A DNA stretch of 64,000 nucleotides from Escherichia coli. GTDB lineage: Bacteria > Pseudomonadota > Gammaproteobacteria > Enterobacterales > Enterobacteriaceae. Under the pieces are notes generated by a model. That model was not told the origin of the DNA. It searched no databases and saw nothing but the letters and a program-made list of their open reading frames with translations. The first letter of the stretch is position 1. Every line of letters starts with the position of its first letter. Both the position numbers and the translations under genes were made by a program. Positions 1 through 64,000 of the stretch are shown here, piece by piece. The stretch is from NCBI RefSeq assembly GCF_965641715.1, contig NZ_OZ282453.1. One strand, written 5' to 3'.

Positions 1-186
1 GCAGTAACACAGCCCAAAAATACCGTTGAACAAAGTCTTCTTGATCAGGTACTCATTTCAGAAAAAAACATATATACCGTTAATGGTTATGGCACTGATA
101 GTGATGTTCTGCAAGCCATGATTTCTGCTAAAATTGATAACAATGAATACCTTAAGCAATACGATATCAGCAAAAAGAAGGTATAG
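1..186 (+). CDS. 3' end of an unknown ORF (5' end outside window), AT-rich
   Basis: Open frame 1 from the window edge to TAG at 184-186; the next ORF starts 4 nt later. Confidence 0.3.
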   Translation, partial: AVTQPKNTVEQSLLDQVLISEKNIYTVNGYGTDSDVLQAMISAKIDNNEYLKQYDISKKKV

Positions 187-189
187 GAT

Positions 190-633
190 ATGTTATTGAA
201 ATACTTAAGAAACCTGATTGTAAGTGTTTTTTGCACCTTGTTCCTACTGAGGTATATCCCTCAGATGGGGCATGCTGACATACTTACAGCCTCCGGGGTT
301 ATTTCAACTGTATCCGGTATTTTATTTGGTTTTATTTTAGCCACAATATCAATTTTTAGTGCTGCTAGCGAAAACTCAAATGGAATAATAAAAGCATTAA
401 AAAACAACAACATACTTCAAGTTATTATTGTAAATCTATTAACCGCAGGTGCATCTTTAATTACGGCATGCGTTATTGCTTTGATAGCAATGTTTGCCAA
501 TGAAAAGACATTGTTACATGGAGAAAAAATAGAATTTATTTTAATTATCGAATCTTTATCTCTTCTTATCATTTCAGTAATAACTTTTGCCTTTACATGG
601 AGAAAAGTAAACTGGATACTCCCCCACATTTAA
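190..633 (+). CDS. Small hydrophobic membrane protein (about 4 predicted TM segments), AT-rich cargo gene
   Basis: 147-aa ORF with hydrophobic stretches; low GC; convergent with the Q-like gene. Confidence 0.45.
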   Translation: MLLKYLRNLIVSVFCTLFLLRYIPQMGHADILTASGVISTVSGILFGFILATISIFSAASENSNGIIKALKNNNILQVIIVNLLTAGASLITACVIALIAMFANEKTLLHGEKIEFILIIESLSLLIISVITFAFTWRKVNWILPHI

Positions 634-656
634 AAAGGGCAGAAATGCCCTTTTTT
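634..656. terminator. Rho-independent terminator hairpin between convergent genes
   Basis: GGGCA-GAAA-TGCCC stem-loop followed by TTTTTT, immediately after the TAA stop at 631-633. Confidence 0.5.
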
Positions 657-1034
657 CTACTCCATTTCAAGTTTAACATCCAGCATTGAAAGGCATCCAT
701 CAATAAACCCTTCAGCCATCTGTATCTCTATACGTATCAATTTCTCATCTTTTTTGCGAGCTCTTGCAAGCTTTCTTTTCGAGATGCCATACAGGTAATG
801 GGCCACAATCAAAGAATGCTCGTACGGTTTTCGCTTTTTAAGAAGAGCAAGACAACCTTCAATAATTAATGCATCACTATCTGAACAAGCCTGACGTGTT
901 TTGCTTGTATAGGGAAGAAGCCCTTTAAACCCAGCAGCTATAGGAGAATAGTCTACTCCTGAACTATCACTCGCCGCCCATGCTCCCCAACGATCCAGAA
1001 CCATTTGAATATCACGCATCAACTTTCTCCACAA
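657..1034 (-). CDS. Phage antitermination protein Q family
   Basis: 125 aa; N-terminus MRDIQMVLDRWGAWAA and cysteine-rich middle match recalled prophage Q-like antiterminators. Confidence 0.55.
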   Translation of the reverse strand: MWRKLMRDIQMVLDRWGAWAASDSSGVDYSPIAAGFKGLLPYTSKTRQACSDSDALIIEGCLALLKKRKPYEHSLIVAHYLYGISKRKLARARKKDEKLIRIEIQMAEGFIDGCLSMLDVKLEME

Positions 1035-1036
1035 AA

Positions 1037-2032
1037 TCAGGCCAGCACGCCAATTGCCAGCGCACGATCGATAAAACGAAATATCAGCTCCAGCTGGGAG
1101 CCATACCTCTCTTCAAATGCCACGGTATCCGCATGCAGCTCGTCGTGATGCTTTCTGCACAAAGGCAACACAAAAAGGTCATGCGCTTTTGTACCCATTC
1201 CACACTGACCGTGGCCTATCAGGTGGTGGGGATCATCAGCGGGCTTTCCACAACATGCACACGGCTGTGTCTTAACCCAGCGCGTGTACTTTTCATTAAC
1301 CCAGCGGCGACGTTTTGGGCGTAACATAAAAGACTCCGGCGACTCCGGATCCACTTTCAGCGCCAGCACCTTTTTCGCTTTATCCTGGATGATGCTGGTG
1401 GCAGGAACCGAAGGCACAAGGTCACTTTCCCGGGTGACAGACGGCACAACAGGCTTCGGTAATCTCAGTGCCTTACGGGCTGCACTTTCCGGTAAGGCAT
1501 CCGCCAGATCATTACGAATCAGCCACCAGCACAGTTCCGGCATTGTCACAACGTGACTGTCATCAAAACCGAGATCCCGACGCACAACAGACAACACCCA
1601 GCGGGCACAGTTATCCGTTGCCATTGATTCCAGCCGTTCCGTGAACTGATCGCGCAGCTGGTTATCGCAGTGCCAGCACAGACGGATTGCGCCCGGAGCG
1701 TGTCGCATTGTGGTCATGTTCTCGCTGTGCCAGTCGGAATGAGGCCACTGGCAGCCTTTTTCACGAAGTAACCAGCTTTCAAGACATTCCACGCCACCAG
1801 CACGACGGATCACTGCCTCATTGCGGAACACGGCCCGAACGGCAGGATCATCCGCCAGCGGTTGTGATGCCGCCGGAACGGCACCACTGGCGAAAGATGA
1901 ATAACGTTCCGGCTCAGGCTCCAGCAGGACACGCCCCTGCATAAACAGGGGCATCAACTCTGAACCTGGCCTGAACAATACGATCCCCATACGCGGGGCA
2001 ATTTCAGGGGTCAGTAGTGCTCTCACGGTCAC
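1037..2032 (-). CDS. DUF968-family phage protein (YdfU-like)
   Basis: 331 aa; C-terminal cysteine/histidine cluster (CACCGKPADDPHHL ... CRKHHDELH) typical of DUF968. Confidence 0.5.
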   Translation of the reverse strand: MTVRALLTPEIAPRMGIVLFRPGSELMPLFMQGRVLLEPEPERYSSFASGAVPAASQPLADDPAVRAVFRNEAVIRRAGGVECLESWLLREKGCQWPHSDWHSENMTTMRHAPGAIRLCWHCDNQLRDQFTERLESMATDNCARWVLSVVRRDLGFDDSHVVTMPELCWWLIRNDLADALPESAARKALRLPKPVVPSVTRESDLVPSVPATSIIQDKAKKVLALKVDPESPESFMLRPKRRRWVNEKYTRWVKTQPCACCGKPADDPHHLIGHGQCGMGTKAHDLFVLPLCRKHHDELHADTVAFEERYGSQLELIFRFIDRALAIGVLA

Positions 2033-2033
2033 C

Positions 2034-2831
2034 TCAATGAACGGTATCGAGCAGCTTTAACAGCTCAGGGAATCGGGATTCGAAGAAATGCGGCTGCGTC
2101 TCGCGCGGATTTGCGGGACTGGTGATATTCTTGCCGAACATGCAGCCTTTCGCTGTCAGCGACCAGAATTTTTTGATGTTGTTAATCGCGGTACGGCTGT
2201 ATCGTTCGCGCTGCTCGACGATCCCCAGCTTCACCATCTGGTGATATGCCTGATTAGCTGTCAGGCGGATACCATACTGCTTCAGCAGTGCACTCAGTGA
2301 CAGCGTGGGGCGGCTTGAGCCATCAGGCGCGTCAGCAGGAGCATCAATGGCATAGCGCGGTGCCAGATTCGGTAAGCCAACAGCCTCCTGAAGCTTCTGA
2401 CAGGCTCCAAGCACTGATGAGTTAGACAGGTTTAATTCCCGGCGCATAAAGTCCAGCAGGATCACACCAGCCTGCATCTTGTCAGCAGCCTGTCCGGATA
2501 ATTTTTCCGGTGCGCTGGTTACCATGTCGAAAGTACGGATCACCTTCAGATGGAATGACGGGCTGATCCACATTGCATAGGCATACACCAGTTCTTTGCA
2601 GACATACGTCCCCTGGTTATTTCCGCCACGAATAACGTTAACTGGCTCTATATTGACCGAGTTGCAAATCTGCAACTCGCTTATTAAACGCTCAGTTTGC
2701 TCATTGCGGAGCCAGAATGCAGGCTTATGCTTATCCAGAGAACCAGCAGCCCTGTGCAGATCGTTCAGGCTGTAACGCCCATAAGCATCACGACGAACTT
2801 CAATACCATCAATAACCATCAGATTATTCAT
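2034..2831 (-). CDS. KilA-N domain protein (putative antirepressor)
   Basis: N-terminus VIDGIEVRRDAYGRYSLNDLHRAAG matches the KilA-N DNA-binding domain signature. Confidence 0.6.
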   Translation of the reverse strand: MNNLMVIDGIEVRRDAYGRYSLNDLHRAAGSLDKHKPAFWLRNEQTERLISELQICNSVNIEPVNVIRGGNNQGTYVCKELVYAYAMWISPSFHLKVIRTFDMVTSAPEKLSGQAADKMQAGVILLDFMRRELNLSNSSVLGACQKLQEAVGLPNLAPRYAIDAPADAPDGSSRPTLSLSALLKQYGIRLTANQAYHQMVKLGIVEQRERYSRTAINNIKKFWSLTAKGCMFGKNITSPANPRETQPHFFESRFPELLKLLDTVH

Positions 2832-2850
2832 ACTTCGTTTCTCCTCTTAA

Positions 2851-3240
2851 TCAGGCGGCTGCACCCGCCGGTTTCTCATACTTACTGATAGTGATCTCGA
2901 CCTTCCCTTTCGGGATAACCGGTCCCCACTCCACCAGCATTCTTTTCACCTGTCTGTCGTCTTCCCACACACCCGCGTGGGTCAGGGCGTCAAACAGCGC
3001 CTTGTTATAGTTGTCCAGATCGCGGATCCGGTTATCCGGAGGAAACAACACGATCTCCACTGAAGCAGGTGCCGACGTTGGTTTCGGCAGACGACGTAAC
3101 TGCTCAACTATTGCTGCGCATGCCGCGCTCTGGAATTTGCGCCCCGCTGCGCTTATCAGACTCTTACCAGCAAACGCCCCTTTGTTGGGGTGTCGCCAGT
3201 ACGTGTTCACGCTGGGCGGGAAAGGCAGGATCAGCTTCAT
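2851..3240 (-). CDS. rusA: Holliday junction resolvase RusA
   Basis: 129 aa; LPFPPSVNTYWRH ... IRDLDNYNKALFDALT motifs of the RusA family; lambdoid position upstream of Q. Confidence 0.75.
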   Translation of the reverse strand: MKLILPFPPSVNTYWRHPNKGAFAGKSLISAAGRKFQSAACAAIVEQLRRLPKPTSAPASVEIVLFPPDNRIRDLDNYNKALFDALTHAGVWEDDRQVKRMLVEWGPVIPKGKVEITISKYEKPAGAAA

Positions 3241-3596
3241 ACTTTCAGGCCCCTCTCATGTAACCAGTGGGCTGCACGCAGTCTGGCGTTTTCCTCACCG
3301 GCAAGCAGTGCGCGGATAATCCCGGCTGCCTCGCTGTCGTCGTCCTTCACTGTGGTATGAAGCGTGATACCCCGGGCCACGCCACGCTTTATCGTGATGA
3401 CGCCTTTTTTCTCCAGTGCGCGAAGATGCTCCACCGCTGCATTCACCGAACGGTATCCCAGCATGGCTGCCACCTCCTGATTGGTTGGCGGGAAACCACG
3501 TTCTTTCTGATAAGAAATCAGCATATCCAGCACCTGCTGCTGGCATTGAGTTAACGTCGTCATTAAGCCCCCACGTAATTCCCTGACAGATACCAC
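3237..3596 (-). CDS. LexA-like winged-helix DNA-binding protein (phage regulator)
   Basis: 119 aa; segment QQVLDMLISYQKERGFPPTNQEVAAMLGYRSVNAAVEHLRALEKKGVI resembles the LexA N-terminal DNA-binding domain. Confidence 0.4.
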   Translation of the reverse strand: MVSVRELRGGLMTTLTQCQQQVLDMLISYQKERGFPPTNQEVAAMLGYRSVNAAVEHLRALEKKGVITIKRGVARGITLHTTVKDDDSEAAGIIRALLAGEENARLRAAHWLHERGLKV

Positions 3597-4057
3597 TCAT
3601 CACCCGATACAGCGCGCTTGCTGCTTTTCCGTAAACACTGCTCACGACGCGCCAGAAAATTGTTTCGTTCTGGCTGGGAGTGGCTTTCACGGAATGCCGC
3701 CATCCACACCGTTGCAGCACGACGGTATAAGCCCCTGGACTCCAGTTCTTCAGCCTGGCGGGTCAGGCACAAAATCACACGGGGATCGTTAGTGCCGACA
3801 TAGAAATTGCGCACAGGTCTGGTTTCACGAACAGATTGTGGTTCCGGCTCCTGCGCTCTCTCAGTCAGGCGCGGGAAATGTCTGCGTGTATCTCCTTCAC
3901 AACGGTGAGCCACACGCCCACTCTGACGTAACTTGCTTGCTGACTGCAGAACGCGCTGCCGTGAGTAACCAGCAAAAGCATCCGCAATGTCTCCGGAAGT
4001 ACACCCCGGATGGGCTTCAATGAATTTCTGAACTTCATTCAAAAGACTCATAATCAC
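3563..4057 (-). CDS. PerC-family-like transcriptional activator (start codon uncertain)
   Basis: Motif AEELESRGLYRRAATVWMAAF resembles the recalled PerC/Pch signature (LE.KGLWRRAA.RW). Confidence 0.35.
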   Translation of the reverse strand: MIMSLLNEVQKFIEAHPGCTSGDIADAFAGYSRQRVLQSASKLRQSGRVAHRCEGDTRRHFPRLTERAQEPEPQSVRETRPVRNFYVGTNDPRVILCLTRQAEELESRGLYRRAATVWMAAFRESHSQPERNNFLARREQCLRKSSKRAVSGDEWYLSGNYVGA

Positions 4058-4872
4058 CCCCTGAATCCTGCCGGGATCTGGCTGTAGTCCACGTTGTCGT
4101 AACTGGCTTTGAAGTACGGGTCCTCGCGTCTGGCTGCAGATACCGCAGGAACTTCCCAGGATTCTTCGAAATGACGATCCGGACCAAAGAACGTGACAGC
4201 CTGTTTCACAAATTGTGTGCCGCTGTTACCCATCGCAGATACCCAGCCCGCGTAGCGTTTCACACCTTCCAGCATGGTTTCGGGGTTTACCCCCTCATTC
4301 AAACGGGCTTTCCAGGCTTTGAAGGCTGCAGATTTTGAATTACCACCAGCACGTTTGGGATATGCCAGCCATGCCTGCTCAAACTCCGGAGAGTATTCCG
4401 GCCGGTTTGAACGAACTCGCACGGACTCATCAACTGATGCACCAACAGCTATTGGTTCATTGACTGGTTCTTTGACTGGTTCAAAAGAGTGACTGGTTCT
4501 GGGTGAATCTCCTGCACTACCCCCTGGTGCAACTCCTGCACTACCTGGTGAATTTGCTGCACCAGATAGTGAATTATTTGCACTACCCCCTAGTGAATCT
4601 CCTGCACCATCCAGATGAAGGAGATAGATATTACTTGAGTTACCTTTTTCACCTTTCCGGGTGACTTTTTTTACCAGCCCGGACTCACAAAGGGCCGCAA
4701 TATGATTCATCACAGAACGTTTGCTAATCTCGCACTGGTCAGCAATATGCTGGTAGCTGGGCCAGCACTCACCCTGATCGCTGGCATTATCAGCCAGCTT
4801 GATCAGAACCAGTTTTCGCAATGGATTACCCACTCGAATTTTCATCGCTTTAACCATCAGCTCCATACTCAT
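4054..4872 (-). CDS. Phage replication-initiator-like protein with N-terminal HTH and low-complexity Gly/Ser/Ala linker
   Basis: 272 aa; N-terminal wHTH region (NPLRKLVLIKLADNASDQGECWPSYQHIADQCEISKRSVMNHIAAL); internal DNA repeats; lambda O-like position. Confidence 0.5.
   Translation of the reverse strand: MSMELMVKAMKIRVGNPLRKLVLIKLADNASDQGECWPSYQHIADQCEISKRSVMNHIAALCESGLVKKVTRKGEKGNSSNIYLLHLDGAGDSLGGSANNSLSGAANSPGSAGVAPGGSAGDSPRTSHSFEPVKEPVNEPIAVGASVDESVRVRSNRPEYSPEFEQAWLAYPKRAGGNSKSAAFKAWKARLNEGVNPETMLEGVKRYAGWVSAMGNSGTQFVKQAVTFFGPDRHFEESWEVPAVSAARREDPYFKASYDNVDYSQIPAGFRG
4500..4620. repeat. About five imperfect tandem 21-24 bp repeats inside the replication gene (iteron-like), followed by an AT-rich stretch
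   Basis: Repeated unit GTGAAT..CTGCACTACC(CC)CTG visible at 4503-4620; resembles the lambda ori layout within gene O. Confidence 0.45.
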
Positions 4873-5105
4873 GCTGCACCTCCGAGATGCTTCATGTTTT
4901 TTCCGGAGCGAAAGGTTATAAGCGGCATACTGACGCGGTAATTACGGCCCAGCGGTTCACAAATCACCTTCTGACATTCACGGTCCACCAGGCTAACACG
5001 TAGAACATGCCCTGCGGGCGTGGTGTACCACTGACCAACGGTAGGAATTGATGTTTTTTTACGCTGAAGCAAACGGCAAATATTGAGGATCAACGGATTA
5101 AGCAT
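4869..5105 (-). CDS. Small hypothetical phage protein
   Basis: 78-aa ORF overlapping neighbours by 4 and 8 nt in the same operon. Confidence 0.3.
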   Translation of the reverse strand: MLNPLILNICRLLQRKKTSIPTVGQWYTTPAGHVLRVSLVDRECQKVICEPLGRNYRVSMPLITFRSGKNMKHLGGAA

Positions 5106-5934
5106 GACGATGCCCTCCGCTGATATTCAGGAAACGGTGAATATGAAGATTAGCCTTATCCGCCAGACGAATACGTTCAGCCTGCAAGTTAAGAAGGGTT
5201 TCTACCAGAACCTGATGCGCCTGCGGATCCGAAAGAGTTACCTTGCGCAGAGCACGTAGTGCAGTTGTTACATAGCTGAGTTTATGTAAGTCTTCATCAT
5301 TCAGACGAGTGAGGGCTGGGACAGTAGCCATGATGGCAGCCTCCGTATGCAATGGATAACTTCCACCACCGGAAACGCCAATTTCGCTGGTGGTGAACTG
5401 AGCAGGGTTGGCGTAACCGGCGCATACGGAAACCGGCGCACCTTTCGGTGCCCCCACCCAGCCCACCATAATTTGGGTATAGCTGAGTTGTAGCAACAAA
5501 AAAGACGCTAACGCGCCAATTGTCGCCGTATGCAATTCCAGGACGCCAATCCCGGCACCCGCTTTATAAGGTGCCTGAACAGTGTAACGTCCCGGAATGG
5601 CAGAATCAATGTGCTGGTGGTCCTTCACACTCAACAAAATCACGCCTGAATTTCCACAAAGGGCTAAAGCACTCATGCGGGTAGTCTTTGCGAAGATAGA
5701 TAACGCGCTGTGTTTCTGGTTCCCAACGAATAACATGGACATAAAGCCCTCTTCCGTCACGAAACCAGCGGTTAAGTTCCCGCACAACTCGCCCCCCACA
5801 GTCAGGTAAAGTTCTCTGTGGTTACTTACAGCCAGGTGATTTGGTAATCTGCATTCATGCCGTAACAACAGGTGTTCAGCGACACTGACCACCAGCTGTT
5901 GCGACAAACGGTTATTTGCCGTTAAACTGTTCAT
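5098..5934 (-). CDS. Hypothetical phage protein (early right operon)
   Basis: 278-aa ORF, co-oriented and overlapping neighbours; no motif recognised. Confidence 0.35.
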   Translation of the reverse strand: MNSLTANNRLSQQLVVSVAEHLLLRHECRLPNHLAVSNHRELYLTVGGELCGNLTAGFVTEEGFMSMLFVGNQKHSALSIFAKTTRMSALALCGNSGVILLSVKDHQHIDSAIPGRYTVQAPYKAGAGIGVLELHTATIGALASFLLLQLSYTQIMVGWVGAPKGAPVSVCAGYANPAQFTTSEIGVSGGGSYPLHTEAAIMATVPALTRLNDEDLHKLSYVTTALRALRKVTLSDPQAHQVLVETLLNLQAERIRLADKANLHIHRFLNISGGHRHA

Positions 5935-6494
5935 GCGTTAGTTTCTCCACAGACACAAAACGCCACGACGCCCGGAGCTGCACACTCGCGGGCGTCACTC
6001 TTTTCTGGAGCGCAAAAGATTTTGTAGACCAGTGCTGCATGCTCTTGGAGCTTCGAAATTGACAGATACAACTCATCATTAATTGCTGTCTGCTCGTGTG
6101 GCTCCACGACCCCATCTTCGATTGCCGAACGAATCTGCTTTGAGTAATTCCCGATCTGTTCGATGACTTCCAGCAGGCGCTGGTTTATATCGGCGTTCTC
6201 TACTTCCTCAATTTCAGGAAGCGATACGAACACCCCACCAGCAGACTGTGCGACAGCATCCGCAATGTAGTGAGTGCCAGCCGCGCGCTGTAAAACCATT
6301 GCCCATCCCAGCGGGAAAATCTGATCGCCATCGGCACGAAGGCGGTTAAATAATGCGTTCTCTGTTACATCCAGCCAGTCAGCTGCTTCAGCGTAACCAC
6401 CCGGCAACGCTGCGATAGTTTTTCTGACAGCTTTCACGTACCACTCAGGCTGTTTTTCTACTTTCCAGTGATACTTACCCACGGTTAGCCTCAT
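5931..6494 (-). CDS. Hypothetical phage regulatory protein in the CII/YdaT position
   Basis: 187-aa ORF immediately downstream of the cro-like gene; function inferred from position only. Confidence 0.3.
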   Translation of the reverse strand: MRLTVGKYHWKVEKQPEWYVKAVRKTIAALPGGYAEAADWLDVTENALFNRLRADGDQIFPLGWAMVLQRAAGTHYIADAVAQSAGGVFVSLPEIEEVENADINQRLLEVIEQIGNYSKQIRSAIEDGVVEPHEQTAINDELYLSISKLQEHAALVYKIFCAPEKSDARECAAPGVVAFCVCGETNA

Positions 6495-6525
6495 CGTTCT
6501 GTGGTTAAAAATTGAAGGTGTTCTG

Positions 6526-6726
6526 TTAATCTTTCGGATAGATATCCGGCCTTAAGTCAGATTTCGTAATTGCACCTGACGTGCATTGCTCAAGTTTTTT
6601 CGCCAGCACAAAACTGGCTTTTTTATAACCATTGAAAACCAGCCGTAAGTAGCCAGGTGTTGAGCCAACTTTTCCGGCCAACTCGCCCTGCTGTTCTTTG
6701 GTTAAAGAGTCCCAATACGCTTTCAT
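6526..6726 (-). CDS. Cro/YdaS-like HTH regulator
   Basis: 66 aa from an internal ATG with GGAGG 9 nt upstream (the ORF track begins earlier); sequence MKAYWDSLTKEQQGELAGKVGSTPGYLRLVFNG; divergent from cI. Confidence 0.5.
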   Translation of the reverse strand: MKAYWDSLTKEQQGELAGKVGSTPGYLRLVFNGYKKASFVLAKKLEQCTSGAITKSDLRPDIYPKD

Positions 6727-6816
6727 ACAATATGTACCTCCGATATACATATTACATGATTGAAATGAACCTTCAAGATACTTGTACCTTATCGGTACAA
6801 AGGTTTTAATTTCGTT
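6727..6816. promoter_or_regulatory. cI/cro intergenic switch region with operator-like palindromes
   Basis: Inverted repeat CTTGTACC-TTATC-GGTACAAAG at 6781-6802 and further TGTAC-containing sites at 6727-6757. Confidence 0.45.
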
Positions 6817-7491
6817 ATGAAAACAATCCATGACATCCGGCGGTCTAACGCCAGAAAACTGAGAGATGGTGTTGGCGGGAATTCTTCCTTTGCCACCATG
6901 ATTGATCGCGAGCCAACCCAGACCAGCAGGTTTATGGGAGATGGTGCTACTAAAAATATCGGTGACAGCATGGCGCGGCACATCGAAAAATGTTTCGACC
7001 TGCCTGTCGGATGGCTTGATCAAGAACACCAGACCACGAACATCACAAAAAAACCTGATGTTTCAATCACTAACAAACAAATAACGTTAGTCCCTGTCAT
7101 ATCATGGGTACAGGCCGGAGCATGGAAAGAAGTTGGCTATTCTGAGGTTGATTTGAGCACAGCAGAAACTTACCCCTGCCCTGTACCCTGTGGCGAAATG
7201 ACTTATATCTTGCGGGTGATTGGTGATTCAATGATTGATGAGTACCGCCCTGGAGACATGATTTTTGTTGATCCCGAAGTCCCTGCCTGCCACGGTGACG
7301 ACGTTATTGCATTGATGCACGATACAGGCGAAACCACCTTCAAGCGATTGATAGAAGATGGAACACAGCGTTATCTCAAAGCATTAAACCCAAACTGGCC
7401 TGAGCCTTACATTAAGATTAACGGTAATTGCTCTATAATTGGTACAGTGATTTTCTCGGGAAAACCAAGAAGATACACAATAAAGGCCTAA
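6817..7491 (+). CDS. CI-like phage repressor (HTH plus S24 LexA-like peptidase domain)
   Basis: 224 aa; C-terminal ILRVIGDSMIDEYRPGDMIFVDP with the Ser-Lys dyad context of the S24 family. Confidence 0.75.
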   Translation: MKTIHDIRRSNARKLRDGVGGNSSFATMIDREPTQTSRFMGDGATKNIGDSMARHIEKCFDLPVGWLDQEHQTTNITKKPDVSITNKQITLVPVISWVQAGAWKEVGYSEVDLSTAETYPCPVPCGEMTYILRVIGDSMIDEYRPGDMIFVDPEVPACHGDDVIALMHDTGETTFKRLIEDGTQRYLKALNPNWPEPYIKINGNCSIIGTVIFSGKPRRYTIKA

Positions 7492-7949
7492 TCAATATTT
7501 ATGAACCTGCTTCGGCAGGTTTTTTTATACTTGACAATGTACCCATGGGATACATAATGTATCCAAAAGAAACATGAGGCAGGCAAGATTCAAACAAAAT
7601 TTGGTTGTAACACGGCGTATGGCACATGCGTCGTTAGCGGTCTGGGGACGTTAAAGGGGACAATCCACTTCTTGCTCGGGCAAACAAACCAGGTAGCCGG
7701 AATGTGCAAGTCAATGATGATGCTGATAAGACGCCTAACCAGCGTGGCGATCCGGTTTGACGCCTGGGAAGAGACCAGGGTGCAACGATGAGGGCATTTA
7801 TAGAGCCGCGACAAAGTGTGGTGCCGTAACTGGCTAAGTGCTCTCAGCGTTGTGGTAATCCGCGAAATGGCGCGGCGGTAAGTATGGCGGGGTTACTCTT
7901 TCCCCGTTGAGGACACCGGATTGTCAGGTTGACCATACGCCTGAGTGAC

Positions 7950-8025
7950 AACCCCACCACAACAGCCACTGCTTTGGCGGTACCAGTTTGTACACTTGCT
8001 TCCGGCTGGTACCGCTCTTTTTACA
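7950..8025 (+). ncRNA. DicF-like small RNA / terminator hairpin (approximate bounds)
   Basis: TTTGGCGGTACCAGTTT ... CTGGTACCGCT stem followed by CTTTTT; resembles the recalled DicF 3' structure in the analogous operon position. Confidence 0.3.
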
Positions 8026-8159
8026 AAACAGAGAAGAGCATCACCGGACGACGGGCTCATAACCCAATCCATCCGGGCGGCTGCCACCGCAGGTGTTCTT
8101 CTCTGTTTTGTGGAGAAACCAACCGACCTTGCAGGGTCGATATGATGAGGAGCAGCAAA

Positions 8160-8522
8160 ATGGCTAGCGAACGCAGTACTGATGTGCAGGCATTTATCGG
8201 GGAGCTGGACGGCGGCGTATTTGAAACCAAAATCGGCGCAGTTCTCAGTGAAGTCGCTTCCGGTGTGATGAACACGAAAACCAAAGGTAAGGTCTCACTC
8301 AACCTGGAAATCGAACCATTTGATGAGAACCGTGTGAAAATCAAACACAAACTCTCATATGTTCGCCCGACTAACCGCGGGAAAATTTCCGAAGAAGACA
8401 CCACCGAAACGCCGATGTATGTCAATCGCGGTGGTCGCCTGACTATTCTGCAGGAAGACCAGGGACAATTACTGACTCTTGCCGGTGAACCTGACGGAAA
8501 ACTCCGCGCAGCAGGTCATTAA
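8160..8522 (+). CDS. YfdP-like phage protein
   Basis: 120 aa from the ATG after GAGGAG; the ORF track starts earlier at 7929; first gene of the yfdP-T-like module. Confidence 0.4.
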   Translation: MASERSTDVQAFIGELDGGVFETKIGAVLSEVASGVMNTKTKGKVSLNLEIEPFDENRVKIKHKLSYVRPTNRGKISEEDTTETPMYVNRGGRLTILQEDQGQLLTLAGEPDGKLRAAGH

Positions 8523-8587
8523 TATCGTTCTTAATTAACTGATTATTTATCTCATCACTGAATATCTTTATATAGTGAGGACTTATT

Positions 8588-9412
8588 ATGTCTCAGAACT
8601 TAGACGCAACCGCAATTAATCAAATCCATGCCCTTATTTCTGCTCAGGGTGTTAATGAAATTATCAGTAATATTGGTGCCGATGCTGTGGCATTGCCTGA
8701 GAATTTCCGCATTCATGATCTGGAAAAATTTAATTTAAATCGCTTCCGTTTCCGTGGTGCGCTTTCCACTGCCAGCATCGATGACTTTACCCGTTATTCT
8801 AAAGATCTTGCAGATGAAGGCACCCGCTGCTTTATCGATGCTGATAATATGCGTGCCGTCAGTGTACTTAACCTGGGTACTATTGATGAACCAGGTCACG
8901 CAGATAACACCGCCACTCTCAAACTGAAAAAGACAGCACCGTTCTCTGCCCTGTTGTCTGTTAACGGCGAGCGTAACTCCCAGAAGTCACTGGCAGAATG
9001 GATTGAAGACTGGGCCGACTACCTTGTGGGCTTTGATGCTAATGGTGACGCTATTCAGGCAACAAAAGCGGCTGCGGCAGTCCGTAAAATCACGATTGAA
9101 GCAAACCAGACCGCTGATTTTGAAGATAATGACTTCAGCGGCAAACGCTCCCTGATGGAGTCTGTCGAAGCGAAGACCAAAGACATTATGCCAGTGGCAT
9201 TTGAATTTAAATGCGTTCCGTTTGAAGGTCTGAAAGAACGTCCGTTTAAATTACGCCTCAGCATTATCACTGGCGATCGTCCTGTACTGGTTCTGCGCAT
9301 TATTCAGCTGGAGGCGGTGCAGGAAGAAATGGCTAACGAATTTCGTGATCTGCTTGTTGAGAAATTCAAGGACAGCAAAGTAGAAACCTTTATTGGTACT
9401 TTCACCGCCTGA
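8588..9412 (+). CDS. YfdQ-like protein (DUF2303 family)
   Basis: 274 aa; length and sequence match recalled K-12 CPS-53 YfdQ. Confidence 0.5.
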
Positions 9413-9539
9413 TTTCATTACTGCAAATGCCCCTGCGGGGGCATTTATGGAAACGTAATTTACTCAATAATCGCCGGATGGTGAGGGATTCTTTTTACCA
9501 GAATTCAGCGCGGTGCAGCGCATATACGTGGAGAACAAA

Positions 9540-10076
9540 ATGTCATTTATCAAAACTTTTTCTGGGAAGCATTTTTATTATGACAGGATAAATAAAGACG
9601 ACATCGATATTAACGATATCGCGGTTTCCCTTTCAAATATCTGTCGCTTTGCCGGTCATCTTTCGCACTTCTACAGCGTCGCCCAACATGCGGTTCTTTG
9701 CAGCCAGCTGGTGCCGCAGGAATTTGCTTTTGAAGCGTTAATGCATGATGCAACAGAAGCGTATTGCCAGGACATTCCCGCACCACTGAAACGCCTTCTT
9801 CCTGACTATAAACGGATGGAAGAAAAAATAGACGCCGTAATCCGTGAGAAATACGGGTTACCCCCGGTTATGAGTACACCCGTGAAATATGCCGATCTCA
9901 TCATGCTGGCAACCGAACGCCGCGATCTCGGGCTTGATGATGGCTCTTTCTGGCCTGTACTGGAAGGCATCCCGGCAACAGAGATGTTCAACGTGATTCC
10001 ACTGGCACCGGGCCATGCCTACGGGATGTTTATGGAACGTTTTAACGATTTATCGGAGTTACGCAAATGCGCATGA
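9540..10076 (+). CDS. HD-domain 5'-deoxynucleotidase (YfdR-like)
   Basis: 178 aa starting MSFIKTFSGKHFYYD; HD motif region HFYSVAQHAV ... MHDATEAY. Confidence 0.6.
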   Translation: MSFIKTFSGKHFYYDRINKDDIDINDIAVSLSNICRFAGHLSHFYSVAQHAVLCSQLVPQEFAFEALMHDATEAYCQDIPAPLKRLLPDYKRMEEKIDAVIREKYGLPPVMSTPVKYADLIMLATERRDLGLDDGSFWPVLEGIPATEMFNVIPLAPGHAYGMFMERFNDLSELRKCA

Positions 10077-10429
10077 ATGTTTTCGAAATGGAAGGGTTTC
10101 TTCGCGGGAAATGTGTACCGCGAGATCTGAAAGTGAACGAAACAAATGCTGAGTACCTGGTACGTAAATTCGACGCGCTTGAAGCTAAATGTGCGGCACT
10201 GGAAAACAAAATAATACCAGTGTCAACTGAACTGCCACCAGCAAATGAAAGTGTTCTGTTATTTGATGCTAATGGAGAAGGCTGGCTGATTGGCTGGCGT
10301 TCTCTCTGGTACACCTGGGGACAAAAAGAAACCGGAGAATGGCAGTGGACATTTCAGGTCGGGGACCTTGAAAACTTCAATATCACTCACTGGGCAGTAA
10401 TGCCCAAAGCGCCGGAGGCTGGAGCATAA
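10067..10429 (+). CDS. YfdS-like phage protein
   Basis: 120 aa; overlaps neighbours by 10 nt and 1 nt, suggesting coupled translation. Confidence 0.4.
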   Translation: MRMNVFEMEGFLRGKCVPRDLKVNETNAEYLVRKFDALEAKCAALENKIIPVSTELPPANESVLLFDANGEGWLIGWRSLWYTWGQKETGEWQWTFQVGDLENFNITHWAVMPKAPEAGA

Positions 10430-11049
10430 TGACCACATTTACCAATAAAGAACTGATTAAAGAAATCAAAGAACGAATCAGCAGCCTAGAGGTTCGAGAC
10501 GATATTGAGCGCCGTGCTTATGAAATTGCTCTGGCATCGCTGGAAGAGGAGCCGGTGGCATGGCTGCATTCAGACAATGGCTTAGGTATTCCGGCAATAA
10601 CCAGGAGCAAAAACATTGCTGACAGTTGGTTATCAATGGGCTGGTATGTTCAGCCGCTATATATAGCCAAGCCAGTACTGGTGGTGCCAGATGCTCGTCC
10701 GTCTTTAAATAATGGCATAGTCGGTTTTGATGAAGGCTGGAACGCCTGCCGCGCCACCATGCTTCATGGTGCCAAACCTGTAAGCCAGACTTACAAGTTG
10801 AACAAGCTGCCGGGCAACTCTCCGGTAACTCAGGATGGTTGGATAAGCTGTAGTGAGCGAATGCCGAACGATAAACAGTATGTTTGGTGTTGGGGTAAGT
10901 CTTACGGCTGGACTGAGTGCGATACCTTCGAAGGGTATTACGATTGGTCGAGAAACAAATGGTGGGCAGTTACTGACGATGGGGAAGAACCGGCATCGAA
11001 AGTAACCCACTGGATGCCGCTACCGGAGCCACCGCAGGAGGTGAAGTAA
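10429..11049 (+). CDS. Phage protein with DUF551-like C-terminus (YfdT-like)
   Basis: 206 aa; C-terminal WWAVTDDGEEPASKVTHWMPLPEPP resembles DUF551. Confidence 0.4.
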   Translation: MTTFTNKELIKEIKERISSLEVRDDIERRAYEIALASLEEEPVAWLHSDNGLGIPAITRSKNIADSWLSMGWYVQPLYIAKPVLVVPDARPSLNNGIVGFDEGWNACRATMLHGAKPVSQTYKLNKLPGNSPVTQDGWISCSERMPNDKQYVWCWGKSYGWTECDTFEGYYDWSRNKWWAVTDDGEEPASKVTHWMPLPEPPQEVK

Positions 11050-11243
11050 TGAACAACTTAATGACAACTAAACAAGTCGCCGACTTCTGTGGCGTTTCAG
11101 TATCGACCGTTCTTCGCTGGAACAGCGTAAACAGGAGAACTGGCCAGAAATACAGGCCTGACTTTCCAGATCCTGATATTAAATCCTGCCCAAATAAATG
11201 GGCATCACGCAAGATATACAGGTTTGCTGGAGTTATTGAGTGA
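11049..11243 (+). CDS. AlpA-family HTH protein / putative excisionase
   Basis: 64 aa; TTKQVADFCGVSVSTVLRWN HTH typical of AlpA/Xis-like regulators; lies upstream of the int region. Confidence 0.55.
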   Translation: MNNLMTTKQVADFCGVSVSTVLRWNSVNRRTGQKYRPDFPDPDIKSCPNKWASRKIYRFAGVIE

Positions 11244-11278
11244 TGGGTATTAGCTCATATCAGAACTAATACCCATCA
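11241..11278. promoter_or_regulatory. Perfect 13-bp inverted repeat immediately after the xis-like stop codon
   Basis: TGATGGGTATTAG-N12-CTAATACCCATCA; no T-run follows, so a protein-binding site or RNA stem is as likely as a terminator. Confidence 0.3.
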
Positions 11279-11445
11279 ATGACACAGAGCCAACTACCCA
11301 CCCTGTGTCAGGGGCTAACTTTTAACACCATAATTCACCGCTAGATAAAAACTGTATTGCATTGCACGAGCGGCGCAGCATTATCAGTTAGAGTGTCTTT
11401 ACCTTGTTAGGCTCCACAGTTCGCACTGTCCAACGCCTGTCACTT

Positions 11446-14400
11446 TCACACGCTGCGCCTTCGAGAATATTCATTTAATCGCTGATAACGAACATCTTGC
11501 TCCAGTTGTGGAGCAGCTTGAACAATTTGAAGCAAGCATTGCCCCAACTCTCGAGGCCCCCAGTGTTGTTCGGCAATCACGGCATTCAGCAGGGATAGAG
11601 CGTCCGCAGGATATCGGCTGCAAATATCTGATTCTAGCAAAAGGCGAACGTCGTAGCTAAGGTGTTCGAGCGGTTGCAGCCAGTCCTGCACCACTGCCAA
11701 AGCCGCCGGAAATTCACCTCGGGCAGCAATCACCATACGAGTCAACGATTCGGATATGCGTGGGGTGGCCAAGTTGCGGGACTTTGGCCAAACCTGTTGC
11801 CAAAATGGCTGGACACGATTTTTCCAATACTCCTCGCGCTGATCGCCCGCACCTTCAAGTGCCTGGTATAACGCCTGCGCGGCTACCTCCAGACCTTCTT
11901 GTGGAAGAGCACTAATTGCCGTTCGGAACTCCTCCACGGTATATCCCTCGGTAGGGCCCAGAGCTGCATAAGTCAGGAAAATAGCGAATTGCTGCCGGTG
12001 CTCGCCAAGATCAGAATAGTGATTGGCGCTCTCCAAAAAATCTGACTTGAAAGCTATCAGCAACGGTTCATACAGGCGTGGCGACCAGAGGAAGCCTTCC
12101 CACACAGCTTTTGCTTCGACGGGATTACTCCAAGCAAACAAGGGCAATAGATACTGTTCGGTCCAAGGTCGATCTACGCGAAAAAATGCGATCAGCCGCG
12201 ACCCCAGCAACACCCGACCATGGCGGAATAGCTCTATCTGTACATTACACAATTTGGTGAAAAGTGTTTTCAATTCAACAGGAAGCAAATCATTGTCATT
12301 CGGGTTCTGTTTGAACCATAGGGTGATCAGTGATTGCGTGACATGCCCAATGGGATGATTGATCGCCGTAGAAACAGGATCATAGGTCTCAATTCCGTTT
12401 CGAATGGTGCTAGACTCTGGGCTTGTTTCTATCATCAGAACCCGACGACAAAGGGCCAGTAGAATCTCCTCGTGGCAGAGGATGGTCTTCGAAGCCTCCT
12501 CCATCCACCAAGTGACAGCGTGGGAAATCTCCTGAAGTACTGCGTCAGGCATGTCAAGCACCAACGGTGCGGCGTACCGCCACGAACGCAAAATCATCCC
12601 TGGTTCAGCCCAAGTCTGCAGAGCTTCACGCCACCGACCAACAGGCCACACATCATCTTGTGATAGTTTACGTAACGCATACAGACTGTGAAAAAAGCGC
12701 GTACGGCAAACATCACTCCAAGTGTCCTCATAGAAAGGCAGTCTTTCTGGCATAGGCTTTGCGAGCCATTGCACTAATTCCTGCCACTTACGGGGCGCAA
12801 TGTCGACATCTATACTCTCCTCGAAGCCTGGATCACCGGTTCCGCTCATCCAGTGAGAGAATTCATCACGCTCGTTGGTTGCCAGTTGCCATTTTGGGTA
12901 TGCTGTGGATATTTCCGTCAAACGTGTAGCCGCAGACTCTCCCAAAACAAGGCCCGCTCCCCTGAGCTTCTCTAGACACAACCAGACGGAATGAGCCACC
13001 AAATAATGCCACCTGTCTGCTTCCAAATTATCCTCGTACATCTCGCGCGGAGGCCCTGCCAAGATAGCAGTTTCCAGACGCTCTTGTGCAATTCCTGTCA
13101 GATGTCGTCCCTGCAAAACAAACAGTCTGAATACCTCTCGCCGAGTATCCGTGGCCCACAACCACCATGAACCGTCCTCTAACAACCAATTAACCCACCG
13201 CTCAGGTGGTATGCAGTTGTCTTGGCTTGCGGCAAACAGTGCCAGACGTTTGAAGGTGGGATATGGCAACTCAAACCAATTCTGAGCAATGCGCGAGGCC
13301 TGATCGCTGTCTTTGGCTCGAACGGCTAACCATGAATCCCGAAGTAATTCAATCAGGCTCACCCAATCGCGGAACCCCCGGTTCTGCCAGTGCGGAGTGA
13401 TGGACGGCAAATCCCAATGCGAGCGGTCGTGACGATCGTCGGACTCTCCCAACTCCCGCAACAAGTCCAGTGCATCACGCAACAACTGCTGAAAATCTTC
13501 CAACAGGTATGGCAAGGACGATTTCCATGACTCGTCAGCAAGGTCGAACAGGGTTGAACGTACGTAATCAGCAGTCAGCACCAGCTCCCAATCCACCAAT
13601 TGCTTGATTCGCAAGGGTTCATCAGTGCTGCTCGAATCGTCTTCACTATAGCGAAACGGCCGCCTCAACATAACCTTGGGAGAAAGCAACTCGCGTAACT
13701 CCAAGCGCAATGTAGTCGTCAAGCCTTCATTCTTTAAGCGGTTTTGCCAACGATACAAATCCAGGTTCTGCAATGGCGATTTCACACGACCACTAAGCAG
13801 AAGCCGCCATAAAGTAGACATAGGTGGACCAGGAATAGCCAGGGGGGAATGCAAGAGAATTTCATCTAACTCAGAAGTCTTACGCTCCCGCATCAGTGCT
13901 GCTAAGCGATCTAGTTCGCTCTCAATCAGAAACATCCAACGGTCGTGTATTTGTCCGCCGCGTTCAGCAATCCATATGATCAACCTAGGGTCGCCCAGAT
14001 AACGAACTAGCCAACGGGCTATATGGGACATTACGTCATCCCATTTGCTAGCACTGACACATCCAGAAACCAGCGACATCTGCGGGGCCAGCTCATAGGG
14101 CGCAGGACGCTGAACCAGACTGAATCGGAGTTTCGGGTCAATTTCGACATGCGGAGATACACAAAAGCGTGGCAGATCGCTGTATTTAAATCGTTCGTCC
14201 GAGAAAGCTTTCAATAACCAATCCAGCGGCGGTGCAGGATTGAGTTCCGCAAAGCGTTTTGCTGGTAAACCTGATTTATCTGACAAGGCCCACAACATCC
14301 GACCAACGAAATCGTCCTGACGAGTGCTGTCCTGCGGGCGGGCCAGAGCATGTTTGACGACTATAGCCTCTTTGCCCTGTATACCATCTCGATAAGTATC

Positions 14401-15273
14401 TGCCCAAGCGTGCAACGTTTGATGCAGCACTGAATGATCAGTGGAGCTCGCCGGTACGGTGTAAAGGATAGGAGTGACCCCTTTGGCCTCCCACTCGATG
14501 GCTTTCCGGTGCTCCTGCCCCGGCTCACACTCCCCCAGTGCCCATACTTGTGGTGTGACTTCACCGAGCCTCCGATCTGCTGCAAGCGCATCCATCATGT
14601 AGCGCAGTACCGGGTCGTTGATGCTGTAGCCAACGAAGCAGACCACATAGTTACGAAATAACTCACTCACAAAGCGAGCTGCCCAACGCTCAGTGAGATA
14701 AGCCAAGCCAAAGTCACCGCTGGTAACAACCAGACGATTCAGGGCAGTATCATCCGCCTTTTCCGGTAACAGCCCATGCAGGTATACAAGTCCATCCCAG
14801 CGGCTGTTTTTTGGAATTGGCAGCATCGGCGCTACATAGGCCTGAAAAGCCTGGCCTGTACGTTTAGCTGCCACATGAAAGAGACGGTCAAAGTTGGTAG
14901 TGACCAATCGAAGGGCACCCTCGCGGCTACGGGCTAAACGTAACAGCGCCGCCTGAGTATCAATAGCGCCCCTACGACGGAGCTTTGGCTTAAGGGCTTT
15001 TTCCAACGCGCGTCGGACGGCTATACGCTGCCCTGGTAAGCGCCGTTCCAGCAAATCTAATGTGCCGTCAAATTGCCCACGCTCGAAAACCTCACGCTCA
15101 ATTTCTGAAAGTGTTGTTCCGTTCCTCTGGTAAATTAGTTCTACCAACCCTTTGAAACCAGGTAAACCAGCAGGGTAGGAAATGCCTGCTCCACAGAAGA
15201 ACACAACGCGCCCTTCCTCGTGCGCCTGCAAAAGCTCATCAGGAATATCAGGGCCGTTGGTAATGAATTGCAT
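11446..15273 (-). CDS. Large SIR2-like domain protein (N-terminal SIR2-type NADase-like domain plus about 1000-aa C-terminal domain of unknown function); candidate anti-phage defence protein
   Basis: 1275-aa ORF; N-terminal motifs VVFFCGAGISYPAGLP, VTTNFDRL, VYLHG, VCFVGYSINDP; no P-loop seen downstream; sits between xis-like and int. Confidence 0.6.
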   Translation of the reverse strand: MQFITNGPDIPDELLQAHEEGRVVFFCGAGISYPAGLPGFKGLVELIYQRNGTTLSEIEREVFERGQFDGTLDLLERRLPGQRIAVRRALEKALKPKLRRRGAIDTQAALLRLARSREGALRLVTTNFDRLFHVAAKRTGQAFQAYVAPMLPIPKNSRWDGLVYLHGLLPEKADDTALNRLVVTSGDFGLAYLTERWAARFVSELFRNYVVCFVGYSINDPVLRYMMDALAADRRLGEVTPQVWALGECEPGQEHRKAIEWEAKGVTPILYTVPASSTDHSVLHQTLHAWADTYRDGIQGKEAIVVKHALARPQDSTRQDDFVGRMLWALSDKSGLPAKRFAELNPAPPLDWLLKAFSDERFKYSDLPRFCVSPHVEIDPKLRFSLVQRPAPYELAPQMSLVSGCVSASKWDDVMSHIARWLVRYLGDPRLIIWIAERGGQIHDRWMFLIESELDRLAALMRERKTSELDEILLHSPLAIPGPPMSTLWRLLLSGRVKSPLQNLDLYRWQNRLKNEGLTTTLRLELRELLSPKVMLRRPFRYSEDDSSSTDEPLRIKQLVDWELVLTADYVRSTLFDLADESWKSSLPYLLEDFQQLLRDALDLLRELGESDDRHDRSHWDLPSITPHWQNRGFRDWVSLIELLRDSWLAVRAKDSDQASRIAQNWFELPYPTFKRLALFAASQDNCIPPERWVNWLLEDGSWWLWATDTRREVFRLFVLQGRHLTGIAQERLETAILAGPPREMYEDNLEADRWHYLVAHSVWLCLEKLRGAGLVLGESAATRLTEISTAYPKWQLATNERDEFSHWMSGTGDPGFEESIDVDIAPRKWQELVQWLAKPMPERLPFYEDTWSDVCRTRFFHSLYALRKLSQDDVWPVGRWREALQTWAEPGMILRSWRYAAPLVLDMPDAVLQEISHAVTWWMEEASKTILCHEEILLALCRRVLMIETSPESSTIRNGIETYDPVSTAINHPIGHVTQSLITLWFKQNPNDNDLLPVELKTLFTKLCNVQIELFRHGRVLLGSRLIAFFRVDRPWTEQYLLPLFAWSNPVEAKAVWEGFLWSPRLYEPLLIAFKSDFLESANHYSDLGEHRQQFAIFLTYAALGPTEGYTVEEFRTAISALPQEGLEVAAQALYQALEGAGDQREEYWKNRVQPFWQQVWPKSRNLATPRISESLTRMVIAARGEFPAALAVVQDWLQPLEHLSYDVRLLLESDICSRYPADALSLLNAVIAEQHWGPRELGQCLLQIVQAAPQLEQDVRYQRLNEYSRRRSV

Positions 15274-15455
15274 TCCTTTTCCTCCTATCCAATGTGCACG
15301 TTCATTCGAGTAAATGAAGGCAAGGGGTTACATCTTATTATACCGACCGTGCAAATCCGGCTTCCTAGCAAGCTACTTTACTTGCCAACTCATAATGTCC
15401 GAACTCCGAACAAAGCGGACTGCTAGATTTGATTGCGTTCTAGCTACGCAAAATA

Positions 15456-16679
15456 TCATTTCGAGCCTGAACGAGTACAAGTAACAATCGATTCAACTCT
15501 CTCCCACCATGCCTGGTAGGCTTTACGCTGTTCTTCTAGATAATCACTCTTGTCATAAACTTGCCATACACCTGGCAGTTTATGACCGAGCATTATTTCA
15601 GCAATATGAGGCGCAGTAAGATCAGAAAAGTTTGTTCGTGCTGTTCGTCTCAAATCATGAAGAGACCAATGAGGAAATTGATACCCCAAACGCCGCCATG
15701 CGTACTGCATTAAATTGTAAGGCAGCGACTGCAATGATGTCCGACCAACTGGTTCCCTGCTTCCTTCCTTAGTAAAAAGCATATCGGAACCGTTGTTCAT
15801 AGAGATAACGTATTTTATAAGCTCTTCAACCGGTTCAATAATGGGCCGCTTTAGCGGTTTGCCTGTTATATCCCCTGTCTTATGTCGTTCTGGTGGTACA
15901 GTCCATATTTTATTAATGAAATCAAAATCGTCCACCTTGGCAGTAATTAGCTCTGAACTACGGCAACCAAAATGCAGCAATAGTTTAATGAAGGCCCGGT
16001 ATTTAGGAACCATTCGAGAACCATCGATCGCAGCATAAAGGATTTTAATTTCATCATGTGTCAGAAACCGTTTCTTCTGACCTTTACGGATATCCATATC
16101 TTTACCCGTGATATCCGACAGCGGGCGAGTTTCAATGAGCTTTCTCTTATACGCCCAGACATGGGCCTGCTTTGCGTTAATTAGCAATCGGTCTGCTATT
16201 GCTGGAGTCTTAGTGCTAAGAGGCTCCAGGACTTCTAACCAATCATGCAATGTAGCTGCATCGTGAGGGATATTCCCGATTTTAGAGAACAGGTGCAGCT
16301 CAAACGAGCGGAGTATCTGTTCAGAACCTTTTTTATTTTTTACACAATATGCTTCATACCAAGCACGGATCACAGATTCTACCGTCATGGCTTCAGTAGC
16401 TTTACGTTTTTCTGCCAGCTTGACCAATCGTGGATTGCGGTTTGACTCGAGTTCACCACGAAGACGGATAACTTCTTCTCTGGCCTCTTTTAGTCCAGTT
16501 GCCGGGTAAGTTCCGATATCAAGACGCTCACCTTTCCCCGCCCACTGATAACGATATTGGAACACTACGCGACCTTTCGGTGATACTCTAACAGACAGAC
16601 CATCACGATCGGATTTAACCAAAACCTTATCACGTTCCTTTCCAACGACTGAACGCAACCACGCATCAGACAGCGCCAT
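15456..16679 (-). CDS. int: Tyrosine recombinase / phage integrase with N-terminal arm-binding domain
   Basis: 407 aa; N-terminus typical of P4/CP4-57-like integrases; catalytic region with HDLRRT and LGHK motifs. Confidence 0.85.
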   Translation of the reverse strand: MALSDAWLRSVVGKERDKVLVKSDRDGLSVRVSPKGRVVFQYRYQWAGKGERLDIGTYPATGLKEAREEVIRLRGELESNRNPRLVKLAEKRKATEAMTVESVIRAWYEAYCVKNKKGSEQILRSFELHLFSKIGNIPHDAATLHDWLEVLEPLSTKTPAIADRLLINAKQAHVWAYKRKLIETRPLSDITGKDMDIRKGQKKRFLTHDEIKILYAAIDGSRMVPKYRAFIKLLLHFGCRSSELITAKVDDFDFINKIWTVPPERHKTGDITGKPLKRPIIEPVEELIKYVISMNNGSDMLFTKEGSREPVGRTSLQSLPYNLMQYAWRRLGYQFPHWSLHDLRRTARTNFSDLTAPHIAEIMLGHKLPGVWQVYDKSDYLEEQRKAYQAWWERVESIVTCTRSGSK

Positions 16680-16685
16680 TACTCA

Positions 16686-16750
16686 CCTTGTACAAATAAC
16701 AAAAAACCTCTGCTGTTTTGTACATTATGTACAAGCACATGTACAGATTT
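16686..16750. promoter_or_regulatory. Cluster of TTGTACA motifs, including a perfect palindrome, upstream of int; possible operator, arm site or att-proximal region
   Basis: TTGTACA at 16688; TTGTACAttaTGTACAA at 16717-16733; TGTACA at 16740; AT-rich region 16680-16900. Confidence 0.35.
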
Positions 16751-17064
16751 TTGATGAAAGTAACCTGATCAATTTAAAGTTACATGAAAGAATTTTCAAT
16801 CAAAGAAATCACATAACATCATGTTATTAAATGAGTTATATAATTATTACTCAATTAATTGAAAGGATTTTGAAAGAGTAAAAGAGCTTTTATTTGGGCT
16901 TAATTATTGGGGTGAGAAATAATGGCAAAAGTGCGGCGCTTCGCCACCTCTTGCAAATAAGGAGACAACGTCATAATTCTTTCTTCTTGAGTAAGCGGCA
17001 TCGCGCCGCGCTTGTTGAAAACGAAAAATTGCGGCTATTTTACCCATCAACGGGGGGGAGGCAA

Positions 17065-17742
17065 TCAGTGTTTACACAGGAGCTGCTCCAGTTCGTGCAA
17101 CGAAGAAACGGTCCAGGTGGGCGCGATGCCTTCTGGTTGCTCGCGATTGTGCGCATTCAGCCAGCAGGTCGCAAGCCCGGCGTTGATGCCACCGAGAATA
17201 TCGGACTCGGCAGTGTCGCCAACCATCAGCACGCGTGAACGGTCAGGATTGCCCGCCTGTTCCAGCGCATAATCGAAAATTTTCTTATTCGGTTTGGCAA
17301 CGCCAACTTCTTCGGAAATCACCAGCAAATCGAAGTAATCACGCAGGCCCGTCCGTTCCAGACGCACTTGCTGCAAGGCACTAAAACCGTTGGTGATGAT
17401 GCCGATTTTGGCGTTGCCACGAATGGCGTTAAGCAGAGAAACCGCGCCCGGCAGCGGCGTGCAGATTTCCGCCATCGCATTAATAAAGGCTTCGTTGAGT
17501 TTACCCGGCTCGACGTTCAGCCGTTCGGCCCAGCTCTCAAACCGCCCGTGCTGAAGCTGTAATGAAGTGATCGCGCCGTTTTGATAATCCACCCACAGTG
17601 GCTTGTTAACGGCCTGATAGTCCTGAAAATCTTCAGCGGTAAAGGTGACGCTGTAATCAAGAAACATCCGCTGCAGGCCGGTGAATGAGTCAAAGGTAAA
17701 CAGCGTTTCATCGGCATCAAAGAAAATCCAGTCCCACTTCAT
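17065..17742 (-). CDS. yjjG: HAD-family pyrimidine 5'-nucleotidase YjjG
   Basis: 225 aa; starts [15 protein letters not shown] (HAD motif I DxD); matches recalled K-12 YjjG and gene order. Confidence 0.85.
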
Positions 17743-17756
17743 TATTCCACCTTGTC

Positions 17757-18203
17757 TTACATACTGATTGGCAACGCCATGATGATGGCGTCTTCGCGAC
17801 CGTCCGTGGTGGGGTAGTAATTGCGGCGAATCGTCGCCTCGTTAAAGCCTAAACTTTCGTACAGGGCAATGGCGGCAGCATTTGAGGCACGGACTTCCAG
17901 CCATAGTGTCGCCACGCCGCGTTTTTCCAGTTCGTCGATCAGATGTTCCAGTAGCGCCCTTCCCAATCCCTGACGCTGATAGTCAGGATCGACCGCAATA
18001 TTGAACAATGTAGCTTCATCCAGCACCACTTGCGTAATCGCAAACGCCGCCATTTTGCCGTTTTGCGTTAACTGAAAGTTGAGATAACGCTCGCCCTGGT
18101 TGCTGGCAAAGGTTTTTTCACTCCACGGAAAGGCGTGGGCGCGTTGTTCAATGTGGTAAGCCGCTGGTAAATCAGTCGTTTCGAGGGAAGAAATCGTGTT
18201 CAT
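17757..18203 (-). CDS. rimI: Ribosomal protein S18 alanine N-acetyltransferase RimI
   Basis: 148 aa GNAT-fold protein ([13 protein letters not shown]); position between holD and yjjG. Confidence 0.85.
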
Positions 18204-18585
18204 ATGTGCAAATTTGTTGCCATAACGCGGCGCGTGCCGTTGGGTTTGCCCGTAAATCGGTGAGCGCCGGTGATGCCACCTGAGCGCCTTCCAGTGATAG
18301 CGGTTCGTCAGTACCCAACCGCCAGCTGTTGCAGCGACTGCCTTGCGGCAGCATCGCGATTTTTTCTGGCGTCAGTTGCAGCACCTGGTCGGGGCTGACG
18401 GTTAATGCGCGCAGAACATCGCTCACTAAAGGATCAGTCAGGGCGGGAAGATCGTTTGCCACCATCACCAGACGGACGTGTGCCGGGATCGCAATGGCAA
18501 TCTCCCCCTGCAACGCGCCAGGGCGACGCAGCGACCACTGGGTAATGCCCAGTTGCTGTAACTGCCAGTCTCGTCGGGATGTCAT
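18172..18585 (-). CDS. holD: DNA polymerase III psi subunit HolD
   Basis: 137 aa starting MTSRRDWQLQQLGITQW; overlaps rimI as in K-12. Confidence 0.8.
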   Translation of the reverse strand: MTSRRDWQLQQLGITQWSLRRPGALQGEIAIAIPAHVRLVMVANDLPALTDPLVSDVLRALTVSPDQVLQLTPEKIAMLPQGSRCNSWRLGTDEPLSLEGAQVASPALTDLRANPTARAALWQQICTYEHDFFPRND

Positions 18586-18687
18586 AGCGAATCGCTCCTG
18601 TTGTCAGGGGCGCAAATATAGCAAATTCGTCGATACCGCGCCAACATATGGCTATAATCGCCGCCAGTATCAATTGAGGAGCATTCC

Positions 18688-19719
18688 ATGTCTGCATTTA
18701 CCCCGGCAAGTGAAGTCTTGCTGCGTCACAGTGATGATTTCGAACAAAGCCGTATTCTGTTTGCCGGAGACTTACAGGATGACCTGCCCGCGCGTTTAGA
18801 TACCGCGGCCAGCCGTGCTCATACCCAGCAATTCCACCACTGGCAGGTATTAAGCCGCCAGATGGGGGATAACGCCCGTTTCAGTCTGGTCGCTACGGCG
18901 GATGACGTCGCAGATTGCGATACTTTGATTTACTACTGGCCGAAGAACAAACCGGAAGCCCAGTTCCAGTTGATGAATTTACTTTCTCTGCTGCCAGTGG
19001 GGACAGATATTTTTGTCGTTGGCGAGAACCGCAGCGGCGTGCGCAGCGCCGAGCAGATGCTGGCAGATTATGCGCCGTTGAATAAAGTCGACAGCGCTCG
19101 TCGCTGTGGACTCTATTTTGGTCGTCTGGAAAAACAGCCAGTATTTGATGCGGAGAAATTCTGGGGCGAATACAGCGTCGATGGCCTGACGGTCAAAACG
19201 CTGCCTGGCGTGTTTAGCCGCGACGGTCTGGATGTCGGTAGCCAGTTGCTGCTCTCGACGTTAACTCCGCACACGAAAGGTAAAGTGCTGGATGTCGGCT
19301 GTGGCGCGGGTGTGCTTTCAGTTGCCTTTGCGCGCCATTCGCCGAAAATTCGTCTCACCTTGTGCGATGTCTCTGCCCCGGCGGTAGAAGCCAGCCGCGC
19401 AACACTTGCGGCCAACGGTGTTGAAGGTGAAGTCTTTGCCAGCAACGTCTTTTCCGAGGTGAAAGGTCGTTTTGATATGATCATCTCCAACCCGCCGTTC
19501 CACGATGGGATGCAAACCAGCCTGGATGCGGCGCAAACGCTGATTCGCGGCGCGGTGCGTCATCTTAATAGCGGCGGCGAGCTGCGAATTGTAGCGAACG
19601 CCTTCCTGCCTTACCCGGACGTGCTGGATGAGACATTTGGCTTCCACGAAGTGATCGCGCAAACAGGGCGATTCAAGGTATATCGCGCCATTATGACCCG
19701 CCAGGCGAAGAAAGGTTAA
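18688..19719 (+). CDS. rsmC: 16S rRNA (guanine1207-N2)-methyltransferase RsmC
   Basis: 343 aa; SAM-methyltransferase motif [12 protein letters not shown] and NPPFH motif. Confidence 0.85.
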
Positions 19720-19735
19720 GTATCTGATATCTGTC

Positions 19736-19905
<170 letters not shown>

Positions 19906-20028
19906 TAGTCTCCTGATGGACATTTTTCCAGCAATTACACATCAGGCGATAATTAACTATTGACGAAAAGCTGAAAACCACTAGAATGCGCCTCCGTGGT
20001 AGCAATTCTTTTTAAGAATTGATGGTAT

Positions 20029-20115
20029 GCGAAGGTGGCGGAATTGGTAGACGCGCTAGCTTCAGGTGTTAGTGTCCTTACGGACGTGGGGGTTCAAGTC
20101 CCCCCCCTCGCACCA
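20029..20115 (+). tRNA. leuQ: tRNA-Leu (anticodon CAG)
   Basis: 87-nt sequence GCGAAGGTGGCGGAATTGGTAGACGCG ... CCCTCGCACCA; anticodon loop CTTCAGGTG. Confidence 0.9.
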
Positions 20116-20143
20116 AAAACCACGTTGATATTGCTCGCACTGG

Positions 20144-20230
20144 GCGAAGGTGGCGGAATTGGTAGACGCGCTAGCTTCAGGTGTTAGTGTTCTTACGGAC
20201 GTGGGGGTTCAAGTCCCCCCCCTCGCACCA
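20144..20230 (+). tRNA. leuP: tRNA-Leu (anticodon CAG), one substitution relative to the flanking copies
   Basis: 87-nt copy; variable-arm difference GTGTTCTTACGG versus GTGTCCTTACGG. Confidence 0.9.
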
Positions 20231-20264
20231 AACGAGGCGATATCAAAAAAAGTAAGATGACTGT

Positions 20265-20351
20265 GCGAAGGTGGCGGAATTGGTAGACGCGCTAGCTTCA
20301 GGTGTTAGTGTCCTTACGGACGTGGGGGTTCAAGTCCCCCCCCTCGCACCA
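20265..20351 (+). tRNA. leuV: tRNA-Leu (anticodon CAG)
   Basis: 87-nt copy identical to the first. Confidence 0.9.
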
Positions 20352-20389
20352 ATTATCTTTACTTCCTTTCTTGTTTCTTCCCTGTTTTG

Positions 20390-20626
20390 TCATCCCTGAT
20401 TCAAATTCATTATCATCAGCATGATGCCAGCAATAAGCGCCAGGCACGATGGTAGCAAAATGTAATGCCGCAACTGTTTGTGATACAGCATCACCGGCGT
20501 CAATACTAATCCCATCAGAATGACAATCCGCCACTGATCCGGCGATAAATCCGCATACATCAGCCCTGCAATCAGCAATCCCGGCAGCAACACTCCCCAG
20601 CCACTGCCCAGCGTACGTTGCAACAT
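20390..20626 (-). CDS. yjjZ: Small membrane protein YjjZ
   Basis: 78 aa from internal ATG (MLQRTLGSGWGVLLPGLLIAGL); the ORF track extends upstream. Confidence 0.55.
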   Translation of the reverse strand: MLQRTLGSGWGVLLPGLLIAGLMYADLSPDQWRIVILMGLVLTPVMLYHKQLRHYILLPSCLALIAGIMLMIMNLNQG

Positions 20627-20766
20627 GGTTTCATCTCTTTCATTGATAATGATAACCAATATCATATGATAATTTTTATCATTTGCAAGCCAGAGAAATC
20701 CCTTGCTATCGGGTAAACCTATCGCTAGGATTAGCAATCATTATCATTTAGATTACTATCCCGATT

Positions 20767-21555
20767 ATGGCCTATCGTTCCGCACCGCTCTATGAAGATG
20801 TCATCTGGCGAACACATCTCCAGCCGCAGGATGCTGGGCTTGCACAAGCCGTACGGGCGATGATCGCCGAACATCGTGAACATTTGCTCGAGTTTATCCG
20901 CCTGGATGAACCCGCTCCGCTTAACGCCATGACGCTGGCGCAATGGTCATCACCGAATGCGCTAAGTTCTCTACTCGCGGTCTATTCCGATCATATCTAT
21001 CGCAACCAACCAACGATGATCCGCGAGAACAAACCGCTGATCTCACTATGGGCACAATGGTATATCGGCCTGATGGTGCCACCATTAATGCTGGCGCTAC
21101 TGACGCAGGAAAAAGCATTAGATGTGTCGCCGGAACATTTCCATGCTGAGTTTCACGAAACCGGACGCGTCGCCTGTTTCTGGGTCGATGTGTGTGAAGA
21201 TAAAAACGCAACACCACATTCGCCGCAGCAGCGAATGGAAACGTTAATCAGCCAGGCGCTGGTTCCGGTTGTGCAAGCACTAGAAGCGACCGGAGAGATC
21301 AACGGCAAACTTATCTGGAGTAATACCGGTTATTTGATCAACTGGTATCTCACTGAGATGAAGCAACTGCTCGGCGAGGCTACTGTTGAATCGCTGCGCC
21401 ATGCCCTCTTTTTTGAGAAAACGCTCACGAACGGTGAAGATAATCCACTCTGGCGTACCGTGGTACTGCGCGACGGCCTGCTGGTGCGCCGCACTTGCTG
21501 CCAGCGTTATCGCTTACCGGATGTGCAGCAATGTGGCGATTGTACGCTGAAATGA
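20767..21555 (+). CDS. fhuF: Ferric-siderophore reductase FhuF (2Fe-2S)
   Basis: 262 aa; C-terminal C-C-x10-C-x2-C cluster (RRTCCQRYRLPDVQQCGDC). Confidence 0.8.
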   Translation: MAYRSAPLYEDVIWRTHLQPQDAGLAQAVRAMIAEHREHLLEFIRLDEPAPLNAMTLAQWSSPNALSSLLAVYSDHIYRNQPTMIRENKPLISLWAQWYIGLMVPPLMLALLTQEKALDVSPEHFHAEFHETGRVACFWVDVCEDKNATPHSPQQRMETLISQALVPVVQALEATGEINGKLIWSNTGYLINWYLTEMKQLLGEATVESLRHALFFEKTLTNGEDNPLWRTVVLRDGLLVRRTCCQRYRLPDVQQCGDCTLK

Positions 21556-21592
21556 AAGCACTGCCGGGGAAGTAAACCCGGCATCATGCGGA

Positions 21593-22270
21593 TTAATAGG
21601 GATGCAACACATTACTTGCTTCGCAATGCCGCATACATAACAGAATATCTGCGGCCTCCAACAACCCTGCGTCAGAACTGACGCCCAGTTTCGACATCAC
21701 ATTAAATTTATGTGCACGGATCGTTTTGATATTGCGTTTAAGCTGCTCGGCAATTTGTGTCATTGAGTAGCCACGTGACATAAAGCGCAATATTTCTCTC
21801 TCCGTCGGGCTTAGCGTCCGGCTTTGGTTAATGTACCACTGATTGTTCAGTCGGTCGGTCGCCTGACGTACACCATTTAATGACAAAAAGAGTTCCTGAT
21901 GAAAAATCTCCAGCGTTGACGCTTTACTTAATACACCGTCCAGCGGTGATGGCGACAATGAACCAATCAGCCGAGCTTCAATATCATCATCCGCAATAAC
22001 TAAACGCCGGGTACGCGGAAACTTAATCGCCAGTTCAGTCAGGCAAGATAATCCCTCTCTGCGCTCACTTCTCATGGCAGAAAAAGAAAAAATGACCGCC
22101 GCAAACGAGATCCGCGACATGGCATCCTGAAATGACTCCTGACTGGTATAGGTATGGAGCTTATAAGGGTTACCCGCAAACTTTCTGAATAAACTCTCAA
22201 TACCGATACTACTCATGACGCATTTTTCTATGAGTGCGACATTTCTCTTCTTAATTCGGCTGTGTTCCAT
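21593..22270 (-). CDS. bglJ: LuxR-family transcriptional regulator BglJ
   Basis: 225 aa with C-terminal LuxR HTH; overlaps yjjQ as in the yjjQ-bglJ operon. Confidence 0.75.
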
Positions 22271-22953
22271 TCTGCGGCATCTCCATAAACAGAAGGCAAG
22301 TTAAGTTCTCTTGCACCCTGCGCGCTATTTATCCATGCATACATTTCAGCGTTGCTGTGAATTGCCAGTCGACGCATCGCACTGTTTTTTTGGGCGCTGA
22401 TAGTTTTATTACTTTTCTTAAGCAATGAAGCTATCTGGTTGATGCCCCATCCTTTACCTAATAGCCGCAGTACCTTGCGCTCTGAAAGAGTGAGAATGAC
22501 GGAGCGATAGCTAAAATCATGAGTTTCAGTCATTGCCGGAGAGGTCAGCATGGCGCTGATACGCTCTGCGTGCGTATTGCCGGAACGTACGGTCTTGACC
22601 AGATTCTCAATGGGTTCAACATCAGACAATAACGTCGCCGTAGGGCACATGAGCAGTTCTACTGCCTGGGAATACCAGGAGCGTGACACCATGAAAACCC
22701 AGTGAATTTCCCGATATTGTGAGATTAAAGAATAATAATGTTCACAAACAGAACGTGGATCTTCACTTTCACCGGCTAAATCAGCAATGACTAATCCGGA
22801 ACGACGTAATTGTAATAAGGTAAGGTCCTCCGCAGAGGCGCTGGATATTATTTCATATTCAGGGAAGTGAGTCCTCATGACCTCTTTTAACCCTGCTTGC
22901 ATAACAGGTATTTTACTGATAACAATTCCATTTTTGCAGCATCCTGGCAACAT
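22228..22953 (-). CDS. yjjQ: LuxR-family transcriptional regulator YjjQ
   Basis: 241 aa with C-terminal LuxR HTH ([23 protein letters not shown]). Confidence 0.75.
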
Positions 22954-23571
22954 ATTTCCTCCACATCCACTGTCTAAAAATTATGATGGTTTATTCAGGA
23001 TATTCATTCCTTAAATGTTTCCAGCAAATTAATAGATTAAGCGAATAAATTATCCTTAGCATTCACTTTCATATCAGCATACTCCTGCTGCACAACAACT
23101 CCACTGCATGTGTCAGAAGGTTAGCATCAAATGATAACCTGGTGAAATAGCCTGGAGACATTTAAAATATCTACATTAAGTTGTTAGGAATACTTAATGA
23201 AAAACAGAAATCACATTCATTTAATTTATAATTAAATGATATCCCTTCCCGCAGAATGAAAAATCACACAACCAATATTTATTCAATGAAATCTGATGGT
23301 TTTAACTTGTTAACATTAAAAAACGCGCCCGGTTATCTATTATCCTGACTCGTAAAGGCCAAACAATAAATTCATTATAGTGATAATATTCATGCGATAG
23401 TTTGTTTACGGCGAGAGATAATTCGCTTTTTATCACCAAGCGTCTCCCGATAACCAGGATTAATCAGCGCAATTTTGATCTTAACCTACCGCAAAACAAC
23501 CGTGCTTCATGATACAAATGGATTCTCATTATCTGAACAATACGCAGCACGTCTATGACAAAGGGCGAGTT

Positions 23572-24342
23572 ATGCAAACTGAGCAACAGCGAGCCGTAAC
23601 ACGGCTTTGTATCCAGTGTGGATTATTTCTTTTGCAACATGGTGCGGAAAGCGCGTTGGTTGATGAGCTTTCCTCACGACTGGGTCGGGCGCTGGGAATG
23701 GACAGCGTCGAAAGTTCTATCTCTTCGAACGCCATAGTGCTGACAACTATTAAAGATGGGCAATGCCTGACATCGACACGTAAAAATCACGATCGCGGCA
23801 TTAATATGCATGTGGTGACTGAAGTCCAGCACATTGTGATTCTTGCGGAGCATCATCTGCTGGATTACAAAGGCGTAGAGAAACGATTTAGCCAAATTCA
23901 GCCATTACGTTACCCAAGATGGCTGGTAGCCTTAATGGTTGGCCTTTCTTGCGCCTGTTTCTGTAAACTCAATAACGGTGGCTGGGATGGTGCCGTCATC
24001 ACCTTCTTTGCCAGTACGACCGCGATGTATATCCGCCAGCTGCTGGCACAACGTCATCTTCATCCACAGATCAACTTTTGCCTTACCGCTTTCGCCGCCA
24101 CCACCATTTCCGGATTGCTTTTGCAACTCCCCACTTTCAGCAATACCCCCACCATTGCGATGGCCGCCAGCGTTCTGCTGCTGGTGCCGGGCTTTCCGTT
24201 GATTAATGCCGTCGCCGATATGTTTAAAGGCCACATCAATACCGGACTGGCACGCTGGGCGATCGCCAGTCTGCTGACACTGGCTACCTGCGTCGGCGTG
24301 GTGATGGCACTGACGATTTGGGGGCTACGCGGATGGGTGTGA
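23572..24342 (+). CDS. yjjP: Inner-membrane protein YjjP (threonine/serine exporter family)
   Basis: Start chosen at [13 protein letters not shown] to match recalled K-12 N-terminus; overlaps yjjB. Confidence 0.7.
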
Positions 24343-24806
24343 TCGAATTTCTGTTTGCATTGGCGCAGGATATGATCCTCGCCGCCATTCCTGCGGTCGG
24401 CTTTGCGATGGTGTTCAACGTTCCCGTGCGGGCGTTACGCTGGTGTGCGCTGCTTGGCTCGATAGGTCATGGTTCCCGAATGATCTTGATGACCAGCGGG
24501 TTGAATATTGAGTGGTCAACCTTTATGGCTTCTATGCTGGTCGGCACCATTGGTATTCAATGGTCGCGCTGGTATCTGGCGCATCCGAAAGTGTTTACCG
24601 TGGCGGCCGTTATCCCTATGTTCCCGGGCATATCGGCTTATACCGCAATGATTTCGGCGGTAAAAATCAGCCAGCTAGGTTACAGCGAACCGTTGATGAT
24701 TACCCTGTTAACCAACTTTCTTACAGCTTCATCGATTGTTGGTGCGTTATCTATCGGTCTTTCCATTCCTGGATTATGGTTGTACCGCAAGCGCCCTCGC
24801 GTATAA
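24333..24806 (+). CDS. yjjB: Inner-membrane protein YjjB
   Basis: About 157-aa hydrophobic protein coupled to yjjP. Confidence 0.7.
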
Positions 24807-24913
24807 AATTGCCTCGCTTAAAGCACGCGGATGAGAGACAGCCTCCTCTCCTCCGTGTGTTACTATAAAAGTTATCTCCCTTCTCGTTCATCGTTCCATA
24901 TTTGAGAAACAGT

Positions 24914-25453
24914 ATGTCTTCCAGAGTTTTGACCCCGGACGTCGTTGGTATTGACGCCCTGGTAAACGATCACCAAACCGTTCTGGCAAAAGCTGAAGGC
25001 GGTGTGGTTGCCGTATTTGCTAACAATGCCCCGGCGTTTTATGCCGTCACGCCTGCACGCCTGGCTGAACTGCTGGCGCTGGAAGAAAAGCTGGCGCGTC
25101 CGGGAAGCGATGTCGATCTGGACGATCAACTCTATCAGGAACCGCAAGCCGCTCCCGTTGCTGTACCCATGGGGAAATTCGCCATGTATCCGGACTGGCA
25201 ACCCGATGCCGATTTTATCCGCCTGGCGGCGCTATGGGGCGTGGCGCTAAGAGAGCCGGTGACCACCGAAGAACTGGCCTCATTCATTGCCTACTGGCAG
25301 GCGGAAGGTAAAGTTTTTCACCATGTGCAGTGGCAACAAAAACTGGCGCGCAGCCTGCAAATCGGTCGTGCCAGCAACGGCGGACTGCCGAAACGAGATG
25401 TGAATACGGTCAGTGAACCTGACAGCCAAATTCCACCAGGATTCAGAGGGTAA
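24914..25453 (+). CDS. dnaT: Primosomal protein DnaT
   Basis: 179 aa starting [17 protein letters not shown]; 3 nt upstream of dnaC. Confidence 0.85.
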
Positions 25454-25455
25454 CG

Positions 25456-26193
25456 ATGAAAAACGTTGGCGACCTGATGCAACGCCTGCAAAAAATGATG
25501 CCTGCCCATATCAAACCTGCATTCAAAACGGGTGAAGAGCTACTGGCCTGGCAGAAAGAACAAGGGGCGATCCGCTCCGCCGCTCTCGAACGTGAAAATC
25601 GGGCGATGAAAATGCAGCGCACCTTTAACCGCTCCGGTATTCGTCCACTGCATCAGAACTGCTCCTTTGAGAACTATCGCGTTGAGTGTGAAGGGCAGAT
25701 GAATGCGTTAAGCAAAGCGCGCCAGTATGTCGAAGAGTTTGACGGCAACATCGCCAGCTTCATCTTTTCTGGTAAGCCAGGAACCGGCAAAAACCATCTG
25801 GCGGCGGCAATCTGCAACGAGCTGCTGCTACGCGGTAAATCCGTATTGATCATCACCGTGGCCGATATTATGTCGGCGATGAAAGATACCTTCAGGAATA
25901 GCGATACCAGCGAAGAACAACTGCTTAACGATCTGAGCAACGTTGATCTGCTGGTGATCGATGAGATCGGCGTGCAGACCGAATCGAAATACGAAAAAGT
26001 GATCATCAACCAGATCGTCGATCGCCGCTCTTCTTCCAAACGCCCAACCGGGATGCTGACCAACAGTAATATGGAAGAGATGACCAAGTTGCTGGGCGAA
26101 CGCGTGATGGACCGTATGCGCCTGGGTAACAGTTTGTGGGTGATCTTCAACTGGGATAGCTACCGTAGCCGTGTAACAGGTAAAGAGTATTAA
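25456..26193 (+). CDS. dnaC: DNA replication helicase loader DnaC
   Basis: 245 aa; Walker A GKPGTGKNHLA. Confidence 0.9.
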   Translation: MKNVGDLMQRLQKMMPAHIKPAFKTGEELLAWQKEQGAIRSAALERENRAMKMQRTFNRSGIRPLHQNCSFENYRVECEGQMNALSKARQYVEEFDGNIASFIFSGKPGTGKNHLAAAICNELLLRGKSVLIITVADIMSAMKDTFRNSDTSEEQLLNDLSNVDLLVIDEIGVQTESKYEKVIINQIVDRRSSSKRPTGMLTNSNMEEMTKLLGERVMDRMRLGNSLWVIFNWDSYRSRVTGKEY

Positions 26194-26238
26194 TCCCCGT
26201 TTCTGGCGGTATACTGCGACACAATTCCACCTTGAGTA

Positions 26239-26736
26239 ATGATGATGAAAACTGTTAAACATCTTCTGTGCTGTGCCATTGCCGCCAGCGCATTAATTTC
26301 CACCGGGGTGCATGCTGCGTCCTGGAAAGATGCGCTCTCCAGCGCCGCCAGCGAACTTGGCAACCAAAACAGCACGACACAGGAAGGCGGTTGGTCGCTC
26401 GCGTCATTAACTAACTTGCTTAGCAGCGGGAACCAGGCCTTAAGCGCAGATAACATGAACAATGCCGCAGGCATTCTGCAATACTGCGCGAAGCAAAAGC
26501 TGGCGTCGGTAACCGATGCCGAAAACATCAAGAATCAGGTGCTGGAAAAGCTGGGCCTGAACAGTGAAGAGCAAAAAGAAGACACCAACTATCTGGACGG
26601 CATTCAGGGTTTGCTGAAAACCAAAGATGGTCAGCAACTCAATCTGGATAACATCGGAACGACTCCGCTGGCAGAAAAGGTGAAAACCAAAGCCTGCGAT
26701 CTGGTGTTAAAGCAGGGGCTGAACTTCATTTCCTGA
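26239..26736 (+). CDS. yjjA: Periplasmic protein YjjA (DUF2501)
   Basis: 165 aa with signal peptide MMMKTVKHLLCCAIAASALISTGVHA. Confidence 0.7.
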   Translation: MMMKTVKHLLCCAIAASALISTGVHAASWKDALSSAASELGNQNSTTQEGGWSLASLTNLLSSGNQALSADNMNNAAGILQYCAKQKLASVTDAENIKNQVLEKLGLNSEEQKEDTNYLDGIQGLLKTKDGQQLNLDNIGTTPLAEKVKTKACDLVLKQGLNFIS

Positions 26737-26989
26737 ACCGCGAAACGCCGCGTTTTAGCTGTTACCCGGCTGACGCGGCTCTCTCCTGCCCTTTTCCCTG
26801 CTCCTGGACGGTTTTCCCCCTGTTACACGGGAAGCGACCGCGATCAAAAAAGTCTGTTTATAAACTAATTCCTAACAACATCGCATTTTTTTGACACTAG
26901 AATTGCAGCAATATGGCGACGCCATTACATTGTGCTTCTCAAAAAGCTTAAACGTTGGCTAAACGGCCCGGTTTAGTGAGGATCGCCCG

Positions 26990-29281
26990 TTGTCAGAACT
27001 ACTCTCTTTCGCCCTTTTTCTCGCCTCTGTGCTGATTTACGCATGGAAAGCGGGACGTAACACCTGGTGGTTTGCAGCCACATTAACGGTGCTGGGGCTA
27101 TTTGTCGTTTTAAATATCACCCTGTTTGCCAGCGACTATTTTACTGGCGATGGTATTAACGACGCGGTTCTCTATACCTTAACCAACAGCCTGACCGGTG
27201 CTGGCGTCAGCAAATACATCCTGCCGGGTATCGGCATTGTGCTGGGGCTGACGGCGGTGTTCGGTGCGCTGGGCTGGATCCTGCGCCGTCGTCGCCATCA
27301 TCCGCACCATTTTGGTTACAGCCTGCTGGCGCTCTTACTGGCGCTGGGTTCGGTGGACGCCAGCCCGGCATTTCGTCAGATAACGGAACTGGTGAAATCC
27401 CAGTCACGCGATGGCGACCCGGACTTTGCGGCTTATTATAAAGAGCCGTCGAAAACTATCCCTGACCCGAAACTCAACCTGGTTTATATCTACGGCGAAA
27501 GTCTCGAGCGGACCTATTTTGATAACGAAGCTTTCCCGGATCTCACGCCTGAACTGGGCGCGTTGAAAAATGAAGGCCTGGATTTCAGCCACACGCAGCA
27601 GCTGCCAGGAACGGATTACACGATTGCGGGCATGGTGGCTTCTCAGTGCGGCATACCGCTGTTTGCCCCCTTTGAAGGCAACGCCTCCGCCTCTGTCTCC
27701 AGCTTCTTCCCGCAGAACATCTGTCTGGGCGATATCCTGAAAAACTCGGGTTATCAGAACTATTTCGTGCAGGGCGCAAATCTGCGTTTTGCCGGTAAAG
27801 ATGTGTTCCTGAAATCGCACGGCTTCGATCACTTATACGGCTCAGAAGAGCTGAAAAGCGTGGTGGCCGACCCGCACTATCGCAACGACTGGGGATTCTA
27901 CGACGATACCGTTCTCGATGAAGCGTGGAAAAAGTTTGAAGAGCTTTCCCGTTCTGGTCAGCGATTCTCACTGTTTACCCTGACAGTCGATACCCATCAC
28001 CCGGATGGTTTTATCTCTCGTACCTGTAACCGCAAAAAATATGATTTTGACGGTAAGCCGAATCAGTCATTCAGCGCGGTAAGTTGCAGCCAGGAGAATA
28101 TCGCGACGTTTATCAATAAAATCAAAGCGTCACCGTGGTTTAAAGATACTGTCATCGTCGTCTCTTCTGACCATTTAGCGATGAACAACACGGCGTGGAA
28201 ATACCTCAATAAGCAGGATCGCAATAACCTGTTTTTTGTCATTCGTGGCGACAAGCCGCAGCAAGAGACGCTGGCAGTGAAGCGTAACACGATGGATAAC
28301 GGCGCGACGGTGCTGGACATTCTCGGTGGCGATAACTATCTCGGACTTGGTCGTAGCAGTTTATCCGGGCAGTCGATGTCGGAAATCTTCCTCAATATCA
28401 AAGAGAAAACATTGGCGTGGAAGCCAGATATCATCCGCCTGTGGAAATTCCCTAAAGAGATGAAAGAGTTCACCATCGACCAGCAGAAAAACATGATTGC
28501 CTTCTCGGGTAGCCATTTCCGTTTGCCGCTGCTGTTGCGGGTTTCAGACAAACGCGTGGAACCGCTGCCGGAAAGCGAATACTCAGCACCGCTGCGTTTC
28601 CAGCTGGCCGATTTCGCTCCACGCGACAATTTCGTCTGGGTTGACCGTTGCTACAAGATGGCACAACTCTGGGCTCCGGAACTGGCACTTTCCACCGACT
28701 GGTGTGTCTCGCAGGGGCAGCTTGGCGGTCAGCAAATTGTTCAGCATGTTGACAAAACAACATGGAAGAGCAAGACGGCATTTAAAGATACGGTCATCGA
28801 CATGGCGCGTTACAAAGGCAATGTCGATACGCTGAAGATTGTTGATAACGATATTCGCTACAAAGCCGACAGTTTCATCTTTAACGTCGCCGGTGCGCCA
28901 GAAGAGGTGAAACAGTTTAGCGGGATTTCCCGTCCGGAGTCGTGGGGCCGCTGGTCCAACGCGCAGCTGGGCGATGAAGTAAAAATCGAGTACAAGCATC
29001 CGCTGCCGAAGAAATTTGACCTGGTGATTACCGCCAAAGCATACGGCAATAACGCCAGCCGTCCTATTCCGGTACGCGTAGGCAATGAAGAACAAACTCT
29101 TGTGCTGGGCAATGAAGTGACCACCACCACACTGCATTTCGATAACCCAACCGATGCCGACACACTGGTAATTGTGCCGCCGGAACCTGTCTCAACCAAC
29201 GAAGGGAATATCCTCGGACACTCGCCGCGTAAGCTCGGGATCGGCATGGTGGAAATTAAAGTGGTAGAACGTGAAGGGTAA
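26990..29281 (+). CDS. opgB: Phosphoglycerol transferase I OpgB (MdoB)
   Basis: 763 aa starting [24 protein letters not shown] from a TTG start; sulfatase-like domain. Confidence 0.85.
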
Positions 29282-29291
29282 TTCCTGACTG

Positions 29292-29330
29292 ATGTGTAGG
29301 TCGCATAAGGTGCGACCTACACGCCTTCTA
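29292..29330. repeat. REP-like palindrome / probable opgB terminator
   Basis: TGTAGGTCGCA-TAAGG-TGCGACCTACA perfect inverted repeat. Confidence 0.4.
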
Positions 29331-29418
29331 CGGCTTACAACACATTATTAAGAAACAAAAAAAACAGCGCCCAACACTTCCCCGGACGCTGCATGGCAAC
29401 TTTAATAATCTCGCCTTA

Positions 29419-30441
29419 TCAGAAAGTAATTACACCCTTAATCAACTCACGATTGTTAATCACATCGCGCTCGTAGGTTTCTGCCAGCGTGGCGAACGGG
29501 TAGCGATGGGTTAACATCATGTCGGCAGTGATTTTTCCTTCCGCCATCAGTCGACCGACTTTAGCGAAATCTTCCGGCGTGGCGTTGCGGCTGCCCATCA
29601 TCGTCGTTTCTTTTTTATGGAATTCCGGATCGGAGAACTGCAACTCACCTTTAAACAGGCCGACAAATACCACCGTGCCGCCGTGACGAATCAGATTCAC
29701 GGTGTTATTCATCGCATGTTGATTACCTGTCGCGTCGATCACTTTCTGCGCCAGCGAACCACCAAACTGCGCCCGCAGCTGCGCGTCAAAATCTTCGGCT
29801 GACGGGTCCAGCACGGGCAACTCCAGACGCGTTGCCACATGTTCACGGCGCGCCGGACTGGTATCCGCCACCACCACCTGTGCGCCATCGGCTTTAGCGA
29901 TTGCCGCCGCGCCCAGACCGATTGGCCCCGCCCCGACCACCAGCACCTGCTCGCCGGGAGCAATGGCTGCGCGACGCACCGCATGAGCGCTAATAGCGAA
30001 AGGTTCAATCAATGCGGCCGCCTGCGGGTCAATACCGTCTGCGGGCAAAATGTTCGCCACCGGCACGCTCAAATACTCACTAAAACCGCCATCCTGATGC
30101 ACGCCGATGACTGAAATTTTTTCACAGCAATTGGTACGCCCGCTTTTACACGCCGGGCATTGCTGACAGGCAACATAAGGGATCACAGCAACTTGCTGAC
30201 CATTTTTAAGATCAGCAATATTTTTACCCAGCCCAACAATCTCCCCACATATTTCATGGCCTAAAACCCGTGGATAACTAAAAAATGGTTGATTTCCACC
30301 CCAGGCATGAATATCGGTACCGCAAATCCCGACAGACTTAATTTTTATTAATGCTTCATTGTCACCCGGAATAGGTATCTCGCGTTGTTTCCAGACTAAT
30401 TCTTTCGGCTGCTGGCAAATTAAAACATTCATCGTAGACAT
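29419..30441 (-). CDS. lgoD: L-galactonate oxidoreductase LgoD (YjjN), Zn-dependent alcohol dehydrogenase family
   Basis: 340 aa from MSTMNVLICQQ; GHEICGEIV zinc motif and GAGPIGLGAAA Rossmann motif. Confidence 0.8.
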   Translation of the reverse strand: MSTMNVLICQQPKELVWKQREIPIPGDNEALIKIKSVGICGTDIHAWGGNQPFFSYPRVLGHEICGEIVGLGKNIADLKNGQQVAVIPYVACQQCPACKSGRTNCCEKISVIGVHQDGGFSEYLSVPVANILPADGIDPQAAALIEPFAISAHAVRRAAIAPGEQVLVVGAGPIGLGAAAIAKADGAQVVVADTSPARREHVATRLELPVLDPSAEDFDAQLRAQFGGSLAQKVIDATGNQHAMNNTVNLIRHGGTVVFVGLFKGELQFSDPEFHKKETTMMGSRNATPEDFAKVGRLMAEGKITADMMLTHRYPFATLAETYERDVINNRELIKGVITF

Positions 30442-30579
30442 GATTCGGCTCTCCATTTTTTGTTGCCTTAGATATCAATGAAAATGAAAAATGGCAGCGG
30501 AACGGAAAATCTGTTTTGTGAAAACACACGCATAAAAATGTTTTAAATCGGGTTTTAATGGACTCACAAGGAGGAAAAT

Positions 30580-31494
30580 ATGAGTCGTTCACAAAATTTA
30601 CGCCACAATGTGATTAACCAGGTCATTGATGATATGGCGCGGGGTCATATCCCTTCCCCACTTCCATCGCAAAGTGCGCTGGCGGAAATGTACAACATCA
30701 GCCGCACTACAGTGCGTCATATTCTCAGCCACTTACGCGAATGCGGCGTCTTAACGCAGGTTGGAAACGACTATGTTATTGCGCGTAAACCTGACCATGA
30801 TGACGGTTTCGCCTGTACTACCGCTTCAATGAGTGAACAAAACAAAGTGTTTGAGCAGGCTTTTTTCACGATGATAAACCAGCGTCAGTTACGCCCTGGG
30901 GAAACTTTTTCTGAACTGCAACTGGCGCGGGCCGCGGGTGTCAGCCCGGTGGTTGTAAGAGAATATCTTTTAAAATTCGGCCGTTATAATCTTATTCAAA
31001 GCGAAAAGCGCGGCCAGTGGAGCATGAAGCAATTCGATCAATCCTACGCCGAGCAGCTGTTTGAGCTACGCGAAATGCTCGAAACACATTCACTTCAGCA
31101 CTTTCTCAACCTGCCTGATCATGATCCCCGCTGGCTGCAGGCGAAAACCATGCTCGAACGTCATCGGCTACTGCGTGACAACATCGGCAATAGCTTTCGC
31201 ATGTTCTCGCAACTTGACAGAGATTTTCACTCCTTACTGCTTTCAGCTGCCGACAATATCTTTTTTGATCAATCGCTTGAGATCATCTCAGTCATCTTTC
31301 ATTTTCACTATCAATGGGACGAAAGCGATCTTAAACAGCGCAATATCATTGCCGTCGATGAGCATATGACCATTCTCAGCGCTCTGATTTGCCGCAGTGA
31401 CCTTGATGCCACCCTTGCGCTCCGTAACCATTTGAATTCAGCGAAACAATCAATGATTCGATCCATTAATGAGAACACGCGTTATGCTCATTAA
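30580..31494 (+). CDS. lgoR: GntR-family regulator LgoR (YjjM)
   Basis: 304 aa; N-terminal HTH; position between lgoD and lgoT. Confidence 0.75.
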   Translation: MSRSQNLRHNVINQVIDDMARGHIPSPLPSQSALAEMYNISRTTVRHILSHLRECGVLTQVGNDYVIARKPDHDDGFACTTASMSEQNKVFEQAFFTMINQRQLRPGETFSELQLARAAGVSPVVVREYLLKFGRYNLIQSEKRGQWSMKQFDQSYAEQLFELREMLETHSLQHFLNLPDHDPRWLQAKTMLERHRLLRDNIGNSFRMFSQLDRDFHSLLLSAADNIFFDQSLEIISVIFHFHYQWDESDLKQRNIIAVDEHMTILSALICRSDLDATLALRNHLNSAKQSMIRSINENTRYAH

Positions 31495-31708
31495 GTACGG
31501 ATTAAAAACAGCAAACTATTAGCGGGTGCACGGTTTTATCAAAAGATAAATACCGGGAAATTCCCGCTTACCTATGCTCACAATCAGTCGACTAAAAATG
31601 TTTTTGTGAGCGGTAGTAAAGTCCTAAAACTTTAACCTGCCGTTAATGTCAACCTTGCGTAATGCACAATTACGTAAACAATTAAAATTATAAATACAGG
31701 AGTCCGGC

Positions 31709-33070
31709 GTGGAAAAAGAAAATATCACCCTCGATCCGCGTTCTTCATTTACTCCATCTTCGTCGGCAGATATTCCCGTGCCACCAGATGGATTAGTTCA
31801 ACGCAGTACCCGAATTAAACGCATTCAAACCACCGCCATGTTGTTATTATTTTTTGCGGCGGTAATCAATTATCTCGACCGCAGTTCGCTGTCGGTAGCA
31901 AATTTAACGATTCGTGAAGAATTGGGATTAAGTGCCACCGAAATCGGCGCTTTGCTCTCCGTGTTTTCACTCGCTTACGGCATTGCGCAACTTCCTTGCG
32001 GCCCACTATTGGATCGTAAAGGCCCACGCCTGATGCTGGGACTGGGGATGTTCTTCTGGTCACTGTTCCAGGCCATGTCTGGCATGGTGCACAGCTTTAC
32101 GCAGTTCGTGTTGGTGCGTATCGGTATGGGGATTGGTGAAGCGCCGATGAACCCATGCGGTGTAAAAGTCATTAACGACTGGTTCAACATCAAAGAGCGC
32201 GGACGCCCGATGGGCTTCTTCAACGCAGCTTCTACCATTGGCGTTGCCGTAAGCCCACCGATTCTGGCGGCGATGATGCTGGTGATGGGCTGGCGCGGGA
32301 TGTTTATTACCATTGGTGTACTGGGGATTTTTCTCGCCATCGGCTGGTATATGCTCTATCGCAACCGCGAGCACGTAGAACTGACTGCCGTTGAACAAGC
32401 TTATCTCAATGCAGGTAGCGTCAATGCCCGCCGAGATCCGCTCAGTTTTGCCGAATGGCGCAGCCTGTTCCGTAACCGCACAATGTGGGGAATGATGCTC
32501 GGATTCAGTGGCATCAACTACACTGCGTGGCTGTATCTGGCCTGGCTTCCTGGTTACCTGCAAACAGCCTATAACCTGGATTTAAAAAGCACAGGGTTGA
32601 TGGCGGCTATCCCTTTCCTGTTTGGGGCTGCCGGGATGCTGGTCAACGGTTACGTTACTGACTGGCTGGTCAAAGGGGGAATGGCTCCGATTAAAAGCCG
32701 TAAGATCTGCATTATTGCCGGGATGTTCTGTTCTGCCGCCTTTACGCTGATAGTACCACAAGCGACAACATCCATGATGGCGGTTCTGCTGATTGGCATG
32801 GCACTGTTCTGTATTCACTTTGCCGGAACATCCTGCTGGGGCTTGATCCACGTCGCAGTTGCTTCTCGCATGACTGCGTCGGTGGGCAGTATCCAGAACT
32901 TTGCCAGCTTCATCTGCGCCTCTTTCGCGCCGATCATTACTGGTTTTATTGTTGATACAACCCACTCATTCCGTCTGGCACTAATCATTTGCGGTTGCGT
33001 CACCGCAGCGGGAGCACTGGCGTACATCTTCCTGGTTCGTCAGCCGATCAACGACCCGCGTAAAGATTAA
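31709..33070 (+). CDS. lgoT: MFS L-galactonate transporter LgoT (YjjL)
   Basis: 453 aa, 12-TM MFS profile. Confidence 0.8.
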   Translation: MEKENITLDPRSSFTPSSSADIPVPPDGLVQRSTRIKRIQTTAMLLLFFAAVINYLDRSSLSVANLTIREELGLSATEIGALLSVFSLAYGIAQLPCGPLLDRKGPRLMLGLGMFFWSLFQAMSGMVHSFTQFVLVRIGMGIGEAPMNPCGVKVINDWFNIKERGRPMGFFNAASTIGVAVSPPILAAMMLVMGWRGMFITIGVLGIFLAIGWYMLYRNREHVELTAVEQAYLNAGSVNARRDPLSFAEWRSLFRNRTMWGMMLGFSGINYTAWLYLAWLPGYLQTAYNLDLKSTGLMAAIPFLFGAAGMLVNGYVTDWLVKGGMAPIKSRKICIIAGMFCSAAFTLIVPQATTSMMAVLLIGMALFCIHFAGTSCWGLIHVAVASRMTASVGSIQNFASFICASFAPIITGFIVDTTHSFRLALIICGCVTAAGALAYIFLVRQPINDPRKD

Positions 33071-33118
33071 ACTCCCTATGCCCGATAACATTTTGCTTAT
33101 CGGGCATTTTTATGGCGA

Positions 33119-34783
33119 TTAAAACGTTTCCCAGTTCTCCCCGCTATCTGCCACTGCCATTTTACGCGGCGTAGCTGGCGTCACGGTTTTTACCACAGCC
33201 GATGTTTCACGCTGCTGTTGCTGCTGTTGCTGAATCCGGAACACTGCCACAGCTTCGGTCAGGCGACTGGCCTGCTCTTCCAGCGCGGCGGCGGCAGCGG
33301 CAGATTCTTCCACCAGCGCGGCGTTCTGTTGAGTTACCCGGTCCATCTCAGCAACCGCTAAGCCAACCTGATCGATACCACGGCTCTGCTCATCAGAAGC
33401 AGAAGCAATTTCGCCCATAATGTCCGTCACGCGGGTCACAGCACTGACAATCTCCGCCATTGTTTCCCCGGCGCTTTCGACCAGCGTAGAGCCAACATCC
33501 ACTTTCCCCACCGAGTCTTCAATCAGGCTTTTAATTTCACGAGCCGCCTGGGCGCTACGCTGGGCCAGATTACGCACTTCACCCGCGACCACCGCAAAAC
33601 CGCGCCCTTGCTCACCCGCACGCGCAGCCTCAACCGCCGCGTTCAAAGCCAGAATATTGGTCTGGAAAGCAATGCCGTCAATTACGCTGATAATATCGGC
33701 GATTTTCTGCGAACTGGTGGAGATATCGCGCATAGTCTGCACCACGTTATCTACCACTTTGCCGCCGCGTTGCGCCGTTTCAGAAGCACTTAATGCCAGA
33801 TGGCTGGCCTGGCGCGCATTCTCGGCGTTCTGTTTCACCGTTGCGGTCAGTTGCTCCATGCTGGCTGCCGTCTCTTCCAGCGAAGCGGCCTGTTGCTCGG
33901 TGCGCGAAGAGAGATCGTTATTGCCGGTAGCGATTTCGCTGGCACCGCTATAGATGGCATTGGCCCCGTTGCGCACATCACCGACGGTACGCATCAGTTC
34001 TCCCTGCATATGGCGCAAACTCTCTGCCAGTTGCCCCATCTCATTAGAGCCATCCACCTCAATCGGTTTCACCAGATCGCCGCCTGCAATATGACGGATG
34101 CTGTCAATCAGGCGATTCATTGGCGCTACCAGCGAGGCTTTAATACCGAACCAGACGGCGAAGATGACCGCCAGTACCACGATCATCACGCCCACCAGAA
34201 TCCACATCGCCTGGCTGTAGGAGGCATTGTTATCGCTGACGGCGATATCATAGAGCCGATCGTTTTGCTCCATGTAAGCCACATACTGCTTCTCGAAACC
34301 GTCTTGATATCCCTGGGTCGGCTGATCAAAGAACTCGTTGATTTTGCCTGCACCTAACAGTTGGATCAGCTCCGCCAGCGCATTGTGATAAATATCGTAA
34401 TTACGTTTGATCTCTGCCGCTGCGGCGGTGCTCTGACGCGGGTCACGCGGCAACGCTTCGTAATCCGCCCAGTTTTTTTCCGCCTGTTTCAACGAAATAC
34501 TGGCACTCTGCATCAGCTCAGCAACGGTTGAACCGCTACCAATATTATTCTGATCCATCATGTAGCGGATACCCGCGCGGTTGAGGGTGTTACGCGTCTG
34601 CAACAACGCGACCCAGCTGCCATTCAGCGTGGATTGCTGCTGGCGAATGGTTTGTAAAACAGTGAAATTTTCTTTGTCATTCTTTAAGGCATTAAAGAAC
34701 AGACCGCCTGATGTCAGTTGTAAAAGGCCAAAAACGGCCAAAACCAGCAGTAAGCTGGTCACGATCTTGATACGTTTTAACAT
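33119..34783 (-). CDS. tsr: Methyl-accepting chemotaxis protein I (serine chemoreceptor Tsr)
   Basis: 554 aa; highly conserved MCP signalling domain; C-terminal NWETF pentapeptide. Confidence 0.9.
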
Positions 34784-34901
34784 GGTTTCTCTTTCCTGTG
34801 GACCGATGCAAGATTTTCGGCCTGGAAAGCAAAAACTTTATGAAAAGGTGTAACCCGCCATCCATGGAAAAACCAGGCGCTGGTTATCAGATACTAAAAA
34901 G

Positions 34902-35348
34902 TTATTCATTATCGCCCGGGATGTCTTCTTGTCGGGAATTGCCCAGAGCAATAAATTCCTCTAACAGATGGGTTAACTGTTGCATTTTCTCGGCAGTAAA
35001 CTGAGCTTCAATCTGCCGATAGGCTTCTTCAATCTGTGTCTGAGCGCGGTTATACAGCGCCTGCCCCTCTTTGGTCAGCGAGATATAGAGCTTCCGCTGA
35101 TCATTGATCGGCTTTAATCGCAACACTAGACCGTCGCGTTCCATCCGCGTGAGGATCCCGGTCAGGCTTGGGCGCAAAATGCAGGCGCGATACGCCAGAT
35201 CGTGAAAATCCATTGATGGGCTTTCCGCCAGAATACGCACGATGCGCCACTGTTGCTCAGTCAAATTATGCCGTTTAACGATTGGGCGAAAATAACTCAT
35301 CGCCGCTTCTCGCGCCTGGAGCAACGCAATGGTTAGTGAGTCGTGCAT
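34902..35348 (-). CDS. hpaR: MarR-family repressor HpaR of the hpa operon
   Basis: 148 aa from MHDSLTIALLQ; MarR wHTH; divergent from hpaG. Confidence 0.75.
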   Translation of the reverse strand: MHDSLTIALLQAREAAMSYFRPIVKRHNLTEQQWRIVRILAESPSMDFHDLAYRACILRPSLTGILTRMERDGLVLRLKPINDQRKLYISLTKEGQALYNRAQTQIEEAYRQIEAQFTAEKMQQLTHLLEEFIALGNSRQEDIPGDNE

Positions 35349-35619
35349 TATCTTTCCCCTGAAAAATTCAAAATCATTAATATAGAAACAGTTAATCGTC
35401 ACGTTACCGGGACTGCGCTGTCCCTGCAATTCCTGATTTTATCAAAATTGATGATATTTTATTAACTTACTGATATTTAATATTTTATTATCTTTAAATG
35501 TAAATAGTTTGTTAATTAGATCACATTTACATCACTTACTTTTGCCAAACTACGCAATCGGGAATAAAAGTAATCATTAACATATTAATGATTAAGATGA
35601 TCGAATCCGAGGAGTGGTA

Positions 35620-36909
35620 ATGAAAGGCACTATCTTCGCCGTAGCGTTGAACCATCGCAGCCAGCTTGATGCATGGCAGGACGCGTTCCAGCAATCCCCC
35701 TACAAAGCCCCGCCTAAAACTGCGGTCTGGTTTATTAAACCGCGCAATACGGTGATTGGTTGCGGTGAACCGATTCCCTTTCCACAGAGTGAAAAGGTAC
35801 TGAGCGGTGCGACAGTTGCGCTGATTGTGGGAAAAACGGCGACGAAAGTACGTGAAGAAGATGCGGCAGAGTACATCGCCGGATATGCGCTGGCTAACGA
35901 CGTCAGCCTGCCGGAAGAGAGCTTTTACCGTCCGGCAATCAAAGCAAAATGTCGTGATGGATTCTGCCCCATTGGCGAAACCGTGGCTCTCAGCAATGTC
36001 GATAATCTGACTATCTATACCGAGATCAACGGGCGTCCTGCCGATCACTGGAATACCGCCGATTTACAACGTAACGCCGCACAGCTGCTGAGCGCCCTGA
36101 GCGAATTTGCCACGCTGAATCCAGGCGATGCTATTCTGCTCGGCACGCCACAGGCGCGCGTGGAAATACAGCCAGGCGATCGCGTGCGTGTTCTCGCAGA
36201 AGGTTTCCCGCCGCTGGAAAATCCGGTAGTGGACGAACGTGAAGTGACCACGCGCAAGAGCTTCCCAACGCAGCCACACCCGCACGGCACGCTGTTTGCC
36301 CTCGGCCTGAACTACGCCGACCACGCCAGCGAACTGGAATTTAAGCCACCGGAAGAACCGCTGGTGTTCCTGAAAGCGCCGAATACCCTCACTGGCGATA
36401 ACCAGACCTCCGTGCGCCCGAACAATATTGAATACATGCACTACGAAGCGGAGCTGGTGGTGGTGATTGGCAAGCAGGCGCGTAACGTCAGCGAAGCCGA
36501 TGCCATGGATTATGTCGCGGGCTACACCGTGTGTAACGACTACGCCATTCGCGACTATCTGGAAAACTACTACCGCCCTAACCTGCGGGTAAAAAGCCGC
36601 GACGGACTGACGCCGATGCTTTCAACCATCGTGCCGAAAGAGGCGATCCCGGACCCGCATAATCTGACCCTTCGCACCTTCGTCAACGGCGAGTTACGCC
36701 AGCAAGGCACCACCGCCGATCTGATCTTCAGCGTGCCCTTCCTGATCGCCTACTTAAGCGAATTTATGACCCTGAATCCGGGCGACATGATCGCCACCGG
36801 CACACCAAAAGGCTTATCTGACGTGGTGCCTGGCGATGAAGTAGTGGTGGAAGTAGAAGGCGTGGGCCGCTTGGTGAACCGAATTGTGAGTGAGGATACA
36901 GCGAAATGA
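35620..36909 (+). CDS. hpaG: Bifunctional HpaG isomerase/decarboxylase (FAH family, two domains)
   Basis: About 429 aa; tandem fumarylacetoacetate-hydrolase-like domains. Confidence 0.8.
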   Translation: MKGTIFAVALNHRSQLDAWQDAFQQSPYKAPPKTAVWFIKPRNTVIGCGEPIPFPQSEKVLSGATVALIVGKTATKVREEDAAEYIAGYALANDVSLPEESFYRPAIKAKCRDGFCPIGETVALSNVDNLTIYTEINGRPADHWNTADLQRNAAQLLSALSEFATLNPGDAILLGTPQARVEIQPGDRVRVLAEGFPPLENPVVDEREVTTRKSFPTQPHPHGTLFALGLNYADHASELEFKPPEEPLVFLKAPNTLTGDNQTSVRPNNIEYMHYEAELVVVIGKQARNVSEADAMDYVAGYTVCNDYAIRDYLENYYRPNLRVKSRDGLTPMLSTIVPKEAIPDPHNLTLRTFVNGELRQQGTTADLIFSVPFLIAYLSEFMTLNPGDMIATGTPKGLSDVVPGDEVVVEVEGVGRLVNRIVSEDTAK

Positions 36910-38372
36910 AAAAAGTAAATCATTGGATCAACGGCAAAAATGTCGCAGGTAACGACTACTTCCAGACCACCAATCCGGCAACCGGTGAAGTGCTGGCGGA
37001 TGTGGCCTCTGGCGGTGAAGCGGAGATCAATCAGGCGGTAGCGGCAGCGAAAGAGGCGTTCCCGAAATGGGCCAATCTGCCGATGAAAGAGCGTGCGCGC
37101 CTGATGCGCCGTCTGGGCGATCTGATCGACCAGAACGTGCCGGAGATCGCCGCGATGGAAACCGCTGACACGGGCCTGCCGATCCATCAGACCAAAAACG
37201 TGTTGATCCCACGCGCTTCCCACAACTTTGAATTTTTCGCGGAAGTCTGCCAGCAGATGAACGGCAAGACCTATCCGGTTGACGACAAGATGCTCAACTA
37301 CACGCTGGTGCAGCCGGTGGGCGTTTGTGCGCTGGTATCGCCGTGGAACGTGCCGTTTATGACCGCCACCTGGAAGGTCGCGCCGTGTCTGGCGCTGGGC
37401 AATACCGCGGTGCTGAAGATGTCCGAACTCTCCCCGCTGACCGCTGACCGCCTGGGTGAGCTGGCGCTGGAAGCCGGTATTCCGGCGGGCGTGCTGAACG
37501 TGGTACAGGGCTACGGCGCAACCGCAGGCGATGCGCTGGTCCGTCATCATGACGTGCGTGCCGTGTCGTTCACCGGCGGTACGGCGACCGGGCGCAATAT
37601 CATGAAAAACGCCGGGCTGAAAAAATACTCCATGGAACTGGGCGGTAAATCGCCGGTGCTGATTTTTGAAGATGCCGATATTGAGCGCGCGCTGGACGCC
37701 GCCCTGTTCACCATCTTCTCGATCAACGGCGAACGCTGCACCGCCGGTTCGCGCATCTTTATTCAGCAGAGCATCTACCCGGAATTTATAAAGCGCTTTG
37801 CCGAACGCGCTAACCGTCTGCGCGTGGGCGATCCGACCGATCCGAATACCCAGGTGGGGGCGCTTATCAGCCAGCAACACTGGGAAAAAGTCTCCGGCTA
37901 TATCCGTCTGGGCATTGAAGAAGGCGCAACCCTGCTGGCGGGCGGCCCGGATAAACCGTCCGACCTGCCTGCGCACCTGAAAGGCGGCAACTTCCTGCGC
38001 CCAACGGTGCTGGCGGATGTCGATAACCGCATGCGAGTGGCGCAGGAAGAGATCTTCGGGCCGGTCGCCTGCCTGCTGCCGTTTAAAGACGAAGCCGAAG
38101 GTCTGCGCCTGGCAAACGACGTGGAGTACGGCCTCGCGTCGTACATCTGGACACAGGATGTCAGCAAAGTGTTACGCCTGGCGCGTGGCATTGAAGCAGG
38201 CATGGTGTTCGTCAACACCCAGAACGTGCGTGACCTGCGCCAGCCATTTGGCGGCGTAAAAGCCTCCGGCACCGGGCGTGAAGGCGGTGAGTACAGCTTC
38301 GAAGTGTTCGCGGAAATGAAGAACGTCTGCATTTCCATGGGCGACCATCCCATTCCGAAATGGGGAGTCTGA
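36906..38372 (+). CDS. hpaE: 5-carboxymethyl-2-hydroxymuconate semialdehyde dehydrogenase
   Basis: 488 aa aldehyde dehydrogenase (ELGGKSP, catalytic Cys context GERCTAGSR). Confidence 0.85.
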   Translation: MKKVNHWINGKNVAGNDYFQTTNPATGEVLADVASGGEAEINQAVAAAKEAFPKWANLPMKERARLMRRLGDLIDQNVPEIAAMETADTGLPIHQTKNVLIPRASHNFEFFAEVCQQMNGKTYPVDDKMLNYTLVQPVGVCALVSPWNVPFMTATWKVAPCLALGNTAVLKMSELSPLTADRLGELALEAGIPAGVLNVVQGYGATAGDALVRHHDVRAVSFTGGTATGRNIMKNAGLKKYSMELGGKSPVLIFEDADIERALDAALFTIFSINGERCTAGSRIFIQQSIYPEFIKRFAERANRLRVGDPTDPNTQVGALISQQHWEKVSGYIRLGIEEGATLLAGGPDKPSDLPAHLKGGNFLRPTVLADVDNRMRVAQEEIFGPVACLLPFKDEAEGLRLANDVEYGLASYIWTQDVSKVLRLARGIEAGMVFVNTQNVRDLRQPFGGVKASGTGREGGEYSFEVFAEMKNVCISMGDHPIPKWGV

Positions 38373-38373
38373 T

Positions 38374-39225
38374 ATGGGTAAGTTAGCATTAGCAGCAAAA
38401 ATCACACACGTACCGTCGATGTATCTCTCTGAACTGCCTGGGAAAAACCACGGTTGTCGCCAGGGCGCGATCGACGGGCATAAAGAGATCAGCAAGCGTT
38501 GCCGGGAAATGGGCGTCGATACCATTATCGTTTTCGATACCCACTGGCTGGTCAACAGTGCTTATCACATCAACTGTGCAGACCATTTTGAAGGCGTCTA
38601 CACCAGCAACGAGCTGCCGCATTTTATTCGTGACATGACCTACAACTACGAGGGCAACCCGGAGTTGGGGCAGCTTATTGCCGATGAAGCCTTAAAGCTC
38701 GGCGTGCGGGCGAAAGCGCACAACATTCCCAGCCTCAAACTGGAGTACGGCACGCTGGTACCGATGCGCTACATGAATGAAGACAAGCGCTTCAAAGTGG
38801 TCTCCATTTCGGCTTTCTGCACGGTTCACGATTTTGCCGACAGCCGCAAGCTGGGCGAAGCGATTCTGAAAGCGATCGAACAGTACGACGGCACCGTGGC
38901 GGTCCTTGCCAGCGGTTCGTTATCGCACCGCTTTATTGACGATCAGCGTGCGGAAGAAGGGATGAACAGCTATACCCGCGAGTTCGACCGCCAGATGGAC
39001 GAGCGTGTGGTGAAGCTGTGGCGCGAAGGCCAGTTCAAAGAGTTTTGCAATATGCTGCCGGAGTACACCGACTACTGCTACGGCGAAGGCAATATGCACG
39101 ACACGGTGATGCTGCTGGGGATGCTCGGCTGGGATAAATACGACGGCAAGGTGGAGTTTATTACCGAGCTGTTCCCAAGCTCTGGCACCGGTCAGGTTAA
39201 CGCTGTTTTCCCGCTGCCCGCGTAA
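38374..39225 (+). CDS. hpaD: Homoprotocatechuate 2,3-dioxygenase (extradiol)
   Basis: 283 aa; position within the hpaGEDFHI operon. Confidence 0.85.
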   Translation: MGKLALAAKITHVPSMYLSELPGKNHGCRQGAIDGHKEISKRCREMGVDTIIVFDTHWLVNSAYHINCADHFEGVYTSNELPHFIRDMTYNYEGNPELGQLIADEALKLGVRAKAHNIPSLKLEYGTLVPMRYMNEDKRFKVVSISAFCTVHDFADSRKLGEAILKAIEQYDGTVAVLASGSLSHRFIDDQRAEEGMNSYTREFDRQMDERVVKLWREGQFKEFCNMLPEYTDYCYGEGNMHDTVMLLGMLGWDKYDGKVEFITELFPSSGTGQVNAVFPLPA

Positions 39226-39234
39226 GGACGTTTT

Positions 39235-39615
39235 ATGCCGCACTTTATCGTGGAATGTACTGAAAATATTCGTGAAGAAGCCCGCTTACCTGAGCTGTTT
39301 GCCAGTGTTAACACTGCACTGGCGGCAACGGGGATTTTTCCGCTTGGGGGAATACGTAGCCGGGCGCACTGGATCGATACCTGGCAAATGGCTGATGGCA
39401 AGCACGATTACGCCTTTGTGCATATGACGCTAAAAATCGGCAGCGGACGCAGTCTGGAAAGCCGTCAGGAAGTGGGCGAAATGCTGTTTGATCTGATTAA
39501 AACGCACTTCGCCTCACTGATGGAGAGCCGTTACCTGGCGCTTTCATTTGAGATTGCAGAGCTGCACCCGACGTTGAATTTCAAACAGAACAACGTACAC
39601 GCGTTGTTTAAATAA
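39235..39615 (+). CDS. hpaF: 5-carboxymethyl-2-hydroxymuconate isomerase
   Basis: 126 aa, MPHFIVECT tautomerase-like N-terminus. Confidence 0.8.
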
Positions 39616-39682
39616 ATTTGCACCAGCTTCCAGGCCGGATGATAAGGCGCTGCCGCATCCGGCAATGCCACAGGATATCGCT

Positions 39683-40486
39683 ATGTTCGATAAACACACC
39701 CACACCCTGATCGCCCAGCGTCTGGATCAGGCAGAAAAACAGCGCGAACAGATCCGCGCGATCTCCCTGGATTATCCGGAGATCACCATCGAAGACGCTT
39801 ACGCGGTGCAGCGTGAATGGGTTCGACTGAAAATCGCCGAAGGTCGCACGCTGAAAGGCCACAAAATCGGCCTGACCTCGAAAGCGATGCAGGCCAGCTC
39901 GCAGATCAGCGAACCAGATTACGGTGCCCTGCTGGATGACATGTTCTTCCACGATGGCAGCGATATCCCGACCGATCGCTTTATCGTGCCGCGCATTGAA
40001 GTGGAGCTGGCTTTCGTGCTGGCAAAACCGCTGCGTGGGCCAAACTGCACGCTGTTCGACGTTTACAACGCCACGGACTATGTGATCCCGGCGCTGGAGC
40101 TGATCGACGCTCGCTGCCACAACATCGATCCGGAAACCCAGCGCCCGCGTAAAGTGTTCGACACCATTTCTGATAACGCCGCCAATGCCGGGGTGATCCT
40201 CGGTGGTCGTCCCATTAAGCCCGATGAGTTGGATCTACGTTGGATCTCCGCCCTGATGTATCGCAATGGCGTGATTGAAGAAACCGGCGTCGCCGCTGGT
40301 GTGCTGAATCATCCGGCAAACGGCGTGGCCTGGCTGGCGAACAAACTCGCACCCTATGACGTACAACTGGAAGCCGGGCAAATCATTCTCGGCGGTTCGT
40401 TTACCCGCCCGGTTCCGGCGCGTAAGGGCGACACCTTCCACGTCGATTACGGCAACATGGGCTCCATTAGCTGCCGCTTTGTTTAA
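39683..40486 (+). CDS. hpaH: 2-oxo-hept-3-ene-1,7-dioate hydratase
   Basis: 267 aa from MFDKHTHTL; the ORF track starts 18 nt upstream. Confidence 0.8.
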
Positions 40487-40496
40487 GGAGAGAACG

Positions 40497-41300
40497 ATGG
40501 AAAACAGTTTTAAAGCGGCGCTGAAAGCAGGCCGCCCGCAGATCGGATTATGGCTGGGGCTGAGTAGCAGTTACAGCGCAGAGTTACTGGCCGGAGCAGG
40601 ATTCGACTGGTTGTTGATCGACGGTGAACACGCGCCGAACAACGTGCAAACCGTGCTCACCCAGCTACAGGCGATTGCGCCCTATCCCAGCCAACCGGTA
40701 GTACGTCCGTCGTGGAACGATCCAGTGCAAATCAAACAACTGCTGGACGTCGGTACACAAACCTTACTGGTGCCGATGGTACAAAACGCTGACGAAGCCC
40801 GTGAAGCGGTATGCGCCACCCGTTATCCCCCCGCCGGTATTCGCGGTGTGGGCAGTGCGCTGGCTCGCGCCTCGCGCTGGAATCGTATTCCTGATTACCT
40901 GCAAAAAGCCAACGATCAAATGTGCGTGCTGGTGCAGATCGAAACGCGTGAGGCAATGAAGAACTTACCGCAGATTCTGGACGTGGAAGGAGTCGACGGC
41001 GTGTTTATCGGCCCGGCGGATCTGAGCGCCGATATGGGTTATGCCGGTAATCCACAGCACCCGGAAGTACAGGTCGCCATTGAGCAGGCGATCGTGCAGA
41101 TCCGCGAAGCGGGCAAAGCGCCGGGGATTCTGATCGCCAATGAGCAACTGGCAAAACGCTATCTGGAACTGGGCGCGCTGTTTGTCGCCGTCGGCGTTGA
41201 CACCACCCTGCTCGCCCGCGCCGCTGAAGCGCTGGCAGCACGGTTTGGTAATAGTTCTTCTATTTCGATGGCGAAGCAAAACAACAACTCTGTCTACTAA
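40497..41300 (+). CDS. hpaI: 4-hydroxy-2-oxoheptanedioate aldolase
   Basis: Start at [19 protein letters not shown], class II aldolase family; the ORF track extends upstream. Confidence 0.8.
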
Positions 41301-41321
41301 ACGTACGATGTGGAGCGCATC

Positions 41322-42677
41322 ATGACGACCTCTACCCTGCAATATAAAGATAATAAAACTGTTGAAATTGAACATCGTGTCATTAATAAATTATTTCGTC
41401 GCCTAATCATTTTTCTTTTTATTCTGTTTGTTTTTTCGTTTCTTGATCGCATCAATATAGGATTTGCCGGACTGACAATGGGCAAGGATCTTGGCCTGAC
41501 GTCCACAATGTTTGGCCTCGCCGCGACACTCTTTTATGTCACGTACGTCATGTGCGGGATCCCCAGTAATATGATGTTAGCGAAAATTGGCGCTCGTCGA
41601 TGGATCGCTGGGATCATGGTGGTCTGGGGAATTGCTTCCACCTGCACAATGTTTGCAACAAGCCCCGAAACACTCTATCTACTGCGTATGCTGGTTGGTA
41701 TTGCTGAGGCGGGTTTTTTACCTGGTATTTTGGTTTATCTGACCTGGTGGTTCCCGGCATATCATCGGGCCAGAGCCAATGCCTTATTTATGATAGCGAT
41801 GCCAGTCACTATGATGCTGGGATCGATCCTTTCAGGCTACATTCTGGCCTTGGATGGACTGTGGAATCTAAAAGGCTGGCAATGGCTCTTTTTGCTGGAA
41901 GGTCTGCCATCGGTCATTCTTGGTGTCGTCACCTGGTTTTATCTCAACGACACACCAGACCAGGCGACCTGGCTTGATGAAAACGAAAAACAGGCTTTAA
42001 AAACGATGATTCTCCGTGAACAAGAGAGTGCATTTGCCCATGCATCTGTTCCACGCTCAACCTTACGTGAAGTCCTGACCCCAGCCATCATGCTATATAC
42101 ACTTGCTTATTTTTGCCTGACCAATACTCTGAGTGCGATTAATATCTGGACGCCGCAAATCCTACAGAGTTTCAATACTGGCAGTAGCAACATCATGATT
42201 GGTTTGCTGGCGGCCATCCCCCAATTCTGCACAATTTTTGGCATGATCTGGTGGAGTCGTCGTTCCGACCGTCTTAAAGAACGCAAAAAGCATACGATTC
42301 TTCCCTACCTGTTTGCCGCTGCCGGATGGTTACTCGCTTCTGCGACAGATCACAGCCTCATTCAACTGAGCGGCATCATTATGGCCTCAATGGGATCATT
42401 TACCGCGATGGCTATCTTTTGGACAACACCGGATCAAGTTATAAGCTTGCAATCGCGTGCCGTTGCGATGGCTGTCATCAATGCTGTCGGCAATGTAGGT
42501 TCAGCAGTCAGTCCATTACTTATCGGTATTTTGAAAGATGCAACCGGCAGTTTTAGCTCAGGTTTGTGGTTTGTAGCAGGATTGCTGGTACTGGGCGCGT
42601 TAGTCATGACCCGAATCCCTATGGGGAGTCGGGAACACTCTCTTTCATCTGAACTTATCGCACCAAAACCGCAATAA
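41322..42677 (+). CDS. hpaX: MFS 4-hydroxyphenylacetate transporter
   Basis: About 451 aa, 12-TM MFS; start could be 41310. Confidence 0.75.
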   Translation: MTTSTLQYKDNKTVEIEHRVINKLFRRLIIFLFILFVFSFLDRINIGFAGLTMGKDLGLTSTMFGLAATLFYVTYVMCGIPSNMMLAKIGARRWIAGIMVVWGIASTCTMFATSPETLYLLRMLVGIAEAGFLPGILVYLTWWFPAYHRARANALFMIAMPVTMMLGSILSGYILALDGLWNLKGWQWLFLLEGLPSVILGVVTWFYLNDTPDQATWLDENEKQALKTMILREQESAFAHASVPRSTLREVLTPAIMLYTLAYFCLTNTLSAINIWTPQILQSFNTGSSNIMIGLLAAIPQFCTIFGMIWWSRRSDRLKERKKHTILPYLFAAAGWLLASATDHSLIQLSGIIMASMGSFTAMAIFWTTPDQVISLQSRAVAMAVINAVGNVGSAVSPLLIGILKDATGSFSSGLWFVAGLLVLGALVMTRIPMGSREHSLSSELIAPKPQ

Positions 42678-42683
42678 GGAGTC

Positions 42684-43577
42684 ATGATGTCCAGTGAAGC
42701 TATCTTTGAACATGGTTATGAAAATATTGATTTGGTCCGGGAATATGATGCCCGCTACGCTGGTGAAGATGTGCATTATGAAACATTTGCCCGGTTAGCG
42801 AATTTCTTTGGACGCGATATGCGCCCTCACTGGCACGATAGATATTTTCAACTCCATTATCTGGTCACTGGACGCATTACTTTACAACTGGATGAGCACT
42901 TCTATTCTGTGCGCGCACCGCTTTTTGTACTAACACCACCATCGGTGCCACATACTTTCTTTACTGATCCTGATAGCGATGGGCATGTTCTGACCGTACG
43001 TCAGGAGTTAATTTGGCCCCTGGTAGAAAAGCTCTGGCCTGGTAGTGGAGATGCCGCAATGCTACAAGGTATCTGTCTGTCACTGGAGGGAATGGAACAT
43101 ACACTGGCGGCATTAAATCATTATTGGCCGATAATATCCCGGGAGTTTCAACAAAATAAGCCAGGACGGGAAATTCTATTGCAATCACTGGCGCAAAGTA
43201 TTTTTACAATCCTACTGCGTGAAGCACCACCAAATGATATTTCAACATGCAGCGTGCGCGGCGAGATGTGTTTATTCCAGAAGTTTAATCGGCTGATTGA
43301 CGAAAATTATCGCCAACATTTAATGGTCCCTGAATATGCAACAATGCTCGGTATGAGTGAATCACGGCTTACCGAGCTGTGCCGACGTTTTGCCAATCAA
43401 TCGCCGAAGAGATTGATTTTCGAACGAGTGAGCCGGGAAGCCAGACGGCTTCTGCTCTATAGCGAGCAAAGCATCAACCAGATAGCCCTTGATCTTGGCT
43501 ACAAAGATCCCGCCTATTTCGCCCGTTTTTTCAACCGAATGATGGGTTGCTCACCAACACAATTCCGTGGTCGCTGA
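42684..43577 (+). CDS. hpaA: AraC/XylS-family activator of hpaBC
   Basis: 297 aa; C-terminal AraC HTH. Confidence 0.75.
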   Translation: MMSSEAIFEHGYENIDLVREYDARYAGEDVHYETFARLANFFGRDMRPHWHDRYFQLHYLVTGRITLQLDEHFYSVRAPLFVLTPPSVPHTFFTDPDSDGHVLTVRQELIWPLVEKLWPGSGDAAMLQGICLSLEGMEHTLAALNHYWPIISREFQQNKPGREILLQSLAQSIFTILLREAPPNDISTCSVRGEMCLFQKFNRLIDENYRQHLMVPEYATMLGMSESRLTELCRRFANQSPKRLIFERVSREARRLLLYSEQSINQIALDLGYKDPAYFARFFNRMMGCSPTQFRGR

Positions 43578-43602
43578 CCATTTATCAACCTGAGAGACTC
43601 GA

Positions 43603-44542
43603 CATGAAAATATCTTTACGCTCACTATTTGTGGCGTGCCTGATTGCGCCAGTGGCATTCACCTACGCCTCCGAACCGCAAGAAATGAAAATTGTACTAC
43701 TTGGAACGAAAGGTGGCCCTTCTTTATTAAAAGCTGACCGTTTACCGATGGCAACGGCACTTATTATTGGCAATAAAACCTGGTTAATTGATGCTGGTTA
43801 CGGGGCCAGCTTACAACTGGTAAAAAATAATATTCCACTGCGCCAGATTGATAATATTTTACTCACCCATTTACACAGTGATCATATTCTGGACTATCCA
43901 TCAGTCTTAATGAATGCATGGGCTAGCGGTCTGCAGGACAAAACTATTCATGTGTTCGGTCCGCCAGGCACCCGAGCCATGACCGCTGCCAGTTGGCAGG
44001 TCTTCGATCGGGACATCACACTGCGTATGGAAGAAGAAGGAAAACCCGATCCTCGCAAACTCGTTACAGCTCAAGATGTTGGTGAAGGCGTAGTTTATAA
44101 AGATGATACCGTGACCGTGACTGCATTAAAGGTCCCTCATTCTCCTTTCCCTGACGGTGAGGCTTTTGCTTATCGCTTCGACACACAAGGCAAGCGAATT
44201 GTCTTCTCAGGAGATACCTCGTACTTTCCCCCACTGGCAACTTTCTCAGAAGGCGCTGATATACTTGTGCATGAGGCCGTACATGAGCCCTCCGTCGCTA
44301 AGCTGGCAGACAGTATTGGCAATGGTAAAACACTGGCAAAAGCCATTGCTTCTCACCATACGACTATTGAGGATGTAGGCAAAATTGCCAATGAAGCAAA
44401 AGTGAAAAAACTCATCCTTAGCCACCTGGTACCAATCACCGTTCCGGATGAAACATGGAAGCAAGAAGCACAGAAAAACTATTCAGGCCCTATCGTCGTT
44501 GGTCATGAAAATATGACGATTACCATTCCATTCGCCCCATAA
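43603..44542 (+). CDS. Secreted MBL-fold metallo-hydrolase (unknown substrate)
   Basis: Signal peptide MKISLRSLFVACLIAPVAFTYA; HxHxDH motif LLTHLHSDHILDY; low GC relative to flanking hpa genes. Confidence 0.55.
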
Positions 44543-44768
44543 AAAATTCCGTCCCCGTTAGCCCTTGTTAGCGGGGAATATTATGATTTGCCTTACTGTA
44601 AGTTGATCACGATCGCAGTTTACTATTTAACTCCACCTTGCTGGCGAAAAGTACCAACGTTCGCCTGAAACGTCTCTTCCCGACAACCGCGTTCAACGCT
44701 TCAATTAAATAACAAAAACAACACACAAAATTAACAATCGTATTCCGATTAATACTGTAGAGGTCGAC

Positions 44769-46331
44769 ATGAAACCAGAAGATTTCCGCGCCAGTACCCA
44801 ACGTCCGTTCACCGGGGAAGAGTATCTGAAAAGCCTGCAGGATGGTCGCGAGATCTATATCTATGGCGAGCGAGTGAAAGACGTCACCACTCATCCGGCA
44901 TTTCGTAATGCGGCAGCGTCTGTTGCCCAACTGTACGACGCGCTGCACAAACCGGAGATGCAGGACTCTCTGTGTTGGAACACCGACACCGGCAGCGGCG
45001 GCTATACCCATAAATTCTTCCGCGTGGCGAAAAGTGCCGACGACCTGCGCCAGCAACGCGACGCCATCGCTGAGTGGTCACGCCTGAGCTATGGCTGGAT
45101 GGGCCGTACCCCAGACTACAAAGCCGCTTTCGGTTGCGCACTGGGCGCGAATCCGGGCTTTTACGGTCAGTTCGAGCAGAACGCCCGTAACTGGTATACC
45201 CGTATTCAGGAAACTGGCCTCTACTTTAACCACGCGATTGTTAACCCACCGATCGATCGTCATTTGCCGACCGATAAAGTGAAAGACGTTTACATCAAGC
45301 TGGAAAAAGAGACTGACGCCGGGATTATCGTCAGCGGTGCGAAAGTGGTTGCCACCAACTCGGCGCTGACTCACTACAACATGATTGGCTTCGGCTCGGC
45401 ACAAGTGATGGGCGAAAACCCGGACTTCGCACTGATGTTCGTTGCGCCAATGGATGCCGATGGCGTCAAATTAATCTCCCGCGCCTCTTATGAGATGGTC
45501 GCGGGTGCTACCGGCTCGCCATACGACTACCCGCTCTCCAGCCGCTTCGATGAGAACGATGCGATTCTGGTGATGGATAACGTGCTGATCCCATGGGAAA
45601 ACGTGCTGATCTACCGCGATTTTGATCGCTGCCGTCGCTGGACGATGGAAGGCGGTTTTGCCCGTATGTATCCGCTGCAAGCCTGTGTGCGCCTGGCAGT
45701 GAAACTCGACTTCATCACGGCACTGCTGAAAAAATCACTCGAATGTACCGGCACCCTGGAGTTCCGTGGTGTGCAGGCCGATCTCGGTGAAGTGGTAGCG
45801 TGGCGCAACACCTTCTGGGCATTGAGTGACTCGATGTGTTCAGAAGCGACGCCGTGGGTCAACGGGGCTTATTTACCGGATCATGCCGCACTGCAAACCT
45901 ATCGCGTACTGGCACCAATGGCCTACGCGAAGATCAAAAACATTATCGAACGCAACGTTACCAGTGGCCTGATCTACCTCCCTTCCAGTGCCCGTGACCT
46001 GAACAATCCGCAGATCGACCAGTATCTGGCGAAGTATGTGCGCGGTTCGAATGGTATGGATCACGTCCAGCGCATCAAGATCCTCAAACTGATGTGGGAC
46101 GCCATTGGCAGCGAATTTGGTGGTCGTCACGAGCTGTATGAAATCAACTACTCCGGTAGCCAGGATGAGATTCGCTTGCAATGTCTGCGCCAGGCACAAA
46201 GCTCCGGCAATATGGACAAGATGATGGCGATGGTTGATCGCTGCCTGTCGGAATACGACCAGAACGGCTGGACTGTGCCGCACCTGCACAACAACGACGA
46301 TATCAACATGCTGGATAAGCTGCTGAAATAA
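44769..46331 (+). CDS. hpaB: 4-hydroxyphenylacetate 3-monooxygenase, oxygenase component
   Basis: 520 aa starting MKPEDFRASTQRPFTGEEYLKSLQDGREIYIYGERV. Confidence 0.9.
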   Translation: MKPEDFRASTQRPFTGEEYLKSLQDGREIYIYGERVKDVTTHPAFRNAAASVAQLYDALHKPEMQDSLCWNTDTGSGGYTHKFFRVAKSADDLRQQRDAIAEWSRLSYGWMGRTPDYKAAFGCALGANPGFYGQFEQNARNWYTRIQETGLYFNHAIVNPPIDRHLPTDKVKDVYIKLEKETDAGIIVSGAKVVATNSALTHYNMIGFGSAQVMGENPDFALMFVAPMDADGVKLISRASYEMVAGATGSPYDYPLSSRFDENDAILVMDNVLIPWENVLIYRDFDRCRRWTMEGGFARMYPLQACVRLAVKLDFITALLKKSLECTGTLEFRGVQADLGEVVAWRNTFWALSDSMCSEATPWVNGAYLPDHAALQTYRVLAPMAYAKIKNIIERNVTSGLIYLPSSARDLNNPQIDQYLAKYVRGSNGMDHVQRIKILKLMWDAIGSEFGGRHELYEINYSGSQDEIRLQCLRQAQSSGNMDKMMAMVDRCLSEYDQNGWTVPHLHNNDDINMLDKLLK

Positions 46332-46348
46332 CGCAGCAGGAGGTTAAG

Positions 46349-46861
46349 ATGCAATTAGATGAACAACGCCTGCGCTTTCGTGACGCGATGGCCAGCCTGT
46401 CGGCAGCGGTAAATATTATCACCACCGAGGGCGACGCCGGACAATGCGGGATTACGGCAACGGCCGTCTGCTCGGTAACGGATACACCACCGTCGCTGAT
46501 GGTGTGCATTAACGCCAACAGTGCGATGAACCCGGTTTTTCAGGGCAACGGCAAGTTGTGCGTCAACGTCCTCAACCATGAGCAGGAGCTGATGGCACGC
46601 CACTTCGCGGGCATGACGGGCATGGCGATGGAAGAGCGTTTTAGCCTCTCGTGCTGGCAAAAAGGTCCGCTGGCGCAGCCGGTGCTAAAAGGTTCGCTGG
46701 CCAGTCTTGAAGGTGAGATCCGCGATGTGCAGGCAATTGGCACACATCTGGTGTATCTGGTGGAGATTAAAAACATCATCCTCAGTGCAGAAGGTCACGG
46801 ACTTATCTACTTTAAACGCCGTTTCCATCCGGTGATGCTGGAAATGGAAGCTGCGATTTAA
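46349..46861 (+). CDS. hpaC: 4-hydroxyphenylacetate 3-monooxygenase, flavin reductase component
   Basis: 170 aa flavin-reductase-like protein directly downstream of hpaB. Confidence 0.85.
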   Translation: MQLDEQRLRFRDAMASLSAAVNIITTEGDAGQCGITATAVCSVTDTPPSLMVCINANSAMNPVFQGNGKLCVNVLNHEQELMARHFAGMTGMAMEERFSLSCWQKGPLAQPVLKGSLASLEGEIRDVQAIGTHLVYLVEIKNIILSAEGHGLIYFKRRFHPVMLEMEAAI

Positions 46862-47253
46862 GCTCCAGCCCCTTCACGCATTCGTCGAAGGGGCATTTTT
46901 ATTGTGATCTCAATCACATATCCACCCGATGAATAATTCTTGCCCAACCGCTCACCGCCATTCCTGACCGCTTACATCCCTAAAATAACCACTCAGTTAT
47001 TTACCTTACTTTACGCGCGCGTATCTCTGGCAACATCACTGCAGGATAGCGGTCAATTTACCTCCTCAAACGCAACGCAAACCTAGAACGGCTTCGGCCT
47101 ATGATTAACAAATTACTCTATGGATTTTGGTTTGCAGGAAGGCAGCAAGTGAGTGAATCCCCGGGAGCTTACAACAGTAAGTGTCAGAGGTGAACGAACG
47201 CAGCTGCCGCACCTGTAAGCCAAAAGACGACGAGTAAAATGCCAGGTTTTACT

Positions 47254-49404
47254 ATGGATACGAAAAAACTATTCAAGCACATACCCTGGGTGATTCTCGG
47301 AATCATCGGTGCATTCTGCCTCGCGGTAGTTGCATTACGTCGGGGGGAGCACGTCAGCGCCCTGTGGATCGTGGTCGCCTCTGTGTCGGTGTATCTGGTG
47401 GCGTATCGCTACTACAGTCTGTACATCGCCCAGAAGGTGATGAAACTCGACCCCACACGCGCGACGCCTGCGGTTATTAACAACGACGGTCTGAACTACG
47501 TTCCGACCAACCGTTACGTGTTGTTTGGTCACCACTTCGCCGCTATCGCCGGTGCTGGTCCGCTGGTTGGTCCGGTGCTCGCCGCGCAGATGGGCTACCT
47601 GCCTGGCACGCTGTGGCTGCTGGCGGGGGTAGTGCTGGCCGGTGCGGTACAGGACTTTATGGTGCTGTTTATCTCCTCTCGCCGTAACGGCGCATCTCTC
47701 GGTGAGATGATCAAAGAAGAGATGGGGCCAGTACCGGGGACTATCGCGCTGTTTGGCTGTTTTTTAATCATGATCATCATCCTCGCCGTTCTGGCGCTGA
47801 TTGTGGTTAAAGCCCTGGCCGAAAGTCCGTGGGGTGTCTTCACCGTTTGCTCAACCGTACCAATTGCGCTGTTTATGGGTATCTACATGCGCTTTATCCG
47901 TCCGGGGCGTGTGGGTGAAGTCTCTGTCATTGGTATCGTGCTGCTGGTTGCCTCTATCTACTTCGGTGGCGTGATTGCTCACGATCCGTACTGGGGTCCG
48001 GCACTGACCTTTAAAGACACCACCATTACCTTCGCGCTGATTGGCTATGCGTTTGTTTCCGCACTGCTGCCGGTGTGGCTGATCCTCGCACCGCGCGATT
48101 ATCTGGCAACCTTCCTGAAAATCGGCGTTATCGTCGGCCTGGCGCTGGGTATCGTGGTGCTGAACCCGGAACTGAAAATGCCTGCGATGACCCAGTACAT
48201 TGACGGTACTGGCCCGCTGTGGAAAGGCGCTCTGTTCCCGTTCCTGTTCATCACCATCGCCTGTGGTGCGGTATCTGGCTTCCACGCGCTGATCTCTTCC
48301 GGTACGACGCCGAAACTGCTGGCTAACGAAACCGACGCGCGTTTCATTGGCTACGGCGCAATGCTGATGGAGTCCTTCGTGGCGATTATGGCGCTGGTTG
48401 CTGCGTCCATCATCGAACCGGGTCTTTACTTCGCGATGAATACCCCGCCTGCGGGCCTTGGCATCACCATGCCTAACCTGCATGAAATGGGTGGCGAGAA
48501 CGCGCCGATCATCATGGCGCAGCTGAAAGACGTTACCGCACACGCGGCGGCGACCGTCAGCTCCTGGGGCTTCGTGATTTCGCCAGAGCAGATCCTGCAA
48601 ACCGCGAAAGACATTGGTGAGCCTTCTGTCCTGAACCGTGCAGGTGGTGCGCCGACGCTGGCGGTAGGTATCGCTCATGTGTTCCACAAAGTGCTGCCGA
48701 TGGCTGACATGGGCTTCTGGTATCACTTCGGTATTCTGTTCGAAGCCCTGTTCATCCTGACCGCGCTGGATGCGGGTACCCGTTCTGGCCGCTTTATGCT
48801 GCAAGACCTGCTGGGTAACTTCATCCCGTTCCTGAAAAAAACCGACTCTCTGGTTGCCGGTATCATCGGTACTGCGGGCTGTGTGGGTCTGTGGGGCTAC
48901 CTGCTGTATCAGGGCGTGGTCGATCCGCTGGGCGGCGTTAAGAGCCTGTGGCCGCTGTTCGGTATCTCCAACCAGATGCTGGCAGCCGTAGCGCTGGTAC
49001 TGGGCACCGTTGTGCTGATTAAGATGAAGCGCACCCAATACATCTGGGTAACTGTTGTTCCGGCTGTATGGCTGCTTATCTGCACCACCTGGGCGCTGGG
49101 TCTGAAACTGTTCAGTACCAACCCGCAGATGGAAGGCTTCTTCTACATGGCAAGCCAGTACAAAGAGAAGATTGCTAACGGTACTGACCTGACGGCGCAG
49201 CAGATTGCCAACATGAACCACATCGTTGTGAACAACTACACCAACGCAGGCCTGAGTATTCTGTTCCTGATTGTGGTGTACAGCATCATCTTCTACGGTT
49301 TCAAAACCTGGCTTGCGGTGCGTAACAGCGACAAACGTACTGACAAAGAAACACCGTACGTTCCAATCCCGGAAGGCGGCGTGAAGATCTCTTCGCACCA
49401 CTAA
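47254..49404 (+). CDS. btsT: CstA-family pyruvate/H+ symporter BtsT (YjiY)
   Basis: About 716 aa from MDTKKLFKHIPW; polytopic membrane protein of the CstA family. Confidence 0.8.
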   Translation: MDTKKLFKHIPWVILGIIGAFCLAVVALRRGEHVSALWIVVASVSVYLVAYRYYSLYIAQKVMKLDPTRATPAVINNDGLNYVPTNRYVLFGHHFAAIAGAGPLVGPVLAAQMGYLPGTLWLLAGVVLAGAVQDFMVLFISSRRNGASLGEMIKEEMGPVPGTIALFGCFLIMIIILAVLALIVVKALAESPWGVFTVCSTVPIALFMGIYMRFIRPGRVGEVSVIGIVLLVASIYFGGVIAHDPYWGPALTFKDTTITFALIGYAFVSALLPVWLILAPRDYLATFLKIGVIVGLALGIVVLNPELKMPAMTQYIDGTGPLWKGALFPFLFITIACGAVSGFHALISSGTTPKLLANETDARFIGYGAMLMESFVAIMALVAASIIEPGLYFAMNTPPAGLGITMPNLHEMGGENAPIIMAQLKDVTAHAAATVSSWGFVISPEQILQTAKDIGEPSVLNRAGGAPTLAVGIAHVFHKVLPMADMGFWYHFGILFEALFILTALDAGTRSGRFMLQDLLGNFIPFLKKTDSLVAGIIGTAGCVGLWGYLLYQGVVDPLGGVKSLWPLFGISNQMLAAVALVLGTVVLIKMKRTQYIWVTVVPAVWLLICTTWALGLKLFSTNPQMEGFFYMASQYKEKIANGTDLTAQQIANMNHIVVNNYTNAGLSILFLIVVYSIIFYGFKTWLAVRNSDKRTDKETPYVPIPEGGVKISSHH

Positions 49405-49453
49405 CCGTGTTTAGCCCCGCTTCGGCGGGGCTTTGTTCTTATCAGAGTGAACT

Positions 49454-49657
49454 ATGTTTGGTAACTTAGGACAGGCAAAAAAATATCTCGGCCAGGCGGC
49501 GAAGATGTTGATTGGCATTCCAGACTACGACAACTACGTCGAGCATATGAAGACCAACCATCCCGACAAGCCGTACATGAGCTATGAAGAATTCTTCCGC
49601 GAACGCCAGAACGCGCGCTACGGCGGCGATGGTAAAGGCGGTATGCGCTGTTGTTAA
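49454..49657 (+). CDS. yjiX: YjiX (DUF466 small protein)
   Basis: 67 aa ending GGMRCC; K-12 order btsT-yjiX-yjiA. Confidence 0.75.
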
Positions 49658-49667
49658 TGGAGAGAGC

Positions 49668-50624
49668 ATGAACCCGATTGCAGTTACCCTACTCACCGGT
49701 TTTTTAGGCGCGGGAAAAACCACCCTGCTGCGCCATATTCTTAACGAACAACACGGCTACAAGATTGCCGTGATTGAAAACGAATTCGGCGAAGTCTCCG
49801 TTGATGATCAACTGATTGGCGACCGCGCCACGCAGATCAAAACGCTGACCAACGGCTGCATCTGCTGTTCGCGCTCCAACGAGCTGGAGAACGCGCTACT
49901 CGACCTGCTGGATAATCTCGACAAGGGCAATATTCAGTTCGATCGTCTGGTCATTGAATGCACCGGCATGGCCGATCCTGGCCCGATTATTCAGACCTTT
50001 TTCTCCCATGAGATTTTATGCCAGCGCTACCTGCTGGACGGCGTGATTGCGCTGGTGGATGCGGTACATGCCGATGAGCAGATGAACCAGTTCACCATCG
50101 CCCAGTCCCAGGTTGGCTACGCCGACCGTATTCTGCTGACTAAAACCGACGTCGCAGGCGAAGCAGAAATACTGCGTGAACGTCTGGCACGCATCAACGC
50201 CCGTGCACCGGTCTACACCGTCACCCACGGCGACATCGACCTGGGCCTGCTGTTCAACACTAACGGTTTTATGCTGGAAGAAAACGTCGTCAGCACCAAA
50301 CCGCGTTTCCACTTTATCGCGGATAAACAAAACGATATTTCGTCGATTGTGGTGGAACTGGATTACCCGGTAGATATCAGCGAAGTTTCCCGCGTGATGG
50401 AAAACCTGCTGCTGGAATCGGCGGATAAACTGCTGCGTTACAAAGGGATGCTGTGGATTGACGGCGAACCTAATCGCCTGCTGTTCCAGGGCGTCCAGCG
50501 CCTCTACAGCGCCGACTGGGACCGCCCATGGGGCGATGAAAAACCGCATAGCACGATGGTGTTTATCGGGATTCAGTTGCCGGAGGAAGAGATTCGGGCG
50601 GCGTTTGCGGGGTTGAGGAAGTAA
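49668..50624 (+). CDS. yjiA: CobW/COG0523-family GTPase YjiA
   Basis: 318 aa from MNPIAVTLLTGFLGAGKTTLL (Walker A); CxCC motif GCICCS. Confidence 0.8.
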   Translation: MNPIAVTLLTGFLGAGKTTLLRHILNEQHGYKIAVIENEFGEVSVDDQLIGDRATQIKTLTNGCICCSRSNELENALLDLLDNLDKGNIQFDRLVIECTGMADPGPIIQTFFSHEILCQRYLLDGVIALVDAVHADEQMNQFTIAQSQVGYADRILLTKTDVAGEAEILRERLARINARAPVYTVTHGDIDLGLLFNTNGFMLEENVVSTKPRFHFIADKQNDISSIVVELDYPVDISEVSRVMENLLLESADKLLRYKGMLWIDGEPNRLLFQGVQRLYSADWDRPWGDEKPHSTMVFIGIQLPEEEIRAAFAGLRK

Positions 50625-50710
50625 TCGTGAAAGGTTGAGTGTAAAGCAGCTCAATGCCCCATTTAGCAGTGAGGGGGGAAACAGAACGACGTGCTCCCCT
50701 CCGCTAAGTT

Positions 50711-50902
50711 TTATTGCGCGTGAATACCTGGATCTGGCAAAAAATTGCCGCGTTTGGCGTCAGACCATGCTTCGCTACCAGAAGCAGGAATGTCGCTGTA
50801 ATCAATGTCTTCGTCGGATTTATTAACCAAAGCCATGAGTTCAGCTTCTTGCTGCACATCAAGTGTGTAGAGTGTGCCCCGTTTATGTTTAACCATGCTC
50901 AT
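50711..50902 (-). CDS. Small ORF with possible antitoxin-like motif (weak)
   Basis: 63 aa; DEDIDYSDIP ... WSDAKRG is reminiscent of BrnA-like antitoxins; no partner toxin seen. Confidence 0.2.
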   Translation of the reverse strand: MSMVKHKRGTLYTLDVQQEAELMALVNKSDEDIDYSDIPASGSEAWSDAKRGNFLPDPGIHAQ

Positions 50903-50941
50903 TTATGACCAGAACCTTTACGATTTAATTATAAAGATGAC

Positions 50942-51943
50942 TTATTTCAGCCATCCAGGCACGTTATATTCTGAGACATTCTCAATGGAATATGCATCTC
51001 TCCTGTCAGAACCTTTCTTACACTTCAACTCATTGAACCCCCATTTACCCTCTCTATTGGAATAAAATACAGTATATTTATCAGTATTAAACCCGAAATA
51101 TCTTTCATCCGGACGTGAAATATTCAACTCTCCACATTTAACCTGACTGCGCCATTCAAAATCTATGGTGCTTTTTAAAACGTAGTACGAAATATTCTCT
51201 ACATTTTTTGAAGCAAAAACTACTAAAATAGTAGATACTATAAATGCTCCGGCAAGTATAAATAACCTATACACACTTAATTTAGTCCCCAGAGTTAAAA
51301 AAGCAAAATAGATAATAAGTTGCATCAACATGAAGAAAATCAACAAAAAAGCCATCCCTTTCCAGAAATACTCAACCCATGGTGATAGTGTGATATTTAG
51401 ATTACTCAAACTTAAAAATAAACTGGAAGAAAAACTACTTGAGAATAAATATATAATTGGTATGACAGCTAAAGTCATAGACCTAATAATCATTAATTTT
51501 TTATTATTTTTAAATTCCAACTCTAATATAATAAAAACACCTCCCAGAAAAACAAATACTGAAAAAGCACTAAAAACGTATACAGAGACACTGACTGGAA
51601 AAATATTAATTGAAAGCACAAAAAACAAAAATATAAACCATGCAATAAGTGAACACCAGGCAGCACAACTATTCAAACTGTTTTTATTACTGAACTTGAC
51701 AAAATACCCCATATATTCTGTAATGCGATTTTCTTCCACTAATGCATAAAGAAGAATACCAACAAAGCACAGAGATAAAATAATATCTTTCCACAGATAT
51801 TTATAAGGGAGAAGTATAAAACCAAGGAGTAGATAAATTAGCAGAATGACATCTAATGCCTTAGTACAAAAATATTGTTTCACTCCTTGCAAGAACCGAA
51901 CATTCTCCATATGAATCCTTCTCCAGCTATTGATGAAACTCAA
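50942..51943 (-). CDS. AT-rich polytopic membrane protein (about 6-7 TM) with about 80-aa C-terminal soluble tail; occupies the mrr slot
   Basis: 333-aa ORF with visibly low GC (AT-rich); multiple long hydrophobic segments; no motif recognised. Confidence 0.5.
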   Translation of the reverse strand: MSFINSWRRIHMENVRFLQGVKQYFCTKALDVILLIYLLLGFILLPYKYLWKDIILSLCFVGILLYALVEENRITEYMGYFVKFSNKNSLNSCAAWCSLIAWFIFLFFVLSINIFPVSVSVYVFSAFSVFVFLGGVFIILELEFKNNKKLMIIRSMTLAVIPIIYLFSSSFSSSLFLSLSNLNITLSPWVEYFWKGMAFLLIFFMLMQLIIYFAFLTLGTKLSVYRLFILAGAFIVSTILVVFASKNVENISYYVLKSTIDFEWRSQVKCGELNISRPDERYFGFNTDKYTVFYSNREGKWGFNELKCKKGSDRRDAYSIENVSEYNVPGWLK

Positions 51944-52050
51944 GAATACCTTTAAAACAGTGACTTAACGCTGATAATACTCTTTGAACAGATGAATTCA
52001 TCTATTTTTCTGTGTAGAATTTGCGCATCGCATTTAGATGAGAACACCCC

Positions 52051-54483
52051 ATGGCGGAACTGAACCTAAGTAACCTGACGGAAGCAGACATCATTACCAA
52101 ATGCGTTATGCCAGCCATTCTCAATGCAGGCTGGGACAACACAACGCAAATCAGACAGGAGGTCAAACTCCGGGACGGTAAAGTCATCGTACGTGGTAAA
52201 GTTGCGGCACGCAGAACGGTAAAATCTGCTGACATCGTGCTGTACCACAAGCCAGGCATTCCCTTAGCCGTGATTGAAGCAAAAGCCAACAAACATGAAA
52301 TTGGCAAAGGGATGCAACAGGGCATTGAATATGCGCGCCTGCTGGACGTTCCTTTTGTTTTTGCCACCAATGGTGATGGCTTTATCTTCCGCGATGCCAC
52401 CGCAGCTGAAGGTGAATGCCTTGAAAAGCAAATAACGCTGGATGACTTCCCCTCCCCCGCTGAACTCTGGCAAAAATTCTGCCTCTGGAAAGGATACACA
52501 CAAGCTCAGCTTCCGGTGATTACTCAGGACTATTACGACGATGGTAGCGGTAAATCGCCTCGTTATTATCAACTTCAGGCAATCAACAAAACCATTGAAG
52601 CCGTCTCCAACGGGCAAAACCGCGTTCTGCTGGTCATGGCGACCGGAACAGGGAAAACCTATACCGCATTCCAGATCATCTGGCGCCTGTGGAAATCAAA
52701 AAATAAAAAACGCATTCTGTTCCTTGCCGATCGCAACATTCTGGTCGACCAAACCAAAAATAATGATTTCCAGCCATTTGGTACGGCAATGACCAAAGTC
52801 AGCGGACGCACCATTGATCCCGCTTATGAAATTCACCTCGCGCTCTATCAGGCTATAACTGGCCCGGAGGAAGACCAAAAAGCGTTTAAACAAGTCGCAC
52901 CAGATTTCTTCGATCTGATCGTGATCGACGAATGCCATCGCGGCAGCGCATCCGAAGACAGCGCCTGGCGAGAGATCCTTGATTATTTCAGTTCCGCCAC
53001 CCAAATTGGCTTAACCGCCACGCCAAAAGAGACGCATGAAGTCTCCAGCACGGATTACTTCGGCGATCCGGTTTACGTCTACTCGCTAAAAGAAGGGATC
53101 GAAGACGGCTTCCTCGCCCCTTATAAAGTTGTCCGTGTTGATATTGATGTTGATCTGCAAGGCTGGCGCCCAACCAAAGGGCAAACTGACTTAAACGGCG
53201 AAGTGATCGACGATCGTATCTATAACCAGAAAGATTTCGATCGCACGATGGTAATCGACGAACGCACAGAACTGGTTGCCAGAACCATTACCGACTACCT
53301 CAAGCGCACCAATCCGATGGATAAAACCATCGTCTTCTGTAACGACATCGATCATGCAGAACGTATGCGCCGCGCCCTGGTTAATCTCAACCCGGAGCAG
53401 GTGAAAAAGAACGACAAATACGTCATGAAAATCACCGGCGATGATGAAATTGGCAAAGCTCAGTTGGATAACTTCATCAACCCGAAAAAACCGTACCCGG
53501 TTATCGCGACCACTTCAGAGCTGATGACCACCGGTGTGGATGCTAAAACCTGCAAACTGGTAGTACTGGACCAGAACATCCAGTCGATGACCAAATTCAA
53601 GCAGATTATCGGTCGTGGTACACGCATCGACGAACGTTACGGCAAACTCTGGTTTACCATCCTCGACTTTAAAAAAGCCACCGAACTGTTTGCCGATGAG
53701 CGTTTCGATGGCATTCCCGAAAAAGTCATGGATACCACACCAGAGGATATCGCCGATCCAGACTCTGATTTTGAAGAGAAACTCGAAGAAATCAGCGAAC
53801 ATGTCGACGAACAGGTAACAGGCGTTGATGAACCGCCTGCGCCACCATACCAGGTTAAAGATACCGATGATGTCGGCCCACTTCCGGAAGAAGACGAGAA
53901 GAAAATCCGCAAGTTTCACGTCAACGGTGTAGCGGTGGGCGTTATTGCCCAGCGTGTTCAGTATTACGACGCCGACGGTAAACTGGTTACCGAATCCTTT
54001 AAAGATTACACTCGCAAAACACTGCTCAAAGAATATGCCTCGCTGGATGACTTTACCCGCAAGTGGCAGGACGCCGATCGCAAAGAAGCGATCATTCACG
54101 AGCTGGAGCAACAGGGGATCATCTGGGAAGTACTGGCAGAAGAAGTCGGTAAAGATCTCGACCCATTCGACATGCTTTGCCACGTAGTGTATGGTCAGCC
54201 GCCGTTAACCCGCAAAGAGCGCGCCGAGAACGTGCGCAAGCGGAACTACTTCACAAAATACTCTGAAGCAGCGCAAGCCGTGCTCGATAATCTGCTGGAT
54301 AAATACGCCGATGCGGGCGTACAGGAGATCGAAAGTATTCAGGTGCTGAAACTTAAGCCATTCGACAGCATGGGCACCTTACCGGAGATTATTAAAACCG
54401 GATTTGGCGACCGTAACGGGTATAATCAGGCGCTCAGCGAGCTGGAAAACGAAATCTACCAATTACCGCCCCGCTCTGCTTAA
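52051..54483 (+). CDS. hsdR: Type I restriction enzyme R subunit (non-EcoKI size class)
   Basis: 810 aa; PD-(D/E)xK-like N-terminus; helicase motif [14 protein letters not shown] and motif II DECHRG. Confidence 0.85.
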
Positions 54484-54549
54484 CAACTCTCTTTTGTGCC
54501 TTCTGCAACCATCATGTTGCAGAAGGCCTTGTTTTTCATGGAATACAAC

Positions 54550-56019
54550 ATGTCTATCAGCTCAGTAATCAAATCATTACAAGATATTATGCGCAAAGAT
54601 GCCGGTGTGGACGGCGATGCGCAGCGTCTCGGTCAGCTCTCCTGGCTGCTATTTTTGAAAATCTTCGATGCCCAGGAAGAGGCGCTGGAACTGGAGCAGG
54701 ATAACTATCAATATCCGATCCCACAGCGTTATTTGTGGCGCAGTTGGGCCGCCAACGCGCAGGGCATTACCGGTGATTCCCTGCTGGAATTCGTTAATGA
54801 TGATCTGTTCCCGGCGTTGAAAAACCTCACTGCGCCTATCGATAAAAACCCACGCGGCTACGTGGTAAAGCAGGCGTTCAGCGATGCCTATAACTATATG
54901 AAAAACGGTACGCTACTGCGTCAGGTGATCAACAAGCTGAACGAAATTGACTTTACCAGCGCCAGCGAACGCCATCTGTTTGGTGATATTTACGAACAGA
55001 TCCTTAAAGATCTGCAATCTGCGGGCAATGCTGGCGAATTCTATACTCCACGCGCCGTCACTCGCTTTATGGTGGATCGCGTCGATCCGAAACTCGGCGA
55101 ATCCATTATGGACCCGGCCTGCGGTACGGGCGGTTTTCTTGCCTGCGCATTTGATCATGTAAAGAACAAATACGTGAAGAGCGTCGCCGATCATCAGACG
55201 CTGCAACAACAGATCCACGGTGTTGAGAAAAAACAGCTTCCGCACCTGCTGGCGACCACCAATATGCTGCTGCACGGCATTGAAGTACCGGTACAAATTC
55301 GTCACGACAACACCCTGAACAAACCGCTTTCCTCCTGGGATGAACAACTGGATGTCATTGTTACCAACCCGCCGTTTGGTGGCACGGAAGAAGATGGTAT
55401 TGAGAAGAACTTTCCAGCAGAGATGCAAACCCGCGAAACGGCGGATTTGTTCCTGCAACTGATTGTGGAAGTACTGGCGAAAAACGGTCGCGCGGCGGTG
55501 GTATTGCCGGATGGCACACTATTTGGCGAAGGCGTTAAAACCAAAATCAAAAAGCTACTTACCGAAGAGTGCAACCTGCATACCATCGTGCGCTTACCGA
55601 ATGGTGTGTTTAACCCCTATACCGGCATTAAAACCAACCTGTTGTTCTTTACCAAAGGTCAGCCAACCAAAGAGATTTGGTTCTATGAGCATCCGTATCC
55701 GGCGGGCGTGAAAAACTACAGCAAAACCAAGCCGATGAAGTTTGAAGAGTTTCAGGCGGAGATCGACTGGTGGGGTAACGAGGCCGATGGTTTTGCCAGC
55801 CGCGTCGAGAATGAGCAAGCGTGGAAAGTCAGCATTGATGACGTGATTGCGCGTAACTTCAATCTGGATATTAAAAACCCACATCAGGCGGAAACCGTCA
55901 GCCATGATCCGGACGAACTGTTAGCGCAGTATGCAAAGCAACAGGCGGAGATCCAGACGCTGCGTAATCAACTGCGCGATATTCTCGGCGCTGCGCTGTC
56001 TGGCAAGGAGGTTAACTGA
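54550..56019 (+). CDS. hsdM: Type I restriction-modification N6-adenine methyltransferase M subunit
   Basis: Motif IV NPPFGG; SAM-binding DPACGTGGFL; start could be 54496 or 54538. Confidence 0.85.
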   Translation: MSISSVIKSLQDIMRKDAGVDGDAQRLGQLSWLLFLKIFDAQEEALELEQDNYQYPIPQRYLWRSWAANAQGITGDSLLEFVNDDLFPALKNLTAPIDKNPRGYVVKQAFSDAYNYMKNGTLLRQVINKLNEIDFTSASERHLFGDIYEQILKDLQSAGNAGEFYTPRAVTRFMVDRVDPKLGESIMDPACGTGGFLACAFDHVKNKYVKSVADHQTLQQQIHGVEKKQLPHLLATTNMLLHGIEVPVQIRHDNTLNKPLSSWDEQLDVIVTNPPFGGTEEDGIEKNFPAEMQTRETADLFLQLIVEVLAKNGRAAVVLPDGTLFGEGVKTKIKKLLTEECNLHTIVRLPNGVFNPYTGIKTNLLFFTKGQPTKEIWFYEHPYPAGVKNYSKTKPMKFEEFQAEIDWWGNEADGFASRVENEQAWKVSIDDVIARNFNLDIKNPHQAETVSHDPDELLAQYAKQQAEIQTLRNQLRDILGAALSGKEVN

Positions 56020-57776
56020 TGAGTGTGGAAAAGCTGATCGTTGATCATATGGAAACCTGGACCTCGGCGTTGCAAACCCGTTCCACCGCCGGGCGCGGCA
56101 GCTCCGGTAAGATTGATTTGTATGGTATTAAGAAATTGCGTGAGCTGATTCTGGAACTGGCGGTGCGCGGTAAACTGGTGCCGCAGGATCCGCATGATGA
56201 ACCGGCGTCGGAGCTGCTGAAGCGTAATGAAGAACGGAAAAAAGAATTAGCGCGCAATAATGGTATGAAAACCACAGCAAGCACTAATATCCATGGAAAT
56301 GAATATTATATCGATACCCCCGAAAAGTGGTCATGGATAAGACTTGGTAATTTAGCTAAATTCATCGATTACCGAGGAAAAACACCACATAAAAAAGAAA
56401 ATGGTATAAGGCTTATAACAGCAAAAAATATCAGAAAGGGCTATATTGATCTCAATCCAGAAGAGTTCATATCTGAAGAAGATTACATATCATGGATGAC
56501 AAGAGGCTTTCCTAAATGTGGTGATATTTTATTCACAACTGAAGCACCACTGGGGAATGCAGCGATTATTGATTTAGACGGAAAGTTCGCTCTTGCTCAA
56601 CGTTCTATCTGTTTTCAATGGCATACTCCAGAGATAAGCCCTTTTATGCTTATTCAAATCCTGGCGATCCCCTTCCAGTCACAACTAAGTGACAAATCTA
56701 CAGGCATGACCGCAACAGGAATAAAAGCGTCTAAGTTAAAAGAGATCCCTGTTATTTTACCACCTTACCAAGAACAAATACGTATTGTATCCAAAGTACA
56801 GGAGTTCATGTCCCTATGTGACCAACTGGAACAGCAATCCCTGACCAGTCTGGACGCACATCAGCAACTGGTTGAAACCCTGTTGGAAACACTTACAGAC
56901 AGCCAAAACGCCGAGGAACTGGCTGAAAACTGGGCGCGTATTAGCGAGCATTTCGACACCCTATTTACCACTGAAGCCAGCGTGGATGCGTTAAAACAGA
57001 CCATTCTGCAACTGGCCGTAATGGGTAAACTTGTGCCGCAGGATCCGAATGACGAACCAGCCTCTGAACTGCTCAAACGAATTGCGCAGGAAAAAGCTCA
57101 ACTGGTGAAAGAAGGGAAAATAAAAAAACAAAAACCGTTGCCGCCAATTAGCGATGAGGAAAAGCCGTTTGAACTGCCGGAAGGTTGGGAGTGGTGTCGA
57201 TTGGGTTCTATTTATAATTTTTTAAATGGATATGCCTTTAAAAGTGAGTGGTTTACCTCTGTCGGTTTACGTTTATTGCGGAATGCTAACATTGCTCATG
57301 GAGTTACCAATTGGAAAGATGTTGTACATATACCAAATGACATGATATCCGATTTTGAAAATTATATTTTGTCAGAAAATGATATTGTTATTTCATTAGA
57401 CAGACCAATTATTAATACCGGGTTAAAATATGCTATCATTAGCAAATCAGATTTACCCTGTTTACTGCTCCAACGAGTAGCAAAATTTAAAAATTATGCA
57501 AACACTGTGTCTAACTCCTTCTTGACAATATGGTTGCAATCTTATTTCTTCATAAATTCAATTGATCCTGGAAGAAGTAATGGAGTTCCACATATATCTA
57601 CGAAACAGTTAGAGATGACACTATTTCCTCTTCTACCGCAAAGTGAACAAGATCGTATTATTTCAAAAACGGATGAATTAATACAAACCTGTAATAAACT
57701 GAAATATATTATCAAAACCGCCAAACAAACCCAACTGCACCTTGCAGACGCACTGACTGACGCAGCGATAAACTAA
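56019..57776 (+). CDS. hsdS: Type I restriction-modification specificity subunit with two AT-rich target-recognition domains
   Basis: 585 aa; duplicated conserved spacer (ELAVRGKLVPQDPHDEPASELLKR and LAVMGKLVPQDPNDEPASELLKR) flanking low-GC variable regions. Confidence 0.8.
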   Translation: MSVEKLIVDHMETWTSALQTRSTAGRGSSGKIDLYGIKKLRELILELAVRGKLVPQDPHDEPASELLKRNEERKKELARNNGMKTTASTNIHGNEYYIDTPEKWSWIRLGNLAKFIDYRGKTPHKKENGIRLITAKNIRKGYIDLNPEEFISEEDYISWMTRGFPKCGDILFTTEAPLGNAAIIDLDGKFALAQRSICFQWHTPEISPFMLIQILAIPFQSQLSDKSTGMTATGIKASKLKEIPVILPPYQEQIRIVSKVQEFMSLCDQLEQQSLTSLDAHQQLVETLLETLTDSQNAEELAENWARISEHFDTLFTTEASVDALKQTILQLAVMGKLVPQDPNDEPASELLKRIAQEKAQLVKEGKIKKQKPLPPISDEEKPFELPEGWEWCRLGSIYNFLNGYAFKSEWFTSVGLRLLRNANIAHGVTNWKDVVHIPNDMISDFENYILSENDIVISLDRPIINTGLKYAIISKSDLPCLLLQRVAKFKNYANTVSNSFLTIWLQSYFFINSIDPGRSNGVPHISTKQLEMTLFPLLPQSEQDRIISKTDELIQTCNKLKYIIKTAKQTQLHLADALTDAAIN

Positions 57777-57996
57777 TTCCCTCGCCCTCAAAAAACCAAT
57801 AAAGCGGCTAAATAGCCGCTTTATTCACATCACCAAAAATTATATTTCACGCTAAACTTCATCTTATTTTCATTAATTTTTAGCTGGACTTCCCCTGTAT
57901 TTACTGATGATATATCCAGGTATTTAGCGCGGTGCGGATGTGCGCCAACACACCCGCACCGCTAATCACAATCCCTATTTCTAAGGAATAGTAATC

Positions 57997-58338
57997 ATGA
58001 CTGACACGCATTCTATTGCACAACCGTTCGAAGCAGAAGTCTCCCCGGCAAATAACCGTCAATTAACCGTGAGTTATGCGAGCCGCTACCCGGATTACAG
58101 CCGTATTCCCGCCATCACCCTGAAAGGTCAGTGGCTGGAAGCCGCCGGTTTTGCCACTGGCACGGCGGTAGATGTCAAAGTGATGGAAGGCTGTATTGTC
58201 CTCACCGCCCAACCCGCCGCCGCCGAAGAGAGCGAACTGATGCAGTCACTACGCCAGGTGTGCAAACTGTCGGCGCGTAAACAAAAGCAGGTGCGGGAAT
58301 TTATTGGGGTGATTGCGGGTAAACAGAAAGTCGCCTGA
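57997..58338 (+). CDS. symE: SOS-induced toxin-like protein SymE
   Basis: 113 aa starting [34 protein letters not shown]; matches recalled K-12 SymE; adjacent to hsdS as in K-12. Confidence 0.8.
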
Positions 58339-58384
58339 TACATTGACCCGGTAGCGCCAGTGCTACCGGGTATTATTCGCCGCG

Positions 58385-60478
58385 TTATACCAAGGCGCTC
58401 TCCATCTGTTTTTCAAATGCCTGACGAATTAATCCCATAATGTAAGGAAGTTGTGCGAGGTCACTGAAACCAATTTCCACATCACCATTACCCCAGCGCC
58501 CAACATTTGTCACATCTTTGGCAATACCTTTCGGATCGACCAGTTCATGAAACTGCATATTAAGCGACAATCGCAGTCGGCTTTTTTGCGGCACAACATC
58601 AACAAAATTCGTTTCCGCTTTAAACGCAATATATAGCTTCAATACTTCCTGCGTGATCCCTGCGTCCAGGCGCATAACTTCATCGCGAAGATGATCGAAT
58701 AACACCCGGCTATGCGAACCATCAGCAAGAAAAGGATAATCACTCAGGCTGTAACTGGTTTTGTTTTCAGGCTGTCCCCGATAAACAGCTAAAACCTCTT
58801 CAGGAAGAGAAGGCGCTTGCCAGACCTGAACCGCGAGATCGGCCAGACGATCGGCTCGGGCGTGAATGGCGGCTTCATCCCATTTTTCGCACTGTCCAAG
58901 ACCGATATTCAAATAGAGCGGGCTATGCTTAAAGCCGTCTTCAATATCGCGTTTTTCTGCGAAAGGTCTGTCACTGTAACGGGAGTTATAGCGCGTTAAA
59001 GTGAGATTCCCCAACGTATGCAACAGTTCTTTATGAATACGCTGCCAGTCGCTTCCCAGCTCTTCGCGCCATTTAGCCGACAAATTTTCGTTCTGCGGCA
59101 TAATATGTTCAATCGTAAACTCTTCCACGCGCTCTCTGCGTTTATCGTTTTCCAGTCGTCGTAACCAGTAGCTGCGACTACGGAAGTTATAGAGATCGCG
59201 AACTTTTAATTCCCGTTTAAATTCATCATCGTTGGGGAAACGACGATATGAAGGTAGATTCAAAAAATGTACCTGAATACTTTCCAGATAATTTTCTTTA
59301 TTAATAACTTTATAAAAAGTGGCAAATGTCTTGTTCAAAGAATTTGTCGGAATTGCACATACTGCACGGCGGAAAACATAAGATTCAATTAAACGAATTA
59401 TGCTCAGGAAATCTTCGTGAGACAAAACGCCATTTTTATAGTCATGATAAAGCGCCAGTAAGAAAGGATACACCACATCGACCTTTAACTCGCGCAAATC
59501 CTGAAAAGCCGTAGCAAGCAATTTGTCACTTTCTTTTCCCAATGCCATTGCACAGTAATACTCCGCGTAGATATGAATATCTTCAACCAGCCGATCTACG
59601 CCTTTTTCAGCAACACTCTGGCTGCGGGCATGGAGTTTAAATGCCTCATAGACTTCATCTGTCCGAGGGATCTCCCCCGTTTTTACCGTCAGATAATGAC
59701 GCATAAAACTGTCAAAATATTCGCTGTAACCTTGCTGACCAAAGGCGACTTCCATTGGACGCCAGTGATCTTCATACAACCGGGTTTGATGCTCTGGTTC
59801 GAGGCCCATCAGAATAAAATTGCGCACCAGATCGGCCTGACTTAACGCCTTACCGGTGGAGTTCATACTTTCAAAAATCAGTTGCGGATTATCCTGACCA
59901 CGATTAAGCGCCACATCGACAATTAATAACTTTGCTAACCCACGACATAAGGGGATCAAGTCATCACCGAGTTTGGCAATTTGTTCATCAAAGAAAGTAA
60001 AGTTTTCCATTATTCGATGGGAATAGTTTTCTGGCATTGGTCTTTGTTTTATTAACGCCAGTAAACTGTCTTTATCAGTCTCGGTCAGCAGTAATTTAAA
60101 ACCTTTCTCGCCGGACTCATAAGGATTGAGCAAATAATAATTACGCAATTTCATTGCCGAAAAGCCATCAAAAACTTCGTCTTCGCCAAGATGGCGCGAT
60201 AAAGCCTCAATCAGCAACATTGCGGTCGTCAGCCGCTGCTGACCATCAATGACCAGCAACGGAGAAATACCAGAAACCTGATACAATCCCTGCTCTATAT
60301 AAACAACCGAACCGATAAAATGCGCTGATATATCGTCACGCTTTCCTGCACGAATGATGTCGTCCCAAAGTTGCCGACATTGTTGCCCGGTCCATGAATA
60401 AGTCCGTTGATAAATGGGAATAACAAACTGCTGCGAACGTTTTAAAAAATCGAGTAGGCGAGCTTCTGTAGCTTTCAT
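58385..60478 (-). CDS. GmrSD-family type IV (modification-dependent) restriction endonuclease candidate (DUF262 plus DUF1524)
   Basis: 697 aa; N-terminal DUF262 motifs (IPIYQRTYSW, DGQQRLTT); C-terminal His-Me finger-like TIEHIMPQ. Confidence 0.65.
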   Translation of the reverse strand: MKATEARLLDFLKRSQQFVIPIYQRTYSWTGQQCRQLWDDIIRAGKRDDISAHFIGSVVYIEQGLYQVSGISPLLVIDGQQRLTTAMLLIEALSRHLGEDEVFDGFSAMKLRNYYLLNPYESGEKGFKLLLTETDKDSLLALIKQRPMPENYSHRIMENFTFFDEQIAKLGDDLIPLCRGLAKLLIVDVALNRGQDNPQLIFESMNSTGKALSQADLVRNFILMGLEPEHQTRLYEDHWRPMEVAFGQQGYSEYFDSFMRHYLTVKTGEIPRTDEVYEAFKLHARSQSVAEKGVDRLVEDIHIYAEYYCAMALGKESDKLLATAFQDLRELKVDVVYPFLLALYHDYKNGVLSHEDFLSIIRLIESYVFRRAVCAIPTNSLNKTFATFYKVINKENYLESIQVHFLNLPSYRRFPNDDEFKRELKVRDLYNFRSRSYWLRRLENDKRRERVEEFTIEHIMPQNENLSAKWREELGSDWQRIHKELLHTLGNLTLTRYNSRYSDRPFAEKRDIEDGFKHSPLYLNIGLGQCEKWDEAAIHARADRLADLAVQVWQAPSLPEEVLAVYRGQPENKTSYSLSDYPFLADGSHSRVLFDHLRDEVMRLDAGITQEVLKLYIAFKAETNFVDVVPQKSRLRLSLNMQFHELVDPKGIAKDVTNVGRWGNGDVEIGFSDLAQLPYIMGLIRQAFEKQMESALV

Positions 60479-60574
60479 TCTGACGTCTTTCCGTGAAACG
60501 ATGATTTCGCAATAATAACCACTTCCTTGTGGAGGTTATAGAGAAATCCTGTTTATCCGCGACGAACATACCCC

Positions 60575-60739
60575 TCACTCCACATCCTCCCTGCGTAACC
60601 CAATATCCCTCAACCGCTCATCACTCATCTGCTGTAACACTCGTCGGGTCTGCATTTGCCACCGCCAACGCCTCATCGCCTGCCAGAGTTGCACAAGTCT
60701 GATAAACGGCGTTTTGGCTTTGTTTTCGTGAAATTCCAT
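60575..60739 (-). CDS. yjiS: DUF1127 small protein YjiS
   Basis: 54-aa ORF MEFHENKAKTPFIRLVQLWQAMRRWRWQMQTRRVLQQMSDERLRDIGLRREDVE; below the ORF-track size cut-off. Confidence 0.55.
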   Translation of the reverse strand: MEFHENKAKTPFIRLVQLWQAMRRWRWQMQTRRVLQQMSDERLRDIGLRREDVE

Positions 60740-60915
60740 CTGCTGCCTCCTCATCTTTCAGAGGCTTCATCATCCGCCTTCTGGCAGTTCACAATACAGA
60801 TGCAAATATTAGTTTTATTTAACATACAGACAGGTTAAAACAGCATCTGCATCCGGTTTTTTAGCTTCATCTGTACCGGTTTTTCTCTCTGTATGGTCTA
60901 AATAAGGAATACAGC

Positions 60916-62328
60916 ATGACGCGTTATCAACATCTGGCAACTCTGCTTGCCGAGCGGATTGAGCAAGGGCTGTATCGTCACGGGGAGAAATTGCCGTCGG
61001 TGCGCAGCTTAAGTCAGGAGCACGGCGTCAGCATCAGCACCGTGCAGCAGGCGTATCAGACGCTGGAGACGATGAAGCTCATCACTCCGCAGCCGCGTTC
61101 GGGGTATTTTGTCGCACAACGTAAAGCCCAGCCGCCAGTGCCGCCGATGACGCGTCCGGTGCAGCGCCCGGTGGAAATTACCCAGTGGGATCAGGTACTG
61201 GATATGCTGGAGGCGCATAGCGACAGTTCCATTGTTCCGTTAAGCAAAAGCACGCCGGATGTCGAAACGCCCAGCCTGAAACCACTCTGGCGGGAGCTAA
61301 GCCGGGTGGTACAGCATAATCTGCAAACCGTTCTCGGTTATGACTTGCTAGCCGGTCAGCGGGTATTGCGCGAGCAGGTTGCCCGCCTGATGCTCGACAG
61401 CGGCTCGGTGGTCACCGCCGATGACATCATTATCACCAGCGGCTGCCATAACTCGATGTCGCTGGCGTTAATGGCGGTGTGTAAACCGGGCGATATTGTC
61501 GCGGTCGAATCCCCCTGTTATTACGGTTCGATGCAGATGCTGCGCGGCATGGGCGTGAAAGTGATTGAAATCCCAACCGATCCAGAAACTGGCATCAGCG
61601 TTGAAGCGCTGGAACTGGCGCTGGAACAGTGGCCGATTAAAGGCATCATTTTGGTGCCAAACTGTAATAATCCGCTGGGATTTATTATGCCGGACGCGCG
61701 CAAACGGGCCGTTCTCTCTCTCGCTCAGCGTCATGATATTGTGATTTTTGAAGATGATGTCTACGGCGAACTGGCAACGGAGTATCCGCGCCCGCGGACC
61801 ATTCATTCATGGGATATCGACGGGCGAGTGCTGTTGTGCAGCTCGTTCAGTAAAAGTATTGCTCCAGGCCTGCGCGTGGGTTGGGTCGCACCGGGGCGTT
61901 ATCACGATAAACTGCTGCATATGAAATACGCCATCAGCAGCTTTAATGTGCCGTCCACGCAAATGGCGGCAGCAACGTTTGTGCTGGAAGGTCACTATCA
62001 TCGCCATATCCGGCGGATGCGGCAGATCTATCAGCGCAATTTGGCGCTTTATACCTGCTGGATACGGGAATATTTTCCCTGCGAAATCTGTATTACGCGC
62101 CCGAAAGGCGGATTTTTACTGTGGATAGAATTGCCTGAACAGGTCGATATGGTCTGCGTCGCGCGGCAGCTGTGCCGCATGAAAATCCAGGTGGCGGCAG
62201 GCTCGATTTTCTCAGCTTCCGGCAAATACCGTAACTGCCTGCGCATCAACTGCGCTTTGCCGCTCAGCGAAACCTATCGCGAAGCACTGAAGCAAATTGG
62301 CGAGGCCGTGTATCAGGCAATGGAATGA
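60916..62328 (+). CDS. yjiR: MocR-family regulator (GntR HTH fused to aminotransferase-like domain) YjiR
   Basis: 470 aa; N-terminal GntR HTH and class I aminotransferase-like body. Confidence 0.8.
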   Translation: MTRYQHLATLLAERIEQGLYRHGEKLPSVRSLSQEHGVSISTVQQAYQTLETMKLITPQPRSGYFVAQRKAQPPVPPMTRPVQRPVEITQWDQVLDMLEAHSDSSIVPLSKSTPDVETPSLKPLWRELSRVVQHNLQTVLGYDLLAGQRVLREQVARLMLDSGSVVTADDIIITSGCHNSMSLALMAVCKPGDIVAVESPCYYGSMQMLRGMGVKVIEIPTDPETGISVEALELALEQWPIKGIILVPNCNNPLGFIMPDARKRAVLSLAQRHDIVIFEDDVYGELATEYPRPRTIHSWDIDGRVLLCSSFSKSIAPGLRVGWVAPGRYHDKLLHMKYAISSFNVPSTQMAAATFVLEGHYHRHIRRMRQIYQRNLALYTCWIREYFPCEICITRPKGGFLLWIELPEQVDMVCVARQLCRMKIQVAAGSIFSASGKYRNCLRINCALPLSETYREALKQIGEAVYQAME

Positions 62329-62444
62329 ATTCGAATCAGTGGCGAGGCCCCTGATTTCCTCTCACGAATCGCCTGTGACTCGTTTTATCTTTGCAGGGGC
62401 ATCACCACGTTCCAGCATGGCTTAGGCAAAGTGTGCTTTGTTCA

Positions 62445-62545
62445 TACCGGATGCGGCGTGAACGCCTTATCCGGCTTACAAATCGCGCAAATTCAATAGA
62501 TTGCAGAGGTAATGTAGGTCTGATAAGCGTAGCACATCAGGCAGC
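62445..62545. repeat. REP/BIME elements
   Basis: CCGGATGCGGCGTGAACGCCTTATCCGG and GTAGGTCTGATAAGCGTAGCACATCAGGC units. Confidence 0.55.
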
Positions 62546-62569
62546 TTTGCGTTTGTCATCAGTCTCTGA

Positions 62570-63514
62570 TTAGTACTCGATCCATGGATCGCGCTTGCTT
62601 TCAGGCAAGGGTTGCTCTAATGCCTGCATTTGCTCTGCCGAAAGTCCAGTATATCGTTGTATCCATTCAGGATCCGCACCGTTCTGCAAAAGCAATCTAA
62701 GGAGGCGTTGTTCCCCTTCTTCTTTCCCCTTTTCCATCCCTAACAGCCATCCATCATTATGAATTCGCTCTGCAATCGTCATTATTCGCTCCCTGTGTTG
62801 TGGCATTCGACGGGTAAGTTCACTGATAAACTCATTAAAACGCGCTTCATCGCCAGTCAGTAAAATGTAATTTAACAGCGCGGTTATCTGGCTGTCATTA
62901 GCGCACCCTGTAACCAGTAATACTGCCAGTTGATCAATAAGCCCCATTAGATCGCGCTGGCGAATATGCTTTTGGATCAACTCCAACAGGGCGACTCTGC
63001 GGTGCTGCACAATCTCGTCGTCTGGCACGACAGTGATATCCACCAGCGGGAACGCGGCATTATAAAGTTTCCGTGCGGTAGTCGGGTCGGCAAATTCGTC
63101 CAGCCAGCACAGGGACCAGGGGTAAGGACTACGGCTACCGTGATAAAACAGCATCGGGATGACCAGCGGTAGCTGCCGGCGTTTATCATGCTCGATATGG
63201 CGCTGCATCACCGCCATGGAATAGCGCATCAGGCGAAACGCCATATGAATATCCTCGCGGCTCTGATGTTCAATCACTACGTAAATATAACCATCACCTT
63301 CACGGGTCTTTACCGACCACAGAATATCGGAGTGTAGCGCCCGCAATTTTTCATCGACAAAGCTGGCTGACTCCAGTTTTAAGCTGTCGAGATCGCACAG
63401 TTCACGTAAATCTTTGGGTAAGTGGATCTCCATAAAATCCCGCGCGGTGTCAGGGTGAGTGAGAAAGGATTTAAATAATGCGTCATGTGGCGTGCTGGTC
63501 GTGAAGTTTGTCAT
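62570..63514 (-). CDS. rpnD: Rpn-family recombination-promoting nuclease (YhgA-like), apparently intact RpnD
   Basis: 314-aa uninterrupted ORF; corresponds to the K-12 yjiP/yjiQ locus. Confidence 0.65.
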
Positions 63515-64000
63515 GGCGATCCGTCACCTGTAGATAAGATGGCCCGACTTTAGCGACTAACAAAACCATTCTCACCCGGCAATTTCTCGTTCCCCGAGGT
63601 GCTTTCCAGGCTATTTTTGTTCGTCTGCAAACGATACATTTTTCCGGAAACAGGCTCGCGTTTTACATTTCCTGTACCCGGCAGATATTCCCCTTTCCAC
63701 CGCGCTCTTTTGATTAACCGCAAATTTTAATTACACTTAAGGTGTATATTTTCTATGCAACCCATCAATTAAAGAGGTGTAATGTGCTGATGACTATTTG
63801 TAATCGTTATACATTCTGACCTGGAGTCAGAAGGTATTTCTCTGTCTGTGTGTTCACAGGCAGTGTGATTGATTACATGAAATTCAGTACATTTGCCCTT
63901 CTCGCCTGCCTTTCGTCATTACCGACGGTATTGAATTTCGTTTTCCCCGTTGGGGTTCTCCGGACAAGGAGTTGTTTGTTATGCCACGTTTTTTTGCCCG

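Follow-up and report, generated by a model that had tools for sequence, protein, structure and literature searches.

A two-gene cargo cassette behind the Q gene of an Escherichia coli lambdoid prophage, a candidate divergent relative of the lambda RexA/RexB system

The Rex system of phage lambda is the oldest known abortive-infection system, yet what triggers it and how its channel works are not settled. Its two prophage-borne, tightly linked genes lie side by side on one strand in the immunity operon behind cI, the first encoding a soluble protein (RexA, 279 aa) and the second a membrane protein with four transmembrane helices (RexB, 144 aa). Stabilisation of the lambda switch by RexA and inhibition of ClpXP/ClpAP degradation by RexB have also been reported. 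A 2026 paper counts only five described Rex-like systems, and published examples vary in position, adjacency to cI being typical and not strictly defining. In Pseudomonas putida prophage P1, RexABpp (PP_5643/PP_5644) is a structurally RexA-like pair that follows a cI-like repressor and acts experimentally as a defence, with overproduction of its RexA leading to membrane damage that depends on RexB (PMC12894663). Further pairs of a soluble and a four-helix membrane protein, expressed from the prophage, come from actinobacteriophages Sbash (gp30/gp31), CarolAnn (gp44/gp43) and Butters (gp30/gp31), where position relative to the repressor varies and the part of the membrane protein that is conserved and functional is its central cytoplasmic loop; Sbash gp30/gp31 has been published as a Rex-like defence, which is abolished when the central loop of gp31 is mutated (PMC6426596).

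Here we analyse a 64,000-nt stretch of Escherichia coli DNA (contig NZ_OZ282453.1 of assembly GCF_965641715.1), referred to as the window, which at its left edge carries a prophage-borne, tightly linked pair of the same general layout: adjacent genes on one strand, soluble then membrane, with products of 313 and 147 aa and four predicted transmembrane helices in the partner. Unlike lambda RexA/RexB itself, the pair is Rex-like only in profile–profile and structural comparison, and no Rex family membership was detected. Whereas the lambda genes occupy the immunity operon, this pair lies between Q and the late region, convergent with Q and with its own terminator, as AT-rich cargo in about 0.4% of complete E. 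coli genomes. It has in common with RexABpp, to which it is likened by published description, a four-helix membrane partner that shows no RexB relationship in homology searches; RexBpp is longer (at least 181 residues, judged from the listed mutants) and lies near the cI-like repressor. The actinobacteriophage systems differ in their hosts, which are Actinobacteria, and in their larger soluble partners (337–372 aa), which are reported to have a DUF4747 motif in common with RexA, whereas DUF4747 was not detected here.

The gene pair, its hairpin and the Q gene

The features at the left edge of the window are as follows.

1–186, plus strand: 3' end of the rexA-like gene (last 61 codons and TAG; Pfam DUF6731; full product 313 aa)
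175–181, plus strand: Shine–Dalgarno-like AAGAAGG, read directly from the sequence near the 3' end of the rexA-like gene; 8 nt separate it from the start codon of the membrane-protein gene
190–633, plus strand: rexB-like gene, encoding a 147-aa predicted inner-membrane protein with four transmembrane helices (TAA at 631–633)
632–655, both strands: putative bidirectional intrinsic terminator with a 10-bp stem (AAAAAGGGCA/TGCCCTTTTT) and a GAAA loop, filling the 23-nt gap between the convergent stops
657–1034, minus strand: Q antiterminator gene (PF06530 Phage_antitermQ, E 5e-52), stop at 657–659; the RefSeq start is at 1022 (121 aa)

A preliminary description, made from the letters of the window, had placed here an AT-rich gene pair convergent with a Q-like gene and a terminator between them, and every feature that it described is present. 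Frame 1 of the plus strand is open from base 1 to the TAG at 184–186, giving 61 codons, and this ORF is truncated by the window edge as was supposed: relatives show a complete gene of 942 bp (313 aa), which from their sequence would start about 755 bp to the left. A 3-nt spacer separates its stop from the ATG at 190, and the AAGAAGG at 175–181 precedes that ATG. Such short stop-to-start spacing is consistent with a single operon and with the coupled translation already suggested for the two ORFs; the gap is short in nearly all homologous loci, and the genes overlap in the most distant ones. The ORF at 190–633 encodes a polytopic membrane protein of 147 aa, as first described, with four hydrophobic segments at residues ~1–20, 31–61, 74–109 and 112–137.

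That the ORFs might lack conservation had been held up as a reason to doubt them, and homology searches dispelled it. The large protein matches phrog_7651 (E 1e-151) and the membrane protein matches phrog_8552 over residues 1–147 (E 1e-63), neither family being labelled with a function, and because of these matches and dozens of diverged homologues we judge both ORFs to be real genes and not chance frames. Their composition sets them apart from most of the early region: GC is 0.35 in 1–186 and 0.32 in 190–633, compared with 0.56 in the DUF968 gene and 0.50 in the whole window, so that the pair stands at 32–35% against 50–58% for most of the adjoining early region, and GC3 is 0.29–0.32 against 0.57 in the DUF968 gene, the next backbone gene. 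The codon-position and GC profiles agree with the AT-rich block first noted. Q is itself AT-rich (GC 0.42, GC3 0.34, whereas its upstream genes have a GC of ~0.55), so that composition does not change abruptly at its stop and the low-GC tract reaches into the backbone. The cassette as a whole is an AT-rich module of ~1.6 kb with its own terminator; a consensus scan returned no convincing promoter for it.

The hairpin and T-run just distal to the Q stop were likewise borne out by fold energies and shuffle controls. On the plus strand, AAAAAGGGCA-GAAA-TGCCCTTTTT folds at −13.4 kcal/mol (z −3.9; 0 of 200 shuffles as good), and on the minus strand at −13.0 kcal/mol (z −1.6; 15 of 200 shuffles as good). 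With a run of five A to one side and six T to the other, it can be read as a terminator for transcripts arriving from either direction. A consensus terminator scan did not call it, probably because the A and T runs are able to pair with one another, consuming the T tail. Since the empty site lacks it, the hairpin belongs to the cassette and moves with it, and stable hairpins of unrelated sequence occupy the same position in 29 of the 31 distinct cassette variants. Q, which is also annotated as such in relatives, is a backbone gene of the prophage that bounds the cargo slot and lies outside the cargo.

An exchangeable cargo slot between Q and a conserved block

Over its first 1100 bases the window matches 24 of 5426 complete E. 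coli genomes (~0.4%), most of them from pigs, at 99.9% identity. More than 400 E. coli genomes carry the same early region and the pair is missing in most of those listed, homology to the cassette-free prophages beginning at window positions 651–679, that is, at the Q stop. An empty site is found in E. coli O158:H23 (strain CFIAFB20140388), where the Q stop directly abuts a conserved block (TTAGCGCGGTCCGCAAA...GTTAAGAGTGGTTACTTTGCCACACAGCTTAAACCCGCCGATGAGCGGGTTTTTT). This block of ~90 nt also lies beyond the cargo in strain EC416, in phage cdtI, in a second cassette allele and in strain F8, and in more diverged form in a Pectobacterium prophage. The following features of the slot lie outside the window, on related contigs.

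L104 3865–3955 and L003 7090–7175, minus strand: post-Q block, defined by conservation, with a terminator-like hairpin at its end
L002 5209–5955, plus strand: alternative cargo in strain F8, an unrelated 248-aa gene convergent with Q
L102 2948–3967, plus strand: alternative cargo in GF47/EC13, an unrelated 339-aa gene without a family match, likewise convergent with Q

Since relatives have either an empty site or unrelated genes in the same slot, the pair is inserted, exchangeable cargo placed exactly between the Q stop and the conserved ~90-nt block. The suggestion of inserted cargo in the preliminary description is therefore upheld by the O158:H23 site, by the other genes in F8 and GF47/EC13, and by the restriction of this allele to 24 of 5426 genomes. 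The N-terminal half of the 248-aa protein of F8 matches the PADLOC candidate model PDC-M68A and HNH-endonuclease effector models. As to the post-Q block, a scan found no consensus late promoter, and Rfam gave only sub-threshold, terminator-driven matches (isrK, 16 bits; ErsA, 21 bits); our guess is that it could be a late promoter, short-RNA and terminator unit (pR'/tR'-like) for this type of Q.

The same description had offered, as the other reading, that the block marks the boundary of a deleted late region, and following the locus leftwards through relatives speaks against this. K_EC180 and EC416 both have, in place of the truncated ORF, a complete 942-bp gene annotated as DUF6731 family, and the membrane-protein gene comes after it. 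EC416 is the closest relative (98.5% identity to the window over 9 kb), and leftward of its pair come a 67-aa ORF, a DNA methyltransferase gene, tRNA-Ile, tRNA-Arg, holin genes, an endolysin gene and terminase. Phage cdtI, which we take to be an inducible CDT-I-converting lambdoid phage, has an identical pair as orf54/orf53, followed by methyltransferase, holin, endolysin and Rz genes. The upstream ORF is thus complete in these relatives and lysis genes lie beyond it, with terminase in EC416, and we reject a deleted late region since EC416 and cdtI carry intact late genes, including methyltransferase, holin and endolysin, past the cassette. The late region of K_EC180 looks rearranged relative to that of EC416: directly left of its cassette are a split (frameshifted) AraC-family regulator gene and a tRNA-Gly gene. 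Near its far end, the related K_EC180 prophage also carries a SLATT-domain gene and a reverse-transcriptase gene; these features of K_EC180, at its far end and beside its cassette, lie at L001 1896–3795 and 13223–14073.

Comparison with the morons of lambdoid phages, of which Shiga toxin genes had been given as the example, holds in part. Like bor, lom and stx, the cassette is an AT-rich, independently terminated unit, present or absent between backbone genes, and it lies near Q; presence or absence at a fixed site, deviant GC and an own terminator are all seen here, and an own promoter is presumed. The analogy does not extend to position and direction, as the cassette sits immediately after the Q stop, upstream of the post-Q block and of the methyltransferase and tRNA genes, and runs against late transcription, whereas stx, further downstream, forms part of the late transcript. 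Toxin cargo, of the Shiga-toxin type or other, was considered and rejected on the grounds that neither protein has toxin domains, that the orientation opposes late transcription, and that the pair is on the Q side of the methyltransferase/tRNA module.

Elsewhere in the prophage, a 1274-aa ORF on the minus strand (11446–15273) matches the PADLOC model of the defence-associated sirtuin Dsr1 from end to end (2729 bits). The gene lies between a DUF551 gene (10429–11049) and the prophage integrase gene (15456–16679), and related prophages have at this position a gene for a STAS-like domain protein or hypothetical proteins, so that the end next to the integrase seems to be another variable slot for cargo. 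On its right the prophage is followed by the host genes yjjG, rimI, holD and rsmC and three tandem tRNA-Leu(CAG) genes at 20029–20351 (17065–20351 in all), which places the prophage at the prfC–yjjG site, as in EC416 and K_EC180.

Relationship of the two proteins to RexA and RexB

The large protein, scored at full length in the version of a relative (99.9% DNA identity where its sequence and the window overlap), reaches 41.4 bits against Pfam PF20505 (DUF6731; gathering cut-off 27), and RefSeq likewise names it a DUF6731 family protein; the 61-aa fragment in the window alone gave no Pfam match. Searches of NCBIfam and PADLOC with both proteins and their homologue sets returned only noise, and Pfam returned only DUF6731. 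In particular, neither the large protein nor 36 homologues matched the RexA models (PF15969 and PADLOC RexA) at E values up to 1–10, whereas the proteins of lambda, run as a control, match the Pfam and PADLOC Rex models strongly. The family profile found nothing meaningful among PDB sequences, profile searches detected no nuclease or other enzymatic motif or domain, and we found no published literature on DUF6731 or PF20505.

The predicted structure of the large protein has RexA as its top structural match by a wide margin. RexA, as published, has a globular domain split in two by an inserted dimerisation domain, and the model both has such a split domain with an insertion and follows the same order of elements. 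RdgC and the kinetochore proteins CENP-N/Chl4 belong to the same fold class at lower structural scores; an RdgC orthologue was considered and rejected on fold and family membership. Profile–profile alignment (hhalign) of 80 DUF6731 proteins with 26 RexA proteins was colinear over 218 columns (E 1.7e-3, probability 15%) and included the best-conserved motif of the family, NHLGPKxxDL aligned with FGPTTSDL. That score was reached by 0 of 60 column shuffles, but by 4 of 60 block shuffles (blocks of 12–15 columns). Aligned with lambda RexA alone, the DUF6731 family had a probability of 0.7%, yet the GPxxSDL motif was picked out.

The membrane protein is modelled by AlphaFold as four long helices (pLDDT 86). 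Here too hmmscan gave no match to PF15968 or PADLOC RexB, even with permissive cut-offs, and a plain HMM of the partner family scored 3.9 bits against lambda RexB, which is too weak alone. With hhalign, the partner family aligned with four RexB proteins at a probability of 34% (E 4e-4); the probability was 79% (E 1.6e-5) for a distant partner subfamily, and the alignment spans helices 2 and 3 with the central loop between them. No column shuffle reached these scores (0 of 150), and block shuffles did so in 2 of 150 and 1 of 150. The best structural match among viral models comes from the uncultured phage that also provides the top match for the large protein, and is encoded next to it; the second-best match in BFVD is a 165-aa protein of Mycobacterium phage Sbash, possibly gp31. 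A bundle of four membrane helices is a generic shape, which counts against a Rex reading. A holin or other lysis gene was rejected, as the gene is on the wrong strand and has no holin family match.

The two genes are nearly always found together. A scan of viral contigs yielded 80 loci, and a set of 93 loci included E. coli alleles at 100, 87, 82, 62 and 44% identity as well as loci from Pectobacterium, Vibrio and metagenomes. By tblastn the partner is detectable immediately downstream of the large gene in 91 of the 93, and in the other two a hydrophobic ORF of 144 or 152 aa overlaps the large gene's 3' end; in 81 loci a convergent PF06530 Q gene comes directly after the pair. The pair is conserved together in Enterobacterales, Vibrio, Pseudomonas phages and metagenomes, within a small DUF6731 family that comprises 230 clusters (50% identity) in a set of 1.84 billion proteins. 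In P. aeruginosa phage AUS531phi, the DUF6731 gene and its membrane partner directly follow an S24-type cI repressor gene, matching the cI–rexA–rexB layout of lambda and the position of RexABpp beside its repressor. In Vibrio, pairs with 38–39% identity to the one described here adjoin an integrase gene in 10N.286.54.F4_PE001, a 14.6-kb tectivirus-like element of the Vinavirales (L098 1389–2896), and lie near a resolvase gene in a chromosomal island (L008/L009 6001–7478). The occurrence of the pair in such elements as well as in lambdoid prophages suggests that the cassette has moved between very different mobile elements.

The cassette proteins are much more diverged than the adjoining Q, with 44% and 50% identity against 88% for Q in one allele, and the E. 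coli alleles are discrete and rare, this one being carried by 24 of 5426 genomes and the 44% allele by 73, with at least 99% identity within each. The pair has two uninterrupted frames here and in nearly every one of the 93 loci, from 100% down to ~20% identity, and invariant residues and spacing are kept, pointing to purifying selection; on this comparative evidence the pair is a unit of selection.

A Rex-like function weighed against its alternatives

We consider it probable, with some reservation, that the cassette is a very divergent relative of the lambda RexA/RexB abortive-infection system, expressed in the lysogen. This reading is favoured because of the predicted RexA fold, the colinear profiles, the size and topology of the partner, the strict pairing, the cI-adjacent relative and a population pattern like that of defence genes, in that alternative cargo in the slot, fast divergence relative to Q, discrete rare alleles and the presence of Dsr1 in the same prophage all fit such a role. 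Against it stand the profile–profile probabilities, which at 15% (large protein) and 34% (whole partner family) are low, and the location of the cassette outside the immunity region, where here it would not be cotranscribed with the repressor.

The alternatives concern whom the pair serves and how. It might act in the prophage's own cycle, the RexA-like protein influencing the lysis–lysogeny switch or late expression through non-specific DNA binding and the membrane protein influencing host proteolysis or energetics, much as lambda RexA acts on the bistable switch without RexB and RexB has independent activities (PMC11077077). The site of the cassette at a regulatory junction, with Q on one side and on the other a conserved block that contains a terminator, would suit such a role. 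Many close prophages, however, work without the pair or with other cargo in its place, so that it is dispensable for the phage cycle, and strict pairing with fast divergence relative to Q fits a conflict system better; a role of this kind could in any case coexist with defence, as in lambda, and as a full explanation we think it unlikely. More improbable still is that the logic is reversed as in Butters gp30/gp31, with a toxic soluble protein that the membrane protein sequesters until infection. The arrangement has been described for one Rex-like system (PMC12894663) and sequence data cannot tell which partner is the effector, but the membrane protein fills that role in 4 of the 5 described Rex-like systems, searches of the large protein turned up no enzymatic motif or domain, and conservation in the partner is greatest in the helix 2–loop–helix 3 core, the region that aligns with RexB.

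A Rex relationship could also be illusory, the RexA likeness amounting to an ancient DNA-binding fold and the pair serving superinfection exclusion of another kind or some other membrane function, such as blocking DNA entry or changing a receptor, with the large protein in an accessory role. Prophage morons often encode small membrane exclusion proteins, neither protein is a Rex family member at the sequence level, and the fold class extends to RdgC and CENP-N/Chl4. These are matched at lower scores, however, RexA being the top structural match by a wide margin; both partners are independently colinear with the corresponding Rex partner, and gene order, sizes and the cI-adjacent layout in the Pseudomonas phage match Rex, leaving this explanation with little probability. 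Last, AT-rich genes might be silenced and the functions proposed so far are predicted ones, as would be expected of a decaying or functionless hitch-hiking insertion; frames kept intact by purifying selection in nearly all of 93 loci, down to ~20% identity, make this highly improbable.

If the cassette is the Rex relative that we favour, a mechanism can be proposed in which the anatomy, predicted folds, pairing and cargo behaviour come from the comparisons above and every functional step is drawn by analogy with lambda Rex, Sbash, CarolAnn and P. putida RexABpp. The pair would be transcribed rightwards in the lysogen from a promoter lying before the large gene, in AT-rich DNA outside the window, and coupled translation would fix the ratio of the two proteins, a ratio to which published Rex systems are sensitive. 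Transcription of the pair would end at the hairpin at 632–655, which could also keep early phage transcripts leaving Q from entering the pair in the antisense direction. A product of a superinfecting phage, or a DNA–protein intermediate, would be sensed by the soluble RexA-like protein, such proteins being expected to be DNA-binding dimers, and this would activate the membrane protein to form a channel or otherwise damage the membrane. Loss of membrane potential and ATP would then arrest growth and abort the infection.

A bolder extension, which we regard as speculative and rather unlikely, is that DUF6731 proteins and their four-helix partners form a large, unrecognised Rex branch across unrelated elements, from tailed phages of Enterobacterales and Pseudomonas to the tectivirus-like Vinavirales element of Vibrio, and that in the slot between Q and the post-Q block antisense lytic read-through could switch the pair off on induction, sparing the prophage's own lytic growth.

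Should the Rex relationship be true, E. coli's own lambdoid prophages, including phage cdtI, would harbour a second Rex lineage that looks unrelated in sequence, a function could be assigned to Pfam DUF6731 and to PHROGs 7651 and 8552, and a blind spot would be exposed in the tested Pfam and PADLOC v2.0.0 Rex models. Natural alleles at 100%, 87%, 62% and 44% identity could then be used to map trigger specificity and the coupling between soluble and membrane partners, and the site just after Q would join the prophage cargo slots worth mining for defence genes.

Follow-up and report, generated by a model that had tools for sequence, protein, structure and literature searches.

The closest described systems are Enterobacteria phage cdtI (NC_009514, 47,021 bp), which has the same gene order as the element reported here from the DUF6731/orf53 cassette through int; Shigella flexneri phage SfV, which has the early region in common with it; and the K-12 prophage CPS-53 (KpLE1), which shares yfdN and yfdP to yfdS with it at 95-99% amino acid identity. 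CPS-53 differs in being a 10-kb remnant without an immunity region, in its integrase (IntS) and in its integration site, argW. The prophages of EC416 (NZ_AP027404) and AMSHJX01 (NZ_CP030939) share our element's insertion site and integrase, as well as its immunity region and early genes.

We analysed one 64,000-nucleotide stretch of an Escherichia coli genome (contig NZ_OZ282453.1; hereafter the window) and conclude, with a probability of about 90%, that positions 1-16,923 belong to a temperate lambdoid prophage in the cdtI/SfV mosaic group and make up its early, regulatory and integration half. The prophage type is already described, common in E. coli and ordinary, and it carries the known anti-phage gene dsr1; the visible part is the integrase-proximal one and is inserted in the start of prfC. 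The prophage's integrase is present in 700 of the 5,426 complete E. coli genomes (about 13%). Query coverage and identity were 71% at 96.8% for cdtI, 69% at 97.3% for phage 2H10, 68% at 97.2% for Ayreon and 54% at 96.3% for SfV, whose match ends at window position 10546 and excludes the xis/int/att module; Stx2c-converting phages covered 69-80%, and across all these phages the identity was 96-98%. The backbone is 96-99% identical to these sequenced phages, and the gene order agrees with that of phages sequenced as phage genomes. Identity to EC416 is 99.9% over 1-2500 and 98.2% over 1-10798, and identity to AMSHJX01 is 98.9% over 1025-17100, dsr1 included; AMSHJX01 differs in Q and in its late region, where the head is of HK97 type and the tail sheathed. 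Colinearity over the whole 17.5 kb was found in no complete E. coli genome of the collection (the best covers 94%), and the relatives therefore serve as proxies only. The Q-side 1 kb belongs to a different mosaic block.

The initial annotation had described a lambdoid prophage, complete in its regulatory and replication backbone and running from Q to a cro-like gene on the minus strand and from cI to a xis-like gene on the plus strand, followed by a SIR2 gene and int. Profile searches with Pfam, PHROGs, PADLOC and NCBIfam bore this out, confirming all named genes in their place and order, and the PGAP annotation of near-identical relatives (98.9-99.9%) assigns the same gene names. The proposed extent, 1-16900, stands as a region and shifts at both ends: alignment with K-12 sets the right boundary at the att core (16910-16923), and the left boundary lies beyond position 1, as the window begins inside the element. 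The minus-strand early genes are as follows:

657-1034, minus strand: antiterminator Q, for the late genes (PF06530 Phage_antitermQ, E=5e-52; phrog_79)
1037-2032, minus strand: DUF968/HNH-like nuclease, a nin-region gene (PF06147, E=7e-80; phrog_96, E=6e-176)
2034-2831, minus strand: KilA-N domain protein (PF04383, E=2e-26; phrog_129)
2851-3240, minus strand: RusA Holliday-junction resolvase (PF05866, E=1e-14; phrog_34)
3237-3563, minus strand: 108-aa protein with a LexA DNA-binding domain only, without the S24 peptidase domain (PF01726, E=4e-19)
3563-4057, minus strand: PerC-family protein orthologous to K-12 YfdN (PF06069 at residues 100-153, 39 bits with the cutoff at 22.6)
4054-4872, minus strand: replication initiator, O-like/DnaD-like (phrog_270, E=2e-88, and other replication-initiator PHROGs; PF13730 HTH_36)
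4869-5105, minus strand: 78-aa conserved phage protein (phrog_1153, E=1e-41)
5098-5934, minus strand: Ash-family regulator (PF10554, E=2e-17; phrog_3960)
5931-6494, minus strand: cII-like activator of YmfL type (PF06892 Phage_CP76, E=1e-14; phrog_101, CII-like)
6526-6726, minus strand: cro-like repressor with a YmfT/YdaS-type helix-turn-helix (phrog_35; ymfT in PGAP of relatives)

From 6494 to 657, the cII-like gene, replication initiator, nin-type genes and Q follow lambda order, in what is the rightward operon of lambda and here a minus-strand operon. The 108-aa LexA-like protein aligns to positions 1-91 only of the TIGR00498 lexA model. Relatives such as EC416 annotate ash as 5098-5676 with an overlapping DUF4222 ORF, and the Ash/Rha regulator of cdtI is longer than the Ash of the window. 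Searches of the visible prophage identified neither an N-like antiterminator nor a P/DnaC-type helicase loader, and a single O/DnaD-like replication gene was found with PHROGs. An N-like antiterminator and a loader are not required for the group, because sequenced phages of the group have the same gene set. This operon would express cro, cII, Ash, the O/DnaD-like initiator, the nin-type genes (PerC/YfdN, the LexA DNA-binding protein, RusA, KilA-N and DUF968) and Q, which would in turn switch on the late genes off the window.

The immunity region lies upstream of this operon and contains the following features:

6733-6799, no strand: three 17-bp operator-like palindromes TGTAYC-N5-GRTACA in the cro/cI interval, putative OR (regex scan)
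6817-7491, plus strand: cI-like repressor of YmfK type with a LexA-type self-cleaving S24 domain (PF00717, E=1.5e-26, full model length; phrog_4)
7538-7574, no strand: another pair of such palindromes on the downstream side of cI, putative OL/PL before the yfdP-xis early-left operon

The cI gene (plus strand) and the cro-like gene (minus strand) are divergent, with operator-like repeats between them and a second set beside cI. When the palindrome was sought with 0-1 mismatch, the regex scan returned four matches in the entire 64 kb, all of them within 6733-6799 or 7538-7574. The cI sequence shows Ala-Gly (VQAGAW), GDSM and FKRL motifs. By these features, the LexA-like cI (S24), acting on the 17-bp putative operators at OR and OL, probably maintains lysogeny, and RecA-stimulated self-cleavage of cI would derepress the phage.

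On the other side of cI are two small ORFs (7590-7814 and 7893-8087) with no Pfam match, followed by the plus-strand early genes:

8160-8522, plus strand: yfdP (99.2% amino acid identity to K-12 YfdP; phrog_204)
8588-9412, plus strand: yfdQ, DUF2303 (PF10065, E=3e-92; 98.9% identity to K-12 YfdQ)
9540-10076, plus strand: yfdR, HD-domain protein (98.9% identity to K-12 YfdR over 178 residues; phrog_318)
10067-10429, plus strand: yfdS-like DUF551 protein (98.3% identity to K-12 YfdS; PF04448)
10429-11049, plus strand: 206-aa DUF551 protein whose N-terminal 42 residues resemble YfdT (PF04448, E=1e-17)
11049-11243, plus strand: excisionase, xis (phrog_1553 excisionase, E=8e-36)

YfdP, YfdQ, YfdR and YfdS are thus 98-99% identical to the CPS-53 proteins of K-12. 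The 206-aa DUF551 gene is intact in the window and in cdtI (orf35) and broken in EC416 and AMSHJX01. An early operon on this strand would express yfdPQRS, the DUF551 gene and xis. What is the function of YfdR? The initial annotation was right that the gene is YfdR-like, and the HD motif (MHDATEA) is present, but the 5'-deoxynucleotidase activity that it proposed does not follow: YfdR falls below the cutoff of the YfbR 5'-deoxynucleotidase equivalog NF003009 (19.9 bits versus 122) and of the Pfam YfbR-like model (24.1 versus 25.9). The documented activity of K-12 YfdR is binding to DnaA, and its affinities for nucleotides lie far below YfbR's (PMC4776307). By homology to K-12, YfdR would bind DnaA and, when oversupplied together with its neighbours, would curb initiation of host replication.

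Integration was placed beside yjjG, at the K-12 yjjG-prfC junction, by the initial annotation, which proposed to locate att by comparison with that uninterrupted junction. The comparison located a core at 16910-16923; the locus was correct, and "beside yjjG" is refined by the K-12 alignment to a position inside the 5' end of prfC. The integration module comprises:

15456-16679, minus strand: tyrosine integrase, int (PF00589, PF13356 and PF22022, all above cutoff; phrog_1)
16689-16745, no strand: cluster of four TGTACA motifs immediately upstream of int, which may be arm-type sites bound by the integrase
16900-16974, minus strand: orphaned native prfC 5' end, 24 codons and then a stop in phage DNA (K-12 alignment and translation)
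16910-16923, no strand: att core GGGTGAGAAATAAT, encoding prfC residues I-I-S-H-P on the minus strand
17065-17742, minus strand: yjjG

The integrase has arm-binding (PF13356), core-binding (PF22022) and catalytic (PF00589) domains. In the alignment, chromosomal identity to K-12 extends from yjjG through about codon 22 of prfC and ends at window position 16910. The 14-bp core lies within prfC codons 18-22, is identical in K-12 attB, cdtI attP and both EC416 junctions, and occurs once in the window, where 0.02 occurrences are expected by chance. When four sequences (cdtI attP, the junction in the window, the prfC-side junction of EC416 and K-12 attB) are aligned, the classical attP/attB/attL/attR exchange of arms shows around ATTATTTCTCACCC; the int-side arm of the window matches the attP arm of cdtI and is joined to the chromosome exactly at attB. 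The cluster upstream of int holds 4 of the 10 TGTACA sites of the 64-kb window, and two more are present on the opposite phage arm of cdtI and EC416. The tyrosine integrase inserted the phage at the 14-bp core. In cdtI, cdtABC lies near att; this is a feature of cdtI, and the window shows the int-side part of its own prophage only.

What becomes of prfC? The 24-codon stub adjoins yjjG. At the far end of the prophage in relatives, the remaining prfC is fused to a surrogate 5' end brought by the phage (MTSLLAAEVAKRR...), which keeps the frame whole. EC416 prfC is annotated as intact with its N-terminus replaced, and the second att junction with the surrogate 5' end lies at 15877-15890 of collection locus L004. 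A published list gives prfC as disrupted (PMC3603311); lysogens at this site rebuild the frame with a surrogate N-terminus, and prfC should not be scored simply as disrupted. Some prophages at the prfC site are degraded; RM9872-C1, for instance, carries an IS3 element and has suffered a deletion.

We considered whether the PerC-family gene makes this a virulence-modulating prophage, as the initial annotation implied when it stressed the gene's significance for virulence. It had also set a profile search for the PerC-like motif beforehand as a refutation test, and here the motif was supported, the Pfam domain scoring 39 bits against 22.6; in EHEC, the group 1 PerC homologues PchABC activate ler/LEE (PMC7369912). 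However, the protein matches YfdN, a protein of the non-pathogenic K-12 with the annotation "uncharacterised", at 95.1% identity over all 164 residues, whereas its identity to plasmid genes annotated as PerC family is just 31-38% over about 55-70 residues (E 0.01-1), and its N-terminus is extended by about 100 residues. Moreover, LEE activation is not common to all Pch groups, PchE opposing the group 1 genes (PMC7369912), and no LEE is visible in the window. At the same position, the gene of cdtI is labelled dam, with PAPS reductase in its product line. Since the gene in the window is the orthologue of K-12 YfdN, its PerC match should not be taken for a virulence marker. That it encodes a functional Pch/PerC-type activator of LEE or of other virulence loci is very unlikely, and the comparison leaves its virulence significance unsupported.

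Is the prophage whole? Judged from its relatives, it is probably intact, with late genes and a second att off the window: the EC416 prophage is 47,766 bp long, counted from one core to the other, and has lambda-like head, tail and lysis genes. K-12 CPS-53, at 96-98% DNA identity, shows that the same gene set (yfdN through yfdT, torI) can persist as a cryptic remnant, and degraded versions at prfC (RM9872-C1 with its IS3, CE10 with a frameshifted yfdR) point the same way. With its own late region outside the window, our element could likewise be a non-inducible remnant that kept the early/regulatory half and the integration module, the late region being lost or broken. We consider this unlikely, though not far-fetched: all ORFs of the visible 16.9 kb are intact, Q, cI, cro, cII, xis and int among them, as are the operators and the att arm, and we found neither IS elements nor frameshifts nor truncated genes in that interval. 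In addition, the DNA at the left window edge is 99.9% identical to EC416, where it runs into a full late region, and the exact 147-aa protein beside Q has lysis or packaging genes to its left in 10 of the 10 other genomic places listed. A PICI-like phage satellite, or an integrative island that is not a phage but has phage-like regulatory genes, would account for the P4-type arm-binding domain of the integrase (PF13356) and for a defence cargo adjoining int, as in many islands. Against it stand the Q antiterminator leading into a late region, the cI/cro/cII immunity module, the 96-97% identity over about 70% of the length to phages whose full genomes of 44-47 kb have been sequenced, and the full-size 47.8 kb prophages at the same att, and we regard this explanation as having next to no probability. 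For genome annotation, the routine call is a prfC-integrating lambdoid prophage with Dsr1.

The prophage carries accessory genes at two places, between xis and int and beside Q:

1-186, plus strand: 3' end of a DUF6731-family gene that continues off the left edge, first of a two-gene cassette between Q and the late genes
190-633, plus strand: 147-aa protein, second gene of the cassette (phrog_8552, E=1.4e-63, without assigned function)
11294-15410, no strand: variable cargo slot between xis and int (blastn)
11446-15273, minus strand: dsr1, encoding the 1275-aa defence-associated sirtuin 1, SIR2 domain at its N-terminus (PADLOC Dsr1)

In relatives, the DUF6731 gene likewise sits between Q and the late genes; the full-length copy in EC416, annotated as DUF6731, encodes 313 aa and matches Pfam PF20505 (E=1.7e-10), and the fragment in the window has no PADLOC match. 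The 147-aa protein corresponds to orf53 of cdtI, has no Pfam or PADLOC match, is indexed in 1,842 blocks of the collection and adjoins Q in 10 of the 10 places listed.

The dsr1 gene lies downstream of int on the same strand. Its product matches PADLOC PDLC02183 over its full length (2732 bits, residues 1-1275 of 1275) and the NCBIfam equivalog NF041818 with 2057 bits (cutoff 1400), in addition to PF13289 SIR2_2, and 75 of 5,426 complete E. coli genomes have the gene, in most cases with an identity of at least 99%. By blastn, homology to cdtI and EC416 ends at about 11262-11293 and restarts at about 15411-15432. Where the window holds Dsr1, cdtI holds BovA (Borvo, a CHAT-domain protein) and EC416 three genes as one cassette (369 aa, DUF4325 STAS-like, 164 aa). 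Among the 13 elements examined, the slot is occupied by at least 10 different cargos, of which PADLOC v2 recognises Dsr1 and BovA only; the others include an 868-aa protein with a dsRNA-binding motif and HNH, a DUF4365 protein with TPR, the DUF4325 three-gene cassette and several hypothetical-only proteins. It is a tentative suggestion, somewhat short of even odds, that this slot and the plus-strand DUF6731/phrog_8552 cassette by Q (1-633) are unmined reservoirs of anti-phage genes, some of them perhaps new defence or superinfection-exclusion systems. The slot belongs to a family found in about 13% of complete E. coli genomes and is a handy place to seek new single-gene defence candidates.

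How does this cargo compare with known defence systems? DSR1 is the defence-associated sirtuin 1 of Gao et al. 2020, as cited in bioRxiv 10.1101/2021.12.14.472415, and anti-phage activity with NAD+ depletion was reported for DSR1 expressed in B. subtilis (bioRxiv 10.1101/2021.12.14.472415). The allele in the window shares with it the full-length model match and the N-terminal SIR2 domain, and we detected nothing distinctive; by analogy with this homologue, Dsr1 would protect the lysogen from other phages by degrading NAD+. Neither prfC nor yjjG was found by name in the main text of the paper on defence-carrying mobile elements of E. coli (PMC10121019). Like the prophage defence hotspots of P2/P4 (PMC9122126) and those of mobile elements in E. 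coli (PMC10121019), the xis-int slot combines a fixed position in the backbone with varying defence or candidate genes; it differs from them in the phage family, here lambdoid and integrated at prfC, and in the slot itself, between xis and int.

The genes read from the visible part of the prophage in the initial annotation, and their order, were borne out by an ORF listing and profile searches, and the same gene names appear in the PGAP annotation of near-identical prophages of other genomes.

Features of the prophage from Q to int, by coordinates and strand (genes listed with no family were assigned by profile search)
657–1034, minus: Q (PF06530, E=5e-52)
1037–2032, minus: DUF968/HNH-like gene
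2034–2831, minus: KilA-N gene
2851–3240, minus: RusA
3237–3563, minus: 108-aa protein with the LexA DNA-binding domain only
3563–4057, minus: PerC-domain protein (PF06069, 39 bits; cutoff 22.6)
4054–4872, minus: O/DnaD-like replication initiator (phrog_270, E=2e-88)
5098–5934, minus: Ash
5931–6494, minus: cII-like protein (PF06892; phrog_101)
6526–6726, minus: cro-like protein
6817–7491, plus: cI-like repressor with S24 peptidase domain
3' of cI, plus, in this order: yfdP, yfdQ (DUF2303), yfdR (HD domain), two DUF551 genes
11049–11243, plus: excisionase, xis (phrog_1553)
11446–15273, minus: SIR2 protein of 1275 aa
15456–16679, minus: tyrosine integrase, int

No N-like antiterminator was identified in the visible prophage region. 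The LexA-domain protein, encoded directly downstream of the PerC-domain gene, lacks the S24 cleavage domain and could, from its predicted domain content, bind SOS boxes without being cleavable. The KilA-N protein gave a weak PADLOC match to PDC-S22 (E=5e-6).

In a phage collection, the prophage matched Enterobacteria phage cdtI (71% of the query covered, 96.8% DNA identity), Escherichia phages 2H10 (69%, 97.3%) and Ayreon (68%, 97.2%), Shigella phage SfV (54%, 96.3%) and Stx2c-converting phage records (69–80%, 96.3–98.3%), with further matches to phages induced from ECOR strains. These matches place it within a well-known group of mosaic, lambdoid temperate phages. The integrase and its adjacent arm are found in 700 of 5,426 complete E. 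coli genomes, and in 11 of 11 chromosomal loci examined the integrase adjoins a prfC stub and yjjG. prfC is a recognised Stx-phage integration site (PMC8065619).

Where exactly does the element sit? The proposed insertion at the yjjG–prfC junction was confirmed by alignment to K-12, where prfC comes directly after yjjG, with the correction that the site is inside prfC and not merely beside yjjG (17065–17742, minus strand, just past the int end of the prophage). Window and K-12 are identical across yjjG, the intergenic region and the first ~21 prfC codons, and the identity ends abruptly at 16910. Four sequences were aligned: the cdtI attP, the junction in the window, the K-12 attB and, from the related prophage in E. 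coli EC416, the junction on the prfC side. They display the classical exchange of arms about a 14-bp core, ATTATTTCTCACCC (plus strand: GGGTGAGAAATAAT), at 16910–16923; this core occurs once in the window, against 0.02 expected by chance. Thus, the insertion lies inside prfC, at codons 18–22 (I-I-S-H-P), just ahead of the DAGKT of the GTPase P-loop, and it leaves a prfC stub of 24 codons on the minus strand (16974 to 16900). Of ten TGTACA hexamers in the 64-kb window, four form a cluster at 16689–16745, just upstream of int, and the opposite phage arm holds two more; we infer that the cluster represents candidate arm-type integrase sites.

Although prfC is among the genes listed as disrupted by prophage integration (Bobay et al., PMC3603311), EC416 prfC (L004:14352–15938) is annotated as intact because the phage supplies, at the other junction, a homologous but diverged prfC 5' end. 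The surrogate start reads MTSLLAAEV..., and the RF3 reading frame is one codon shorter than that of K-12. At least in this prfC-integrating family, the phage rebuilds the prfC reading frame, and RF3 expression in such lysogens would depend on upstream sequence from the phage side. For the window, an intact far end would read ...TTTGCAATTATTTCTCACCC at the phage arm, fused to prfC codon 23 onward.

Is the prophage complete beyond the left edge? The window starts inside the element, its bases 1–186 being the end of a DUF6731 gene that lies between Q and the late genes in relatives. By comparison with these relatives, the prophage is probably intact (probability about 0.65–0.7). A remnant would fit the existence of decayed versions at the prfC site and the differences in late modules among relatives, which are of a lambda-like siphovirus in EC416 and comprise an HK97-type head and a sheathed tail in AMSHJX01, another E. 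coli genome with a related prophage. It would also fit the lack of any collection genome colinear with the whole 17.5 kb (0 complete E. coli genomes, the best covering 94%); genomes that agree with the leftmost 2.5 kb at 99.9% have different cargo. Against this reading, the visible 16.9 kb is free of IS elements, frameshifts and truncations, neither the operators nor the att arm show damage, and the DNA at the left edge matches EC416 at 99.9% identity. In that genome it runs on into a prophage of 47,766 bp that has a second att and lambda-like genes for lysis, packaging, head and tail. Moreover, lysis or packaging genes lie to the left of the exact 147-aa protein encoded beside Q in 10 of the 10 other genomic places listed, none of which has the same module combination as the window. 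We thus regard a remnant as rather unlikely and favour an intact prophage. A satellite or island reading was also considered and rejected.

The 147-aa protein (phrog_8552) and the DUF6731 protein (313 aa) preceding it form a plus-strand cassette at 1–633, antisense between Q and the late genes, with counterparts in L002:19245–20633, one of the comparison loci from other genomes and phages, and in cdtI orf54/orf53. Exact copies of the 147-aa protein are indexed in 1,842 blocks of the collection; all 10 places listed have it beside Q, in otherwise mosaic prophages. PADLOC gave no match for this cassette, to which no function was assigned, nor for DUF968, YfdQ, YfdR or the EC416 cassette between xis and int.

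Homology to cdtI and EC416 breaks at ~11262–11293, just past xis, and is back at ~15411–15432, just before the int stop codon, and therefore defines a cargo slot. We compared the slot intervals of the window (11294–15410), L002:31422–34339, L005:14927–17221, L008:2786–5392, L009:3782–5329, L010:4064–5305, L011:3382–5322 and L012–L016; across 13 elements examined, the slot holds at least 10 different cargos, among which PADLOC v2 strongly recognised only Dsr1 (window and AMSHJX01) and BovA of Borvo (phage cdtI, 801 bits), a position at which GPEC1035 has a CHAT-domain gene of equal size. The others are a three-gene cassette of 369-aa, DUF4325 (STAS-like) and 164-aa proteins (EC416), an 868-aa protein with a dsRNA-binding motif and HNH (WCHEC020032, the L008 interval), a DUF4365 and TPR protein (EC2341) and five distinct protein sets whose only annotation is hypothetical. 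The 868-aa protein joins PF00035 (E=2.6e-10) to a C-terminal HNH nuclease domain (PF13391), a pairing unusual in bacterial or prophage genes. A fixed slot with changing cargo is familiar from prophage defence hotspots (PMC9122126; PMC10121019), and by analogy the xis–int slot follows this pattern. At its far (tail-fibre) end, the EC416 prophage has genes for a DinI-like protein and a TIR-domain protein, together with a truncated gene with a reverse-transcriptase domain (L004:16158–18800), which suggests a second cargo or defence region at the opposite end of this phage family.

The window's own cargo, the SIR2 gene, encodes Dsr1 (PADLOC 2732 bits across the whole protein; NCBIfam equivalog 2057 bits, cutoff 1400; SIR2_2 domain). 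DSR1 is a single-gene anti-phage system in which NAD+ falls during infection (bioRxiv 10.1101/2021.12.14.472415). This dsr1 was found in 75 of the 5,426 complete E. coli genomes, 66 of the 75 copies being at least 99% identical; a single deposited phage record also has it (Stx2c_JNE082796, 100% identity). A sequence search of solved structures returned only a weak SIR2-domain match (KomC, 8zsf, E=2e-4) and no detectable template for the C-terminal ~1000 residues. Promoter/terminator scanning of 11000–17100 gave counts no higher than shuffled sequence (9 vs 6.9; 7 vs 6.3).

How might the prophage be controlled? In the cI homologue the S24 domain is complete, and the sequence shows Ala-Gly, GDSM and FKRL motifs. 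Five 17-bp palindromes, TGTAYC-N5-GRTACA, lie in the cro–cI gap (6733, 6766, 6783) and immediately past the end of cI (7538, 7558), and all four matches with 0–1 mismatch in the 64-kb window fall within these two clusters, which we take as putative OR and OL. If cI cleaves itself in response to SOS, two operons would then be derepressed, an early-left operon on the plus strand from yfdP through xis and a minus-strand operon of cro, cII, Ash, the replication initiator, nin-type genes and Q, and Q would turn on late genes left of the window. The putative early-left leader contains, close to the start of yfdP on its upstream side, an inverted repeat (8023–8111) with a 39-nt loop and 25-nt arms of 84% complementarity, which could serve in termination or antitermination.

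K-12 YfdR binds DnaA domain I, excess yfdQRS/T inhibits oriC initiation, and YfdR nucleotidase activity is weak relative to YfbR (PMC4776307). By homology, the window YfdR may likewise bind DnaA domain I and restrain host initiation. An effect on nucleotide pools, as first suggested, is less well supported than one on host replication initiation, because this nucleotidase activity is weak and the window protein scores only 19.9 bits with the YfbR equivalog model, whose cutoff is 122.

The PerC assignment passed its profile test, so that by sequence the gene is a genuine PerC-family member, and also an orthologue of K-12 YfdN, with an N-terminal extension of ~100 residues. In EHEC, the group 1 Pch proteins (PchABC) alone are established LEE activators, and PchE opposes them (PMC7369912). 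The hint of virulence drawn from this gene is not supported: its orthologue belongs to non-pathogenic K-12, and likeness to plasmid PerC-family genes is limited to 31–38% identity over ~55–70 residues (E between 0.01 and 1). A role as virulence regulator is thus very improbable. Residues 98–144 also resemble the ANR (AraC negative regulator) family weakly, below the threshold of the model (NF033650, 22.5 bits; cutoff 32).

Elsewhere in the window, a low-GC, immigration-control-type region (~50,900–60,500) holds a 333-aa ORF with no Pfam match (50942–51943), type I restriction-modification genes of the EcoAI/EcoEI family (hsdR 52051–54483, hsdM 54496–56019, hsdS 56019–57776) and a 697-aa GmrSD and DUF5655 restriction enzyme (58385–60478, minus strand) that is intact here; the nearest complete genome has it in split or truncated form. 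An hpa operon, for 4-hydroxyphenylacetate catabolism, lies within ~40,000–47,400. The best complete-genome match to 40–64 kb reaches only 97.5% identity and 95% coverage.

The phage family, its insertion site, Dsr1, YfdN, YfdR and the idea of defence hotspots in prophages are already described; a mildly novel thread lies only outside the window's own content, in the diversity of uncharacterised xis–int cargos and the conserved DUF6731–phrog_8552 cassette beside Q. Gene order in phage cdtI agrees with that of the window, starting at the DUF6731/orf53 cassette and passing through Q, the early genes and xis to int. K-12 CPS-53 is a cryptic remnant that shares yfdN and yfdP–S with the window, at amino-acid identities of 95.1% (YfdN), 99.2% (YfdP), 98.9% (YfdQ), 98.9% (YfdR) and 98.3% (YfdS).

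Follow-up and report, generated by a model that had tools for sequence, protein, structure and literature searches.

The replication initiator gene of a prophage in the 64-kb stretch of DNA analyzed here (the window) contains, in its middle, an array of five imperfect direct repeats adjoining a 28-nt block that is invariant among related phages. We consider it likely that these repeats are bound by the initiator as a dimer, through its N-terminal domain, and that, together with the block, they constitute a theta-type replication origin of the prophage. An earlier note on this DNA had proposed an origin resembling that of bacteriophage lambda, with iterons and an AT-rich unwinding region lying inside the initiator gene. 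Comparison with known origins supports such a lambda-like reading of the repeats with regard to the presence of iterons within the gene, their position in the linker-coding segment, their internal dyads and their spacing, and fails to support it with regard to the AT-rich element.

A 15-bp core, GTGMA-N5-TKCAC, occurs five times at positions 4503-4607 of the window, at spacings of 24/21/21/24 bp (Table 1), matching the five or so imperfect repeats that had been noted in the middle of the 272-aa gene. Tandem Repeats Finder, a check recommended at that time, picks out the same interval (period 24, 4.6 copies, 64% matches, score 77), and the sole other tandem repeats in the 64-kb window are a tRNA-Leu triplet. 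A degenerate core, GTGMANNNNNTKCAC, has five matches in 64 kb, all five of which fall inside the array, against 0.38 expected, and none of 100 shuffles reached five or more. Similarly, a 19-mer permitted up to three mismatches has three matches in the window, against 0.01 expected, and neither scan of the 64 kb found an iteron match beyond the array. The units possess dyad symmetry: the arms at positions 4-8 and 14-18 are complementary at 3.77 of 5 positions, compared with 1.29 in shuffled units and only about 1 of 5 in neighbouring registers, and the units of the window itself reach 4-5 of 5. Conservation between unit copies is highest in the arms (88%), intermediate in the centre (66%) and lowest in the spacers (24-44%).

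Table 1. Features of the initiator gene and its iteron array, in gene order (positions are those of the window).
Feature	Position	Strand	Remarks
Replication initiator gene	4054-4872	-	272 aa; open reading frame, Pfam HTH_36 and PHROG 270
N-terminal winged-helix DNA-binding domain (aa 1-87), predicted	4612-4872	-	AlphaFold2 pLDDT about 90
Most AT-rich 38-mer of the gene	4619-4656		31.6% GC; encodes wing KGEKGNSSNIYL
Iteron 1	4593-4607		core GTGAATCTCCTGCAC on + strand, GTGCAGGAGATTCAC on gene strand
Iteron 2	4569-4583		core GTGAATTATTTGCAC (+ strand)
Iteron 3	4548-4562		core GTGAATTTGCTGCAC (+ strand)
Iteron 4	4527-4541		core GTGCAACTCCTGCAC (+ strand); arms GTGCA/TGCAC, perfect dyad symmetry
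Iteron 5	4503-4517		core GTGAATCTCCTGCAC (+ strand); adjoins the 28-nt block
28-nt block	4473-4500	-	AGAACCAGTCACTCTTTTGAACCAGTCA (gene strand); encodes RTSHSFEPV; two GAACCAGTCA direct repeats
Third GAACCAGTCA copy	4461-4470	-	12-bp duplication, VKEP/VNEP
C-terminal helical domain (aa 157-272; family C1), predicted	4057-4404	-	AlphaFold2 pLDDT about 90 over aa 160-240

The description of the gene as replication-initiator-like, with a helix-turn-helix, is borne out by a match to Pfam HTH_36 (PF13730) at aa 17-67 (E 1.8e-11; its 44.1 bits exceed the gathering score of 25) and by matches to PHROG 270, annotated as 'replication initiation protein' (E 1.7e-88), and to PHROG 8540 over aa 1-140 (E 7.8e-62). 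The product belongs to the HTH_36-type phage replication initiators (PF13730; PHROG 270/8540/391, 'replication initiation O-like') and not to the lambda O family. The window protein has no match to Phage_rep_O (PF04492) at E<=0.01, a Vibrio homologue reaches just E 0.14, and BLASTP of the window protein against P22 gp18 gives E = 6.9. Thus, the DNA-binding parts of the window protein and of lambda O are analogous rather than homologous.

Close relatives of the gene, with 98-99.9% nucleotide identity, are present in mEp460, SfV (orf39), cdtI, Stx2a_WGPS2 and Stx2c phages; the identity is 99.9% in Stx2c-converting phages and 98-99% in Stx2a/Eru6, cdtI and SfV phages, with 98.5% in AP012537.1 (Stx2a_WGPS2, Eru6). 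It is the single replication gene of the early-right operon of the prophage, and no helicase, loader or primase gene was found between cI and Q. The gene order runs from a Phage_ASH reading frame (5098-5934) through orf78 to the HTH_36 gene. This succession of a Rha/Ash-family gene and an HTH_36 gene beside cI, together with the near-identity to Stx2a_WGPS2, places the locus in the Eru6 type of replication region as defined by Fagerlund et al. (2022; PMC8951638). The same gene order and the same reliance on a sole replication gene are seen in the 'O-only' lambdoid modules (phage LLS group; Eru6-type Stx phages), to which a 2025 survey assigned 34 of 314 enterobacterial lambdoid phages, none of them studied and their replication not understood (PMC12315714).

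AlphaFold2 predicts a protein comprising one winged helix and an unrelated helical domain, joined by a linker (aa 91-156) with pLDDT below 50. The predicted N-terminal domain contains helices at aa 40-47 and 51-63 and a wing formed by strands at aa 67-73 and 79-85, and the predicted recognition helix begins at aa 51 (KRSVMNHI). Foldseek matches in the PDB are winged-helix regulators, and the same comparison found no recognisable relative of the C-terminal domain. This latter domain had no match in Pfam or NCBIfam, a sequence search of the PDB returned only noise for it, and a search for protein homologues recovered mostly fragments; we presume that it recruits host replication proteins. The iterons encode aa 89-124 (GAGDSLG GSANNSLS GAANSP GSAGVAPG GSAGDSP), which confirms the earlier view that the repeats specify a Gly/Ser/Ala-rich linker, and the peptide is predicted to be disordered (pLDDT 30-43).

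Absence of the repeats from close homologues had been named as grounds for abandoning the origin proposal; they are present in every homologue examined. Twelve homologues were collected by N-terminal protein similarity alone, from Vibrio, Aggregatibacter, Klebsiella, Salmonella, Morganella and E. coli phages, and nine of the 12 represent distinct lineages with 55-74% amino acid identity. All 12 carry two to eight units of 21-24 nt at the same position in the gene, as do more than 100 further genes. Spacings in homologues are 21-25 bp, and in every homologue the last unit adjoins the conserved block, loci retrieved through the exact 28-nt block being selected for carrying it. Spacings of 22, 23 or 25 nt occur in 12 of 73 distinct arrays and cause identical units to be read in different frames. 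A window-type unit, GGTGGTGCAGGAGATTCACC, is read as VQEIHQ in one lineage (L212) and as SAGDSP in the window, and units of mEp044 are read as GVVTQSH and as GSDTESP. Orientation also differs: one Shewanella array (L235) contains three copies of GTGAAGGAGATTCAC together with its reverse complement, and a second array (L225) likewise combines both orientations. In Microbulbifer and in Parashewanella the 15-mer has the opposite orientation with respect to the gene, the recognition helix of Parashewanella, SKRSVMNH, being that of the window. Between lineages, the peptides are wholly different and the geometry of the array is kept. This pattern shows selection acting on the DNA of the array rather than on the peptide.

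These same comparisons bear on the possibility that the repeats are a by-product of a low-complexity Gly/Ser/Ala/Pro linker changing by replication slippage, the DNA itself being functionless. Such an origin of the repeats would fit the predicted disorder of the encoded linker and the variation in copy number among close relatives, cdtI having eight units (+66 bp) and the related loci L128 and L129 having eight and four, respectively. It does not account for the reading of identical units in different frames, for dyad-symmetric arms in one register alone, for arms that are more conserved than centres and spacers, or for geometry kept while the peptides differ wholly. Furthermore, units are inverted both within one array and between lineages, which rules out slippage of a coding repeat as their source, and we regard this explanation as very improbable indeed.

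Methionine, isoleucine or glutamine at position 6 of the recognition helix is accompanied by GTGnn-N5-nnCAC iterons (GTAnn in one Xenorhabdus array), and arginine or lysine by iterons of the TGCCA/GGGCA types, a rule that rests on lineages that are not independent, some of the co-variation arising because the iterons and the N-terminal domain are adjacent and hence co-inherited. This coarse rule was used because fine-grained classes of helix, iteron and C-terminal domain were mostly singletons when compared by adjusted mutual information. A different rule, in which arginine at helix position 3 accompanies GTG arms, was discarded in favour of position 6 after being broken by Photorhabdus and Xenorhabdus lineages. 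Nine C-terminal families are found behind one N-terminal/iteron/block module, and across many hosts iteron type tracks the recognition helix, not these families. The N-terminal domain of the initiator is thus the probable partner of the iterons.

The iterons of lambda lie within gene O between the parts encoding its DNA-binding N-terminal and partner-binding C-terminal regions, as they do in the window gene. They occupy O aa 117-145, the window array falling likewise in a predicted disordered linker, and are internally dyad-symmetric like the window units; their spacing is 20/24/23 bp compared with 24/21/21/24, and their number is four, compared with six in the Stx phages 933W and P27 and five in the window (PMC3349717, PMC7466680). 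Both genes are located in a pR-type early operon after cII. The window locus thus shares with lambda the presence of at least three iterons inside the gene, dyad symmetry and a two-turn spacing in the linker-coding segment, and lacks the adjacent strongly AT-rich element (38 bp and 21% GC in lambda). Further differences are the size of the site, 18 bp in lambda versus 15 bp (5-N5-5) in the window; the presence of the invariant 28-nt block, roughly 57% AT, in place of lambda's 38-bp element of 79% AT; and the P-type loader gene, which is missing from the window prophage.

An AT-rich segment, which the earlier note had placed after the repeats, does exist, but it is modest and precedes them in the direction of the gene. 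The GC content is 39% over 4610-4660 and 31.6% in the 38-mer at 4619-4656, compared with 50% for the gene overall and 21% for the lambda element. The 38-mer encodes the conserved wing of the DNA-binding domain and at best is a weak candidate for an unwinding element: averaged over 69 lineages, the position of the 38-mer is just 58% AT. The block, at about 56-62% AT, is the maximum of the averaged regional profile, which never exceeds 62% AT over the 69 lineages, and no strongly AT-rich unwinding element was found on either side of the array. A DnaA box is absent within 50 kb (the closest copy of TTATNCACA lies beyond that distance), sigma-70 promoters are absent from 3900-5200, and the single terminator-like hairpin, at 4649-4664 (+), is within chance expectation. 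The array was also considered as an RNA element and rejected, its sense-strand structure having a nonsignificant z of -0.89; Rfam returned nothing credible for it, a 'mir-875' match at 22 bits being noise.

Phage P22 provides a second mapped origin for comparison, its GenBank record annotating a rep_origin within gene 18 (aa 118-166). The N-terminal domain of gp18 is of the lambda O kind and shows no sequence relationship to the window protein, the P22 iterons belong to the TCGGTAAAA type and precede a strongly A/T-rich stretch common to lambda (ACACAAAAGACA..ACAAAAGA), and P22 has its own DnaB-type helicase, gp12, whereas the window prophage has none. The C-terminal family of mEp044-type phages (C3), however, which in those phages is joined to an N-terminal domain, iterons and block of the window kind, is homologous to the C-terminal 90 aa of P22 gp18 (37% identity, E 2e-13). 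The N-terminal/iteron modules of P22 and of the window type therefore appear to be interchangeable and to perform the same job.

It is conceivable that the repeats are initiator sites but not an origin, functioning instead in autoregulation, in handcuffing copy control or in titration that excludes related phages, with the origin elsewhere in the prophage. Conservation at the DNA level and co-variation with the helix point to binding sites and not to origin function, the array is not flanked by a strongly AT-rich unwinding element, and cloned lambda iterons by themselves inhibit rep-lambda phages (PMC3349717). We nevertheless judge this alternative improbable: the 64-kb window has no other tandem array except the tRNA genes and no outside iteron matches, the array always adjoins the conserved block at the regional AT maximum, and its linker position, number, spacing and dyads agree with the mapped origins of lambda and P22.

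Exact copies of the block occur in more than 120 viral contigs, and genomes representing species of Enterobacterales, Shewanella, Pseudomonas, Haemophilus and Microbulbifer contain it in 33 stretches. The block is conserved even at synonymous positions. Prophages of Pseudomonas, Haemophilus, Shewanella and Xenorhabdus carry it unchanged, and it is exact across hosts of 38% to 63% GC; in a Microbulbifer element, 35 of 36 nt are identical at the block and the N-terminal coding DNA is 71% identical. Compared by eye, it resembles neither the IHF nor the DnaA consensus. A repeat, TGACTGGTTC, that was not singled out in the earlier note and lies partly inside the range discussed there (4480-4660), occurs three times, at 4461, 4473 and 4490, against 0.15 expected. 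The copy number of GAACCAGTCA differs in close relatives, EH0430 having one fewer and L180 one more. The block also lies exactly where the N-terminal/iteron part gives way to nine unrelated C-terminal families and is a candidate common origin core and module junction.

The block might be kept, alternatively, as a joint for homologous recombination, as a short linear motif (RTSHSFEPV), or as both, rather than as a DNA element of the origin. In favour of this reading are its position exactly at the boundary to the nine C-terminal families, an identity of 28 nt, which is near the lower limit for efficient homologous recombination in E. coli, and the conservation of the peptide as well. Recombination, however, exploits identity and does not maintain it, and the block is exact in hosts of widely different GC content. 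Identical residues use identical codons at 87% in the block but at 38% in the N-terminal domain; residues change freely where the DNA of the block varies (F to L/V/S, K to N/T, S to Y/C); mEp044 retains the core AACCAGTCA in another frame, read N-Q-S; and AlphaFold2 predicts the peptide to be disordered. We regard this alternative as rather unlikely. Our own proposal, advanced tentatively and with somewhat less than even confidence, is that the block AGAACCAGTCACTCTTTnGAACCAGTCA is a DNA origin core, acting in unwinding, helicase entry or single-strand binding, as well as a recombination joint in a very large mosaic family of gammaproteobacterial phage replicons.

Iteron plasmids (pSC101, R6K, RK2, pPS10) likewise combine tandem repeats about two helical turns apart with a winged-helix initiator. 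Their iterons lie outside rep, together with DnaA boxes and an AT-rich region, and the plasmid Rep proteins have two winged-helix domains (WH1+WH2), whereas the window locus has its iterons inside the gene, no DnaA box and a protein with one such domain; it is not an iteron-plasmid replicon. In RK2-type origins, Rep binds repeated, sequence-specific motifs of the unwinding element as single strands, and the GAACCAGTCA repeats might act in a similar manner.

In the origin function that we favour, loss of the repressor would lead to transcription of the early-right operon (cro-like, cII-like, Ash/C4 region, orf78, rep). The initiator thus made would occupy the five 15-bp sites through their 5-bp arms on either side of the N5 centre and, since these are 21-24 bp apart, all would face the same side of the helix. 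Bound initiator might then build a nucleoprotein complex like the lambda O-some and destabilize the DNA beside the array, most likely at or just past the block of GAACCAGTCA repeats. The disordered linker would tether the C-terminal domain, which would bring in the replicative helicase; as the phage has neither helicase nor loader of its own, this would be the DnaB of the host, alone or with DnaC. We infer the binding, the dimer stoichiometry, the site of unwinding, the recruitment of helicase and the use of this locus as the sole origin.

The word 'iteron' has zero occurrences in PMC8044961, PMC8951638 and PMC12315714, which describe the genes only and mention no origin. The openly searchable full-text literature yielded no iteron or origin report for SfV, ST64B, mEp460, Min27 or the Eru-type phages, and no replication experiment with such a fragment. 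The present analysis narrows the probable origin to about 150 bp and offers an iteron consensus, a dimer geometry and a correspondence between helix and site for direct experiments. The block and array together supply a sequence signature by which origins could be annotated in hundreds of prophages.

About one in ten enterobacterial lambdoid phages has an 'O-only' replication module (PMC12315714). In the Stx2c and related phages that carry the gene described here, replication following induction raises the dosage of the toxin gene. The array and block are a candidate origin for this class of lambda-like phages, including the Shiga-toxin 2c phages, and the block itself may be both a conserved origin element of a new type and a junction between modules. 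If our proposal for the block is correct, its role as a core would hold whatever the specificity of the iterons or the helicase-recruiting domain, and the recombination joint within it would allow modules for origin recognition and helicase recruitment to be swapped. In function, the block would then correspond to the A/T-rich half that is conserved in lambdoid origins, although its character would be sequence-specific and not just AT-rich, and it would account for the start of replication in 'O-only' phages such as the window prophage and the Stx2c phages.

Tandem Repeats Finder resolves the array inside the gene for the replication initiator of a lambda-like prophage as a period-24 repeat (4.6 copies, 64% matches, score 77); across the 64 kb of the window, three tRNA-Leu genes (20.0-20.4 kb) provide the sole tandem repeats outside this locus. 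The 15-bp cores share the consensus GTGMA-N5-TKCAC, which has five matches in the window, all of them in the array (0.38 expected; five or more in 0 of 100 shuffles). The array codes for aa 89-124 of the initiator, a Gly/Ser/Ala-rich stretch, so that the earlier note was right to describe about five direct repeats encoding such a linker within an HTH gene. A second repeat, TGACTGGTTC, occurs three times beside the array (0.15 expected) and lies partly inside the interval 4480-4660 that the earlier note proposed as an iteron-like phage origin without singling this repeat out. Rfam has no credible family in the array, and the sense-strand RNA fold of the array is unremarkable (z = -0.89).

Features of the initiator locus and its surroundings (window coordinates)
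Feature	Position	Strand	Details
PerC ORF	3563-4057	-	164 aa; PerC transcriptional-activator domain aa 100-153
Initiator gene	4054-4872	-	272 aa
Second repeat, TGACTGGTTC	4461, 4473, 4490		three copies
Conserved block, AGAACCAGTCACTCTTTnGAACCAGTCA	4473-4500	-	28 nt; encodes RTSHSFEPV
Iteron array	4503-4607		period 24
Iteron cores (15 bp, n = 5)	starts 4503, 4527, 4548, 4569, 4593	+	spacing 24/21/21/24 bp
AT-rich segment	4610-4660		39% GC
Lowest-GC 38-mer of segment	4619-4656		31.6% GC
Terminator-like hairpin and T-run	4649-4664	+	TCACCTTTCCGGGTGA CTTTTTTT
Ash-family ORF	5098-5934		278 aa
C4 antisense RNA	5386-5473	-	Rfam RF01695; 80.7 bits, gathering score 45
isrK	5498-5574	-	Rfam RF01394; 61.2 bits, gathering score 50
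c4-a1b1 target match	5535-5587		Rfam; below threshold
tRNA-Leu(CAG), three in tandem	20029-20351	+	121-bp period

Searched by tblastn, aa 1-88 on their own returned 229 phage records, from which 12 homologues were fetched; these include nine distinct lineages at 55-74% identity (three from Vibrio, Aggregatibacter, Klebsiella, Salmonella SI5, Min27, Morganella and mEp044). The earlier note took absence of the repeats from homologues as evidence against its proposal; all 12 carry 2-8 units of 21-24 nt right behind the winged helix. The unit sequences and the peptides they encode are wholly different from lineage to lineage, and the 21-24 bp spacing pattern is kept throughout, the last interval always being 24. 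Within 12 of 73 distinct arrays there are spacings of 22, 23 or 25 nt, so that copies of one DNA unit are not all read in the same frame. An identical 20-mer of mEp044 is read as GVVTQSH or GSDTESP, and the window's own unit, GGTGGTGCAGGAGATTCACC, specifies SAGDSP in the window and VQEIHQ at a homologous locus (L212). Copy number varies as well: phage cdtI (L091, 2501-3385) has 8 iterons, 66 bp or three units more than near-identical genes, and two other related loci, L128 and L129, have 8 and 4 units.

The 15-mer is found in both orientations among the arrays. A Microbulbifer element carries four copies of GTGAATCTCCTGCAC on the gene strand, where the unit of the window has its reverse complement; in Parashewanella the site is flipped behind a recognition helix, SKRSVMNH, identical to that of the window; and two Shewanella prophages mix forward and inverted copies within one array. 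Each unit contains a dyad whose arms, of 5 bp each (positions 4-8 and 14-18), flank a centre of 5 bp; the dyad is perfect in the fourth unit of the window (GTGCA-N5-TGCAC). The arms are complementary at 3.77 of 5 positions, against 1.29 in shuffled sequence and about 1 in neighbouring registers, and conservation between copies of one array is 88% in arms, 66% in centres and 24-44% in inter-unit spacers. At the level of sequence comparison, selection on the array is thus seen to act on the DNA and not on the peptide. That the repeats are a mere slippage-prone linker is contradicted by these observations and highly improbable, since slippage of a coding repeat cannot make inverted copies.

Iteron type tracks the predicted recognition helix (aa 50-57) rather than the C-terminal family. 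Where position 6 of the helix is M, I or Q (SKRSVMNH, SRRSVINH, TRRSAINH, DKRTAMRH, SERSVQNH, TRTTAINH and others), the iteron is GTGnn-N5-nnCAC, or GTAnn in one Xenorhabdus array, and where it is R or K, the iteron is TGCCA-N5-TGGCA, GGGCA-N5-TGCCC or TAGGC-N5-AAGCA; adjacency makes co-inheritance of helix and iteron likely, and the lineages are not independent. The sequence 3' of the array belongs to nine unrelated C-terminal families, with which the downstream partner genes vary (DnaB-type helicase, P-like gene, primase-helicase, or none). The window-type C-terminal family is found behind at least five iteron types, and the window-type helix and iteron precede two C-terminal families. One family, a singleton (C8), is the C-terminal part of the Min27 'O' protein (L088, 2501-3169), which is of low complexity and odd composition (…GKPGRKTQLQHSEHSSGNGVKLPGGRQASLPRCWQ…) and may reflect a frameshift in the record; in its relatives, SI5 among them, the C-terminal domain is normal. 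The mEp044-type family shares homology with the last 90 aa of P22 gp18 (37%, E 2e-13), and the GenBank record of P22 places the origin within gene 18. The N-terminal/iteron unit here therefore stands in for a lambda-O-type unit before the same, presumably helicase-recruiting domain, which we regard as the strongest indirect evidence for an origin-recognition module. The repeats could instead be binding sites with a role in regulation or exclusion, the origin lying elsewhere; we consider this reading unlikely.

In gene order the last unit adjoins a 28-nt block in all homologues except the most divergent, mEp044, where just the core motif, AACCAGTCA, is retained, in another frame. Across ten lineages that were retrieved solely by protein similarity, identical residues use identical codons at 87% of positions in the block (278/319) versus 38% in the N-terminal domain (873/2275), and at variable block positions the amino acid changes freely. 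The exact 28-mer is present in more than 120 viral contigs (88 distinct proteins) and in 33 stretches from species-representative genomes of Photorhabdus, Xenorhabdus, Providencia, Proteus, Serratia, Pantoea, Lonsdalea, Shewanella, Pseudomonas, Haemophilus and Microbulbifer, at locus GC from 0.38 (Haemophilus) to 0.57-0.63 (Pseudomonas). These loci were chosen for having the block; their flanks are nonetheless highly diverged, and in Microbulbifer the block is identical at 35 of 36 positions and the N-terminal coding DNA at 71%. The encoded peptide is predicted to be disordered. Conservation of the block as a recombination joint or a peptide motif, rather than as an origin element, is a lesser though appreciable possibility. 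Close relatives of the window gene have two to four copies of GAACCAGTCA; Stx2c_EH0430 (L093) lacks one 12-bp copy and L180, another related locus, has one extra.

The block and the next 15 nt form the regional AT maximum (59-62% AT, mean of 69 lineages; lambda 79%), and by analogy the block may correspond to the A/T-rich half-origin common to lambda and P22. In those phages (lambda, L215, 520-560; P22, L214, 1841-1985) the iterons differ and the sequence that follows is shared (ACACAAAAGACAnTATnACAAAAGA; A/T-rich, ACACAAAAGACA..ACAAAAGA). Behind the last P22 iteron comes AATCAGTCAAAC, which matches the block's AACCAGTCAAA core with one mismatch; this may be coincidence. The AT-rich segment that the earlier note placed after the repeats is indeed lower in GC than the whole initiator gene (50%), but its lowest-GC 38-mer is less AT-rich than the lambda element (21% GC), and the segment precedes the repeats in gene direction, where it codes for the conserved wing of the DNA-binding domain. 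A terminator-like hairpin within it, antisense to the initiator gene, is the one such hairpin in 3900-5200, the number given by shuffles and hence at chance level. The lambda parallel drawn in that note survives in part: as in the origins of lambda (ori-lambda, in O) and P22 (in gene 18), the iterons lie inside the initiator gene, and their spacing equals that of lambda (20/24/23), but the locus lacks the strongly AT-rich element by which those origins are defined, and the protein lies outside the lambda O family. Nor does the locus match an iteron-plasmid replicon. There is no DnaA box within 50 kb of the locus and no sigma-70-like promoter in 3900-5200.

The initiator has a Pfam HTH_36 domain (aa 17-67, E 1.8e-11) and matches PHROG 270, 'replication initiation protein' (E 1.7e-88), with separate PHROGs for its N-terminal ('replication initiation O-like') and C-terminal halves; it has no match to Phage_rep_O or P22 gp18. 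AlphaFold2, run on a 69-sequence alignment, models aa 1-87 as a winged helix (pLDDT about 90) and aa 160-240 as a helical domain, both with confidence; between them, aa 91-156 are predicted to be disordered (pLDDT 30-43). Foldseek recognition is limited to the winged helix, and the C-terminal domain has no match in Pfam, NCBIfam or PDB sequences.

The gene lies on the - strand in a lambdoid early-right operon, after a divergent cI-like S24 repressor gene, in the order cro-like, cII-like, Ash-family ORF, 78-aa ORF, initiator, PerC-like, LexA-type DNA-binding-domain gene, RusA, KilA-N, DUF968/HNH and Q. The operon encodes no helicase, loader or primase. The PerC ORF, whose start overlaps the initiator stop, is present in SfV (orf40) and absent in cdtI. 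The C4, isrK and c4-a1b1 matches all fall within the Ash-family ORF just upstream of the initiator gene; the early-right operon thus contains a P1/P7-type C4 immunity RNA module, and the ORF as called may be over-extended. The tRNA-Leu triplet is host chromosome, which puts the early-left end of the prophage at some point from about 11 kb to 20 kb in the window. In E. coli, the best matches are to prophages in the chromosome.

Taken as a whole, an iteron/initiator mechanism is the best-supported account and a probable one. Upon derepression the initiator would be made, and dimers of its winged-helix domain would fill the five sites on one DNA face to form an O-some-like complex. Adjacent DNA would then open, most likely at the GAACCAGTCA-repeat block, and the C-terminal domain on its flexible tether would recruit the host replicative helicase, the host enzyme being proposed because the phage encodes none.

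Twelve Stx2c-converting phages share the initiator gene at 99.9% identity; identity is 98-99% in mEp460, SfV (orf39), cdtI, phage 2H10 and Stx2a_WGPS2, and 89% in ST64B. Stx2a_WGPS2 serves as reference for the 'Eru6' replication type (PMC8951638). A 2025 study counts 34 enterobacterial lambdoid phages out of 314 with an O homologue alone, none of them studied, and says that their replication 'is not yet understood' (PMC12315714). The literature open to searching, which leaves out subscription-only reviews, yielded no account of these iterons, and the invariant, pan-gammaproteobacterial block is the part that could prove new. The replicon is also carried by circular 'plasmid' records of 34-45 kb: CP098024 (Microbulbifer, 43.5 kb; L216), NZ_CP148393 (E. 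coli, 44.6 kb), CP077666 (Salmonella, 38.9 kb) and NZ_CP019281 (E. coli, 33.8 kb). The records may represent phage genomes that replicate after excision or, alternatively, true phage-plasmids; the second case would mean that the replicon supports stable extrachromosomal maintenance.

Follow-up and report, generated by a model that had tools for sequence, protein, structure and literature searches.

The TGTACA repeats directly upstream of the integrase gene of this Escherichia coli prophage are most likely integrase arm sites, predicted from sequence, that flank an attachment (att) site in prfC. The operators of the cI/cro immunity region carry a similar string, and we put the probability at roughly 0.8 that the two sets belong to unrelated protein-DNA recognition systems whose sites share a GTAC core by chance. 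As far as the sequences can tell, TTGTAC is common to both regions as a string and not as a binding site. All positions given below refer to the window, that is, the whole stretch of 64,000 nucleotides that was analysed.

Repeats upstream of int and the att core in prfC

The int gene (15456-16679, minus strand) encodes a heterobivalent tyrosine integrase of 407 amino acids that matches the integrase family phrog_1. Its N-terminal domain is of the P4-type arm-binding kind (PF13356, Arm-DNA-bind_3, residues 3-87, E = 9e-16, scoring 58.2 bits with the cut-off at 27), and the catalytic domain matches PF00589 (Phage_integrase, residues 205-379, E = 1.6e-17); Phage_int_M was also matched. Upstream of the start codon at 16679, TTGTACA or its complement was found at 16688, 16689-16695, 16718 and 16728-16734. 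A preliminary description had reported three copies of TTGTACA in the 70 bp upstream of int together with a perfect palindrome. Both are present, and the 17-bp palindrome TTGTACAttaTGTACAA occupies 16718-16734; a fourth TGTACA at 16740 had been overlooked, so that the hexamer occurs four times in 57 bp. The repeats can be described as four arm-type sites, each of them invariant in 21 sequence variants. S1, TTGTACAA (16688-16695), adjoins the Shine-Dalgarno sequence of int, AAGGTGAG. S2, read on the minus strand as ATGTACAAA (16717-16725), makes the 17-bp palindrome together with S3, ATGTACAAG (16727-16735, plus strand), and S4, ATGTACAG (16739-16746, plus strand), stands in tandem with S3 at 12 bp.

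Across the 64-kb window, neither TTGTAC (21 found, 23.2 expected) nor TGTACA (10 found, 11.1 expected) is enriched, and TTGTACA was found 7 times with 6.2 expected. The local clustering upstream of int is not a product of chance: at least three TGTACA per 60 bp were seen in none of 2000 dinucleotide-preserving shuffles, compared with the four observed in 57 bp, and a Poisson estimate for the clustering is about 1e-6. The motif search that had been suggested as a check upheld the cluster in front of int, while the hexamers as such stayed at chance level window-wide.

Alignment with the empty K-12 site placed the junction at 16910 and thereby the end of the prophage inside prfC. The 14-bp att core GGGTGAGAAATAAT (attR copy, 16910-16923) is identical in K-12 attB, in EC27 attL and in the attP of cdtI and Ayreon, and in records of Stx phages the same 14 bp are annotated as 'duplication due to insertion'. 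The orphaned 5′ end of prfC (16910-16974, minus strand, ATG 16974, about 21 codons in 65 nt) could be aligned base for base with K-12 prfC, and the annotations of related genomes give it as an incomplete CDS. The comparison with an empty site had been proposed to define att at a prophage end next to yjjG. It did locate att, but inside prfC, with the 65-nt remnant between the core and yjjG.

Four of the TGTACA copies are 165-220 bp from the core in the int-side arm, and a further four are 70-180 bp from it in the opposite direction. The second arm is outside the window and was read from a prophage of 99.6-99.8% identity and from related phages, among them the free phages cdtI and Ayreon; in the prophage it adjoins the rebuilt prfC. 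The arms measure about 220 bp (int side) and about 190 bp, a 12-bp tandem pair is present in each, and ATGTACAA is read in six of the eight sites. We infer that ATGTACAA is the arm-site word of the integrase, which would be its binding protein. The int-side arm also carries four copies of another repeat, TGAAAG (16755-16760, 16785-16790, 16860-16865 and 16871-16876), which was not found in the other attP arm. These words are invariant in the 21 int-upstream variants, in which the intervening DNA varies, and CCTTTCA was also found in the Salmonella and Pantoea arms. They are candidate sites for Xis or IHF.

Among the 21 distinct versions of the arm upstream of int, the four sites and their flanks are constant and the spacers differ. 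Homologues of the integrase were found in prfC of Salmonella (85% identity), Pantoea (83%), Xenorhabdus (65%), Serratia (61%), Erwinia (55%), Pseudomonas (52%) and Shewanella (51%), and beside trkA in Morganella (51%). The arms of these eight are otherwise unalignable, yet two to four (T)GTACA lie within about 100 bp of int. Counterparts of S1 are TGTACAAGGTGAG or TGTACAAGGTGG in Salmonella, Pantoea and Xenorhabdus and TGTACACAATGAGG in Serratia. The N-terminal domain is the best-conserved part of the integrase in five of these homologues, those of Xenorhabdus, Serratia, Erwinia and Morganella among them. Xis diverges faster than the integrase, to about 20-25% identity, and a small xis-like gene adjoins int in the distant relatives.

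The xis gene of the present prophage (11049-11243, plus strand) encodes an excisionase, or recombination directionality factor, of 64 amino acids (phrog_1553 excisionase, E = 7.7e-36; matches to HTH_17 and to Gifsy-1 Xis were weak and below the cutoff). It is the final gene of the plus-strand early-left block, and its orthologue in cdtI is annotated as excisionase. Features of a heterobivalent attP that were found here are the catalytic domain, the arm domain, the duplicated core, a word present in two arms and the tracking of this word with the integrase. The Arm-DNA-bind_3 domain would bind the ATGTACAA(A) words of 8-9 bp and the catalytic part the 14-bp core in prfC. Binding of arm and core would give the integration complex and, with Xis, the excision complex.

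Operators of the immunity region

The cro-like gene (6526-6726, minus strand, ATG 6726) encodes a helix-turn-helix protein of 66 amino acids of the YmfT/YdaS type with a match to the transcriptional repressor family phrog_35. It is named ymfT in identical genomes and is 98.5-100% identical to e14 YmfT and SfV Cro. The cI-like gene (6817-7491, plus strand) encodes an SOS-cleavable repressor of the YmfK type with 224 amino acids (Pfam Peptidase_S24, E = 1.5e-26), 99.6% identical to e14 YmfK and 99.1% to SfV CI. The site with N5 spacing that had been noticed between the two genes is present at 6781-6801 as operator OR-b, cTTGTACCttatcGGTACAAa, a perfect 7-5-7 inverted repeat that reads CTTGTACC-ttatc-GGTACAAAG and has a matrix score of 24.2 bits. 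Further TGTAC sites had also been mentioned for this spacer, and a second one was found at 6733-6749 within operator OR-a, tATGTACCtccgaTATACATa (6731-6751; TGTAC-N7-GTACA with one mismatch, 24.4 bits), which falls in an extended inverted repeat at 6723-6759. A weak third operator-like site lies at 6764-6784 (13.5 bits, fifth best in 64 kb).

The operators are not confined to the spacer, as another one was found at 7538-7554 in a PL-like promoter. This promoter, TTGACA-16-CATAAT (7531-7558, plus strand, 11 of 12 consensus matches), follows an intrinsic terminator 3′ of cI (7503-7530, plus strand) consisting of an eight-pair stem and then a T run. The terminator is annotated at the matching place in phages Ayreon and SfV, and the Ayreon record has a promoter annotated where the PL-like promoter sits. 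The operator in this promoter, OL-a, TGTACCCATGGGATACA (7536-7556, one mismatch), occupies the spacer, has the top matrix score in the window (25.5 bits) and is kept in e14, SfV, cdtI and Ayreon. The weaker OL-b (7556-7576, 17.8 bits, fourth best in the window) adjoins it; its left half in e14 is TGTACC. Allowing for at most one mismatch, TGTAC-N7-GTACA was matched three times in the 64 kb, each time in an 820-bp stretch of the immunity region, and the top five matrix matches in 64 kb all lie in the immunity region. The matrix was trained on the strong operators, with the sites at 6764 and 7556 left out, and only these two weak sites therefore support it independently. The strong operators at 6731-6751, 6781-6801 and 7536-7556 are conserved in e14, SfV, cdtI and Ayreon.

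It seems likely that the YmfK-type CI, and presumably the YmfT-type Cro as well, would bind these palindromes of 17-21 bp, WTGTACC-N5-GGTACAW. The immunity switch would then consist of two strong sites and one weak site between cro and cI and of two more sites at the strong PL-like promoter past the cI terminator, one of them between -35 and -10. From this promoter the plus-strand early-left genes would be expressed, with xis as the last.

The sites upstream of int correspond to these operators neither in geometry nor in sequence. Their best operator-matrix score is 3.3 bits compared with 24-25 bits for true operators, and the TGTAC/GTACA dyads are spaced by N5 or N8 instead of N7. Upstream of int, TGTAC is followed by A, whereas C follows in five of the six operator half-sites of the window; one half-site in e14 also has A.

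Alternative readings of the repeats and control of int

The exchange of modules among related phages separates the two sets of sites. SfV and e14 have nearly the same repressors as the present prophage (CI 99%, Cro 98-100% and YmfL 88-96% identical) and an integrase of only 20% identity; each carries three operators, and no TGTACA cluster was found in 18-19 kb. Phage C325 has an integrase of 99.5% identity, with CI at 22% and Cro at 17%; its TGTACA cluster is intact, 17-mer operators were not found, and the cI/cro spacer has repeats of the TTGCG/CGCAA type instead. In an Stx1a phage, with CI at 32% and Xis at 100% identity, four TGTACA are present in each arm. Judged by these sequences, the cluster travels with the integrase and not with the immunity region. 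The sites do not track the YmfK-type repressor, being present in C325 and the Stx1a phage and absent in SfV and e14. This shows that neither module requires the other; that they are indifferent to each other when together does not follow.

The preliminary description had offered two readings of the shared half-site, direct control of int by CI or arm and att-proximal sites of the integrase. If a YmfK-type CI or Cro silenced int in the lysogen through the TGTACA repeats, one could understand why W-TGTAC is common to operator half-sites and int-upstream sites, why the palindrome at 16718-16734 resembles an operator and why the top matrix score of the arm comes 26th among about 64,000 positions. 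The two modules also occur together in cdtI, Ayreon and 12 Stx2c phages, which is explained by a distance of only 9 kb between them within a single phage lineage. We consider this reading highly improbable, since the dyads have the wrong spacing (N5 or N8, against N7 in all operator copies of five phages), the wrong base after TGTAC (A, with C in five of six operator half-sites of the window) and a score of 3.3 as opposed to 24-25 bits. Moreover, the cluster is unchanged next to a CI of 22-32% identity and missing next to one of 99%, the word is kept in genera and elements without sign of e14/SfV-type immunity, and repressor control gives the four copies in the other arm no role. The arm-site reading, in contrast, agrees with an att core 165-220 bp away, with the fourfold word in the other attP arm and with a cluster that tracks the integrase across phages and genera. 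Another reading would be cross-talk between the modules: the operator half-sites read ATGTACC and the arm sites ATGTACAA, and this likeness might let the arm domain of the integrase bind OR and OL too, or let CI bind weakly in the arm. This has very little probability in our estimate. If true, it would couple the level of integrase or excision to the immunity switch in phages with both modules, namely cdtI, Ayreon, the Stx2c phages and the present prophage.

Xis instead of the integrase could be the protein that binds the repeats, which we regard as unlikely. It travels with int (100% identical in the Stx1a phage, with an xis-like gene adjoining int in distant relatives), and short repeats in att arms are known targets of excisionases, which can act as repressors of int, as in the case of TorI in KplE1. 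Sites of TorI reportedly lie on both att arms of KplE1; because excisionase sites can occur on both arms, the two-arm arrangement alone does not decide against Xis. However, in Serratia, Erwinia, Shewanella and Morganella the identity of Xis drops to about 20-40%, where the word is unchanged and the integrase N-terminal domain is 53-70% identical. The two orientations of the sites and their wide spread over both arms, as far as 220 bp from the core, would be more typical for an integrase, and the four TGAAAG words, in one arm between the TGTACA cluster and the core, are better-placed candidates for Xis. The repeats might also be promoter elements or sites for a host or phage factor, for example the CII-like YmfL, driving int from one arm and the rebuilt prfC from the second. 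Each arm is a promoter region, int lacks another promoter, prfC is cut from its native one, and a -10-like CATAAT lies inside sites of both arms. On the other hand, SfV and e14 have YmfL (88-96%) and lack a TGTACA cluster in 18-19 kb, the Stx1a phage has all eight sites and no YmfL match in the 14 kb from its int end, the repeats are still there in the Morganella relative beside trkA and not in prfC, and eight copies in two orientations exceed the need for promoter hexamers. This makes such a role very unlikely. That an AT-rich intergenic stretch merely repeats a short palindromic word would fit the chance frequency of the hexamers across the window, but is hardly credible given four copies where none of 2000 shuffles had at least three in 60 bp, and a second cluster of four in the other arm. 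The sites are invariant in 21 variants and kept across eight genera, and these conservation data rule out a chance origin.

The int gene is read away from the core, and its promoter must therefore lie within the int-side arm. From the positions of the int start (16679, minus strand), the core (16910) and xis (11049-11243, plus strand), int and xis are on separate transcripts. A candidate -10 is the minus-strand CATAAT at 16729-16724 in the S2/S3 palindrome; in six genera it is kept as GTACATAAT, 35-48 nt ahead of the int start codon, and no recognisable -35 was found for it. A consensus promoter scan of the int strand gave TTGAAA-17-TAAATT (16771-16799, minus strand, 9 of 12 matches) as the sole match. 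This weak alternative candidate has a -10 that varies among relatives (TAAATC/TAAATT) and, if used, puts all four arm sites in the int leader. With a -10-like CATAAT in one arm site and the ribosome-binding site next to another, bound integrase would repress its own gene. By analogy with IntS of KplE1 and Int of phage P4, such self-repression probably takes place. In KplE1, the int promoter overlaps the att arm and is repressed by integrase and excisionase (Panis et al. 2010, PMC2951348). Negative autoregulation also holds for three further E. coli integrase genes of like layout (PMC2951348), and P4 Int is repressed by both Int and Vis, as cited there. CI would control excision only indirectly, via PL and xis.

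The int-upstream repeats are thus an ordinary, well-understood type of phage feature and conceptually routine. Their assignment settles the annotation of the prophage end, with an att core in prfC, eight predicted arm sites and a separate operator set for an e14/SfV-type repressor. It also provides (A)TGTACA(A) as a concrete putative arm-site word for a widespread, mostly prfC-targeting group of integrases that in E. coli carries Stx, Cdt and anti-phage cargo, which would be useful for annotation and for the design of integration vectors. The prediction of a self-limiting int and of excision controlled through xis expression from PL bears on how readily toxin and defence prophages are induced to exit the chromosome.

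Comparison with known systems

The closest parallel for the control of int is KplE1 (CPS-53) with IntS and TorI. The integrases have an equal domain set and align over 377 residues, and the early-left genes yfdP, yfdQ, yfdR and yfdS are common to both. In either element int adjoins att, points away from the core, so that its promoter must lie in the arm, and is transcribed separately from the excisionase gene. The -10 box of KplE1 int is overlapped by an arm-type site, and integrase and excisionase both repress int (PMC2951348); self-repression is demonstrated there and inferred here. Differences are the low identity of IntS (22%), the lack of detectable kinship between TorI and the present Xis (E = 0.5), an attL without TGTACA and the target, which is the argW tRNA gene and not prfC. 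In addition, int and torI lie at opposite ends of KplE1, whereas int and xis converge at one end here.

The attP of phage lambda has the arm-type sites P1, P2 and P′1-P′3 together with sites for Xis and IHF. As in lambda, a heterobivalent integrase is combined here with a short asymmetric arm word that is found in both arms and orientations and is unrelated to the core, and one of the two arms has a second set of repeats that separates its arm sites from the core. The arm-binding fold belongs to another family (here PF13356), the arms are longer here with about 220 and 190 bp, and the core is part of a protein-coding gene, of which the phage replaces the 5′ end. In lambda, transcription of int runs towards att, starts at PL and PI and includes xis.

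The immunity regions of e14 and SfV share CI and Cro (98-100% identical) and the same three operator 17-mers at the same places with the present prophage. The cI/cro spacer is marked 'putative operator region' in the SfV record, and for e14 the SOS-sensitive repressor is given as YmfK (PMC8249747). The e14 copy of OR-a is perfectly palindromic, compared with one mismatch here. Both elements differ in their unrelated integrases (20% identical), their lambda-like xis-int operons and the lack of a TGTACA cluster.

With regard to the target, prfC is a recognised integration locus of Stx phages (PMC10132054). SXT/R391 elements also integrate into its 5′ end (PMC5812530), but are integrative conjugative elements and not phages. 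In the records of the cdtI, Ayreon and Stx prophages and in the literature searched for this integrase group, arm sites were not described. The int/att module of cdtI, Ayreon and the Stx1a and Stx2c prophages at prfC is 95.6-99.8% identical in DNA to the present one, and the 14-bp core and all eight sites are identical. The immunity region is common to cdtI, Ayreon and the Stx2c phages as well, whereas the Stx1a phages have a different repressor. The cargo also differs, with cdt, cif or stx in those phages and dsr1 in the present prophage.

Prophage layout and operators of the immunity region

A lambdoid prophage with an e14/SfV-type immunity region fills part of the window, which is E. coli chromosome. 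The immunity region carries a ymfL-like cII (5931-6494, minus strand), a ymfT-like cro (6526-6726, minus) and a ymfK-like cI (6817-7491, plus). After cI, early-left genes like yfdP, yfdQ, yfdR and yfdS are found on the plus strand, the last of the early-left genes being the excisionase gene xis (11049-11243, plus). The minus strand encodes the anti-phage protein Dsr1 (11446-15273) and the integrase (int, 15456-16679), and the host genes yjjG, rimI and holD lie beyond int. The integrase consists of a P4-type arm-binding domain (Arm-DNA-bind_3), a central and a catalytic domain. The convergent genes xis and int are separated by a cargo slot (11244-15455), which is occupied by dsr1 (SIR2-type defence, 1275 aa) in this prophage as well as in C325. 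STEFF_1 has an anti-phage dCTP deaminase at this position, and Ayreon and cdtI have other ORFs. In relatives from Pantoea, Xenorhabdus and Serratia, xis adjoins the 3′ end of int without cargo.

Three matches to TGTAC-N7-GTACA with at most one mismatch were found in the window, at 6733, 6783 and 7538. The operator at 7538 falls in the spacer of a promoter matching 11 of 12 consensus positions (TTGACA at 7531, CATAAT at 7553). This PL-like promoter is placed after a clear terminator 3′ of cI, which is the classical OL/PL layout. The three operators are common to e14, SfV, cdtI and Ayreon; substitutions among the copies preserve the pattern, and the e14 counterpart of 6733 is a perfect palindrome. 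When a symmetric matrix made from nine distinct operator copies was applied, the five top scores in the window all fell within the immunity region, two of them (6764 and 7556) at sites outside the training set. The operator half-site reads WTGTAYC toward the dyad. No published description of YmfK/YmfT operators was found in the literature searched.

Further features were observed around the switch. TTGTAC (6782) and TTTAAT (6805), separated by 17 nt and read by eye, form a possible cI promoter with the operator at 6781-6801 in its spacer; it was not among the matches of the promoter scan. A cI transcript from this promoter would start at or next to the ATG (6817), which points to a leaderless cI mRNA like that made from lambda PRM. 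The approximately 370 nt after the PL-like promoter (7560-7930) contain no convincing ORF and no Rfam match, are entirely different in e14 and SfV, and could be a nut-like or leader region. A C4 antisense RNA (80.7 bits) beside isrK (61.2 bits) was matched in Rfam at 5386-5574 (minus), inside an ORF (5098-5934, minus) that adjoins ash/Rha-type regulator genes according to the annotation of related prophages. This pair suggests a second antirepressor control of the P1/P7 style alongside the CI/Cro switch. The Rfam scan of 5-18 kb gave no match at the operator region or at the motif region upstream of int.

TGTACA repeats in both attP arms and the prfC core

The strings quoted in the preliminary description are all present in the window, and the copies of TGTACA it listed upstream of int were found again; a fourth, at 16740, had been overlooked. 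It had also asked whether the motif is similarly frequent elsewhere. TGTACA and related words do occur at chance level over the 64 kb, but the four copies within 57 bp upstream of int (16688-16695, 16717-16725, 16727-16735 and 16739-16746) are non-random, as none of 2000 dinucleotide-preserving shuffles gave even three TGTACA in 60 bp. In EC27, Ayreon and cdtI, four further TGTACA lie in the other attP arm, at distances of 70-180 bp from the core. Of the eight sites, six read ATGTACAA when their flanks are included, an asymmetric word that occurs in both orientations, and each arm contains a tandem pair with 12-bp spacing. Judged from the sequence, the anatomy of this eight-site attP is that of arm-type sites of a heterobivalent integrase, the arm or att-proximal reading that had been offered earlier as one of two possibilities. 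In the literature searched on the prfC attP and on TGTACA with attP or integrase, no description of arm sites was found; the TGTACA matches were Gateway or phiC31 cloning papers only.

The att site was placed by comparison with K-12 lacking the prophage, as had been proposed. In the alignment, identity begins at 16910, at about codon 22 of prfC, and 16910-16974 is the orphaned 5′ end of prfC (65 nt). The insertion is inside prfC and not between yjjG and prfC, and the orphaned prfC fragment separates the prophage end from yjjG. The other prophage end was taken from strain EC27, which matches the window at 99.6-99.8% identity, with the same spacing, in its immunity and int regions. The 14-bp core GGGTGAGAAATAAT is shared by attB, attL and attR, and in the free phages Ayreon and cdtI, whose attP is intact, it occupies the middle of that site; depositors of Stx phage records annotate the identical 14 bp as duplicated on insertion. 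Integration at prfC is well known for cdtI and Stx phages (PMC10132054 for Stx), and SXT/R391 elements also use this gene (PMC5812530).

The far phage arm supplies RF3 with a replacement N-terminus of 21 residues, compared with 22 in the native protein (28016-28063 of L005, a sequence outside the window). The far arm must also provide a new prfC promoter. This promoter region holds four arm sites, and integrase could affect host RF3 expression. Just past these sites, a LexA-box-like CTGTATACAAACACAG is located upstream of a dinI-like gene (L005, approximately 28252-28270, outside the window). Between the int-upstream cluster and the core, TGAAAG occurs four times (16755-16876), in the int-proximal arm only. 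It is unchanged in 21 variants of this arm, and CCTTTCA is found in the Salmonella and Pantoea arms; the TGAAAG words are candidate binding sites of Xis or IHF.

Association of the repeats with the integrase

An integrase scan of IMG/VR returned 80 loci, all 97-100% identical and most ending at the int start, so these served for a footprint of 21 variants only; distant relatives were obtained by protein search and contig look-ups. Among the 21 distinct arm variants, the four sites and their flanks are invariant and the spacers vary. Integrase homologues of 85% to 51% identity are inserted in prfC in Salmonella, Pantoea, Xenorhabdus, Serratia, Erwinia, Pseudomonas and Shewanella, and a Morganella homologue beside trkA. 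Their arms cannot be aligned, yet each retains between two and four copies of (T)GTACA no more than about 100 bp from int, and these often include the 12-bp pair. The copy abutting the RBS reads TGTACAAGGTGAG or TGTACAAGGTGG in Salmonella, Pantoea and Xenorhabdus. The N-domain is the best-conserved part of the integrase in five of eight homologues, including those of Xenorhabdus, Serratia, Erwinia and Morganella, and the neighbouring Xis diverges more quickly, which favours integrase over Xis as the binder of the word.

The preliminary description had also considered that CI might control int directly, since TGTAC is shared with the operators. Natural module swaps run against this. SfV and e14 encode CI (99%), Cro (98-100%) and YmfL (88-96%) nearly as in the window and have three operators each, but their integrases are only 20% identical and the TGTACA cluster is missing; YmfL, a CII-like protein, is rejected as the binder on the same grounds. 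Conversely, C325 has an integrase of 99.5% identity and an intact cluster together with a CI of 22% and a Cro of 17% identity, TTGCG/CGCAA repeats in the spacer and no operators of the window type. The Stx1a phage at prfC carries the same int/att module (Xis 100%) with four sites per arm, a CI of 32% identity and no operators in the 14 kb read. Additionally, the halves of the 17-bp palindrome are 2 bp too close for operator spacing and the 12-bp pairs 1 bp too wide; TGTAC is followed by A in the int-upstream sites, whereas C follows in five of six operator half-sites of the window; and the best matrix score in this arm is 3.3 bits compared with 24-25 bits for the operators. Taken together, these differences make direct control of int by CI or Cro through the TGTACA sites very improbable. 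The likeness of operator half-site and arm word is most readily explained as coincidence, and cross-talk where both modules coexist seems hardly probable. By eye, no LexA box (CTGT-N8-ACAG) is present in the DNA upstream of int.

Control of int and comparison with known systems

If the eight repeats are arm sites, the integrase N-domain would bind ATGTACAA in both arms and the remainder of the protein the core in prfC. Arm and core binding would build the integration complex and, with Xis, the excision complex. Since int is transcribed away from the core, its promoter must lie within the int-side arm. Within the 17-bp palindrome lies a -10-like CATAAT (minus strand, 16729-16724); in six genera this element persists as GTACATAAT at 35-48 nt ahead of the int start codon. 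A consensus promoter scan of the arm gave one match, weak and further upstream of CATAAT; if it is used, all four sites fall in the leader. Under either candidate, bound integrase would impede int transcription. As the genes behind the CI-controlled PL-like promoter end with xis, CI would govern excision indirectly. The word TACATAAT forms the -10 region of the PL-like promoter (7553-7558, plus) and recurs within arm sites of each attP arm, at 16724-16729 (minus) and at approximately 630-640 of the outside sequence L099; six genera retain it 35-48 nt upstream of the int ATG.

A comparable arrangement has been described for KplE1, where an IntS arm site overlaps the -10 box and both integrase and excisionase repress int (PMC2951348). 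In that study, negative autoregulation was also seen for three other E. coli integrase genes of the same orientation, repression of P4 Int by Int as well as Vis is cited, and it was concluded that the excision switch in such phages depends on excisionase expression. A direct homology with KplE1 was rejected: IntS shares only 22% identity, TorI and the Xis of the window are unrelated, and the word is missing from KplE1 attL. KplE1 serves as a mechanistic analogue only, and the present finding adds a new, well-supported case to a known class of systems.
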